Below, in pieces: positions 1-64,000 of a DNA stretch of 64,000 nt. The position numbers and the translations under genes are program-made. The notes beneath the pieces were generated by a model. The model worked only from the letters and a program-made list of their open reading frames with translations, searched no databases and had not been told where the DNA came from. This DNA comes from Octopus vulgaris (Eukaryota): positions 79,298,001 through 79,362,000 of the forward strand of contig OX597816.1 in NCBI GenBank assembly GCA_951406725.2, written 5' to 3'. Every line of letters starts with the position of its first letter. Position 1 is the stretch's first letter.

Positions 1-752
1 TATCTGTCTGTCTATCTAGCTGTTATATGTATGTGAGTATGTGTGTGTGTGTATGTGTTGTGGGCTATCTATGTACATGTTTGTCCATCGAAGCAACGAG
101 GACCATTTAGTCATTCTACAGGGGTGAATTATGCATGATTTCTGCTGATTTGTGTAGTGACTGATTACAATGAAGAAGTGTTGTGCACCATCAGCCTCAC
201 CCTTCTATCTGTGACCATCTTCAATCCTGCAGTATGGCCAGGTCAAGAGGACTGCAAATGGAGACCGATGTGTAGGTGACCAAGATGTCTTTTTCCTATT
301 GCTCTCTGCACTCCACAGTGCTAGCAAGCATATTAACCAATTGCTGACATACTGACAGGTGCTTGTACTCCAGGTCAGAGAAGAGCTGGAAACAATAGTG
401 GCTAAGAGGTGGTTCCACACTCCTCGACATTCCTAAAATTTTGAACCAAATGCAGGGCTCGCTATATATAACACATCTATATACAACTATCTATATATAA
501 CTATCAATATATAGCTATCTATATATAATACATAATGCAGACATGGTATCAGAATAGAATATTTTTGGAGATAGAAGATGAAACAATATTACATCAATAC
601 ATACATACATACATACATACATACATACATACATACATACATACATACATACATACATACATACATACTTATATATATATGCATAAATATGTCTGTGTGA
701 GCGTGTATGTTTGTGTACACATGTGCATGTATGCCTACACATACAAACATAG

Positions 753-786
<34 letters not shown>

Positions 787-3065
787 TTAAGTACTATTGT
801 AGTATGTTTATATATATGCAGGTATTATTAGTACTACTTGTGATATTATTCAATGATTGGTGACTAAATTGATTTGTTAGGCTAGGAGACTGTTGATAAT
901 AGTCTTCAGTCTTAAAAAGAGGACCTGCACAGCAGGGATGAACTTTTTGTAAGCCAATGGCCATCCATGACTCTATTGGTTTGCATGGAAAGTCTCATGG
1001 AAAGAAGAGCTTATCTCAAAGCAACTATTACCTGGTATTAAAGCTTGTCTCTTTGGTTGTTTTACTGTAATTCTCCTCTTCTTGACTGCTACTTATTCTT
1101 TAACTTGTCCACTCCTTGCTGTCCAATCTATTCTCAAAAACAAATAATTTTGTCCCACCCCGCTACTTTCTTTCCACAACATATGCATTACATCTGAGTT
1201 TTTACCACTTTGTCACAGTTATTTCTCTTTGTGGATTCTCAGATCCTTATCATTCTCTGGAGGATCTATCAAATTCTCTGGATCTTTTACTGAATTACAA
1301 ATAGGAGGGGAGGAGTACTATTCAGAATAAATACTGGTTTTGAGAAATTGGAAAGAGAAAGAGTAAGAAGAAATTATTGTAGAAGGTATAAAAGGAGAGA
1401 GAAAAGAGAAAACATGAAGCCATAAAAGTAAGTATTTTTGCTAGGCAAAGAGAAGTACAATGTGAAAGGAAAATACGAAGTATGTGACAAAATAAGGGTG
1501 GAAAATAAAGGAAAAAAAAGGTATGAAGATATTGTAAAATATTGTAAAAAGAGAGGTGTATAGAAAACAAGATAAAGAAAGGCAGAAGGAGAGAGCAAAG
1601 AAACAGAAAGAAAATGGAAAGGATGCCTGATATTCTGCAAAGAAGAGTTGTAAATCTATTTTTTGCTTGCTGTTCTCTCTCCCTTTTACAATGGCAGTGT
1701 GTTTAACACATTCGGATCATTGGTGTACGGCATTCTGGGACACCATGTTTCAACATGTTTTTTCTTGTCAGTCATAAGTAGCCAGAACTTTGAGCATGAA
1801 CTAAGCCACTGGCTTTGTTTATACTTTCAGTGAACAAATTATTTGCTGATTGGTGTTTATATCTGCCAACTGGTAAAAATAAATCGCTGTGTACTGTGTG
1901 AATTGAGTTCTTGGACATATTTATTCTTAGCAATTCTCACCAGGTTCAGACTCAAAATATGATGGTTACTGTAGTATTCATCAGAGGAGAATAACTTTGT
2001 GCTCCATTCTCTGTCCCTTTATGGGAAAGAACAGGATGAAATTTTGGGCTTGTCCTCATTTCACTGATACAGCTGTATTATTGTTTTAGTGCATCATGGA
2101 GACAATATCCAAGACACGATTATGCCACCAGGAATACTCTACACGAGATGACTCACATCCTGGCAGAATAGCTCCAAAGAATTTAAAACCTAACACCGAT
2201 TATATTAAGCAGAATTGAGGATAAAAGTATATACTTACCTCTCAAAATGACTCTCTGCCTGTTGGTTTCATATCCTATAGCATATTCCACGATAGCTTCC
2301 TATGTACAACTGCCTTCCATGCTGTTCCATCATATTGATTTCCTCTCAACCTTAAGTTACAGTGACCAGAAAGTTTCCTACAATGGAAGGTATTTCCTTC
2401 TTTTACAGAGATGCATAAGCTAAGACTAGGAGTCTCTCACCAGCTGTTGGGAGGCCGTTGAATCTACTGAGTTCATATGCCCTTTGACAGGTTTTGTTTT
2501 CATCCTGCAAGATACCTCTTCCACCCAAAAGGCCAACAAAAAGCCACTTTCCTTACCAAGCAGATATGGTAGTGTTACTGATTTAGTCACCTACGATCCA
2601 ACTATGACAGGTTGTACTAGGTTAAATGTTAAGTGCCTGATGTATATACATACATACACACATAGTATAAGCACAATTTTTTAATAGTTATGTATTTGAA
2701 GGAATATACCATATGTACACCATCAAATGGCCTGTTTCGCTAGAAATGCCAAAAATAATAGTTGATGACCAATATTATTTTTACTCAGGCAAAAATGGAA
2801 GGTAACTCCATTCACATTTCATTGTTATTGAAACTCTTCAGCTAAGTGGAAAATCCCTTTACTTGCACACATTACGATTGCCATCAACAACTGCATCCAT
2901 CCCATCAGAAGTAGCAGCAGCAGCACCTTTCTCATCATCATCATCATATCTTGAACCTCATCTGAGATACCATTACTTTGAAGAGTACTAACACATTTAC
3001 AACTAACCTGCAAAGTAAGTGTTTTATCAATGATATGTCAAAAATTATTATTTGTTTCTTTACAG

Positions 3066-3159
3066 ATGATGAAGATAAAGATATATCCTTGTCAGTCCTG
3101 TCATACCTATCTAATATTATTAATATTTGCAGCTTTAACTATATCTGGACATGCTCAAT
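3066..3159 (+). CDS. Coding exon 1: start codon and signal peptide [31 protein letters not shown]
   Basis: Acceptor tttctttacag is followed directly by ATG. Basic n-region, hydrophobic LILLIFAAL, small-residue c-region (GHA|Q). Donor t|gtaagt is phase 1 and matches exon 2. The acceptor implies an upstream non-coding exon, which I did not locate. Confidence 0.8.
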
Positions 3160-6100
3160 GTAAGTATAGATATTATACGTACAATACTTTTGTATTCAAT
3201 AATGACTCATGCAAGATTACATATTTCTTATTTAGTGAGCATTAGCATTGTTTGTTCATTTATACAAAAATATATACATACATATATAATACTTACATAT
3301 ACACACACACACACGCGCGCGCACACACACATATATAATTATTAAGGAATAATACTTCCGAGTACACAGGAAAAAGATATTCAAATTAGATGTATTAAAA
3401 TGAACATCTCACAATGTTTAATTCGTATATATAAAAGTAATTTTTGAGACAGAACCACCTTCAACTCAATCAACACTGAAAGATTTTATACCCGACCACT
3501 CCATAAAATGTTAAAAATTAAATCTTATACTAACTATATCTATTCTGAATCCTGTATTTTCCGTTTATAAGACTACACGTGTTTCATGAAAGTACGTCGG
3601 TATTGATTAGATACAAGGTATCTAGTTTCAATACTTACTCAGGTCGACATACTTCCAATCTTCAGGTCTGGATTCCTCAACATATTTCTCTATCCCTAAC
3701 TCTTATATACTTCCATGATACTCTATATCTTCAATATAATCTTACTTAACATGTGCAAATGAATAGAAATACAAATAATAAATAAAAATAACTGAATATC
3801 AAAAATTTAAGGAGTAAAAATTTAAGGAGTAAAAATTTAAGGAATATAAACTCAAGGAATAAACATTTAAAGAAAAAAATACGTGTAAAAATTACGATTA
3901 AAGGTTCCGAATAACGAATAAAGAATTGCGAATAAACAAATACGAAATAAAAATGAAATAATAATGAAACAACGATGAAATAATAATGTATTAAAAATAA
4001 GGACGAAAATAAACAAATGTTAACTTATCTTTTCTTTTCTCGGTGAAAATTAGACAAAGCTACATCTTGCAAATCAGGTAAAATCTGCGTTTGATAATAC
4101 CTATAGATAGGAGGTACCACAAATAAATGTCGGAAAGTCCTACTGGTGTTTCTATTCCTTTATATAGTACTGTCAGGGGAACAAGCCCCTTTTATCGTTT
4201 TTTAATTTATTCAATCTATGTATTATTGCAAACAACCAATCTAGAAAGTTACTTCTTTAGACTCTCAATTCGAATATTTTCCATCCCGTGTGCCTCCACT
4301 TGTTCTGTTTAGTCCATCATAGAAAGAATGGACTAAACAGAACAGGAAGAGACACACAAGACAGAAGAGTTGGTGAAGAGACCACAGCTATGTGACAAAA
4401 GACTTTCAGACAATAGACATAAGATAAAATAAAAACTATAACAAATGAGTGAAGAATGAATATATCGTAGGTGTGTTTATTTGGCAAAAGAAAGAATAAA
4501 AATGACAGTCCAGAAATATAACAATATATACACACATATATACGTATGATATTCACACACACACCCACCCACACACATGCGCGTGCACGCATGCACACAT
4601 ATGACTTATTCTTTTCTTCTTTCAAAGATGATGGAGATATTGCCTTGGATTTCAGTGGCTTAGCTAAAATTTATTTTCGTGGTAAATGGACAGCTATTTG
4701 TGCGTCAAAAGGTTTTACAATTCAATCACGAGTGTTGTGTCGGAGTTTTGGTCAAAAGTAAGTAATACAATATTTCTTTACATATAGAATATGATGATAG
4801 ATACATTTATCTAGTATTGAAAGATAATAACTGTAATTAAGCAGTCCCTTCAGGGTTAATATCATGATATTCAGTGTGCTAGACCAGTCATACATCATAT
4901 ACCTTTTCACCCACCCCTACAATGTGTGTCTTCTTCTCCTTGTCCTACAATGAACTCCCACTATCCCATCTCCATCAATGAGCTCTCTCTTCTTCCTGCC
5001 CTAAATTAAGTGCTACTTCTCCCAGTCCTATTATGTATGCCCCTTCCCTCAGCATACATTGTGTGCCTTCTTTAACAATTTTCTCTCTAAATTCCTTTGG
5101 CCACCACCCTCTTCTTCTTATAGGGAAAAATGAGTTGAAAGTTATATTCAACTTCTACACAAAAATATCTATGGCTTTATAATCAAGTATATCACAGCAT
5201 AAATCTGTTATCTGCCAAATTTTAAATTCTTCATGCCAAATCCTTTGACACGTTGTAAGAGTACATAACGCTCTCGCCTTCCCAGCCCTACACCAACCCT
5301 GTTCTACACCCTCTTCTGTTCAAGAAGTGAAACTACCTGCACCCTTTAATACACTATATTTTTTAGTGTACTCATAGCCAACTCTCATCCCACTAATAGC
5401 ACCACCAAGCATGGTTTCTGCAACTCTAACAAGCCACTCATCTACTCATAATTTCCTTAGAGATCACCATGACAAAAGCTTTCCCCAGGTCAATGAAAGC
5501 CAAGTACAATGGTTTACTTTTGGCCACTTCTCCTGTGACTACCTCACTAGGAAGATGGCATCTATGGTACTCTTCCCAGGCACAAAACCAAACCGTACCT
5601 CATCTAGTTTAATTTTATTCCTAATCAATTGAGCTATACCTCTTTCTGTAACTTTCATGACCTAGTCTGGCAGTTTGATACTTCTGTAGTTGTTTCTATC
5701 AAAGGCAACATCTTTACCCTTGTAGCAGCTATGATGCTATTATGCTAGTCTTTGGGAATGACACCTTCCTGGGAAACCTGATTAACTATAGGAGTGGTTA
5801 GGCCAAATCCTACTCTGCCAGATATTTTAAGCATCTCAGCAGTGATTCCTGATGGTCCAGAAACTTATCTAGTCTCTATATTTTTAATTGCTTTATGTAT
5901 CATATTACTGTTAGCTCTGATGGTTGGTCCCTCAGTTGGTTCTATTTCAAAGACTCATTTTCCCATGCATTCTCCATATTTGGCAAGGTTTCATAGTGCT
6001 ATTCCCATACATCTTTCTTCTCTGAATCACTAAATGCAACCATAGCATTATCCATTTGCACATATTTCTCACCAGCAACATTTCTAATCTATCTGATCCA

Positions 6101-7875
6101 CTGTTTAGCAATTCAGAACAGCTCACTGGGTGGTTTCATGTGAAATCATATATCCTCTAAACAGAAGGTATGATTAAACAACCATTATACATGGTTGACT
6201 GGAAAATATAGCCAAGGTTCTTTTGACCTGAAGATGAAATATTAACATGTTGCTAGGCTTTCAACTAGAATTAAAATCTGAGGAAAATATGCAGAGGTGA
6301 GAAATGTATAAGGGAAATGCAAAGATTTTCAGAGTTAAATCCTTGGTAAACTTGAACAATTACATGGAAGTCAAAAATATTGCAACTTAAAATGATCTCT
6401 GCTCACAGATATGGGATTGAGGGAGAAGAAAAGAAAGTGAGAAAAAAGAAATGAAAGGGAGAGGGCTATATAGAGACATGAAGAGAAGTAGCAATTTGGG
6501 AAAATACAGGCAAAAGGAGATTACGGAATAGATTTAAAAATGAAAAACTATAAAAGTAGGAAGTTTAGAAATGTTATGAGGAAATAAAACCTATGAAAGG
6601 AAAATTCCAATCAGCTATGTGTATATATATATAAACACACACACACATGCAGGAAAAGTTCATAGTCCGACTAAGAAGGAGTAATGCTAGAGCTATGAAA
6701 TCTTGCAATTTCAACATCCTTATTAATAACTGCATTGTAAATAAACTGACACCTGACTGTTCAAAGAAAACTTCAAAAACAGCTAGCAGCAACTTCTCTT
6801 GAAAATGAATAAAATTTGGCATTGTGGTGTTATCAAGTACCAGCAAAAAAAAAAGGGTTTAGCCCTTAAAAAGCATTCATGCTGACATGGTTGGTACATT
6901 AGGGGATGATGCTCCAGCTTTATCAACAGTGCATAAATGGGTAGCTGGATTTAAGAGGAGAAATATCACCTGAAGTCTAAATGTCCTGCAGCTGCCACCA
7001 CTGCTAAAAAAATTGATTGTGTTCACCATATGCTGATGGATGATAGGTAACTGACTATAAATCAAATGGCCAATGCTATTAACATATCCTGTGAGAGAGT
7101 TGAGAATATTCTGCATAATGACTTTAGCATGATGAAGGTTTCTGCTTTGTAGGTGTCACATATTCTGACACCTGATCAAAAGTGCACCAGACTGAGCACT
7201 TCACAGGAAAACCTGACATTGTTTGACACAAATCCAGCTGATTTCCTTGAATGTTTCCTAAGCCAGGATGTATGTTGGATCTGTCACTTTGAGCCAGAGA
7301 CAAAGGGACAATCTATGCATTGGAAACACCACTCCTCATCTATTCCAAAGAAGGCCAAGATTATTTCAACTGCAGGAACGTTAATGGGGTCAGGTTTTTT
7401 GGGGGGATAAAAAAGGCATTGTGTTTATTGACTGTCTTCAAAAGGGACATGTCATCAATGGAGAGTACTATGTCAGCTTGTTGAAGCAGCTACAAAAGGC
7501 TATCAAGGGCAAATGCCCAAGAAAATTAACGAAAGGGGTCTTATTTCATCAGGACAATGCTCCAGCACACAAGTCCTTGCATTCAATGGCTTTGAACTGG
7601 TTGATCATTCTCCTTATTCTCCTGATTTGGTCTCATTTGTTCCCAACATAAAAAAACATTCAACTGGGAACCAATATCACAGTAATGATGATATCATATC
7701 TGCTGTTGATGACTTTTGGGGCAACAGGATGAAAGCTTCTTCACAAAGGGTTCTAACACTGCAGTGTTTGGATGATAAGGGACATTATGTTAAAAAATAA
7801 ACTGCATTTGGTGACATTTCATGAGATTATCTTGATCAGTCTATGAACATTTCAGCCAATCTCTGAGTGTGTACT

Positions 7876-7906
<31 letters not shown>

Positions 7907-9879
7907 GCACACGCATGCACGCGTGCATGAACATGTGTGTTAGTCTATACACACACACATGTCCAATCCATACAACCTTGGAAAAAGAGATATTAAATTA
8001 AATGCGGATAATATATAAAAATATGTAGATATGCATATGTATATACTTATGTACACACACAGGCATAGGAGTGGCTGTGTGGTAAGTAGCTTGCCTACCA
8101 ATCACATGGTTCCGGGTTCAGTCCCACTGCGTGGCACCTTGGGCAAGTGTCTTCTACTATAGCCTCGGGCCGACCAAAGCCATGTGAGTGGATTAGGCAG
8201 ATGGAAACTGAAGGAAGCCTGTCGTATATATGTATATATATATGTATGTATGTATGTGTGTGTATATATTTGTGTCTGTGTTTGTCCCTCAACATCGCTT
8301 GACAACCGATGCTGGTGTGTTTACATCCCCGTAACTTAGCAGTTCGGCAATAGAGACCGATAGAATAAGTACTAGGCTTACAAAGAATAAGTCCTGGGGT
8401 CGATTTGCTCGACTAAAAAGGTGGTGCTCCAGCATAGCTACAGTCAAATGACTGAAACAAGTAAAAGAGTAAAGAGTAAAAGAGAGATGTGTGCACTTAC
8501 TCACAGATGCATGCACAGCACACTAAGAGAATCATGCACGCACACAAACACTCACAATATACAGGGTGCTCAGGCAAAAATTTGACGAAATTTGCATAAA
8601 AGGAAGAGAAAACATAATATCACATCCAAAAATAAAAATATTTTAAAACAAAATATCGATTAGATTATGGCTGGGAGATAGCAGTTTACTTAAAGTATCC
8701 ACACTTAGCATCCACTGTGGCCTCAAGATGGCTTTGAAACCTGATGTATGCATTCCTCACTATGTCCCTGGGAAGGTTTTTGAATACCTCCTTGATCTTG
8801 GACTCCAGCTTGACTTAGGCAGAGCATTTGTGTTTTTCTCAACTTTGCTCTATGCATAGTATTCTGTGGAATCACAATTGGAAGAATTAGGAGGTTAGAC
8901 ACTGAGTGTTGTGAAGTTGCAGAAATTCTCTGACAACAACTTCTGATACTTTCAAAAGGTATGACAAGGTGCCAAATCCTGCTGCCACACATATGACCTT
9001 CCAGCAGCAATCTTTTACTATCAGGGTTTGACCATCATCTCCAGCACTTTCATGAAGCCATTTGAATTGAGCCTTAGTGCCTGTCCAAAGATGTAAAGTG
9101 GTATGATGTCACCCTCACTAGAGACACACCCAAAGACCATTATAGTTTGGGGGAACTTGGTTTTCATGATGTCTATGTTACATCTTACAATGTTCACAGA
9201 ACATAGAGAAGCAGTCATGATGTTGGTATTTTGATATCCAGTGTGAATCATTATAATACAGATAACTCTATTCCAATATTTTGATGGCTTCTAGTCCTCC
9301 ATGTCAGCTAGCTTTTTCTCAATTCCAACTTTAATATTTGTGTTCTTCAATGGCATTGACTGTTCACCAATAAATCAAGCTGTTTCTAATAAAAGGAGAC
9401 ATAAAAATCATCAAATTTAGCCAGATCACCTTGTATACACATATAGGTGTATGTGATGAGGGAGGTGTATTACACAGCAGTCAAGTTCCTCTGAAATTTA
9501 GAAAATTGATACATGAATTAACTTACTAATTCAGAAACAAAAAGCAATTTTTTGATCGAATCTTTGCAAGATAAAAGACAACTTGTGACTAAGCAAAAAC
9601 AACAATAATAATAACTATTTTCACATTTGAAAATAGCATTATGATGTTTGGTAATGCATCATCATGTAGACTGCAACAAAGAAATGCATCCAAACATTAT
9701 ACTAATATGTAGGAGTGGCTGTGTGGTAAGTAGCTTGCTTATGAATCACATGGTTTTGGGTTCAGACCCGCTGCATGGCACCTTGGGCAAGTGTCTTCTT
9801 CTATAGCCTCGGGCCAGCCAAAGCCATGTGAGTGGATTTGGTAGACAGAAATGGAAAGAAGCCCATCATATATATGTAC

Positions 9880-9924
<45 letters not shown>

Positions 9925-12900
9925 TGTGTGTGTATGCATGTGTGTGTGTGCATGTATGTTTGCGTGTCTGTGTTTGTCCCCCAACATCACTTGGCAACAG
10001 ATGTTGGTGTTTTTATGTTACCGTAACTTAGCGGTTTGGCAAAAGACACCTATAGAATAAGTACTAGGCTTACAAAGAATAAGTTCTGGGGTCAATTTGC
10101 TCAACGAAAGGCGGTGCTCCATCATGGCTGCAGTCAAATGACTGAAACAAGTAAAAGAGTAAAAAGTAAAGGAGAGAGTAAAACTGAAATATATTCTTTT
10201 TGTATTCAATTTTCAGATTTTCAACTTATTTATTAGATAGTTCAAATTTACCAATCTCAGTCGGTGATTTAACATGCAGAGGTGATGAAAACTCACTAGC
10301 AGCTTGCAATTATAATTTTGGTTCAACTAAGAGTTGTTCATATAGCAAGCTTTATGTTCGGTGCCAGGAAGACTGTAAGTACTAATATTTACTTCACTAA
10401 GATATCAATGTGTGTTATCTATCAAATAATCCTTATATTCTTTGCAAATCACAAGAAATTGTGTGGCTGATATTCCTTGGTAGTAAGCAGGGTACTGTTC
10501 TATTACAGTTAGCATTTATTACTTGAGTAATTGAATTAAACACAGTAAGCCAACATACTCAATGATGTTTATTCTTGCATTTGTGAGTTAGACCTATTTC
10601 CAATAATTATTTTCTGTTATAAAGCATGGTCAGATGAGAAGGGAGGCAGTTGTGGTTTTTGCATGCCAATACAGACTGGTGAGACTGATATGGCCAATGC
10701 TCATCCTGAAAATCAGTAGGTCAGTAATATAGGTGGAAAGAAATCAAGGAGTATGAATGCTTGTGACAAAATGAGCTCTGCTGAAGGAACCCAAGAACCA
10801 GGTAGTGTATTAGACTTGTCTCTCTTAACCATGGCACAGTACTGAGAGGATTTGTTAGATATATACTACTGAAAAACCATAGTGATTACTATTTTGGGAA
10901 ATATCTGGTTATTGGCTTTAAGACCAAAATCAAATTCATCACCTTATTGATATGTTAATACATGTTAATGATGGAAATAATAATATATCATGTAATTAAG
11001 GAAAAATTGTATTTATTGATTGCTAGTTATGTGTTTAGATTATATAATTATTGTTACTGTTTTATCTATTAATAATTCCAATGAGATTAACAAGGACAAT
11101 TTAATATCTTATCAGTATATGCTGGATTTTAGTGCCAGTATAATACAGTTGTTAATTCCTTTGAGCACCTCCTTCAGTTAACTAACAAAACCATTTACTA
11201 GATGAATTAGATACTTTCATGTATTTGTTCATAAAATTCATTGAAACTACATTATTTTCAATTTCATGTTCCAGCAACTAAGGCATTTTGCTCATTTGAT
11301 AACAACATTTGTGGAATGGTTAGTGAAGGTACAGCAGATTATGAATGGCAACGTGTTCAACCCTATACATACAAACTGCCGGGACAATCAATACCCAAAA
11401 GTGATCACACGACTGAAAGTTATAAAGGTAATTAATCTCAGTTTCTTTGATCATCATCATCATCCTCATTTAATGTCTGTTGTTCATGCTGGCATGGGTT
11501 GGACTGTTTGACCAGGGCTGGTAAGCTGGAAAACTACACCAGACTCCAATCTGATTTGGCCTGGTTTTCTAAAGCTGGACACCCTTCCTAACACCAACCA
11601 CTCTGAAAGCATAATGGGTGCTTTTATGTGCCACCAACACGGGTACCATTTGCGTGACACCCATATTTGCCATGACTGCAATTTTACTCAGTTTCATGGG
11701 TCTTCTCAAGATGACATAATGCCAAAGGTCTCAGTCATTGCTTCTGTGAGGTCCAACACTCAAAAGGAAATCAGCCACTTTGCCTCCATGATAAAACAAT
11801 CATAGAGTAAGAAAAGAATCTGTATTTTGTGCTGTTGTTCTGCTTTTCTTTGAATCTTTAACACCAAATTTTAATTAGTATCTAATGATCTTTGATGATT
11901 GAACCTGAAACCTTTATTTTACTGCTTGGGCCCATTGTTCTTGCAACTGTTCTTTTGCTCTGAAGGTTAAATGTGTAGTTATCTTAAATACTTAAGAATT
12001 AGGCTTAATAAATACAGACATATTGGATAATGAATTTTTACCTACTTGTTGAGGCAAGTGAAATCAAAATCGAATCAAATTCAATGGCTGGCACCCGTGC
12101 CAGTGGAGAGCTAAGAGCACCATCTGAGCATGATCATTGCCAGAGCAGCTGACTGGCTTCCATGCCGGTGGCATGTAAAAAGCACCATTCAAGCGTGATC
12201 GTTACCAGCGTCATCTTACTGGTATTTGTGCTGGTGGCATATGAAAAAACATTTTAGCGAGGTTGTTGCCAGTGCTGCTGGACTGGCTCCTGAGCAGGTG
12301 GCATGTAAAAAACACCATTTGAGCATGGCCGTTGCCAGTACCGCCAGACTGGCCCTCATGCAGGTGGCATATAAAAGTACCCACTACACTCTTGGAGTGC
12401 TTGGCGTTAGGAAGGGCATCCAGCTGTAGAAACTCTGCCAGATCAGATTGGAGCCTGGTGCAGCCACCTGGTTCACCAGTCCTCAGTCAAATCGTCCAAC
12501 CCATGCTAGCATGGAAATCGGACGTTAAACGATGATGATGATGCTCTGAAAAAAAAAACACAAAAAGAAAAAAGCAGATGGGTTGTTCATGGCTACAAAT
12601 GCCTTTGATCATAGATCTACTAGATTAGAGTTGATATGAGACTAAACAACAATAAAAAAATGACTCATTAAAAAGGATGACAGATAGCAGAAATATTGTT
12701 GATGAGCTCAATAGAAACAAACTCAAACATAAACTTTTCTCTTTTGTATAATAATTTTGTATGAAGAAGAGGGAGGTCTGTGACTGAAGCTTTCCAGAAC
12801 CCCTAGTAGTAGTAGTAGTAGTAGTAGTAGTAGAAGTGGTGGTGACAGGAGGAGGAGGAGGATAGTAGAACTATTAACAACCCATTTTTATTACTGATTA

Positions 12901-13894
12901 ATAATTAAATTTCAAAGATATTTAACAATAAATTATTAGTTTATATTTTTGAAACCCAGTTATTATTCACCTATTTTATATGTAGGACACAAATTAAATT
13001 AAAATCATATGAAGTTTGTTGATAATATTATACTAAACTTTAAGGCAGTGAGCTGACAAAATTGTCATATCAGGCAAAATGCTTAGAGCCATTTTGTCCA
13101 TCTTTATGTTCTGAGTTCAAATTTCACCAAGGTTGAATTTGCCTTTCATCTTTTAGGGGTTGATAAAATAAGTGCCTGCTGAGCATGGGGTGGTGGGATT
13201 GGTGATGTAATTGAGTAATCATCTTACCCACTTCTCTGAAATAGTTGGCCTTGTGCCAAAGTTTGAAACCGGCATTATACTAAGATCTGCCACATTATAT
13301 TCTCAAAAAGTAATTTTTTTTTATTATATCATTTTTACATGTTATTGAATGCTGTATATTTGCTTTTTCAGGAAAATATATGCTTGCTTCTGCAACTGGT
13401 TTCCCTGGACAAAAAACAACTTTGAGAACAAAACCCACCAGTGGAAATGTTGGGAGTATCAGTTTCTACTATCACATGTTTGGAAGTGACATGGGAAGCC
13501 TAAATGTCTATATTCAAAGTCATAATTCTAGCAAAAAATCTATTGGATCTATATCAGGCAATCAAGGCATTGGATGGAAATATCTGTGTCTTCCCGTGAA
13601 TGAGGGATATAGGTAAGAAGATTTTGCTTTCAATAACTTTTACTGGTTCATGATTGATTTTTCTGGCAATGTTGATGCCAAAGTTAGTTTGCGCAGCTTA
13701 TTTGCTTTGACAGACCAACAGAAGCCACATAATAATGATGCAACTTCATACCTCTCACCTTGTATACAATAAAAATATAACACACTTCTAATCTCCCATG
13801 AAATAATGATTTAACAATTCACCTCTGATCTCTTTTTATAATGATGATACAAAAAACACCTTTAACCTACCTTGTTATATAAATAATAATAATA

Positions 13895-13951
<57 letters not shown>

Positions 13952-14166
13952 TGCCAGGACTTTTGAGTGTATATAACATACAAAAAAATAGCACTGCTAA
14001 GCACTGCACACATCCTCCATAAATCACTTTCAGTACAGTGAAAATAAAAGCACCACAACAAACCCAAGGCACACAGAGCTGTGCTTAGTAGTGCAGTGAA
14101 AGCACATGATAAAAATAAGACTACTGAATAACAATAATGATAATAATGATGATGATGATGATAATG

Positions 14167-14216
<50 letters not shown>

Positions 14217-14706
14217 CATAATAATAACAATAATAATAATAATAATTTTGAACACACAAACCATCATCTTAAAAACAAAATAAATAAAACCCTTTAATAT
14301 CTACGACTACTGTGTGAATACTTATCCTTTTCTTTCTCCCTGAGTATTCAAAAACATAAACATCATCCTCCTTTTTATTCTAAGAACACTACCATTTTTC
14401 TCTGTTCGGTCATACAAAAGAACATATTTAGTTAACCTTAGGAATTTACTATCTACAACTTGTTTTCTTTTCTTTTTGACTCTCCCTCAGTATTCAAAAA
14501 TATAAACATTCTTTTCATTGCAAAAATCCTACTGTATTCTCCAACTGGGCAGAAAAAACAAACATCTCAATAAAACTTAAAAACTTCAATATATTACCCA
14601 AATACGAAAACACACCTTTATTGCAACAACATAATTGAATTCAGAAATTCAAAAACTCAACGACATCAGTGTATATGTGTGTGTGTGTGTGTACATACGT
14701 GTGTGG

Positions 14707-14784
<78 letters not shown>

Positions 14785-17700
14785 TATTATTATTATTATT
14801 ATGATTATTATTATTATTATTATTATTGTTTTTCCAACCAGTAATTACAAATAGATCAGGGTGAATTGCTTCTTTTCAAGGCAGCTCTCAGTGGTTAGTG
14901 GCCTCTAGTAGTAGTAAACACATTTAAACCTCTGCTGACCCAAAGGGTTCGAAAATTCCTTTGATTCTATGGCTGACCTCCCCACCACCCAAATCTATTT
15001 GTAGACCTGTAGAATATGATCTATTTAACATACTGCTACCCAACTAGTTCCTCAAACAATGGTAGTGGTGGTGATGGTGATAACGATAAAGATAAAAATA
15101 AAAATAATATGCTACAGCTGCTAAAGCTAAATACTACTAATACTACTATAATAATACTACAACTACTACTATTATGATAGCCCAGGAATCTGAGGTCCAA
15201 CTACCACCCTTACCACTACCCCTACCCCTACTACTGTTGCTGCTACTACACCTAAAAACAATAATATCAGTGATATCAGTGATAATAATAATATTAATAA
15301 TAATGAAAGGAAACGGGTGGAGCCTCCTCATGGGCAGATTAATGATACATCTAGTGATGGTGTCACAATAAAAACACTGGTAATCATGCAACCTAATAAT
15401 CACTTCCTCAGATGAGTGACAATGAAAAAACGAAATATTGTGAATAACGGTGGAATGAAACTGAAACCAATGATTGTGACAGTGGTACACTTAGTAGGCT
15501 CAGTGGTTCTGGTCTGGCTCCAGCCTGTCGATATCCAGAAAGGGACCACCCCACACGGCGTAGATGGAACAAGCAAATTAATACTGTGGTCATGGAGTGT
15601 TACTACCTGAGCAGACTGGTAGATAAAAATGGTGCTCAAATTAGGGGTTACCGACAATGTATGTATGGTCATTGGAGAGAAAAGGGAATGTTTCAAATCA
15701 AGGAACAGAGACTATATGATCATGTTAGAGCAATAAGAGAAAACTGTTGGTTCACAGAAGTGGAGCTAGAAGCTTTCAAGAGATAAGTCATGGAAAATAG
15801 CAGCAGAGATAACAATTAAAATACTGTTCTTACTAATAAGTGAAATCCCATAGCACAGGAAAGGAGCAGTGGTAATTTACTTGATGAGAGACATGTAGAA
15901 GATCTAAAAGAAGACAATAAAACTAATGGCGACATGACAGACGAACAAAAGGCAATCTATGACAGAATAAAGTAAAGACTACAGGAGAACGATAGCAATA
16001 TTATTTGCAACCTTTAAAAGGTTGATCGATGGAAATTGAACCAAGAAGCGAAAAATGTCAATGAAATTCTCAAATACATCAGAACAAACAACATCACAGA
16101 AACAAATAATTTGATCAAGGCAGCAAGTATTGTTGTAGCAGAAAACATGGTTGTTGATATCAAGAAATAGAAACATTATGGAAGTGACAAAAGAAAATAT
16201 CCATGGTGGAAAAGAAGAATCTAGGCAGGGTTAAAATGCTCTCGAAGGAAATCTCTGTGTTAGACCAAAAGTGAAAGGATAGCTTAAAAACAAACAAAAA
16301 TACAGGGTACTGAAAAGAATGTCTAATATTAAAAGAAAGGGCCTGAAAGTAGTAATGGAGGAACTGAAACAGCACCTCATTGCAAAGAAAGCAAAGTTGG
16401 TAAGATACGACCAAAGAATGAAGGGTTACCACCAAAATAGGTTACAGAGTAGATTAGAAGAGATTCAATAAAGAAATAAATGGAGAGTGTACAGAGTGTT
16501 GATACCAGATAACATTGAAAGTCAAAGGTTTTGGAGTGACATCTGGAGCAAAGAAAGAACAAGAAGGATGCTGAATGGTTGCAAGAACTGAAACAAACAG
16601 TAGTCTGTCCGAAACAGGCAGAACTAGTCATTTCAAATAGGGAAGTGAAGGAAATCAGCAAAAAAATGAGCAATTGGAAGGCCCCAGGACTAGATGATGT
16701 TCAAAGCTACTAAATCAAAAGATTTGGGGAATGTCATGCACGAATAGCTGTGCAACCCAACACCTTGTTAAATGCCGACCAAGCAACACTAGAGTGGTTG
16801 ACATTGGGTAGGACAGTGCTGTGCCTGAAAAACATCGAAAAAGGCAATATGGTAGACAATTACAGTCCGATATCCTGTTTGCCACTTATGTACGAACATC
16901 GGGAGTCAATGTGCGAACAGAGTCAGTGTACGAACATCAGGAAAAAATGGAGTACTTATGCAGACTGAGACTGATCCTTAAGTTGAAATTAAATAGACGG
17001 AATAAAATCGAAGTTAGCAACACCTGGGCGGTTTCACTCCTTAGATATGGAGGAGGGATAATTGCATGGACAGTAGGTGAACAAACAGCTTAGATAGAAA
17101 GACAAGGAAGTTGCTAACTATATATGGGTCATTCCACCCCAAAATTGACACAGACAGACTGTATATACCAAGAAAAAGAGGTGTAAGAAGACTTATTGGA
17201 TGCGAACACAGCATTAGAGCAGAAAACAACATAGCATGGTATGTAAAAAATGCCACAGAACCACTATTATTAGAAGTAAGAAGGTCAGGCTTGTGTAGGA
17301 TGAAAGATTGCAAAGATAAAGCATTATACAAGAAATTGAAAAGAAATGAAACTGAAAATAGGTGAGTAAAGAAAAGAATGCATGATCAATTTCATAGGGA
17401 TGTTGAAGATAAGACAGACAGAGAAAAAAGATGGCTGTGGATGACTAAAAGTGATTTAAAACTGGAAACAGAGGTTCTAATCTGTGGTGCCCAAGAGCAA
17501 GCACTAAGAACAAACTACATAAAATACAGAGTAGACAACACAGCAGAAAGTGATAAGTGCAGAATCTGTGGACAAAACGGTGAAACTGTATGGCATATTA
17601 CCAGCCAGTGTACGCCACTAGACCAGAAGGAATATAAGAGACACCACGACAATATAGCCAGGCTTGTCCACTTGACACTTTGCAATAAGTATGGTCTTGG

Positions 17701-18241
17701 CAGGGCAAAAAATTGGTACAACCACAAACCTGAAGTCATCATCAAAAATGAAAATGCAAAGATCCTATGGGATTTTATGATTCAGTGCAACCATGAGATA
17801 GAGAATAGGAAACCGGACATAGTCTTAATTGAGAAAGAAAACAAACTATCCTGGATCATAGATATAGCATGCCCAGTTGACAACAAGGTATGTGATAAGG
17901 AAGAAAGAAAAGTGGAGAGATATGACAGGTTAGCTTGGGAGGTTAAGCAGTTGAGGTCAAGGAAAAAAGTAGGAGTATTACCAGTAATTGTTGGAGCCCT
18001 GGGAACAGTGAGAAAAAATCTCGAGAAGTATTTGGAACAAATAGAGGCTGCAATAAAGGTGGAGCACTTGCAGAAAACAGCACTGCTTGGAACCACTCGA
18101 ATAGTCTGGAAGATGCTCAAAAAATAAGAGGTGTTACCTTAGTTCACTGGTAGTGAACAGCTGACACCATAGTACATGTCCAGCGTTAGAAGCTGTGCAA
18201 AGACAATAATAATAATGACAATGATAATAATAATAATGATG

Positions 18242-18291
<50 letters not shown>

Positions 18292-19378
18292 CTGCAAGAA
18301 GTGCAAAAGATTGTCTTAACTGGTACACCTGTAAGAAGTGCAAAAGATTGTCTTAACTGGTACATCACACGTATTGAGAAGAGCATTGTCGATGTGAGAA
18401 CTGTTGCTGCTCATGTATTTTAATTTAACTTAAAAAAAAAAAAAAAATGAACGAACTACTGAGTTTGGTTTAATGGCCTACCAATGTATACTATGAGTTT
18501 CTTTGCCCTAGGAGTCGGGAAGACACTCGGCAAGAAATGGAAGCAAATTTGAAAGAAGAAAAAAAAAAGCAATAATAATAATAATAATAATAATAGTAAT
18601 AACAACAATAATAATAATGATGATGCCTTGATGCAGTACCAGGCTCTGGCTTTCAACGCTTCTGATCATAACTGATTGAAAGTGTTATCATGTGCATGTT
18701 TTGTCTTGATATAAAAGATGGGCTACAGTAAATATTCAAATATTGTGCTCAATATTGACTTTAACCAGGAGAGCATGTCCCTTTGTGGCTGACAATATGT
18801 GCATTTTTGATCACGGGCAGAAGTAGTAGGGGAGCATCATAGTCATGTGTTGAGAGTAATTGTTTGGGGTTTGAATAATTCGCCTCTGGAAACATGTATG
18901 CTTTGTTTAACAGACTTCGACAGCCCTCATTCAGTGACTCTTTTAGTGGGATGGGCTACTTGACTCCTGAGAGAATTCTAACTGGGCCCCAACTGCAAAG
19001 TCATGCACAATTTATCTTGATATGAGATCACCATGTCATGTACATATGGTTGTGATGCATGTGCCTAGAGTACTCTTATCAGATGTGTATATTGAGCTTC
19101 GTATATTTTACCCCAGTATCACTTTGATGGTATGCTCTGCTCTCTCACTCAATAATAATATTAATTTCATATTTTACCACAAGAGCAGCAATTTTGTGGT
19201 TGAACGTGTCAATTACAGTGACCCCAGTGTTCAGCTAGTACTTAATTTATTAACCCCGAAAGAATGAAAGGTAAAGTCAACCTCAGCAGAATTTGAACTG
19301 AGAATGTAGAAATGGGTGAAATATCATTAAGCCTTTTATCCAGCATGCATACAATTCTGCCAGCTTGTTGCCTTAATA

Positions 19379-19436
<58 letters not shown>

Positions 19437-19539
19437 CTTAAGGAAAGTATTATCTGTCTGAGGCCCTCGTGACTTGACAGATAACTAAAGACTCCAGTGC
19501 ATTTTTACCTACACTGTATGATGAAGGAATAATAATGAT

Positions 19540-19585
<46 letters not shown>

Positions 19586-19829
19586 GTAATAATAATAATA
19601 ATAATGATGATAATAACAATAATAATAATGATTGTAGTTTCAAATTTTGGCACAGACAGTTTTTGAGGTGAGGGGGAAGCCAATTACATCAACCCCAGAA
19701 CTTGACTGGTACTTATTTTATTGATCCTCAAAAGAGACCTTTGTAGAATTTAAGCCCAAAACATAGAAAAGTATGAATTGCCTCTAAGCATTTTATCCAG
19801 TGTGCTGACAGTTTCACCAGCACACTGCC

Positions 19830-19885
<56 letters not shown>

Positions 19886-20739
19886 CCTTTCTACTAAAGG
19901 TACAAAGCCTGACTTAATAATAATAATGGTTTCAAATATTGGCACAAGGCCACCGATTCTGGTGGAAGGGGTAATTTGGTTACATTAACCCCAGTGCCTA
20001 AATAGTACCTATTTTATTGACTCCAAAAGAATGAAAGACCAAGTTAACCTTGGTGGAATTTGCTTAATAATATTAATAATGTATGTATGGTTGTTTCTTG
20101 GCTCCAAGAAAGATGATTCTGCAGTTTATTGCTGAACAACCTGCACAGATGATTTGTTTATAGTGATCAAATGTTTGTGCTGCATATCAGCTCACTCCAT
20201 CCATCAAATTGACATTACCTGCACAGCTGCATGGTGTGCCACACATCAGATGTTGAAGTAATCAAAGAACAGAATGAGATGAAATGTTTTGCTCAAGAAC
20301 ACAACACGCCTAGTCCAGTAACTGAACCCACAATCATATAATCATGAGTGAGGAACTGAACCCACAGTCTTATAATCACAATACACCTGGCCAGGAACTG
20401 AACCCATAATCTTATAACCACTTGGCAATGTGCTCTCACAATATTAATTATTTCAAATTTTGGCATAAGGCCAGCAAGTCTGGGAGAAGAGGGTAAGTTG
20501 ATTACATCAACCTCAGTGCTCAACTGGTACTTAATTTATCAACCCCAGTATTCAACTGTTGCTTAATTTATTGACCCCAGAAGATTGAAAGGCAAAGTTG
20601 GCCTTAGCAGAATTTGATCTCAGAATGTAAAAATGGGACAAAATGTTGCTTAGCATTTTGCTTTGCATGCTAATGATTCTACCTGCTCACCACCTTCCTC
20701 ACAATAATAATAATAATAATAATAATAATGATAATAATG

Positions 20740-20814
<75 letters not shown>

Positions 20815-23800
20815 GTTTCGAATTTTGCCACAAGGGCAGCAATTTGGGAGGAGGGGATGAGTCGATTACATCAAACCCCTCCCCAGTGTTCAACTGGTAC
20901 TAATTTTATCAACCCCGAAGGGATGAAAGGCAAAGTCAACCTCAGTGGAACGCACGCACACACACACTTACACACATACATAAACAAATATGTATGTAAA
21001 CATTTATGCACATACAACACACAAACACTATAGGCTGCATCAAAAAAAGAAAAAAATTAAATTAATGAAACAATATTTCCCCACTTGATTGTTGAGCAAT
21101 CATCAATGTAATGTTTCTGGTTAAAGCTACTTTTCAGAACATTTCTAACATAATAGAAATTGTCCAAAGTGTTCTTCTTTTTCAAGAAGTGATTTACCTG
21201 ACATATCATGCTGGTTGACTTATTGCATAGAATTTCCTTCATTTGTTTGAATATTTAAGTGTTTTCTCCATTTGTGGTTGAGATAATTAAATTTAAATAC
21301 AACATTAATGCTTTCATCATTATTGCAACTATAAATTTGAAGTTACAGTGAGAAGAAAAGAATCCTACCCAGGATTTTTTATGAACGGAGATAACACTGA
21401 AGGCTAAATTTCAGTCTTGTTTTTCATTTTGTTAACTCTAAGAAACTAGGATGTTTGTAAACATGATCAATTTATCATTAGCCAAATTTGACTTTAAAAT
21501 CTTTATAAGTAAAAAACAATATGTGATATATTTATTTAATGTTTTGTTAATTGTTTAGTAATACAGAAAGTAAGATTTGTTGAAATATCCCCTGTTGCAG
21601 TTATGTCCCTAACTATATACGTTTGTAATTTTAATGTATTTTAGAATATAGAAATATCAGAAATAGAAGAAATAGTGCTTTCCATCAATTTCTTTTGCTA
21701 TTAAATCTTTTCTTTTTATTTATTTATATTAAAGGAATCATGAAATCATATTTGAAGCTATCCAAGGAAATGGTTTTGACAGTGATATTGCCCTTGATGA
21801 TGTCACCTTATCAGAAAATAGCTGTTCAAGTAAGGGCAAAATATACCATAACATATTATAACATATCAGTAATTAGCTTTAGTAATTATGTTTAGGTGAT
21901 GAGCATGTATACTTACATACATATCTACTGCCTGTGTGTGAAAGAGAGAGAAGGAGTGTGTGTGTAAAATGTGTGTGTGTGTGTGTACATGTACACAAGT
22001 TTACTCCATTCCAACTAGATTTATATTTTTGATGTCAACATTCACCTTACTCAGTAACAGTATAAGAAGAATAATGAAATGAAATGAAAGCTTGAACAAT
22101 GTTCTCATCAACTTCCTCTCTCTATGTTTTCAAATATAAAATTTCATAGATTATTTTACTGACATATATTGTATCCTACACACTGGTTTGTAAGTGTTTG
22201 GAAATTATGGCTTGTTTCAAGATATCTTTCCTGAGATTGCTGGATCGATGCCAGACATACGTACACCATACAGTATTCTATACAAGCCAATGAGAGAGCC
22301 ACTATGTGGTCACTGGACTAACTACAAACAGCAACCAAATCTCTTTCAAATCACATTCTCCTGTCTAGAGAAAAAATGGTCATACTGGATAATGTGGTGC
22401 TATGTATTCCTAAATAATATGAGATGGTCATAGTTGGAATGTTTTTGGTCATAGATCTGCTTGATTCAGGCTGGCTTGGGGACTAAACAACAACAGCACC
22501 ATAGAGTAAGATGCATATATGAAATGTTGCATGCACTACACATCTGCATGTTCTGTACCAAAGCTTGAAACTGGGAAATTTAGTGTTGTCAATGCAAGAA
22601 CAGAAATCATTTACTTAAATAAACAAATTTAGTCAATATGTATTACAATTGAATATACTAAACATTAAGTAATTTGCTCTGATTATTGTTGCATGAATCA
22701 GAGTTATATTACCTCTTCACTAGTAATTAGTTTTTTTCTTGATATATGCATATGAGAAATAACATTTTGCTCACTGTTTTGCTTTGGTTAAAGGTGTATT
22801 TGTGGTCCTCTGAAAATATGCAGTGATAACTTCAGTATGAAATGAACAAAGTGTTTGATAGACTCAAACAACTTTGAAATTCTAGATTTGTATTATATCG
22901 TTTAGAGATAAACTCAAAGTGGTTCCCAGCACTTTGAGGCAACACTCAAACCTTTAGCCATTAACTCTGTACAAAACAAATGAAAGCAGCCAGCAGTGAA
23001 CTGCAAATTCATTTAACTGCCCACTGTGTCCAGTGTCATTATAGTATGTCTCTGGTAACTGGATGAATTAACCAACCTTACAATCCTTTGGCTATAATTG
23101 TTTAAGAAAGGAACTATTTTTGTAAAATAGTGTGAAAAAATGTGCTTTAGAATATGAGTTATTGATTTGTTGAACACTTACTTGGAAATAATTAAATTCT
23201 TTAATCAATTATTTTGCATTAACAGATCACTGGAATGCAAGTTGTGATTTTGAGAGTGGCACTTGTGGTTATGATATTGAAAACATGAATGATATACGCA
23301 GAGGTTGGAGACTTAGCCCAAATAATACAAATGGAATTTCTTCTCGTTCTGGTAATTGTTTTTGTTTATTTTATTATTGTTTCAAGTAAAATGATTTAAA
23401 ATATTGACATTTCAAATAATATTAAAGGTGAAAAGGCATTATATTTCTGTAACTACAAGTAACTTTTGGCTTCACCTAGCAGTGCAACATTGTAAGTATA
23501 TAAGTTGTAAGTATTACAAGCACAGCACATATGTATGCCTCAGTCAAAACCCATCAGTTCATTGAGTGGGCCATATTTGTTATATGTGTAACAGGTATCT
23601 GCTGAAAATAAGCATTATAATGAAATGACACTCATACCTGACAAGTATAATCACATGAGAGCTTCTTTACAAATGCCATATTTGTTCCACCTATCTGCAA
23701 CCAGAGTTCAAATGCTAAGAAGATCAACTTTATCTTTCATTCATTTGCAATCAATTATGTTCCAGTTCAGTTCTGAGGTCACCTTCTCTCTCTCTCTCTT

Positions 23801-26800
23801 TCTCCCCCTCACTCTCTTTCTCTCTACTTATCACAGGTTTGTATCTGTTATTGAAAGATGTTGTCTTGTCACATCTCTCACTCTGGTTCAGTCTGAAAAT
23901 TGTATTAAGGGTAGACATGTTAGTGGAATACTCAACTGGTTACACATTTATACATTCAGCTCAATTGTCAAAAAGTCACCATTTTCTATGAGCAATAACT
24001 CCATAACTTCAGCTTTAAACAAGATATATGGGGAAACTGTAATTTTAGAAAACAATAATTTGATACTGGAAATGAAGATCACTAGAAGTTTTATATCAAA
24101 TATATTACAACACATACACTTCAGTGTGATATTAAAACAATCCATCTACATCAGTTAGCTAAAGTCCTTAATCATTTTCTTTAAATATGATGAGAGCAAC
24201 TGCTATAGACTTGATCACTGTGGTAAATAAAACTGAAGCATAACAGTCCATCTTCTTTAAAAGATTTGAAATTCATTTTTCTAATCAAAAGACTGCAATA
24301 GAATTTTATTTAATATTTGTAATGACTAATCTCCCTATAAATAACAATAGATAATTTGTACAGCTACTACATATCTTGGATGTAATAGAACTTTTCATGC
24401 TCCCATGGACAGAATTTGTACTTTCATTTCTTCCCATCTGCTGTTAACATGTTGAGCACTTTCATAACTGTTGGTAGTTGTACTCATAGAATGGAATTTT
24501 ATGGGCCATAAATGTAGATATTGTCATGCTGTGAGTTATCTAACCTGAAAGCTGGCTTTGACAGTTAAGGTTAGAAAAGACGAGCAGCTCCCTATATTTC
24601 TATAATAATTAAAACTAATAGAGAGAGGAAACCTATTTTATACTCCCAATTTAATTAACCTTATCTGAAATATTATCTTAATTTATATATTCATTTTATT
24701 TTATCATGATCAACAACCTGTCTTCACCTGGTCTTAATTCACTAACTTTTAGTCTCATTCCAACCAACTTTTTTTTAAGTTCAGTAATCTAAAGACTTAG
24801 CAAAATGCCTGTAAAACTTCCTTTTTGTATTCTTCTTGTCCCATTACCATGAGCACAATACCACATGTAAATACACCTCCTGTCATTCCGAATCAATAAA
24901 ATCACTGCCCTGCCAATGTCTCTTTCATCATTCTCAAACAGTACATTCTAAATTCATCTCTTAATCTCCTTAAAAATTTTTTAGATCTTTCACTCTCTCT
25001 AAACAGGAATCTGTCTTGATCTTTGGAAACATACTACAGTGACTCTCATGTCCAAGATATATAATCTCTCTGATCTTGTGAAGTAATAGCTTTTTACTCT
25101 AACTTCCAACATTTCAAGAATTTGAACACATTTGTTAATAACCAGCTTCTCCAACATCAGTACAGCTTACATAATTCTATAGTTAACTATCTCTTTGATG
25201 TCATTTACTCTTGGGAAACTTAATGAAAACAATGTCATTACATTTGACATCAACAAGACATTTGAATGTCTGGTATGGAAATCTGGCTAAAATATCCAAA
25301 TAAGGCTCTCTTCTCTCGGATTAGAAGACTCTTCTCAGACAATTTTCTTTCTCATTTACTCTCTTCTCTCTTGTATAATATACTCTTCTCAAACTATTCA
25401 GCTTTCTGCAAATCACAGATGATCATTCCTAACACTAACACATCACAAACATAACACAAACTGTATCCCAAAGACTAGACATTCTCTTTAGAAACAAAAA
25501 ATTACTCAGTTCTGAACATCTCAACAAAGCTCAAATAAGACCCACAATGTTAAATATCTACCATACATGGAAGGCACTACTGTTACACACAATTATTCAA
25601 TCAATGACATTCAGTTGAAAGATGCAGTTTTTTCACTCTAGCTTTTCTGCCACTACTATAAAAGTCTCTGCTCTTCAAAACTAGCATGTTATTTATGAAC
25701 TCTACTTACATCCACGCATCTTATTCCTTCTCTCAACACTCAGTAATGAGAGAACAGATGAATGTATCTTACTTCTCTGACTGCACCGACCACTTTGCCC
25801 AGTTCTGCCTCCCTACCAAAATTATATGATACATTCGTACATTGTTATTTTTACATTTATCATAAAATAAAATTTATCTTAGTTTTAAACTATTAAAATA
25901 AATATAAAGAATCCCTTAGCTAAAGTGTTTTTCTTTTTTGAGGCCTATATGAGGTCATCTTTAATGAAATGATAAAAAATTCATGATTATGAATGTTTAA
26001 GCTGCTTGATTTCTATACTATAAATTCCATTGCAATTATTATGTTATATTCTTGCACTGAATAGTATATTTTTTTTAAAAGGAAAATATTACATCACAGT
26101 CAGAAATGAGAATTAACTCAGAACTCAGTATCCTCCCTAATTTATTCAAGCAAAAAGTCAAATATTTAAATATATATATATATATATATATGAATAATTG
26201 GCTTAAATAAATAAAATGCAATTGGTGTTATTTGATGATATTTCTCTTTTATTTATATTATATCCATATTATTAAAAAAACAACATCCTTCTTTTTGCAC
26301 CATCATATCAACAAATAACTCCTGATGATTTCTTTAACAAATGCTCACCCATATAAACAGTTTGGAAAATTGTCATCAGATGGAGTATATATACCCATCC
26401 TCATCCATTGTTTCACATCATCAGTGCAATGCTGCCACAAGCTCCCATGCTTATACTTACCAAAAGTATTATGAAGCAGGCAAATATATTCAGAGTATGT
26501 TAATTTCTGCTTATGTATAGTACTTAATGAGCTGAAAGAATTGCCTTCTTGGTTCAGGATATATGCTTCAGTCTTGTGGGTCTCCACGATATCCACAACA
26601 TATGGCACTTGTTCTGCAACTTGAAGAGGGTACTTTTCATCATTGCTCAGTATTTAACAGACATGTCTCACCTTTCTTCACAGCCACTAACAAGAACAAT
26701 GTCTTTACTACACGCATCAACTACTACATGAATATGAAACAGGCCGAAAATTAGTAACAGCAATCGTTTAGCATCCAGGGCTACTTAGTGTGATGATGGT

Positions 26801-29203
26801 AGAGATCGTCATCCACAAGAACTTGCTCTGCAAGGTGGAAAGATCCTTTCAGCACAACTCCCTTGCCATTTTTTATGATAATGCATTTGCCATTTGGTCT
26901 ATAAGGACTTACTGTAATATATTTCTCTAAACCACAAAAGTGTAATGGAGAGATACAATTGAATTAAATCAATGCCAGGAGATGAAAAACTAAGTATGCT
27001 ATGATATCATTTGAATTTGGAACATAATAAAATACTGCAGAATATTCAACTCTGTTAATTAGAAGTGAATGAGGGGAATCTAATTAGTTGAGCATTGGCC
27101 AGATAATAGTTAAACTTATGTTATTAAAGATATTTTTCTAACTTATAAAAAAATTTTTTGTCTACTTAAATATTACTCAATTTATAATTTATTTGAATCT
27201 TAGCAAATAAAATACATTAGCATTAAATATTAAAGGAAATAATCAAAACCTCTTTGACTGTTTTACAGCTAACTACCTGCTATTTACTTCACGTTACAAT
27301 TCAGAGATAAGACACTCTATAAAGTCACCTATGATTGATATTCCAAATGAAAGGATGAAACTTGAATTTCTCTATTATATGCCTGGGACTAAAGCTCAAG
27401 AACTACAAGTAAGATTTGTGGAAGATGAACTTAAACCATGGTTTTATAAAACACCATATTTCTGGCAAGATTCTGGAGACCATGGAACTGAGTGGCAATA
27501 TGGTTGTATGGATTTACCAAGTACACGTGGAAGAATCGTATTCACTGGTATTGCTGAAAATAGCTATTCAACCTTGGGTCTTGATGATTTAGTTATTGAT
27601 AAAGGCAACTGTCGAAGTAAGTAGAATTGTTTTACTCTCTTTGCAAGTGTTGAATGGGTTTTTTGGCTTTGCTTTCTTAAAGTGTTTTAATTCTGTTTCA
27701 TCTCTTTTATGAGAAACTTTATTTCTTATATTTTAATTAAATTAGATTACTTTTAGTTTTGTTTTTTAATCTTCATCTACTTTCACAGTTGGAAAGTCTT
27801 TGATTACAGATCTGGTCATTTTATATTAAAACTGTTCTGTAATTTGAAAAAGTATAAAATATTAGTTGAATAAACGCAGAAAACTACGTGCATGTTATCT
27901 TTTCACCGTTTTTCTGATGGAAGCAGAATGTCAACTACCTTCCCTTTTACTATGTAAGTGTTACATAACAACACAAGATTATATATATCATAGGTATTGT
28001 GAATTGACAGAAACTTAATCTAATCATATAAGTATTTACTAGCATCTGTCAAGTGTTTGTAGAGAATGAATACATGATTAAGTTTATAATCTTTTGTACA
28101 TTTCCCACTACGTCCATGTGTTAGTATCATGTGACAGAATATTTTGCACCTAAACATGTTCACTCAACTGTGTCAGCCTTCTTTTTGGCTTTGTTAAATA
28201 AAAATTATGACATTCTTGCATTTTCCATGGTTATTAGTAATGCAAGTGAACTAAAATAACTATAAGAGCTATATCCAAAATCAGGATGCAGTTCTAGCTC
28301 ATGAATAGTAGATTAAACAAAGAATATATTGAGTAAAACAAAAAACAAACCAACCAAAAATGATGAGATAAATGAGATGTCTCATATAAAAGGCAGCATT
28401 TCAATATTTATTAAATATTTAAAAGTAGTGATGGTGGAGTGGCAGCAGCAGCAGTGATGGTGATTGTAGTTGTCTGCAAATATTTAATATGTACAGATAG
28501 ATTTCCTATCCAATTTCACTTAAATTGATGTTTCTGTTGCTTAGCTCTTAGTTAGGCTTAGCCAATTAGACTTATGATTAAGATGTTCAAGTGGCAGCAA
28601 TTCCAATGTTTATTAAGACATAGTGTATGCAGAACACCGTTATTCAAAATGTCTATTTTTGAAGATCAATAGTGTACTATTCTGGCAGGATGAGCAACCA
28701 AGTAGAGGATCTCTCATTAGTTCACAATTGTTCTCTCTGATGTTGATTTTGTCTTTATCCTTTCAGTATCATTAAAATAAGTGCCAGTCAGATACTGGAG
28801 TCGATCTAATAAATAGTCCTAGCTCCAGAATTTGTTGCCTTCTCCCTAAATTAAAAACTTTAGTTTTGTTATTTGAACAACTAACACCTTCATTTCATTT
28901 TGAGAACATGTATCTCTTTAACATCACAATTGTCATATGTACCATTTATTTGTTTGGGGCTCTTTGATATAAATACATGATACTGTTTTTTCAAACACAC
29001 AGCAAGAAAATTTTAAGGAAGGAACTGTAATGTTTTTGAAAAATATTGCACATTGTTTCCTTATCATCATCGTTGTTACTGTTTTCATTGTCATCATGGC
29101 TGTTGTTGTTGGCAGCGGTGGTGGCAGCAGCGGCAGCAGTGATGGCAGTGGGATCATCATCATCATCGTCATCATCATCATCATCGTCATCATCATCATC
29201 ATT

Positions 29204-29235
<32 letters not shown>

Positions 29236-32200
29236 TTAACATCTAATTTTTTCTACTGGCATAGGTTGGATGGTTTGACAGGAGCTGGTAAGTCAGAAGA
29301 CAGTGCCAAGCTCTGTCTAATTTAACATGGCCTCTGTTGCTGGATGTCTCTGTTGCTGAATATACGGGGTGCATTTTATGTGGTACCAACAGCAGTGAGG
29401 TCACCAAATAACTTATAAGACAAAACCCTACAAATGAGAGGAGAATAGTATCGAAGGAGGTGGCTTTGTGCCAGGAGATGAAAGTATGAACAAGAGGACA
29501 GAAATAGGTGTCTTGCAGTCAAGGAGATACATGGCTACATCAGTAGAACCAGCAGGAGAGAGATAGAGGAAAAAGTAGATGGTGCAGGTGTAATGCAGGG
29601 TGGGGTTGAACTCTCAAGTTACTAGAAGGTAAAGTGAAACTTAGGTTTACTGACATGCATATACACTGAACTCCAAAAGAAACACAAGACGTGAAATATG
29701 TTTTAATTTCATTATGTCAGAGATAAATTTTGATAAATCTGATAAAGTCACTTTCTTGGATGTACTTTGAACACAGTCTAAGGGTCGTTGTCATGTGTTC
29801 TTGTAGTGGGTGGATCCAGCACATTGAGATTGTAGGGCGTCACATGTTCATTACTATGTATGCCCTCCCTGGCTGTTCAAAATGGCCATATACCATTAAT
29901 CAGCAAACAGGGAATCTCAATTTTGCAGCAGGTAATACTGGAAATGGATACTTTGTGTGAATATTTCTTGATGAGTATTCAACAAGCCAAGCCTAATAGA
30001 GTGTTTAAGTATTCTGGCTTGCTTAGCTATACAGAGCATACAGTGCCCACTCCTGTTGATGTAGAGATCTGGCAGTTCTAAGATCTTCCACTTGATATTA
30101 TATGGGGTACCTTGATCTTTGAGGTGACACACTTGGCTAGAGATGTGAGGAAGTATCTTTCTGTGACCCTGAAGGATGACTGGTGGTTGTACAAGCATCC
30201 CTTCAAAGCTGCACTGGTTGATCTTATGTATTTACAGGCTTAGGTGTTGGCTGTGTTCACATTACCGGTGCATCTCTGGTTGGCTCTGGCCTTGGGGATG
30301 TTGTTGTCATTGGATGGGCCAGCATGGCTTTCAGGCCCTAGGAAACACTTAAGAGTCCTCTCCAACTTGTGTCATCTTATATATCATTATTTTAAACAAT
30401 ATAGAATATGTTGTATAATTTTCCTACTTAAAATTGTCTGAGTTACATTATATAATTGAAACACAACAGTAGCTTGAAACACAACTGAAGAAACTACAAT
30501 TAAAAATCTACTTTCAGTTCTCTATTAATTTTATTCATATTTCATATGTGTGATCTTGTTCTTATGTTAGAAATCCATTTTACAAGAGTCATGTTTTTCT
30601 CTGCATCATTCATCCCCTCATCAACTCACCATACATTATCCTCAGAAAAGATAATTTTAAAGAAATTTACATGGAGAAATGAAATAAAGAAAAACAATCA
30701 ATTTACTTATTTTATTCATTGAATTCATATATGCAATTTAAAGAAAAATAAGTTTTTTGGTCAAACTTTATTTTTCCTCACAAACCACTGGAAAAAACTA
30801 ACCATGACCACTCTCAAATACCACATTAGGCTGTGTGATCAAACGAAAAATGATAAAGATGTAGAGACTGGAAGAAGAAAGAGAAATGTAATGCAATTAG
30901 AAACCAATTTACTAAAATTTTTTGTTTGTAAAACAGTTAATTTTTCTGTACCCTATTTCAAATTATTGAATGTACTCATTTTATCATTAAGATGGGTAAG
31001 CTATTTTATGAAAATCTTCAGTCAATAAAACAGTCAATATTTGTTGTTATAAGCAACTGTGAAATTAGAAAAAGAAGGTATGGAAATATTCCTAGTCATG
31101 AATAAAAATAATTCATTAAAATTTATCCTTTATGGTTTTGAGTATGTATGAGGAAGATTTAGTGAAGATAGTGCATGGAAATGTTATGTTGATATTGTGG
31201 ACAAAATAATTTTAAAAAAAATTCTTTGTCATTCCTCGTTTGCTGCAAATGATACTAACATATGCAATTCATCATCATCACCATCGTCATTGTTTAATGT
31301 CTGCTTTCCATGCTGGCATGGGTTGGACGGTTTGGCTGAGGACAGTCAAGCCAATAGGCTGCACCAGGCTCCAATCTGATCTGACGAGGTTTCTACAGCT
31401 GGATGCCGTTCTTAACACCAACCCCTCCGAGAGTGCAATGGGTACTTTTTACATGCCATTGGCATGGGAGCCAGTCAGCAGGCACTAGCATCGACCACAT
31501 TTGGATGGTGTATTTTACATGCCACCAGCATGGGAGCCAGTCAGGGGGCATTGGCATTGACTATGTTTGCATGGCGCTTTTTATGTTCCACTGGCACAGG
31601 AGCCAGTCAGGTGGCACTAGTATTAACCCATGTCTGAATAGTGCTAATTACATGCCACCAGCACAGGTGCCAGTCAGGTGGCACTAGCCAATACATGTAT
31701 TTAAAAATAGGAAAGTTTCATATAGTTACTCTAGCTGCAGGACAAGTGGCTGAGCACTCCACAGATGTGTACTCTGCATGACACAGAATGTGACAAGGCC
31801 AGCCCTTTCAATTACAGGTACAACTCATTTTTGCCAGCTGGATGAACTGGAGCAATGTAAAATAAAGTGTCTCACTCAAGAATACAATGCACCACCAAGA
31901 AAATTGAACTCATGACTTTATTTCATGAGCCAATTACCCTAACCATTAAGTCACAGACCTTCTACCTACTAGAAACAGCTGCCAATTCTCCTGAAAATCA
32001 TTTAGAAAGACCATCTCTATGATATAAATATAGCCTTGACTTAGAACATTGTTTTTAGAAAAGTTATTTATGGAAAAGTCAATTCAAGTTATTTTGTATA
32101 ATATGGAATAAAATATGTTGTAGAATGTGAAATAAATTATCTTTAAAATAAAAGTTTCAGTTATATAATATTTAAAAAAATTACTTTGCAAAGACAAATG

Positions 32201-32829
32201 AAATTTCAATAATTCCAGTTAAACAGTATCTAATGTGGAATCTATTTTTATGAAAATGAAAATAAAGGTAAAGTTAATGAGTTGCAAATTCTGGAAATTG
32301 TAGTCGATCAACATCAATGGAAATTGTAGCTGTGATACTAGTACTGGTGGCACGTAAGAGAACCATCCGAACGTGGCCATTGCCAGCGCTGCCCCGACTG
32401 GCTTCCTGCCGGTGGCACATAAAAAGCACCATCCAATCGTGGCCGTTTGCCAGCCTCGTCTGGCACCTGTGCAGGTGGCACGTAAAGAGCACCCACTACA
32501 CTCACGGAGTGGTTGGCATTAGAAAGGGCATCCAGCTGTAGAAACACTGCCAGATCAGACTGGGCCTGGCGCAGCCTTCTGGCTTCCCAGACCCCAGTTG
32601 AACCGTCCAACCCATGCTAGCATGGAAAATGGACGTTAAACGATGATGATGATGATGATGATATAATAAATATAGGTGCAGGAGTGGCTGTGTGGTAAGT
32701 AGCTTGTTCTCGGTTAAGTCCCACTGCATGGCACCTTGGGCAAGTATCTTCTACTATAGCCTTAGGCTGACAAAAACCTTGTGAGAGGATTTGATATACG
32801 GAAACTGAAAGAAGCCCGTCATACATATG

Positions 32830-32862
<33 letters not shown>

Positions 32863-33723
32863 CTGTGTTTGTCCCCCCCCAACATCACTTGACAGTCGGT
32901 GCTGGTGTGTTTACATCCCTGTAACTTAGTGGTTCAGCATAAAAGACCAATAGAATAAGTACTAGGCTTACAAAGAATAAGTCCTGGGGTCGATTTGCCT
33001 GACTAAAGGTGGTGCTCCAGCATGGCTGCAGTCAAATGACTGAAACAAGTAAAAGACAGAGTAGGATTTTAAATGGGCATACAAGCAGCAAAATCAGTAC
33101 AGCAAAAGATTAACACTCTTATAGTGTTTATTTACATCTCTCTTCATTTCAGTTCAAATTACATCTAGTAAAAAAATCATATTTCCTCTCTCTGGTGTCA
33201 AGAAAAAGAGTACCATTCTAACATTTAAATTTGTAACCTACCAATGATGTTTACATTATTTACATTTGACGGATATTTGTCTTCATCTTGTTTGTTGTTA
33301 ACACAACGTTTTGGCTGATATACCCTACAGCTTTCATCATACGAATGTTATTGTTATTGTTTTATATTTTAGCTGGGATCGCAAATCATGTATGCACGTT
33401 TAATAATCCACTGCTCTGTCAATATGAAATTAGTTGTATGAACCCTCAGGAATATATATGGAGGACGGGGAAGGGAGCAACTCCATCAAGTGAAACTGGG
33501 CCTAGCACTGATTATTCAAAAAAAACCAATGGTAAGTTTAATTTATTTTGTTTTACTTTGCACACTTTGCACACTTTGTGCGTGTGTGTGTGTGTATGTG
33601 TGTATGCATGTATGTATATGGATACGGGAACTGGCACTGAAAGTAGGGCTGGTACAGAAACAATTGTAAATGCTCATTAAAGATGTGTTAAAGTCTTTCT
33701 TTGTTTTCTTTTTGGGATTATAC

Positions 33724-33755
<32 letters not shown>

Positions 33756-35970
33756 GTGAGCTCGAATCCCGGACCGGGCTGCGTGTTGTGTTCTTGAGCA
33801 AAACACTTTATTTCACGTTGCTCCAGTTCACTCAGCTGTAGAAATGAGTTGCGACGTCACTGGTTCCAAGCTGTATCGACCTTTGTCTTTCCCTTGGATA
33901 ACACTGGTGGCGTGGAGAGGGAGGCCGGTATGCATGGGCGACTGCTGGTCTCCCATAAACAACCTTGCCCGGACTTGTGTCTAGGAGGGTAACTTTCTAG
34001 GTGCAATCCCATGGTCATTCATGACCGAAGGGGGTCTTTACCCTTTTACCCTTTATATATATGTATATATATGTATATATATGTATATATATATATATAT
34101 GTATATATATGTATACATTTATATGTATATATGTATATATATATGTGTTACAAAATATAAAGTTATATCTTGAGATTGTTAGTGACAACAACGCTCAAGA
34201 TTATATAACAGACTGGAATAGTAGTGCCCAAACGAGCAGTATACACTTTTTTTTTAATCCGAGGGGAGGCAATGCGAGAAGCAACTAAAGGAACATTACA
34301 AAATCCACAGAAAGATCAAACACATACATATATTAATATATTCATTTATATCTACAGAACAGATATATAGCCTGACGTTTAAAAATTAAAAAATTTAGTA
34401 ATATATAAATATATCATATAAAAATATATAAATATACAAGAGAATCAAAGTTGTATATATAACACCTTGAATTTACGCTTAAACTCATAAAACATTTAGT
34501 ATAAATTCGTTACAATAAAAAATTTGGGGCAATAAAACACAATGACATAATAAAAGACGAATTAAAATTCCAGAAAAATCTACATAGAAGATAAATATAC
34601 AAGTTTATAAAAATACATAAAAGTCTATCTATGGGCCGTTTCAGAGAAGCATATCATATATTTAAAATTGACACTCCCCTCGTTAGGATGTTCTATATGC
34701 ACAACACATAGTATATGGGAACAAATGCACAATTACATACCGGCTATATTCAAAATCGAGACATTACATACTCCCCAAAATTCTCATCGATACTGAATGC
34801 TACTTTATAAGCATATAATTCAATCCAGCAGCCATAGTAAATGGTATGCGCACAGCTCCATCTGGACTATTTCACTTCTACACTTAATTTATTTTAATCT
34901 TATAACTTCTCCTGTTAGCATTCAGTATCGATGAGAATGTTTATTTTTATTTTATATAATTAATTTTCCATTTCCCTTTGATATGTTGAAATATATATAT
35001 ATATATATATATATATAATGCCAGCTGAAATAGCTCAGCTGGGAGAGAATTAGACTGAAGATCTAAAGGTCCCTGGTTTAAACCCAGGTTTTACCATCCA
35101 ATGTTTGGCACATGGCTTTTGGTGTTAGGAAGTACATCCAGCTGTAGAAACCATGCCAAATCAGATGAGTATGGTGTAGCCCTTGAGCTTACTAGCCCTG
35201 GTCAAATCATCCAACCCAAGCCAACATGGACCACAGACTTTAAATGATGGTGGTCATGATGAGGATGATGATGCTGATGATGATGATATATATGCTTCTT
35301 TATTACCCACAAGGGGCTAAACATAGAGGGGACAAACAAGGACAGACAAATGAATTAAGTCAATTACATAGACCCCAGTGAGTAACTGGTACTTAATTTA
35401 TCGACCCCGAAAGGATGAAAAGCAAAGTAGGCCTCGGCGTAATTTGAACACAGAATGTAACGGCAGATGAAATATGGCTACGCATTGCGCCCGGCATGCT
35501 AATGGTTCTGCCAGCTCGCCGCCTTTTGATGATGATAAATACTCACATAGATGATGGCATCTCCCATCATAGACAACATATCACTGTTCAGTTTTTATTG
35601 AACAGCCTGGTTGGAGTTACATATATCATTTAATAATTATTTCATTCAGCTCCACGTAATTTGAAGTTTTATGGGCTTGTATCACAACCCTAGCTCTTCA
35701 GGTTTACATAAACAAATGAAGGAAGTTCAAAGGGGCTACTGGAGAGTGCGTTGCTATTGGGCAATATGATCTTGTTGATATAGGTAATGATATGGTTGTA
35801 ACATCAGATAGAAATTTCAATCTGCATTTCTAGAACTGCATGGTTGGAAAGAATGTTGGTTGTGCTTTGCTGTCTAGGGAATGGAGTGAGAATTACTACT
35901 GACATTAGTTGCCAGTATGCATCTGTGTGTGGTTATAACTACTGCATGAGTACCTGAATGTGTTTATCTG

Positions 35971-36009
<39 letters not shown>

Positions 36010-38316
36010 CAGACAACCCAAATATACCACCTTAGGTCTGGTTGCCTCATAAGCAAGGGCAGGGTACATAACTTCTGCTGGTTGCATGGACCATATACTA
36101 ATCCATCCAGACCTTTTAGCCTTGTGTATCTTCTGTAATTTTTGATTATTGTATTTATATATGTATATGTATATGTATATATGCTCTTTTCTTTCTTTCT
36201 TTCTTCCCCTAGCACTGCTAAACCCTAATCCAACAACAAACCTCTATACCCACCCATCCAATGATGCTGTTGCTACTAGTGGGCACCAAACACAACACAC
36301 CAGCACATCAGTATGCATATACCCACACACTAGTCCCTGAATGCACTCCACATATGTTCTCATGCACATATAAATACAAGAAGTACACACATACACACAC
36401 ACCAGGTGTAAACATACATGCACCCATTCATGCACGTACACACATGAATACATACACAAATACAGAGATACACATATACCAAACGTATTCATATATATAC
36501 TGATTCAAACGTGCATGCCAAATATACACACAGCAGATACTAAAGCACATGTATGTGCACATACACATACATATACACAGTGGACACTAACGTACACATA
36601 AATTGACATGCATGCACATGTACACACCTGATACACACACATACCCACGTGTATGTACACATCTAATATACACACTGAAGTACACATAAATATGCTCCAT
36701 CAAACCAATTCTATCAGCTAACACTTACAGTAAACACACACACACAGCAGACACATATGCACACACACCAGATATGAATGCTCATGCATTCATGAATGCA
36801 TGAGCATTCATGTAACAGTTAAACCCACGCACACATGCATATTGGCAACTGGTGTTAGTAGCAATTTTCTTTCCATTTTCTTGTCTGTGAGGCACCACCA
36901 ACATTCTCTCCAACTGCACAGTCCTAGAAATATAAACTGGGATTTCTATCTGATGTTGTTACTATAACACTACCGATATCAGCAACACCATGTTGACCTG
37001 CCTCAACAAATGGCAATACAATCTCCAGTAGCCTTCTTGAACTTCCTTCATTAATTTACATAAGCCTGAAGAGATTTACAAGCCCACACAACTTTAAATT
37101 GCATGGATACAAATTAAACTGTTATTAAATATATATCATCATCATCGTCGTCGTCGTCATCGTTTAATGTCCACTATCCATGCTGGCATGGGTTGGATGG
37201 TTTCACTGAGGACTGGCAAGCTAGGAGGCTACACCAGGCCCCAATCTGATTTAGCAAGGTTTCTACAGCTGGATGCCCCTTCCTAATGCCAGCCACTCTG
37301 AGAGTGTAGTGGGTGCCTTTCATGTGTCACCAGCATGGGGGCCAATCAGGCGGTACTGGCATCAACTACACTCGAATGGTGCTTTTTGTGCCACCAGCAC
37401 TGGCATTGGTCATGTTTGAATGGTACTTTTTACATGTCACTGGCATGGGTGCCAGTCAGGCAGTACTGTTATTGGCCATGATAACAATTTTTTACATGAC
37501 TCAATAGGTTTTCTCAAGCCCAGCACATTGCCCAACGATTGAAGGGAACTCTTAAATAGGCCGGTTATGCAACACTGGCATAGGCCATAGCAATGATCTC
37601 ACTTATTTTGCTGGGTCTTCTCGTGTACATCATATCTCCAAAGGTCTCGGTCGCTAATCATTGCCTCAATGAGGCCCACCATTCAAAGGTCATGCTTCAC
37701 CACCTCATCCCAGGTCTTCCTTAATTTACCTCTTCCGCAGTTAGAGATCAGCACTTCTTTACAAAGCTGTCCTCATTCATACATAACACATAACCAGTGC
37801 AGTTGTCTCTCTTGTACACCACACCTGATGCTTCTTAATATATATTTTTATATGCAGTGTAAATATGAGGGTAAAAAATTAAAATAATAATTTATTACTA
37901 GTGCTTCGCATGTGTAATAAAAATCATAAGACATCACATATTTTTATATATAGGTGTGTACAAAGATTTTCACACAAGAGAAGACCCCTAACAGAACTTC
38001 TTACTTGCTAAGAAAGGCAATTAAACCCAAACTCCGAAAAAAGAGTTCTTAAGGCATGCTGTTAATGGCATTAGAGTGAACAAAATAAAAAATTAGTTAA
38101 TCCTATACTCAAGTTTTGAATTATATTAATAGTGAAACTTGAGTATAGGATTAACTAATTTTTTAATTTGGTTCACTCTAGTGCCATTAACAGTGTGCCT
38201 TAAGAATTCTTTTTTCATGGTTTGGGTTTAAATGCCCTTTTTAGCATGTAAGAAGTCCTGTCAAGGGTCTTCTCTCTGTATATAAATCTTTATACACTCA
38301 TATATATATATGTGTG

Positions 38317-38390
<74 letters not shown>

Positions 38391-41300
38391 ATGGACTTTG
38401 TACTGCTTCCATCTACCAAATTTAGTCTCAAGTTATTGTAGCAGGACTATAGAAAAAGATATATGTTATGCTGAATGTTTTGGGGATCAATTTTATTGAA
38501 TCAGAGTTCAGTCAAACTGCAAAGTGAATTTCATAATTACACTGCCATGTCTACACCAATTATCTTATATCCTTTAGTTTTATTCATTTTTGAAAACTTA
38601 TTGAAAGTTAAATGGTGTCTTATTGAAAGTTAAGTGATAAAATTTTAATATATTACAAGTGAGTAAAGTGCTGAGTTGGCAGAATAATTAGCATACTGGG
38701 CAAATTGCATAGTGGCATTTTGTCCGACTACATTCAAATTTTGCTGAGACTGACTTTGCTTTTCATGCTTCCAGAGTTGATAAAATAAGCACCAGTCAAG
38801 CACTGGATTTGATGTAATTGACTTACCCCAAATTGCTAGCCTTGTGCTAAATTTAAAACCGATATATTACAACTGAGTTAACATTTATATTAACTTAAAA
38901 TAATCCTATTAAATATCAAATTTTTCTTCATAAAAATTGATCAGTAATTTTAATATCCAATTACACTGTCTAAATTTTAACAAACTACTGATAAATTAAT
39001 GTTTTCACTTGTTTGCAGGATACTATATGTATGCAGATGCTTCTTATGGAAAGCCTAATGCTAGAGCAGAACTGAAATTTCTAGTTTCTAATGTCAAAGG
39101 GAAAAATCTGAAGTTTGTATACAACATGTTTGGAAGTGAAATTGGTCAGCTATATGTCATATTTAACACTAGTAAATCATTAGCTAAACTATCTTCAAGC
39201 AAAGAAATAGTTTGGACAATGAAAGGAAATAAAGGAAAATATTGGCACAAAGCATGTGTACCTATTACAAATGACATAAGTGAAATCATATTTGTAGCTG
39301 TAAGAGGATCTTCATACAAAGGAGACATTGCAATAGACAATGTGGTAATTGAAGAAAAAGGATGCCCTGGTAATGTTTTAAAATTTTATTTTTCATATGT
39401 AAAATGGTTTGCTAAATTGACAGGGCTTGTTTATATATGATGAGAGTAACTATTATTGACTTGATCGCTGGGTAGATATAAATGAAGAGGTATTGCACTA
39501 GCCTAAACAGTTAATTTCATTATTTTACCCTCTAGAACAAATTCTATCAACATTGAAAAGACTGGGGTTTATAAGTACAATTGATTACACTGCCCATTCA
39601 GTATTAGTAAAAAAGCATTGTTGAATTGATATTTTGGTAGAATTTGCCACTGAATTATAATATATCAAAATATCTGTACTATGAATCCGTAACTAGCTTG
39701 GCAACTCAAATAGTTAAACAGAGAGTAGAGTGCTAGGAGAAAATCATGAAAAATCCAAAATAAATCTACTCTCTTTCAATGAATTTTTTCCCAACTTAGA
39801 AAAACCTTTGCATATCTCTTAAAGGAACTTTTTATTCTTTCTTCAAAGCAGAATCTCACTTTATAAACCAAACTTGGCATAGTTGTTTGTCAATTCCAGC
39901 ATGAAATGCTTAGAAATTCAAAGTTTTGCATGTATATTAAAGAGTCTAAAGGTTTTTCCTTCATAAAGGAAACCAATTCAACAATGAGTAGCTATTTGTA
40001 CTTTACAAAGTGTAAATGTAGTATCTGCAAAGTACTGCTCCCATCTCTAGAGTATTATATTCATTCATTGACACTGTTCAGACACTAGTCAATCTTCTGT
40101 TAGTTATACAGTAATAGCAAAATATTGAAAACCTGCATTAGAAATAAAGATTTTGAGTTCAAACCCAGCCTAGGGGAATGAATATATGTAGGAATGGGGC
40201 ACAAAAAAAATAGCGATTTCTTTGATCAAGTTTTTATGTAAACACAAAATTTGAGCACTGAAGTTAATAGTTTGGTCATTTTTAATTGTTATGCTACACT
40301 AAATTCAACAACTGTAAAACTGTCAGATAATACAGGATCTCTTCTCTTCTAATAACTTTATTGAGTAAACTGTTCGGAATTACATCATAAAATACACATT
40401 TTAGCCACATAAATGGTACGATGAAAACATTCAGTAAAATAATTAGTTTGTTTTTTTTTTACCAATAAATGAAATAAAAAAATCTAGCTGAAAACTACTG
40501 GTTGAATAAATAAAGTTCATGGTTTGTATCTGTTCATAGGTATTGTGCAGTGATCATGAAAATAATTAACTGCAAAATCAGCCATTTTATCACATTTTAA
40601 AGAAGTCCCCTGAGTGGTACAACTCATTGTTGTATATTTGAAAATTCTTTTATAACACAAATATTTAAGTAGTTTGCAGTACTAAGTTTGATTTTAAATT
40701 TATCTATTGATATAGCTTTGTATGAAGAAATTCTACCGACAACATTGCTCAATTCAAATCATTCCATAAGATGACTTGTATGAAATGTCCTACATGAAGT
40801 AGAAATCTTTATTTAAGGCCCTCAAATAATCCAATGGATGATGAGATTCCCAGATATCTAGCTTTCAATGTAACTAGCTATGGTGCATTAAATATCTGGG
40901 ATTACATCATACATTGCAAGTTTTAGCCATGTAAGTAGGCATGGAACCTAAGGTGGAGGAGGCATGAAAGTTACTAGGATCATACTCTTCATCCTAATGA
41001 AGATACCAAGGTCAGAAAAATGAAATAACAACAATCAAAACTGAAATAAACAGGGATCCCAACAGAAAAGTGTTAAGAATTTAATCTCACTTATCTTAGA
41101 GGGATAGCAAAGATGATGGCAACATCCTTTTCTTCCTGACTAAGCTATAACTGTCTCTCCACGCACCCCAACATATATGTACACGTACCAGACAGCAAAA
41201 AACAGCTTACCCCTTTACTTAATTTCATTAATTGATATAAAAAATTTTTATTTCAGTATGTTAATATACATGATGCATACTTTAAGAAAAAAATCTAAAA

Positions 41301-44300
41301 TAGGATAAATTTGGACTCAAAAACAATAGCCATTATAGTTTCATCACAAATTATATTTTTCATACAAAAAAAGACAAAAAAATTGAGGTTTAAGATGTTT
41401 TTCTTTTTAATATCTATACAGAGACATTATAAAATTGTTGTAACTTAATTAATAATTATTTGAATTGGAAGTAAAGGGAGAACCATTCCTTTTTCCTTTA
41501 AATATTTCTGCTCCAGTAAGATAAACTTTCAAAGAAATTTATCTGTTTTGAAAATGCAGACATTCAGTTCTTCGAATTATGATGCACAAACTTTCTTTTA
41601 CATTATATTTTTATATATTACTGCAGGTCCTTTTGACTGTGACTTTCAAAGCAAAACATGCAAATATACAGTATACAAATATAGTCTTGCATGGAGAATT
41701 GTATCCCAAAATTCAAGTTCAAGCGGTAAATTTTATTTTCTGTTATCCAAACTGTCATCATATGATTATACACACGTATACAGTCATGACAAAAGTAAAT
41801 AGACACCCCTCTAATCGTTAAAATTTATTTAAATCTAAAATTATGCATTTAAATTATTTATTAATTATTATAATGTGAATATTTAATATCTAGTTGACAT
41901 GTTCCTTGCCTTTTTCAATGCAAGGGCCCTCCCTATTAGGCATACTAATTATGGATATTCTCTTGAGGAATTTCTTGCCAAGTTTCATGCAGTAATATAA
42001 AAATATCTGACTTTGAGGATGTTTTCATGTTCTTTTTGCAAAGTGTCCTGTCCATTATGCCCCAGAGGTGTTCAGTAGGTGACTGACTTGGTCATGGAAG
42101 CTTTTTAATGCCACTCTCTTCCAAGCAGTTTTGGTTCTTTTTAGCCATGTGACAAGAAACCTCATCTTCCATCATTAGAGAGTCTTCTTTATCATTTCAC
42201 CACTGGAGAAGATTAGAAGGAGTCCTTTCTGCAATATGTTCACATATTTACTGCATTTATGTTTCCTTCACAATTCACCTACACTTGACCACTCTCAGGA
42301 AATACAGCAATTCTGGGCTCATCAGAGAGTATGACAGTGTCTAAATTGCTAGTGGCCTCTCCACCATCTCACTGGCCCAATCTTTTCTCTGCTTGATATT
42401 GGCTGGTTGAAGAGGTGGCTTCTTTCTTGCTGCTCTGCCACAGTAGCCAAGTTTGTAGCAATACCTGATAGATGTTCTGGGACTGACATCCATTTGTTCT
42501 GCTATGTCAGAAGTCTTGCAACAAGGATTATCCTCCACACATCTGTTAATAAAGCGAAGAGTTCTGTCAGAGGGCCCTGGTCAACCTGGGCGAAATGATG
42601 TGGACTCCTTCTCCTCTCTGGTGAATTGCATAATCATTTTATTAACTGTAGAAAGTGGGATCCCAAGTTTTCTGCGATTTAACACTAAGTCCACATTCAG
42701 ATTGACCCACAATATGGCCTCTTTGAAATTTGGACTGTTCCAAGGCTTCTTTTGTAGATGGCATGAACCTGAAACATAAAAATGCCAATTAATAAAAAGT
42801 ATAAACCTTTTCAAGTTAAAAATAAACATAAGACTATATTTTGAGTGTCTATTTACTTCTGTCATGTCTATGAACATAAATGCAATTACAAGTATATATA
42901 TCAACATTTTAATGTATATCAATCCATGATTATGTATGTTCGATGGAATTAATTGGGCTAGATTTTCTACAGTCATATGCCTTTCCTGTCATCAATCCAT
43001 AAATGTTTCTAATCTTACAAACTTCTTACGCTTGGATCCCTGGATCTTACCATTATATATACATTACAGACAATAAAGTAAATTTTGAATGCAATATAGC
43101 TGTGAAAACAGCTGAAAAAAATTAGGTATTTACTGTAAGATTGGTTATTTACCATTCTGAGGGTAAATACTTAATCTTTCTCAGCTGTTTTCTGTTGTGT
43201 GAGCGCTCCTAGATGATAAGTAGGCGAGTTCGATATGTTTAAATAGTGGACGTGATAGCTAGATGAGGAGCATTGAGTGGAGCAATTCTGAGTTGTTGAT
43301 TTAGTTTGGTGACAATGTTGTTGTTGCAACTGATGAAATTATGATTAATGAGAACAGTAAAATGGAACTGCTTGCTTTGGGGAGTGGGTAAGCCATTGCA
43401 TTTTTCATTCCTTATTCATTATACTCTTTTACTCTTTTACTTGTTACAGTCATGTGACTGTGGCCATTGCTGGAGCACTGCCTTTAGTCGAGCAAATCGA
43501 CCCCAGGACTTATTCTTTGTAAGCCTAGTATTTATTCTATCGGTCTCTTTTGCCAAACCGCTAAGTTATGGGGATGTAACACACCAGCATCGGTTGTCAA
43601 GTGATGGTGGGGGACAAGCACAGACACATAAACACACACACACACACACACATACACATATACAATGGGCTTCTTTCAGTTTCCGTCTATCAAATCCACT
43701 CACAAGGCTTTGGTCGGCCCGAGGCTATAGTAGAAGACACTTGCCCAAGGTGCCACGCAGTGGGACTGAACCTGGAACCATGTGGTTCATAAGCAACACA
43801 GCCACTCCCACGCCTAAATATATTCATATTTCATGCATCATATATTCATATACAATATTCATATTTCATACATCACATTCTATGTACCCCACATTTTATG
43901 TTGTCTGTCCTTGTGTTGTTCCCTCTATATTCAGGCTTTATGCCTATAATAAAGAAAGAGTGTCAAGTAGAGTGAGCTGGAGCTGTCAGTGGTCTAGACG
44001 TTGAGTTCTGTTGAGTCGAGTCGTCAGAAGTGAGAGTTCGGTAGTTGAGTAGAGGTATGTCATTGGTGAAGGTACACCATCTGAATGTATGATATAACAG
44101 TGGCAACGAGGTTTCGAATAGTACTAAAATGGAAGAGTTACTGAAAGCAGTTGTCAAACAACAAGAGCAGCAACAGCAGCAACTACAGAAGTTAACAGAA
44201 TTGTAACTGCATTCGAGAAATACAACAGAATCATTTTCAGTGGATGGTGTTGCAAATTCCATCGAAGAATTTCACTACAAACCAGATGAACGTGTCACAG

Positions 44301-47300
44301 TTCGTGTCAGAGAAAGCATTGGAAAAATTGAAATTAAAATTGAAAAAGATGTACCCTGATGTGTTTTCAAAAGAACTCGGTATGTGTAAAAAACTTTATT
44401 TTAAACCACATACCAATATTAATGTATTTTGCTTATTTTCTTTATTTTACAGACACAAACAAATACTTATACATTTATTCAAGAACAAATACTGAAAATG
44501 CAAACTTTCAAATACAGTCACCTCAAGCAGATGTGAAGGAAAATTCTAGTGTCACCTTCAAATACCGAATGAGAGGAAATATGAAAGAGTTTGCACTAAT
44601 TACTTATGACTCTTATTCACGGAATGAATTGTGGTCTTCAAATTTTAATGATATTAAAAAATTCACCACAGCATGTGTAGATTTCCCAGTTTCAACAAAT
44701 TTCGGGCTGATCTTTCAGATGACAGCAAATGTTAATTCCAGAGGGAACACATATGGATACCTGGATGACATAGAAGTCCACAATGAAACATGCAAATGTA
44801 AGATTTAAAATATCTTCATTTTAAATTGAATTTCTTTTCAATTTTATTCAAATTATTTTTCCTGATATTTTTAAATCCATTTTCCCATTCTTGCATTGTC
44901 AGGGTTGTTTTGTTGCAGCAATTATTTTTACAATTCTGGATTCTCATCTTTGTTTGAAAACAGAGTGGCATCTGTTGTGAGACAATTAGAGTTATGTGTC
45001 CTGATCAGGAGTACAACACAATGGCTGAAGTGAGGTTTAAATATATAACCTTATGATGATCATCATCATTTAATATCCACTTTCTTTGCTAGCATAGGTT
45101 ACATGGTTTGGCTGGAACTGGTAAACAGGAGAGCTGCACCAGGTTCCAGTCTGATTTGGCATGGTTTCTACAGCTGGATGCCCTTCCTAATGCCAACCAC
45201 TCCAAGAGTGTAATGGGTGCCTTTTACATGACACCAGTAACATCCATGAGTACAAATTCATGGGTGCCATTTACAGGATGCTGGCAATGGTCATGATTAT
45301 GGCTTCACTTGACTTAACGAATCTTCTCAAGCACAGCATATCACCAATGTCTTGGTCACTTGACATCATCTCTGTGAGGCCCAACATTCAAGGATCATAC
45401 TACTAGCAACATTCATGGATACAATTTGACGGGTGCCGTTTACATGATGCCAGCAACATCCACAACAATGATTTCACTTGGCTTGATGAGTTTTCTCAAG
45501 CAAAGTATATCACCAAGGTCTCTGTCACCAGTCATCACCTCCATGAGGCCCAGCACACAGAGATCATGCTTTACCACCTTGTTCCATGTCTTCCTGAGTC
45601 TACCTCTTCCACAGTTAGCGATTGGCACTTCTTTACACAGCTGTTCTTCTCCATATGCATCATATGACCATGCCAGTGCATTTGTCTCTCTTGCATGCTA
45701 CATCTGATGCCTTTAATGCCCAGTTTTTCTCTCGAGACACTTATGCTTTGTCATTCATGCACACTGGTATTGCACATCCAGCAAAGCATACTAGCTTCAT
45801 TTCTTTCAAGCCTTCACATGCCCTCTGCAGTCACAGCTCATATTTCACTGCCTTATAGCATGGCAGTTCATGCACAGGCAATACACAGTCTGCCTTTCAC
45901 TCTGAAGGAGAGGGCCTTTGTTACCAACAGAGGTAGAAGCTCTGTGAACTTTGCCCAGGTTATTCTTATTCTAGCAACTACACTCTCAGATCATCCACTT
46001 TCACTGCTGGCTTGGTCACCTAGATAATGAAAACTATCAACTTCTAGGTATCTCCCAAGCATTTGATGACGTCTATTTTCTTTATGTGTCTAATGTTTAT
46101 TGTACTTGTGCATCTGCCACACACAAAATCTATTTTCCTTCCTAACCTTCCTTTGATATTACTGCACCTCTTATGTGTCCAAAGCTTTCACCAGGTACAT
46201 TTTATAGAGTTTCTATCTACATCTTTTCTACATGTTGAGCAGGGTTTTTGACTTGTTTGCTTTCTTACTCCCTAAGACTTTGGTTTTTGCTAAATCAACT
46301 CTTAGGCCCTTCAATTCTAGACCTTGCTTTCACACCTGGAATTTCTTCTCTAGTTCTGGTAATGAATCAGCAATAAGAACAAGGTCATCAGCATAGAGGA
46401 GCTCCCAGGAGTGCCAGTCTTAAATTCCTCTGTTATTGCCTGGAGGAATATGGATATAGCTGAGGACTGATCCTTGGTGAACTCCTAGTTGTATCTTGAA
46501 TTCATTGCTATACTCATTGCTGACCCTCACCTTACTGACAACATTCCGGTGCATGGCTTGTACAACTCTCATCAATCACTCATCTATCCCTAGTTTCAGC
46601 ATTGCACTCAAGATAAGGGATCAGGGGACTCTGTTGAAGGCTTTTCCATGTCAGCAAAGCCAAGTACAGAGGTGTCTAATAATCTAACATAATTACTGTG
46701 ACTTGTAAATCATCTAATATGTATTAAGCAATACTAATCTATATAGATTTACAATATGAGCTTTGAGCTTTTGTATTATCAATACATTGGCAGAAAGTAA
46801 ATTGATTCAATACTACAGTCACATTACAAATTCATAAATTCGAAAAAATATTTCTTCTGAAATTATGCTTGTAAAGTCTTTAATCTGGCTTGTTGTAAGC
46901 AAAATATTGATGTTATCTTCATAACATTATTCAGTAAGTGAGCAAAGAAGTTTACATATTTATTCAACCTGATCAGTGTCATAAACATATCTTCTTCAAC
47001 AGATTCTACAAAAGCAATTCAGTTGTCTTTTTATTCACTTTGACTGTTGCTCAGAAAATTTTGAATGTACATGTTAATCCATAATGAAACTCGAATGCAA
47101 ACCTAGATGCCATTGAAGTCCATATTGAAACATACAAATGTAATATTCAAAGTTTCTTCAGGTGCAGGTGTTAAACAATGATGATGATGATATATGTATG
47201 TAAATATATATATAAATGTACGTAAGTATATATCATCCATCATCATCATCATTTAACGTCTGCTTTCCATGCTAGCATGGGTTGGACGATTTGACTGAGG

Positions 47301-47895
47301 GCTGGTGAACCAGGCTTCAATCTTCTTCTGGCAAAGTTTCTACAGCTGGATGCCTTTCCTAATGCCAGCCACTCTGAGAGTGTAGTGGGTGCTTTTACGT
47401 GCCACCAGCATGGGGCCAGTCAAGCAGTACTGGCAACGACCTCGCTTGAATCTTTTACACATGCCACTGGCACAGGTGCCAGTAAGGCAATGCTGGTAAC
47501 ATCATGCTCGAATGGTGTCTTTTATGTGCCACCGGCATGGAGGCCAGATAACTGCTCTGGCAACGATCACGCTTGGATGATGCCTTTAACACCCTACTAG
47601 CATGGGGCTAGAGTGCCAGTAAGGCAACGCTGGTAACGATCACACTCGAATGGTGCCTTTTATGTGCCACTGGCATGGAAGCCAGTTAGCTGCACTGTGA
47701 ACGATTACATTCGTATGCTGCTCTTTGCACCCCACTAGCACGGGTGCCAGTCATCGAATTTGATTTTGATTTTGATATGTATATATATAAATATATATAC
47801 ATACATATGTATGTATATATATATATGTGTGTATATGTATGTATGTATATATATGTATGCATATGTATGTAAATATATATGCATTTATGTATATG

Positions 47896-47935
<40 letters not shown>

Positions 47936-47941
47936 TTTATA

Positions 47942-48011
<70 letters not shown>

Positions 48012-48667
48012 TTATATACATAAATGTATAATGGTGTCTGTCTGACTATGTGTTAATGATTTTTGGCACATAGGTAGATCACATGCTCTTCGAAAACTTG
48101 ATAATGCTCAGTTAGCATCGATTTTTGTAAGCTCAATCGGGCATTTGAATAGAAATTCCTGTAAAAATTTTATTTTTCTTGCAGCTTTTGCATTTTTGTC
48201 CGATTTTGATAGCAAATGGTCATGTAGATTCTATTTTATGACATAACCTTAACACTTTTCTTTGGATTTGGCTGAGATTGGACACGCTGATCAATTTTGT
48301 ACAGAGGGTAGCATTAAGGGGAGAGAAATAAACCAACATCACTCTCAATGGGTCGAGGTACACCCAAAAGTTTGACTGAAATTTCTGATGGTCCAGTATG
48401 TAGGAGTATGTCAAAAGTGTTTACTGGGAAAAATCCCGGCCGAACCAGATATAACATCTTAATGGGTAATAGTTGACATGGGGAATGTACAAGATTTGAA
48501 TACAAGGTCAAAGGTGGACTTAACTTTAACATGGAATACACAAGCAATGCTGGGTCTAACAGCTAGTATGTATGTATGTATGTATGTATGTATGTATGTA
48601 TGTATGTATGTATGTATGTATGTATGTATGTATGTATGTATGTATGTATGTATGCATATATATGTAA

Positions 48668-48710
<43 letters not shown>

Positions 48711-51547
48711 TATATATATAAGTATATATGTAAGTATATATATATATAAGTATATATATAAGTATATATGTATAAGTATATATGTATAAGAATATATATG
48801 TATAAGTATATATATGTATAAGTATATATATGTATAAGTATATATATGTATAAGTATATATGTGTAAGTATATATGTATAAGTATATATACATATATATA
48901 TATAAATAAATATATATGCACATGTATATATATATATATTTACGTGTGCATGTTTTTGTGTCTGTGTTTGTCCCACCACCACTTGATAACCGGTGTTCAT
49001 GTGTTTTGCATCCCCATAACTTAGCTGTTTGGCAAAAGAGATTGATAGAATAAGTACCAAGTTTAAAATATAAGTACTGGAGCTGATTCATTCAACTAAA
49101 AAAAAAATTCAAGGTTGTGCCCCAGTCTAATGACTGAAAGAAGTATAACCACTGTGGGTTATGAGTTTTTGATAAGTTAACTATGGCTGGTTTGTCTTGA
49201 AGCAGCTGCATGATGGTTATACATTAACTGGTCTAGTCTGTGTGCCTGGTGTGATTGTAGGTAAACTCTTGATAAGAAGAACCAGGTAAATTTAATGGAA
49301 CTGTTCTTTATTACGACCATTATAAAAATACATGGCAAATGTCTTACGCATTGATAATTAACTGGTTTGGTAATTCATGGCCTGGTTCTGTGAGCTGAGC
49401 AGTATAGTTCTGTGCTCTGGGCAGTGTAGTTCTGTATTCAGAGCAACATAGTTCTGTGTTCTGGGCAGCATTGTTCACAGGAAGATGTCCCTTTGGTTTG
49501 CAATCTCCTCTCTATCTCCTGCTGTAGCATGAGGGAGCATTTTTTATATAATGGCTGATAGACAGGAGGGGAAATTTTCTGTGTTGGGAAAAATATCTGT
49601 TGCTCAAACAGTTTTAGAACTAGTTTAGTTGCTTAAATTTATATATGTTGCAAGCTTGAATTTATATGTATTGTGAGCAGAGACAAACTACTACCATCTC
49701 TAGCTGATGAGATGTCCTGTACTGAAGGTAGGTAGAAAATAACATGAAGCCAGCTGGTCTACTGATCCCATCACTAGAAGGTGGTAGGGGTTCGCTCCCC
49801 TGCTCACAATATATTGGATGCAAGTGTGCATCATTAACCAGCTACATGAAATGTCCTCTCAGAGTAATCAATAGAACAGCTATGTTGAAGTGGCAACAAA
49901 CATTACTTGTCAGTACAGCTACTACATTCGTCTCTAACAGAGATTTTAGAACTAGCTTATTTTACATGACTTACTCAGAAAAAATAATGACTGAACCTAG
50001 TATGAGTTTTGACAAATAAGAATTCCATTTGTCTGATTGATAAAGCTACCACCTCATTGTCTTTTAGTATAAATTGTTGAACATTCCTTAAACTTTTGTA
50101 CCTTTAACACAATCCTCCAGTAGACTCTGTATAATATTGTCTGGTAAGACTGCATCCTAGTACAATTATCCATTAGAGAGCTTTCCACATATGTTTCCAT
50201 CTACAAGTTTCATTCAGAATGGTTGAATCAATCCAAAGATTTGGAGCAGAAACTTTCTCTACATGCCAAGAAAGTAGAATAGAATTTAAAATCTTTTGTT
50301 AGAGAAGTGAACTACTTAGCCATTCAGCTATGCACTCTCATACTTAAGCATATATCAATTTTGTCCAAACCAAGAGTCCATAGTTTCAATTTTATCATCA
50401 GATCATTGAATTTTAAATTATTCTACTAAAAGAGTTTTTAGGAATATATTTATTCTAATACTAAGTAATCATACTTAATCTTTTACATCACCTACCAAAC
50501 TTCTAAAAATATTTAAAATGGTTGAAAATTACAGAAGAAATTAGATAGAAAGCTTATATAGTATAATGCATGAGTTATTTTTTAATAATATGAATGCATA
50601 ATTTTAAACAAAGAATAATGATAAGTAATATGATGTTGAAGAATAAAAAAATCCATTCAATATTTTGTCTTTGATAAATTCTAAACGTGAAATAAAATCT
50701 TTAAAATGAAATTTCAGTCGTACACAATATTAAAAACTATCATGCAAAGTTCCAAAGATATAGGGTATAAGGGCAGGGAATGACATTGATATTAACCAAT
50801 AGATTCTTGAGACCTTTTGAAGTTCTTTACAATTGCTGTAAATTTTTTACAATTTACAAGTTTTATATTTTATATGATTGATTCTTTTTTAATATGCAAA
50901 TTTATATTTTTATTTACAGTCATATCAAAAACTGTAATGTGGGTTAAGGTCTTCAAGGGAAATGTAATACTATCAATTTAATATTTTCATTTCTTGATTT
51001 GAACTTATTAAGCTTAAAATATTGAATAAATTTACCATTGTTATTGCACATTCTTACACTTTCATTGTCCAAATCTTATATTTCAAGTAAACTATTTGAT
51101 GATTTAAATAAACTATATGATTTTACATTTTGTCTTGTCCTTTGTAAATTTACTAATGTTATTGATCATGTGTTTCAACAGTGGGTCTTACATACCATTT
51201 TTGCAAATTCGAAGAAGTACATCTGTGTAATTTCCATGTTGAATGTCCAGAGAATACCAGATATAACTGGAGCCGAAGATCTTCTTCAGATTACCGTGAT
51301 ATTCCACGTCATCGTGGCAACCCATGTAAGTCAGATATTATAATGCATTATTATATATTCTGTAAACTATTATCAAATAGTTGTTATTAAGGTTAAGATA
51401 CCTCCAGTAAAATTTCCTCTTTAAAAAATCCATTATATTTTGACATTTTACTAAATTTGAGATATTTATAGTGCTTCTCCTACTCCTCCAACTGCTGCTG
51501 CAACTACTACTACTACTACTTACAGTTGCAACTACAACAGCAGAAAC

Positions 51548-51590
<43 letters not shown>

Positions 51591-53665
51591 AATGCATTCA
51601 GGACACATGGCCTAGTGGTTAGGGTGTTGCATTCATGATCATGAGACCATAGTTTCAGTTCCTAGACTGGATGGTGCATTGTATTCTTGAGCAAAACACT
51701 TCATCTCACATTGCTCTGTGAACACTTCGACACCAGATATGTTGTACACTATGCATCTGTTCAGCAAATGTCGATTGAATGGAGGGAGGGAGCTTATGTA
51801 CAGCACAAGCATTTGATTACTATAAACAATTCATTTGTGCAGGACATTCAGCAAAAACTGAACACATATACATCATCTTCCACAGGAGAGTCCATCATAC
51901 GTTAACATTCACAATCAAAATAAGAGAAGGAAGAGGAGGAAATAATGCTGTCATTTGTTCTTATAGTGTTCCTTATCAACTACTTTTTTGGCAATAAAAG
52001 AAACTAGTAATGAACATGTCATTGTTTTGTCCTTTAATTCCCATTTTCTTGCTTTTCTTTCAGACTATTACATGTATGTTGATTCTATAAATGGCAAACC
52101 TGAAGACGTGACACATCTTTCTTTTCCAAATGTTGAACCCCCAACAGGCCATAGTTTATACTTTGATTATTATCTCCAACAAGGCTCTGGCAAACTTCAG
52201 GTATGGTCAAATAGTTTTTCTCTTTAAATCATCACCATATTCACAGAGAAAAATTTTTTCTGGCAAGTGTTGGACAGTGTGACCAGGGCTAGCAATCTGG
52301 AAGGCTGCACTGGACTCCAGTCTGATTTGGCATGGTTTCTATGGCTTGATGCCCTTCCTAATGCCAACCACTCTAATAGTGTAATGGGTGCTTTTATCTG
52401 CTACCAGCACAGGTGCTATTTGAGCGACACCAGTATCTGACATGACTATGATTTTACTTGATGAGTCTTCTTCTCAAGCATGGCATGATGTCAAAGGTCT
52501 CAGTCATTCATCATTGCCTCCATGAGGTCCAGCACTTGAGAGGTGTTTTACATGTGCCACTGGCATTAGCCGCCCTGCCTCTGTGATGCCCAATGCTTGA
52601 ATGCTTTTTATGTGCCATCGGCATGGGTACCAGTTATGTGACACCAGCATTGGCCACAACCACAATTTCACTTGGCTTGATGGGTCTTCTTGTGCACAGC
52701 ATATCACCAAAGTTCTAGGTCACAAGTCACTGCCTCTGTAAGGTCCAAAGTTCAAAAATCATGTTTTACCATCTCATTCCATGTCTTCCTGGATCTGCCT
52801 CTACCACAGGTTCCCTCCACTGTCAGAAATTGGTACTTCTTTACATAGCTGTCCTCATCCATACACATCACATGACCATACCAGCAGAGTCGTCTCTCTT
52901 GCATACCACATCTGATGCCTCTTATGGTCAACTTTTCTCTCAAGATGCTTATACTCTGTTGTACATGCACATTGACATTGCACATCAAGCAAAGCATTTT
53001 GGCTTCATTTCTTTCAAGCCTACACATGTTCTTGGCTGTCACAGCCCATATTTTGCTGCCATGTAGCATAGCTGTTAACATACATGCATCATACAATCTG
53101 CCCTTCACTCTGAGGGAGAGGAACTTTGTTGTTACTGAGGTAGAAGTTCTATGAACTTTGCCTAGCCAATTCTTATTCTCAATGCTATGCTCTCAGAGCA
53201 CCACCTCCACTACTAACTTGATCACCCAGATAATGGAAGCTATCTACTACTAGCTTACCCAGGTGGCAGTTGATAGCATCTATTTTCTGTACATTTTCAG
53301 TGTTTATTGTATCTGTGCATCTTCCACACACAAATGCTATTTTCGCTGTTAACCTTCCTCTGATATTGTTGCACCTCTAATGTGCCCATAGTTAGGTTAA
53401 CTCTAACACCTTTCGATTCTAGATATTGCTTTCATACCTGAAACTTCTTCTCTAGTTCTGTTAGTGATATATAAAGAACACACCCATACTAGTACCATGT
53501 AAAAAGCATCCAGTATATTCCGTAAAGTGGATGATGTTAGGAAGGGCATCCAGCTATAGAAACCATGCCAAAATAGATGAATGGAGTCTGCTTCAGCCCT
53601 CTGGCTTGCCAGCTTCTGTCAAAACCGTCCAATCTATGCCAGCATGGAAAATGAATGTTAAATGA

Positions 53666-53733
<68 letters not shown>

Positions 53734-55092
53734 ATACATACATACATACACATGCATAAAGAATTAGGAAAAGGAAAATTATCTGGTTAACCTCACCTCT
53801 CCCCATTTAACCTAAATGTTTCTAGTAACATAGCCAGGGGCTTTATGTCATTAAAGAAGAAACATTTCCCTAGAGGCCATACATAAGTATTACAAATTCT
53901 TCAATCCCTATAATGTCAAGGTGAGATGTAACACACAGCATCAAGTGGACTATTAACTGGTGCCACCATATTCACCCTGTGTCCCTAATTGCCAGCTCTG
54001 CCTCTGTAAAAAACTGCATATCTTTTGCCAACCTGCAGTATTCATCAACAAGAAATATGATCTATTCTATTGCTCTCACCAGACTTAGCCCTTCCAGTAA
54101 ATTTCAAACTACTGGCTGCTGACAACTTAGATATACCTCCTCAGTACAAGCTCCTTCTCTGCACTACCTGCACCGAGATCACCATCACCAACCAAACCCG
54201 TGAGCAGGACTGAAATCATCAATTCCTAATGCTTTTCCATGCCTGTCTACTTGCATACTCTCACCTCTTGTACATAACCATATGAGTTAATATGCATGCA
54301 CATATACAACTTCACACCATATGCATGCACATGAATATATGTACAATAGTGTACATACACACATATACATACATGTGTGCATGTGCTCATTCATGTGTGT
54401 ACTCATGCATACATGTCTGCATGTGCTCGTTCATGTGTGTACTTATGCACACTTGTGTATGCATGCAATATGCTCTTGTGTGTGTGCACTTGGGGGTAGA
54501 TACATGCAGGCATGTATATGTGTGCATGTATTTATATATATATGTGTGTGTGTATATGCATGTTTGCACATGTGGACATGTATGTGTGTGCGCACATGCA
54601 TGTGTGCATGAATGCATACATGTGTGTGTGTGTGTGTGCATAGATGTGAAGATGTACACCTATGTACATGCGCATACACTTGCATTAATACAGGCGCACT
54701 CACACAAAAGTATAAGCACATGTGACTGTACACCTATGCATATGCACATACACTTACATAAATGCAGCCACTCACACACATATATATAAGCACATACACA
54801 CATATATACGTATATACTTGCACATCTACTGCCCCTTCCTACTTTCTTTTCACCCCACCATCTGTGTGACCGATTTCCTGTCCATCAAGTAATTGTTATT
54901 GCTGAAATAGCAGCATCAAACAGTGATACCATGTGATCTTTTTCGATCAGTTGCAAGCTAATAGCCAGGATTAAACAGTAATTCTCTCCCATCAACGTCT
55001 TATTCTAATTCCAATGGCTGAAGGCTAGCAAGACTAGCATCATGCTTAAAACTTAAAGTACCAGGGAATTTGAATCAAACTATTTGATCCAC

Positions 55093-55185
<93 letters not shown>

Positions 55186-57546
55186 TAAATTCAAGTAGAG
55201 CAATTCAAACTCTTTGGCGAGTCCAAAAAGAAATATTTCTAATAAATATTCATCATATCAAAATGATAGCCTTCTAAAGCAAGCAATTAAAATATGAAGA
55301 TAACAAGTAAAAAGTTCATTATAGGCATGTATAAGATAAAATCTTATATAAAACATTACAAACTATTATAAAAATGGAGAAGAGATGTTAAAAGTTCAAA
55401 TTAGAATTTAATATCCACATATGACCATTTCAAAAGATAATACAAATATGTAAAAAAAAAAATTAATTATAATAATAATAATTAAAACAGTTATGTATTA
55501 CCATTCTCATTAGTGTAAAAAATTAAAGGAAATTATAAAAAAAGGTATTACCAAAAAAATTAGAAGAATAAACAAAGAGGCTATATCGAACAAGCTAACC
55601 GGATATTTGCAAATAAATCTAGAAGGAAAAACAAAGAGGCTGTGTCAGGCAAGCTGACCAGATATTTGCAAATAACTTGTAAAAAGGGAAAAAGGAAGAG
55701 AAACATGGATATATTTAAATACATCCATTGGCCAGATTAGTTTATAGTTTATTGCACAGATAGACTCAAAAATATATTAACCTGTCCCTCCAGTCAGCAT
55801 GTCTGACATAGCCTCTTTGTTTTTCCTTCTAGATTTTTTTAAGTAATACCTGTTTTGATGTTTTCCTTTAATTTTCTTTTACACTGACGAGAATGGTAAT
55901 ACGTAACTATTTTAATTATCATTATTGTAATTAATATTTACTCTCATATATTTGTATTGCTTTTGAAACGGTTGTGTGGATATTAAATTCTAATTTGAAC
56001 TTTTAATGTCTCTTCTTCATTTTTATAATTGTTTGTTTTTGTTTTATATATGATTTTATCTTATACATGCCTATAACGAATTTTTTACTTATATATATTA
56101 TATATGTATATATCAGCAGTGGTCCCCCAGCATGGGCATGGCCTTCAGGCTAAAACATTTTTAAGAATTTATATAGAAAAATATATATCAAAATAAGCAA
56201 CAAGAAAATCTTCGGTAATTTGGTATGATCGTTTCATGCTACATCATTTTATTAAATATTGTAAGTATTACAACAGTTTTAAAATGTTGAGCAATCATCA
56301 GCCATTTATAGAGGTTTTCCATTAATACATAATTTTCATATTAATTGATAACATTATAGAGAAGGTAGATATATAGACAAAGATGTCAATTTGAATTTTA
56401 AGAACATTAAGGTAGTAGAGTTTATCTTATGATTGAAGAATATTCTTTAAGTTATTATATGTATGATAACACCATACGAAATTCTGGTGCACCTAACTTA
56501 AGTACCATATTCATTTGAATCTAAATTTTGCTGAACTTATATATATACAGGGCGACCCAGAAGTTGCACACCACCCTATTTTTAAAAAAAATACACCCAT
56601 ATTGATTTCAAAAACACTTTATTGAAATTAATCATAACAAATGCTAAAATTGAGTACCCTTTACAATAAAACATGCTGAAAAAATATAATAAAATAAAAT
56701 GTTTTAATTATTTTAAATGAAAACTAGAATGGTGCACGACTTCTGGGACACCCTGTATATTAATGGTATGACAACAAAAGAATGAATGAGGCCTCAGTAT
56801 CATGTAAATAGAAGAATTTATCTGTAATATGTGATAATTATTCTGTTGCCATAATAAAACTCCGAGTTTTGGATGTCAGAGCAGAAATCTGCTCCAGCGT
56901 CTTGTCAGTTATCAAGGCATTTTTTGATTGCCTTGATAACTGACAAGATGCCGGAGAAAATTTCTGCCCTGACATTCAAAACTCGGTGTTTTATTATGGT
57001 AACCGAATAATTGTCACATATTATATTATATATATATATATGTATGTATAATAATAAAGGGTCAAATTAATTAATTAATAAGTTTACCAAGTAGTTTGGT
57101 ATGTTAAAAGAACCGTTATCAGTAAACTTATACATAAAATTTTATAATTATGAGAATAATTATAATTAGGGTTCAGCAAAAATTTGCTTCACCACATGCT
57201 GAAATTTAAAAATAACAATTAAAACAAACTATTTCACTACAATAAGAAAATCTCCCAGATAGCAATACTCAACAACCCACGCAGGTAAAGAGAAAAAACT
57301 AATGAATCCATCCAGCTTTGATTAACTGTGTACGCGTTTTGGAGTTAGAGAGGTGTGTAAAATGTAAAATCATATTTCACTCTATTTCAGCACAGTAATT
57401 CAAGATTTTAAATTTGAGAGAACTGCAAAAATTGAACATACCTTATCTGACCATGTATATACTCATAATTATAAAATTTTATATATTTATGTATGAATGC
57501 ATATATATGTTATATATATGTGTGTGTGTGTGTCTGCATGCATGCA

Positions 57547-57591
<45 letters not shown>

Positions 57592-57793
57592 GGTGTCCCC
57601 GAAGTCGTGAACAATTCTGGTTTTCATTAAAAATTATTAAAGCAATTTATTTTATTATATTTTTTGGCATGTTTTATTGTAGAGGGTGCTCAATTTGAGC
57701 ATTTGTTATGATTAATTTCAATAGCATGTTTTTGAAATCAGTAAGGGTGTATTCTTTTAAAAAACCAGGATGGTACGCAACTCCTAGGACAGC

Positions 57794-57838
<45 letters not shown>

Positions 57839-59120
57839 GGGGGGGTGTACATACACGTGCACACACACACACACATGCATATTCATGAAATATTAATGTA
57901 TTTTCAGCTTCATCTTGAAAATTCAGAGGGAAAGAAACTTGTATTTGAAGAATTAGGTGTCATTCAATCAGGATTATGGAATTCTGTTTGCATCAACATT
58001 AAAAATACCACAAATACTAATATTGTATTTACCGCTACTAGGGGCTATAAATTTGGTGCATTTATTGGCTTGACGAATGTAGGCTTCAAACCAGAAGTTT
58101 GTGAAGGTAAGATTTTTCACACTTTTTTCTCTCCCTTTTAGTACTTCTGTGAACCTTTCCTCTTTCTAACAAAGATCCATACTTGAACTGTCACAGATTC
58201 TCTCCTTTTTCTATCTTAAACTGAATGTCAACCTTATACATTCATTGTGTACATTCTTCTGGCTTTTATTGTTGCTGTTTTCATTTTTATTTTCAGTTTG
58301 ACGATATGTATATACATAAGTATGTATATATAATACTTGTGTGTGTTTGTGCACGCTATATATAATATGCTATATATAATAAAACAGAAAATATATTTGG
58401 TGTTTTAAGCTTTGTAAAACATAACATTTCTGCAATTCAACTGATATAATTGTTTAGTGAAAATTACACAATCTTCTGATTTACCTTGTCATGAATATTT
58501 TAATTGTAAATTATACAAAATATAGAGTTAAGTTTGCTCAATATATATATACCTGTTATGTAAAATACACGCACATCTGTGGAGTGGCAGGGTAGCAGGA
58601 GAGAGTAAATGCATGTTGAAAAGGTTGAGGTCATGCCCTTTCATCCGTATATAGGCAGATATAGATATACAGTCATGCACACTCATGACCATTCACATAC
58701 ATACACAATAATGAGAAGAGAAAGAAGTGAAATAACCTCTGTTCTCTGTAGTCTCAGCTTTGAGAACAAGAGCTGTGACAACAACAGTATCAATCATAAC
58801 AACAATGACAATGATAATAGCAAAAATATCAACCACAGTATGAACATCCACTGTCATGAATTAAAGGTAAAGGAAATTAGTAATCAATTAATCAACAAGT
58901 TTATGATATAAACTTCAAATATTCTGCTCTCTGGCAGACAAACAAAACATATGTTTGTAAAAATATCTGTAGTGTGTAGTGAGTGAGAAGTAGTGTATTA
59001 CCCAGCATCTCACCCTTTTACTTGCCCGCTTTAACCATCCTACAGTTTCTGACTTAATGACTTTCATGCATACTGTTGAACTGAGGCATCCACACATTTA
59101 CAGGTAAGCATGCTCATACA

Positions 59121-59164
<44 letters not shown>

Positions 59165-62100
59165 ACACAAACATTAATCAATGTACCTATCAGTATATTC
59201 ACACATACAAACACTTTCTCATTTTCATACAATATAGCAACCAGAACTTTCTTAAGTTGCTCTTCTACCACTTTTTCTGATACTCTTATGATTCTACCTT
59301 GAATGGCGAGGTAACCTATCTTCTGTAGTCTCTTTGTGTACCAAAATCCATCATTGTATAATGAATATTTTAAAAAGATTTGTTCAAATAAAATTACTTA
59401 TTTTGTTGTGTAAACTTAAATTGAATGTATTTGATTGATATCTTACATAGAAACAATTTCAATCCTTTTGTTATATGTACTCTATTTTTGGTGTTTTACA
59501 TTTAAATGTAAGTCAGTGATGAAATGTGAATTGCAAACATAGTAATAGAGGGAGAGTATTGTAGTTCACTTGAAGTATTGTGTATTGTTTGTGAAAAATA
59601 ATAATAAATAATAATAATGTGTTTTGAATGGCACAGCAGTGCACTATAATAACAACAATGGACTATAATAACTGATGTAATTTAATCATCCTTAGTCTGA
59701 TATAATATTTCGGAATATAAAAATTCCTTTTTCAGATATCCCTAGGGATTGATCGAGTCACTGCTACAATCAATTTTCCCAGTTTTATTTTTTACCGTTT
59801 TTTCTTTTCCCCCAGAAGTGTCTGTGCACTGGTCTTATTTTTTATAGTAATAAAGAATTTTTTTTAAATAACTTTCAACAAATTCAGTCTTCTATTTCTG
59901 TTTCAATTTGATAAGAATTTATAGTGAGCTTGTGTGTATGTGGAAAATTGTTTCTGTCATCTTATGTTGCTAATGATCCTTGTTATGTGTGAAAAAAAAT
60001 ATGTTAACTTAGAAACAATAATATTTATCAAAAAAATCACAACTGCTAAATCTTCATATCTTGGGAAAGAAAGATACATAGGATAATGTTGGTCTACATA
60101 TACCATGTCAGAAAACAGATAGGATAGTCATGATTAAAATTTCTTTCTTCATACATTTACTCAATGTTAGGGTTTATTTTTAATCCTTTTCATTACTTGG
60201 TTGTGTTATGACCTGGTGGCCATAACCTGAATTTATACAACCAACAAGGATGGGGTGAACCCCAAACAACGATACACCATGAAGTTTTTTGTAAAATATT
60301 ATTAACAATTAAGTGTCAGCATAAAAAAAACAACCCACATACAAAACAAATATATGCGAACAAAAATAAATTAATGCTGCACTAGATGTGCAGTCAAAAC
60401 TTTTATAAAGGTAATATATATAGTTCAGAAATTCGGTCTCAGAAATCCTGCTTCACCAACATGATTTTACAAGCCTGTATTCATAACTCTGGATTCACAA
60501 ATTTGGTTTCACCCAAAACTGGCCTCACACAAAACCTGGCCTCCCAAATTTGGTTTTCCAAAAATATGGATTCCAAAAATCTGGATTTCATAAAACCTGG
60601 TTTCACAAATTTGGTCTTTGAACCTTGGATTTTCAAAATTTGGATTTCATAAAATCTGGCTTCACAAATTCGGTTTTTGAACCTAAACATAAATAAATCT
60701 AATCTCAAAGCAACTATTTAAACTTAAAAAGTTCATGACACAAAACGGCTGCCAGACTACCTCAATAATCATAGTTAAAAAATTAAATAGTCAAACAAAA
60801 AATCTAGTTTGCTTTAAATTCATACAAAACTGATTCATACAAGCATGCTGAATAATAATCATTAGACAAAATTAACAGTTAGTTGTCTAATACAAAAAAT
60901 TGGCTACATGAAAACTTAAATTCATACACCCTGTAGCTATTTATACAAATTTTTCATCATTTATCTTAACAGAAAATAGCTAGCAAAATTACTACACAAC
61001 CTGCCACAAATGCCGGGTTCAAAATTCACATAAATATTACAATAATATAACTTAAGAGATTTATGTACTCACCCAGATGTGACACATAGTATTGTAAACC
61101 TGATGAGCAAAAAGTTCTGGCGAATTCTGGAGCATAAAATAATTCCATAAATGTTTAACACAAAGCACAAAGTGGATAAACTAAACAGGCAATTACAGCT
61201 TCTAGAATCCAATTGAACCTTGTCTCACAGAAAAAAAAACTGTCACAAAATCTGGGGGTACAATTATCTCTGCTTATAAAGGTTAGCTAAGGTCTAACCC
61301 ATTTGTTAGAGTTTCACAGTTTAGCTATTAATACCTAGCTTCTCCCATTTTAACAATGGACTGCATCCTGACCTTACGGTGCAACTTGAAAAACTGTCTG
61401 TTTACATGTTTAACTTAACATTATACAATAAACGTTTTTATAACTTCCTAACAGTTGTTTAGGGAAGGCATAGTTCTTAGCTAGAACAAGGACATTATAT
61501 CAAGAAGAATGATACTCAAAATATCAAAGCACTAAACAATCTTTAGAATGCAGTAGGTAACTGTAATGAAATTTTAAAATAAATGTAAAGGACACACACA
61601 CAAATATGTATGTGTGTGTAAGTGTGTGTGTGTACCATCCTCCTTATCATCATTTTGCCTCTGCTTTTCCTGCTAGAATGGATTAGCAGGGTCACTATAA
61701 TGGGAGTCAGCATGTATTCGAGGGCCATTGCTCACCTAGACAGGTTGAGGGCCTTATCTTGCTTATATTTCATTTTTGGCTTAGTTCCTATAACTAGATA
61801 CTCTTCCTAACACCAACCACTTTACTGTGTACTGATGCTTCTTTTGCATGTTATCAGCACTAGAGATATACCATGTCATTGGCAAGACAAAGGGGTCCTC
61901 ACAATTTCACACTTTACACCCTACACTGTAAGCATTTTTCATGACACCAACACTAGAGAAGTAATTATGTCCTTAAGATGACTAAAGGGACTTCACAATT
62001 CCACGTTTCTGTTCACTCACCAACCACTTTACACTGTAAGAGACCTAAATGACAGATGTATGAATGATAGGGATGAGAAAGATGTGTGATAGGGGAGTAT

Positions 62101-63264
62101 TTTTAGATAAGTATGTATAGGTAATGCAACATGACTGAAATGACATAGAAATGACAAGTTCATGTAAAGAAGAAAGAGAGATGTCAGAGATTCAGGATGT
62201 GCAAAAGAAAAAGTGCAAGAGTGTGTTGGCTGATGAATGACATGCAGTGATGACAGACAATAAAAGAGAGGAGGTTGATGGTAGAGTGAATTTTATGCAA
62301 GTGTTCCAATGTAGTCATGCCACTTGGGAGTTTGAATGAAGATGGCATGGTGAATGGGAAATATGTGAGTCTTGTATCCATGAGCTATGCAGTGATAGGG
62401 AAATGTGGAGAGGTTAAGAATAGGTGCTGCATCAGAAAAAAAAATTTACAAAGTTATGATTTACACAAGTCCAAAGTTGTAATCTATTTGTGAATACTGT
62501 ATAAAAAAAAGTACAAAATAAAGACAACAGATATGATTCTAAAACAATATTTCCTTTTGATCTGTTGGGCTTGGCTCTATCAATAAGAATTATCAGTGAA
62601 TTGTAGCAAGTTATAAACATCCTTCAGTTTGTTATAATTCCATATTTTAGATGCTCACTAAGATTGTATAGGGTTAATCCTTTAGAAGTGATGCTAAAGC
62701 ATCAAAACCTGATCAGACCTTTCCAACATCTACTAGCTGGATTTCCCAAATATGACATCATGAAACAACCATAGTGTGTTAGCGAGATCATACCTAGATA
62801 GAGTATTCATTAGTATAGTGAATAGAGATCCAGTAGGTAGTCCTCAGTTTAAAATGGTTGACTACCCAACTTGCAAATTTTTGATCTGCATGATTGACTA
62901 AGATAGGGCTCACAGACAGGAAACATCAGACTGATTAATGTCATTGGCAACTTACTGATTCTCCTCTCTTAAGTTAATATTACACATCAAAAGAATCATG
63001 CTCACCTCATTCTTCTCTGATTTCAAACATTCTGCTTTCAATGCTTCTGTTTATTTGTTGTGTACAATAACAAGCTATTTTTTCAGTTTTGAGAATATTT
63101 TATGACATGAAGTAAATAATGTTGTTGATTTTTTTTCCTCTTTTTCATTAAAGACAGAAGTATTTCCTGTGGTTTCACAGAAGGCACATGCCAGTATAGC
63201 AACTTAACTTACTACTCAGCATGGGAAAGAATAAATTCAAGAAATGATACTAACCTAACAGATG
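3066..63264 (+). CDS. Multi-exon gene, 3'-incomplete: secreted or cell-surface protein with signal peptide + SRCR + at least 6 MAM domains (16 coding exons, about 963 aa in window)
   Basis: Manually spliced join(3066-3159,4628-4757,10217-10374,11275-11427,13372-13612,21735-21829,23226-23351,27269-27616,33373-33531,39019-39369,41627-41725,44453-44797,51182-51325,52064-52200,57908-58106,63154-63264). All introns are GT-AG, phases are compatible, the frame stays open, and SRCR and MAM motifs run across the junctions. No LDLa repeats seen, so no symbol assigned. Confidence 0.9.
3335..4530 (-). mobile_element. Putative non-coding Penelope-like (pLTR-type) element carrying the hammerhead; boundaries approximate
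   Basis: CpG-richer block between TA/CA microsatellites. Contains the hammerhead, a 15-bp tandem repeat (3802-3876), a minus-strand TATA-like TATATAAAGG (about 4157-4166) and a 17-bp hairpin (4301-4344). Confidence 0.45.
3570..3669 (-). ncRNA. Minimal type-I hammerhead ribozyme motif (Penelope-associated type), core boxes intact
   Basis: Minus strand reads AGAC|CUGAAGA|U-UGGAAGUAUGUCG...CGACGUACUUUCA-U|GAAA|C-ACGU-G|UA|GUCU: stem I AGAC/GUCU, long stem II, 1-bp stem III with a palindromic tetraloop, GUA cleavage triplet. Confidence 0.75.
4628..4757 (+). CDS. Exon 2: SRCR N-terminal half ([42 protein letters not shown])
   Basis: Matches SRCR G-x-V-E-I...G-x-W-G-T-V-C...V-C-R-x-L-G pattern; acceptor ttcaaag, donor aa|gtaagt (phase 1 in, phase 2 out). 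Confidence 0.88.
5230..6110 (-). mobile_element. Decayed RTE-like LINE reverse transcriptase fragment
   Basis: Minus-strand peptides [16 protein letters not shown] and [12 protein letters not shown] (non-LTR RT motifs), interrupted by stops. Confidence 0.75.
6652..7862 (+). mobile_element. Decayed mariner (DD34D-type) transposon
   Basis: Fragments [46 protein letters not shown]. Imperfect TIRs gaaaagttcatagtccga (about 6653) and tcagtctatgaacatttc (about 7836). Frameshifted. Confidence 0.88.
8061..8486 (+). mobile_element. tRNA-derived SINE, family A (octopus-type), with internal microsatellite
   Basis: Head ggagtggctgtgtggtaag...ggttcagtccc (A/B-box-like), tail (gtaaaaga)n; closely similar copies at 9708, 32674 and 43421. 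Confidence 0.85.
8562..9433 (-). mobile_element. Internally deleted Tc1/mariner-superfamily transposon (maT/DD37D-like)
   Basis: TA-flanked TIRs cagggtgctcaggcaaaaatttgacga and tcatcaaatttagccagatcaccttg; minus-strand peptides [30 protein letters not shown]. Confidence 0.8.
9708..10182 (+). mobile_element. SINE family A copy ending about 35 nt upstream of the exon 3 acceptor
   Basis: Aligns by eye to 8061-8486; expanded internal (TG)n. Confidence 0.85.
10217..10374 (+). CDS. Exon 3: SRCR C-terminal half ([14 protein letters not shown]...SC...LYVRC)
   Basis: C-x-G-x-E-x-x-L-x-x-C SRCR motif; acceptor ttttcag, donor t|gtaagt (phase 2 in, 1 out). Confidence 0.92.
11275..11427 (+). CDS. Exon 4: MAM1 part a (CSFDNNICG...EWQR...PKSDHT)
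   Basis: MAM C-x-F-D/E...C-G, W-x-R and P-x-x-DHT motifs; ttccag / g|gtaatt. Confidence 0.92.
11450..11790 (-). mobile_element. RTE LINE 3'-end fragment with (GAT)n tail
   Basis: catcatcat-ttaatgtc...catgctggcatgggttggac...gctggacacccttcctaacaccaaccac; same tail as the RT-bearing copy at 45055. Confidence 0.75.
12050..12545 (+). mobile_element. RTE-tail element with internal ~55-60 bp tandem units and (GAT)n tail
   Basis: Repeated ggtggcatgtaaaaagcacc units, then ttaggaagggcatccagctgtagaaac...ggacgttaaacgatgatg. Confidence 0.75.
13042..13272 (+). mobile_element. tRNA-derived SINE, family B (Nin/Deu-core-like)
   Basis: aaggcagtgagctg...gagttcaaattt...gcctttcatcttttaggggttgataaaataagt...tttgaaacc; multiple copies in the window. 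Confidence 0.75.
13372..13612 (+). CDS. Exon 5: MAM1 part b (GKYML...[17 protein letters not shown]...[11 protein letters not shown])
   Basis: MAM F-x-YHM-x-G...G-x-L-x-V and G-x-QG-x-x-W motifs; tttttcag / ag|gtaag (phase 2 out). Confidence 0.93.
13930..14130 (+). mobile_element. 5'-truncated R4/Dong-like LINE end inside a (TAA)n array
   Basis: Encodes approximately [20 protein letters not shown], matching the QKxALLGTxxI end of RLE LINEs; (TAA)n on both sides. Confidence 0.65.
15303..18205 (+). mobile_element. Decayed R4/Dong-clade non-LTR retrotransposon with restriction-like endonuclease; RT core deleted
   Basis: WKAPGLD and [11 protein letters not shown] (RT start), then [18 protein letters not shown] zinc knuckle, [15 protein letters not shown]...IIDIACP (PD-D/E nuclease), QKTALLGT. 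Flanked by TAA repeats. Many stops upstream; ORF 17378-18127 is open. Confidence 0.9.
18291..18447 (+). mobile_element. Short RLE-LINE 3' fragment with a 37-bp tandem duplication at its 5' end
   Basis: cctg(c/t)aagaagtgcaaaagattgtcttaactggtaca twice, then a frame reading [20 protein letters not shown]; poly(A) end. Confidence 0.6.
19165..20950 (-). mobile_element. Cluster of five same-orientation SINE family B copies separated by (TAA)n arrays
   Basis: Copies at about 19165-19375, 19635-19830, 19927-20065, 20450-20700 and 20813-20950 share tttcaaattttg...attacatcaaccccag...gaaaggcaaagtcaacct. Confidence 0.8.
21735..21829 (+). CDS. Exon 6: MAM1 part c ([31 protein letters not shown])
   Basis: IIFE...DIALDDV...C MAM C-terminal motif, in a frame not shown in the ORF track; attaaag / a|gtaag. 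Confidence 0.92.
23226..23351 (+). CDS. Exon 7: MAM2 part a ([30 protein letters not shown]...)
   Basis: CDFE..TCGY..W motif; ttaacag / g|gtaatt; 126 nt, phase 1/1; absent from the ORF track. Confidence 0.9.
24700..25810 (+). mobile_element. Highly decayed CR1/L2-group-like LINE remnant
   Basis: [13 protein letters not shown] at about 25233-25280 resembles the RT motif DISKAFDRVW; pyrimidine-rich composition. Boundaries uncertain. Confidence 0.4.
27269..27616 (+). CDS. Exon 8: MAM2 part b (NYLLF...KSP...EFLYYMPG...[11 protein letters not shown]...[13 protein letters not shown])
   Basis: MAM motifs; ttttacag / a|gtaagt; 348 nt, phase 1/1. Confidence 0.93.
29650..30380 (-). mobile_element. 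Penelope-like element 3' remnant (GIY-YIG C-terminal region)
   Basis: ORF 29917-30198: [18 protein letters not shown]...[11 protein letters not shown]...[12 protein letters not shown] matches the LS-x-HIW-x-LK / I-x-W-x-I / CxLC / LLN-x-R-x-E pattern I recall for PLE endonuclease ends. Confidence 0.7.
31270..31690 (-). mobile_element. RTE-tail element with ~60-bp tandem units
   Basis: (CAT)n + shared tail + repeated ttttacatgccac..gcatgggagccagtcag units. Confidence 0.75.
32290..32662 (+). mobile_element. RTE-tail element (younger, CpG-retaining copy)
   Basis: Same tandem units and tail, ending ggacgttaaac(gat)n. Confidence 0.78.
32674..33058 (+). mobile_element. SINE family A copy
   Basis: Aligns by eye to 8061-8486. 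Confidence 0.85.
33373..33531 (+). CDS. Exon 9: MAM3 part a ([15 protein letters not shown]...[19 protein letters not shown])
   Basis: G-x-TPS-x-x-TGP-x-x-D MAM motif; attttag / g|gtaagt. Confidence 0.93.
33757..34054 (+). mobile_element. tRNA-derived SINE, family C (5'-truncated) within a (TA)n array
   Basis: tcgaatccc B-box, gttgtgttcttgagcaaaacactttatttcacgttgctccagttcactcagctg core, (tttaccc) tail; related copies at about 20200-20350(-), 31740-31960(-) and 51600-51900(+). Confidence 0.7.
35024..35096 (+). pseudogene. tRNA-Phe(GAA) pseudogene
   Basis: gctgaaatagctcagctgggagagaattagactGAAgatctaaaggtccctggtttaaacccaggttttacca is colinear with metazoan tRNA-Phe, with lesions in the D stem, T loop (TTT for TTC) and acceptor stem. 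Confidence 0.85.
35295..35525 (-). mobile_element. SINE family B, young copy
   Basis: Minus-strand head aaggcggcgagctggcagaaccattagcatgccgggc and core tttcatcctttcggggtcgataaattaagtaccag. Confidence 0.8.
37135..37830 (-). mobile_element. RTE LINE 3' fragment
   Basis: Shared tail plus the ORF end [16 protein letters not shown] on the minus strand. Confidence 0.8.
37945..38305. repeat. Long imperfect palindrome (~170-bp arms) between TA tracts
   Basis: For example aaaaaattagttaatcctatactcaagttt / aaacttgagtataggattaactaatttttt, centred near 38125; complementarity extends to both ends. Confidence 0.9.
38665..38860 (+). mobile_element. SINE family B, old copy
   Basis: gagttggcagaataattagcatactggg...tttgcttttcatgcttccagagttgataaaataag. 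Confidence 0.65.
39019..39369 (+). CDS. Exon 10: MAM3 part b (GYYMYADAS...[13 protein letters not shown]...[11 protein letters not shown]...GDIAIDNV...GC)
   Basis: Strong MAM consensus; tttgcag / g|gtaat. Confidence 0.95.
41627..41725 (+). CDS. Exon 11: MAM4 part a ([13 protein letters not shown]...AWRIV)
   Basis: CDF..TC.Y..W motif; actgcag / g|gtaaa; 99 nt, phase 1/1. Confidence 0.88.
41781..42870 (-). mobile_element. Decayed Tc1-family transposon
   Basis: TIRs cagtcatgacaaaagtaaatagacac / gtgtctatttacttctgtcatgtct; minus-strand [21 protein letters not shown], degenerate DDE region ([17 protein letters not shown]). Confidence 0.85.
43193..44400 (+). mobile_element. Internally deleted Gypsy (Mag-like) LTR retrotransposon remnant, interrupted by a SINE
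   Basis: LTR-like end ...taaca followed by PBS-like tggcaacgag (44101); gag-like [19 protein letters not shown]...IEEFHYKPD; pre-[18 protein letters not shown]. The 5' boundary (TGTTG at 43193) is tentative. Confidence 0.6.
43421..43815 (-). mobile_element. SINE family A copy, reverse orientation
   Basis: Reverse complement of 8061-8486; accounts for the spurious 218-aa ORF at 43348. Confidence 0.87.
44453..44797 (+). CDS. Exon 12: MAM4 part b (KYLYI...QSP...TFKYRMRG...TAC...LIFQ...[12 protein letters not shown])
   Basis: Divergent MAM motifs; ttttacag / t|gtaag; 345 nt, phase 1/1. Confidence 0.9.
45055..46680 (-). mobile_element. RTE-clade LINE, 5'-truncated and decayed
   Basis: Minus strand [25 protein letters not shown] (YADD catalytic motif) and [16 protein letters not shown]; shared tail with (GAT)n. 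Confidence 0.9.
47232..47770 (-). mobile_element. RTE-tail element with about six tandem ~60-bp units
   Basis: Shared tail plus repeated ggtgc.ttt.atgtgccac.ggca.gg..gccagt units. Confidence 0.78.
47775..48940. repeat. Compound (TA)n / (TATG)n / tataag microsatellite field flanking an inserted element
   Basis: Directly visible; explains the long Y/I/T-rich ORFs. Confidence 0.95.
48020..48567 (+). mobile_element. Possible non-autonomous Helitron-type element
   Basis: Starts ataaatgtataatggtgtctgtctg and ends caagcaatgctgggtctaacagCTAG|t, a decayed subterminal hairpin plus CTAG; non-coding. Confidence 0.45.
51182..51325 (+). CDS. Exon 13: MAM5 part a ([16 protein letters not shown]...YNWSR)
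   Basis: C-x-FE...LC..W-x-R motif; tcaacag / t|gtaagt. Confidence 0.9.
52064..52200 (+). CDS. Exon 14: MAM5 part b ([14 protein letters not shown]...SLYFDYYL...GKLQ)
   Basis: YYMYVD MAM motif; long pyrimidine tract then cag / cag|gtatgg (phase 0 out). Confidence 0.9.
52260..53465 (-). mobile_element. RTE-clade LINE 3' fragment
   Basis: ORF 52752-53108 [15 protein letters not shown]...RLCWYGHV...GRGRSRKTW, typical of the RTE C-terminus. Confidence 0.88.
53490..53668 (+). mobile_element. Short RTE-tail copy, opposite orientation to its neighbour
   Basis: gttaggaagggcatccagctatagaaacc...atgccagcatggaaaatgaatgttaaatgatgat. Confidence 0.7.
55305..56090. repeat. Long inverted repeat (~295-bp arms, ~190-bp spacer)
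   Basis: For example tataggcatgtataagataaaatc / gattttatcttatacatgcctata and aaaagttcaaattagaatttaatatccac / gtggatattaaattctaatttgaactttt. Confidence 0.9.
56221..56304 (-). ncRNA. Minimal type-I hammerhead motif, one lesion in stem III
   Basis: Minus strand UGG|CUGAUGA|UUGCU...AGCAU|GAAA|C-GAUC-a|UA|CCA. The stem III G appears changed to A, consistent with CpG decay. Confidence 0.6.
56548..56755 (+). mobile_element. Tc1/mariner-type MITE, copy 1 (strand arbitrary)
   Basis: TA|cagggcgacccagaagttgcaca ... tgcacgacttctgggacaccctg|TA; 208 bp. Confidence 0.85.
56825..57023. repeat. Imperfect palindrome (~95-bp arms)
   Basis: tcttgtcagttatcaaggca / tgccttgataactgacaaga around the centre at about 56924; extends to taatatgtgataattattc / gaataattgtcacatatta. 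Confidence 0.9.
57589..57796 (-). mobile_element. Tc1/mariner-type MITE, copy 2, inverted relative to copy 1
   Basis: Reverse complement aligns along its whole length with 56548-56755; TA-flanked. Confidence 0.85.
57908..58106 (+). CDS. Exon 15: MAM5 part c (LHLEN...GLWNSVC...IVFTATRG...IGLTNV...VCE)
   Basis: W..C, IVF.A.RG and terminal Cys; ttttcag / g|gtaag; phase 0 in matches exon 14. Confidence 0.9.
60425..60685. repeat. Degenerate minisatellite, ~14-16 bp unit (consensus ctggtttcacaaat), about 17 copies
   Basis: Units such as ctggattcacaaat, ctggtttcacaaat, ctggcttcacaaat, ttggatttcataaaat. Confidence 0.8.
63154..63264 (+). CDS. Exon 16: MAM6 part a ([26 protein letters not shown]...)
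   Basis: C-x-F..GTC-x-Y..W-x-R motif; pyrimidine tract + taaag / g|gtaagt; not in the ORF track. Confidence 0.87.
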
Positions 63265-63726
63265 GTAAGTAATTATTCTTTATTTTATATTGCATGAGCC
63301 TTCTTTTATTTCTGATGAATGTATATTTATCAGCAGACTTATGTGTTCAGTTAGTTATCTTTGATTTTTGGGCTTGAAATATAAAGAAGTAAACTTGTGG
63401 AAAACTGAGTCTAAAGCTAAGATTCAATTACTTGTTCAAACCTTTCTACATTTTAATATCTTTGCATGGACATAGGTAAATTCTCATTGAAGCCTTGATA
63501 AATATTTTGTTTTTTTGTTTGGTTTGCACCATTTATCGCTTTGAGGTATTTTGATGTTTATGCTCTTATATAACTTTTATATCATTTTATATCACTTATC
63601 AGTTTATCATTAAAAGGAAATTGCATCTTTGACTCTTAAGGATCTACATATTGGTCAAACAATTTGAATTTTGTGAAGGATAGCAGTTTTGCTGATTGCT
63701 TATATTTACTACATGCATGCACGCAT

Positions 63727-63758
<32 letters not shown>

Positions 63759-64000
63759 CTGTTTGCAGAGAAAAACTAGAGTCAAACATATTTACACACT
63801 TAAAGAAAAAACTTTTCAAACAGCAAACATTTATTTGTTTTTGTTTCTTTTATACTGCTCCTTTTATATTTTTGAGCTAAAAAACATGAAAATCAACAAA
63901 TAACTGTGATCAACAGTTATTTGGATTTTTGCAGCAGACCTAATCAATAAGGTATCATCATACAAGTGAAAGTATTTTCAGCTGGTTTCTATCACCACCG

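Follow-up and report, generated by a model that had tools for sequence, protein, structure and literature searches.

What do hammerhead ribozymes do in the mobile elements that carry them? Hammerhead-bearing Penelope-like elements (PLEs) are a known arrangement, and in the literature the role of the motif in endonuclease-bearing PLEs is called unclear, without in vivo evidence; for PLE hammerheads in particular, evidence of in vivo cleavage was lacking and the published motifs cleaved weakly in vitro (Cervera and de la Pena, 2014, PMC4209133). The question is raised anew by a 64,000-nt stretch of the Octopus vulgaris genome (GenBank assembly GCA_951406725.2, contig OX597816.1, positions 79,298,001 to 79,362,000; hereafter the window, meaning the whole stretch analysed), in which a preliminary description noticed seven loci with hammerhead-like motifs.

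Families of hammerhead-bearing elements

Each window locus is a member of its own dispersed repeat family (F1 to F7; Table 1), and BLAST among the seven families returned only one 21-nt AT-rich match, in agreement with the earlier view that the loci are sequence-unrelated. Copies with intact core and stem I are found in all families (F1, 20/32; F2, 7/20; F3, 15/25; F4, 14/28; F5, 8/24; F6, 11/33; F7, 11/29). The common form of every family has a full PLE-type type I core (CUGAnGA, GAAA, UH triplet), together with stem I (3-9 bp across families), helix II and a palindrome at a fixed spot in the element end. Compensatory changes in stem I were seen in F7 (C-G/U-A, 7:7) and F4 (A-U/G-C, 14:5), each representing one event per subfamily; F1 and F3 vary little, and counts of pairs with change were no higher than in shuffles (229/500). 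The palindromic helix III is predicted to favour dimers, with self-duplexes of -5.8 to -10.7 kcal/mol and unfavourable monomer hairpins (+1.3 to +6.0), although the F5 palindrome is imperfect, and cofolding paired helix III between molecules in seven of eight tests. The terminal-repeat hammerhead motifs likely cleave element RNA as dimers; against this stand the weak in vitro activity of published PLE hammerheads and the failure of eight of nine predicted retrozyme dimers to cleave. Dimeric PLE hammerheads were reportedly described by Lunse et al. in 2017.

The seven loci are very probably decayed insertions of seven unrelated PLE families carrying hammerhead motifs, and the proposal of a diverse ribozyme-bearing PLE population is thus upheld by intact hammerheads elsewhere in all seven. 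The accompanying proposal that the elements are non-autonomous or retrozyme-like applies to F4 and F7, whereas F1, F2, F3, and F6 are 3' ends or pseudo-LTRs of autonomous Hydra-type PLEs. RT and endonuclease are linked to the hammerhead end in F2 (L203), F3 (L204), and F6 (L140), with the RT and GIY-YIG ORF lying directly upstream of F2 in L203/L032; F1 is linked to an endonuclease only, whose end lies ~1 kb upstream in 5 of 20 longer copies. Pfam matches to RT and GIY-YIG fell below curated cut-offs, and there was none for the full 726-aa ORF. By motif, RWK is present in the F6-linked and F11 ORFs, DKT in F11 (a family whose ORF has 1601 homologues, almost all of them unnamed proteins), CxCX5C in the F1-, F2-, and F6-linked ORFs, and CxxC and CxH in the F1-, F3-, and F6-linked ORFs; placement in the Hydra clade is by motifs rather than by a tree, and no single F1-F7 copy has the full set.

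By contrast, F4 and F7 consist of ORF-less head-to-tail units of 454-589 nt (GC 30-35%, longest ATG ORF 31-52 aa) without a Penelope protein match. Such a tandem unit with one hammerhead per repeat was found in F4 and F7 and not in F2, F3, or F6; F1 shows tandems as well as ORF-linked copies. No autonomous partner ORF was found for F4, F5, or F7, and an upstream walk over 16 F5 loci met no Penelope ORF. Two candidate associations were excluded as belonging to other families: a Penelope ORF situated past a TA tract on the downstream side of F2 (L033/L202), and opposite-strand ORFs near F4. The PLE endonuclease remnant previously noticed at about 30 kb on the minus strand was confirmed, but it represents an eighth family whose DNA is unrelated to all seven, and it was rejected as their partner; its own hammerhead end is missing in the window copy, and in 9 of 30 related loci a match to a relaxed hammerhead pattern comes after the ORF.

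Table 1. Elements, hammerhead motifs and host exons in and around the window (positions count from its first letter).
Feature	Position	Strand	Remarks
F1: 5'-truncated 3' end of Hydra-type PLE	3300..4280	-	414 genomic candidates
F1 type I hammerhead, intact core	3570..3669	-	73-nt branched helix II, self-complementary helix III, GUA triplet
Host gene exons: SRCR, at least 6 MAM domains	4628..58138	+	Pfam; LDLa and trypsin-like exons past window
Endonuclease C-terminal remnant, eighth Hydra-type family	29920..30231	-	7452 genomic candidates; tblastn to Penelope proteins E 2e-7
F2: Hydra-type element 3' end, family with ribozyme deletion hotspot	34100..34916	-	1262 candidates
F2 hammerhead, broken	34626..34690	-	core substitutions and 17-nt helix II deletion
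F7: inverted pair, half-hammerheads in both arms	37838..38311		ORF-less family, 454-485 nt unit; motifs 38100-38117(-)/38134-38151(+)
F5: inverted pair, two broken hammerheads	55118..56100		motifs 55416-55517(-)/55880-55979(+)
F3: truncated 3' end and inverted tail arm (~56460-56547)	56167..56547	-	2556 candidates
F3 hammerhead, decayed triplet	56221-56304	-	
F6: inverted pair, both hammerheads CpG-decayed	56757..57050		Hydra-type ORF linked in other copies; motifs 56854-56912(-)/56936-56994(+)
F4: ORF-less family, 574-589 nt unit	57040..57456	-	
F4 hammerhead, broken via deletion and CpG decay	57325-57396	-	

The suggestion that these elements favour TA microsatellites was borne out, with (TA)4+ at the 3' end of 77/154 copies against ~12 expected. 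In these families the 3' end is fixed at (TA)n and the extent of 5' truncation varies; partial tandems, a tail, and inverted 5' arms (64 of 167 loci, some overlapping) also occur. The published signature of the Hydra clade combines such 3' ends with variable 5' truncation and inverted arms, so selection need not be invoked to account for the palindromes. A repeat search of the window itself was dominated by microsatellites. In the cycle that we propose, the element endonuclease would nick (TA)n, and RT would prime downstream of the ribozyme and copy back through it; early stops would give truncated copies and strand switches palindromic ones, and F4 and F7 may use protein in trans.

Deletions at the predicted cleavage site of F2

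In F2, 7 of 22 independently ascertained copies have lost sequence across helix III and the cleavage site; these hold six distinct deletions compared to 1.0 expected, and a second unbiased set had deletions in 1 of 13 plus one shorter copy. A first estimate of 21/33 was inflated by a query with its own 17-nt deletion nearby, and a short-end versus long-end contrast (16/21 vs 8/24, p=0.007) was dropped due to the same bias. Among 31 right breakpoints, 18 fall no more than 2 nt from the predicted cut, and only two reach more than 2 nt to its left. The hotspot was seen in F2 only; F1, F3, and F7 show 0-1 such deletions, zero counts being weaker where the query contained the deletion zone and so selected against deletions (F1-top, F3, and F6). 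The papers listed by literature searches included no report of cleavage-site deletions or of a strand test.

We tentatively read F2 as a genomic fossil record of in vivo hammerhead cleavage, with a probability of roughly 0.45, in which about a third of the copies would derive from pre-cut RNA. The RNA template would often have been cut already, and RT or repair might have rejoined the two sides imprecisely, leaving deletions that end at the cut. A comparably tentative part of the same reading is that an RT jump, or RNA trimming and ligation, across the cut would have landed in the single-stranded core.

Two other explanations, each rather unlikely in our judgment, do not involve cleavage by the ribozyme. 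RT may have skipped the G+C-rich helix III, as a hairpin or intermolecular duplex, on uncleaved RNA. The shape of the deletions favours such skipping in three respects: their depth is maximal 6 nt upstream of the cut, where the palindrome has its centre; the smallest take 5 nt of the 3' helix strand; and in 8 of 31 scars one or two natural bases immediately preceding the cut are retained. However, the self-duplexes of F1, F3, and F7 are equally stable, and these families have almost no such deletions; moreover, at several junctions non-natural A/T filler abuts exactly the first base after the cut. The other possibility is that the scars record repair, independent of the ribozyme, after DNA was broken at a specific sequence or after a nested DNA transposon was excised. 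Restriction to one family would fit this. So would the resemblance to end-joining spectra: the deletions vary and show microhomology, one of 15 nt recurs (5/24, and again in the 22-copy set), and there is one replacement by foreign sequence. Breakpoints produced in this way should, however, spread around the palindrome centre instead of being pinned on the right at or after the cut, and the copies listed have no common inserted sequence at the site.

The F2 scar matters more than the elements themselves. If cleavage did produce the deletions, the question with which we opened can be put to the test with nothing but genome sequence, in different families and species: PLE hammerheads would be at work as processing sites when elements transpose in the germline, and scar frequency would provide a readout of each family's cleavage rate.

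Strand orientation and integrity of the window copies

The host gene lies on the plus strand, with MAM and SRCR exons identified by Pfam and GT-AG joins in one run; its exons downstream of the window (LDLa and trypsin-like) were assigned by motif only. The F1 insertion lies a short way upstream of the SRCR exon and is probably in an intron. The preliminary description had all solitary copies antisense, and sense motifs only mutated and inside hairpins, as expected if sense self-cleavage of pre-mRNA is selected against; it regarded four solitary copies as too few to be significant alone. Four copies outside the listed inverted pairs are indeed on the minus strand, but the copies at 56221 and 57326 carry inverted arms (a tail arm and a short arm, respectively) and three of the four cores are broken, mostly by CpG decay and in one case with a deletion. 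Intact cores number 1/7 antisense and 0/3 sense (Fisher p=1). Nor are sense motifs confined to mutated copies in hairpins: two other genes each have an intronic sense copy that is solitary and intact (L066, flanked by LDLa and LRRNT exons, and L014, in an XPG-family gene), and in the host gene of the window, 31 kb past the window, a sense-oriented element has its family's motif unchanged. The antisense-bias claim is therefore unsupported in the window, the same gene, and the other loci examined. There may be a modest genome-wide orientation bias; the credible exons that automatic finding produced in repeat loci were too few to support a test of orientation.

It is quite unlikely that host selection purges introns of intact sense hammerheads that no antisense arm masks, and so produced the pattern of the window. 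Such purging would match the antisense orientation of all four arm-less or short-arm window copies (4:0, p=0.125), the arm over the motif in all four sense main bodies (F5, F6, F7, and F11 beyond the window), two intact sense copies nearby that are both within inverted pairs, and the published depletion of retrozymes in Xenopus introns. The solitary intronic tally also leans this way, with seven antisense and two sense (p=0.18), Pfam support being weak or absent for the exons behind three of the seven antisense calls. Against purging, broken cores are as frequent in antisense (6/7) as in sense (3/3) orientation, solitary intact sense copies exist, and motifs that depend on dimers are expected to be almost silent when single. 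In addition, the pattern is confounded because arm frequency is a family trait, high in F5-F7, with arms covering the cut site rare in F1-F4. Counted by main body, as inferred from F8 and F11, the gene has five antisense and four sense insertions (p=1). Orientation in the gene is compatible with chance, and after insertion the motifs would lose CpGs on either strand.

As for integrity, the motifs at the seven loci are real, but only one of ten window copies has an intact core (3570, minus). The preliminary description placed the motif in both arms of three palindromes, which holds for 55305-56090 and 56825-57023; the arms at 37945-38305 have only the 3' half (GAAAC-loop-GUA-stem I), the CUGAnGA half being gone at the inversion. 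Four of the seven loci sit inside a single nested 2.3-kb cluster (55.1-57.5 kb), and those four are therefore not independent. Assembled contigs, which are blind to ends, strand, and level, gave no listed match to 56170-57480; 3426-3781 is covered by contigs from other F1 copies, which do not give strand or RNA origin.

A strict hammerhead descriptor matched the window once (3665, minus) and none of eight dinucleotide shuffles; across 264 kb it matched twice compared to none in five of five shuffles. With at most one core mismatch there were two window matches (0-1 in shuffles), and with at most two there were 15 (1-7). It is scarcely credible that the motifs are chance matches within AT-rich repeats, even though degenerate descriptors often match shuffles (up to 7 per 64 kb at two mismatches), four of six folded window copies did no better than shuffles (the F1 copy reached z=-3.4), and an Rfam scan of the window only had no hammerhead among 87 matches at E<=1, since the family alignments, with their compensatory changes and every motif component fixed in position, refute this reading.

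Comparison with known systems

The elements resemble the Hydra clade, which includes Hydra-1_Obim (Craig et al., 2021, PMC8557442), in the C-terminal GIY-YIG-type endonuclease, the RWK, DKT, CxCX5C, CxxC, and CxH motifs, (TA)n targets, a 3'-end hammerhead, 5' truncation, inverted arms, and a tail at one end. They differ from what the consulted parts of that paper describe in that at least 12 distinct hammerhead-bearing families are present here versus one octopus Hydra family listed there; the between-core distance is 31-78 nt in F1-F7 versus 17-23 nt in four Hydra rows; tails are ~75-220 nt versus 30-40 bp; and those parts mention no deletion hotspot like that of F2.

Solitary, variable, palindromic, and opposite-strand hammerheads were previously described in PLEs (Cervera and de la Pena, 2014, PMC4209133). 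Shared features are the type I fold with short helix I, a palindromic, dimer-requiring helix III, an extra nucleotide before helix II, many unrelated families per genome, and mostly solitary motifs with opposite-strand pairs 100-700 bp apart. Helix II, however, is far longer here (branched in F1) than the 6-8 bp reported. The elements provide a resource: a young tandem copy whose 726-aa frames are open, and many unrelated hammerhead families with long helix II, missed by Rfam in the window.

Non-LTR retrozymes (Cervera and de la Pena, 2020, PMC7229834) share with F4 and F7 the ORF-less, low-GC, head-to-tail organization with a type I hammerhead per unit. Unlike these retrozymes, F4 and F7 mostly have 1-2 units, PLE-style inverted arms, and TA targets, their hammerheads are PLE-type instead of canonical with atypically long helix II, and four other families here are autonomous ends. 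The ORF-less derivatives fit the proposal, put forward in a preprint, that animal retrozymes derive from PLE terminal repeats (Li, Clavereau and Pollet, bioRxiv 10.64898/2026.07.22.740005).

Hammerhead motifs and their repeat families

All motifs named in the preliminary description are present in the window, and its statement that the loci are unrelated in sequence was borne out by the lack of any alignment among the seven. Their common core holds in one copy only, those at all other loci being broken or half-missing.

Hammerhead motifs in the window, by Penelope-like repeat family (F1-F7)
Feature	Family	Position	Strand	State
Hammerhead	F1	3570-3669	-	sole intact window copy
Hammerhead	F2	34626	-	core broken
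Hammerhead	F3	56221	-	core broken
Hammerhead	F4	57325	-	core broken
Hammerhead pair	F5	55.3-56.1 kb	both arms	cores broken
Hammerhead pair	F6	56.8-57.0 kb	both arms	cores broken
Hammerhead pair	F7	37.9-38.3 kb	both arms	lacking the 5' half

A strict descriptor gave one match in the window vs. none in 8/8 shuffles, and two across 264 kb vs. none in 5/5 shuffles; an Rfam scan of the window reported no hammerhead. Hammerhead-like motifs of other families lie in the 264-kb region at window coordinates -45931, -44760, -17850, 143100, 153644, and 154725. Four of the seven loci form one nested cluster (55.1-57.5 kb), where a short TA-flanked element with terminal inverted repeats, by appearance a Tc1/mariner-like MITE, is nested between F3 and F6 (56546-56760).

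Every locus proved to be a dispersed repeat in a search of the assembly contigs (2.8 Gb, 227 contigs; the window is contig positions 79298001-79362000), with first-look candidates numbering 414 (F1), 1262 (F2), 2556 (F3), 2404 (F4), 171 (F5), 903 (F6), and 534 (F7), and 40 scored per family. Among aligned copies, core and stem I are both intact in 20/32 (F1), 7/20 (F2), 15/25 (F3), 14/28 (F4), 8/24 (F5), 11/33 (F6), and 11/29 (F7), with 31-78 nt between the cores, and the defects of the window copies relative to their families are for the most part CpG transitions. Stem I shows compensatory pairs in F4 (14 A-U, 5 G-C) and F7 (7 C-G, 7 U-A); the F7 covariation score was matched by 4/500 shuffles and the pair count by 229/500. 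Predictions for all eight tested motifs make helix III unstable when it folds as a hairpin and stable when it pairs with a second copy of itself; of the predicted monomers, that of F2 is the least unfavourable (+1.3 kcal/mol).

Orientation within the host gene

The window lies in a plus-strand gene with SRCR and MAM exons (Pfam) and, past the window, further exons that are LDLa- and trypsin-like by their motifs. GT-AG joins 10374-11275 and 11425-13370 were seen in one run, and the contig from that run also includes exon 4628-4757; because this exon begins at an acceptor inside an SRCR domain, the F1 copy at 3570 probably lies in an intron. The window also holds a decayed non-LTR retrotransposon (15448-18127, plus strand; zf-RVT match at 17366-18124) and, directly after the (TA)n tract adjoining F2, a tRNA match with a GAA anticodon over the Rfam threshold (35024-35096, plus strand).

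It had been proposed that host selection against unmasked intact sense hammerheads in introns shaped the window pattern. Masking fits two cases, in each of which an arm covers the motif. Located 31 kb past the window in the same gene, an insertion of a further hammerhead-bearing family, F11 (window coordinates 91717-95653), adjoins an LDLa exon; its main body is in sense orientation, its inverted arm measures 1.1 kb, and both arms carry a putative hammerhead, of very short helix II, identical to that of a young family copy. In a neighbouring gene, sulfotransferase-like by its motifs, mutations affect the antisense arm, and the sense arm is intact. However, solitary, intact, sense copies occur in introns of an LDLa-LRR gene (F3, locus L066) and an XPG-family gene (F1, locus L014), and the window pattern is confounded because arm frequency varies by family. 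Of the window copies, 1/7 antisense and 0/3 sense have an intact core (p = 1), and the 4:0 antisense split of solitary copies gives p = 0.125. The solitary intronic tally is 7 antisense vs. 2 sense (p = 0.18). Selection is not supported; a weak orientation bias may exist. The F3 copy at L066:1500-1950 stops ~20 nt short of a splice acceptor of the LDLa-LRR receptor gene, a good locus at which to look for effects on splicing.

Deletions at the predicted cut site of F2

The lead worth following is a scar in F2, formed by deletions over helix III or the predicted cut site. In the first sample, 21/33 copies carried them, with 18 distinct deletions vs. 2.7 expected (0/20000 permutations). Because the first query had a deletion of its own, the count was replicated with a query stopping 100 nt upstream; with 8/30 loci excluded as repeats of earlier ones, 7/22 new copies had a deletion in the zone, which held 6/9 distinct deletions vs. 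1.0 expected (0/20000). A tail-only query gave 1/13 copies, plus one shorter copy. Counts for other families, partly from biased queries, were 0/31 and 1/28 in F1 and 0/25, 0/28, 0/23 and 0/12, 0/32 and 1/22 in the remainder.

Among 31 scars, including three doubtful assignments (L044, L283, L288), 18 have a right breakpoint no more than 2 nt from the predicted cut (6 of them exactly on it) and 6 have it 4 nt beyond, at a microhomology, whereas only 2 extend leftward of the cut by over 2 nt; left breakpoints are 6-30 nt upstream in most. We tentatively read the scar as cleavage with imprecise rejoining (probability about 0.45). Deletion depth is greatest at the palindrome centre, which favours skipping by reverse transcriptase or DNA breaks, each a rather doubtful source. 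Selection for dead ribozymes is unlikely, since the 5' core box shows no similar deletion.

Element architecture and published relatives

Family copies have common, fixed 3' ends and ragged 5' ends; (TA)4+ stands at the 3' end in 77/154 copies (~12 expected), and in 64/167 loci, some overlapping, the 3' part of the element recurs upstream in inverted orientation. In locus L203, an ORF with RT and GIY-YIG ends 170 bp before F2, and the last residues of this ORF are kept in six further loci of 25. F3 lies ~1 kb downstream of one endonuclease (81-91% identical) in 4/25 loci and upstream of an ORF start in L204, F1 downstream of an endonuclease end in 5/20 upstream-selected loci, and F6 before an ORF in L140 and after one in L145. 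F4 (unit 574-589 nt) and F7 (454-485 nt) are head-to-tail repeats with no Penelope protein match or long ORF; an upstream search of 16 F5 loci found no Penelope ORF.

Part of an F4 unit (82% over 147 nt) occurs at L190:2256-2386, 450 nt past the end of a Penelope endonuclease, possibly its partner or merely sharing a TA target. F1 forms head-to-tail dimers and a trimer (L217, L221, L223; spacing 680-807 nt), with a hammerhead per unit. F11 is a young head-to-tail Hydra-type element (L204:3925-10000 and L207, C12:43653900-43661200), with two copies 99.6% identical, open frames of ~726 aa, and a hammerhead of very short helix II ~130 nt upstream of the ORF, and is a candidate active element.

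RWK, CxCX5C, CxxC, and CxH motifs, found among the ORFs linked to F1, F2, F3, and F6, correspond to the Hydra clade as defined by Craig et al. (2021; PMC8557442), who also describe (TA)n targets, hammerheads, and an octopus member. Hammerheads that are solitary, highly variable, palindromic, and dimer-dependent, as well as opposite-strand pairs, were already described by Cervera and de la Pena (2014; PMC4209133). The main-text portions available of a 2026 preprint (10.64898/2026.07.22.740005) derive retrozymes from Penelope terminal repeats, find them depleted in introns, and contain no test of strand; in the available passages of PMC13282606, the words hammerhead and ribozyme do not occur. 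The elements in the window belong to an already known kind. All seven families have two preferred 3' ends, separated by ~75-220 nt, the short end being the usual stop of the main body and the longer tail tending to be on the inverted arm (F2, F3, F11, and F8, another family); this tail is longer than the 30-40 bp published.
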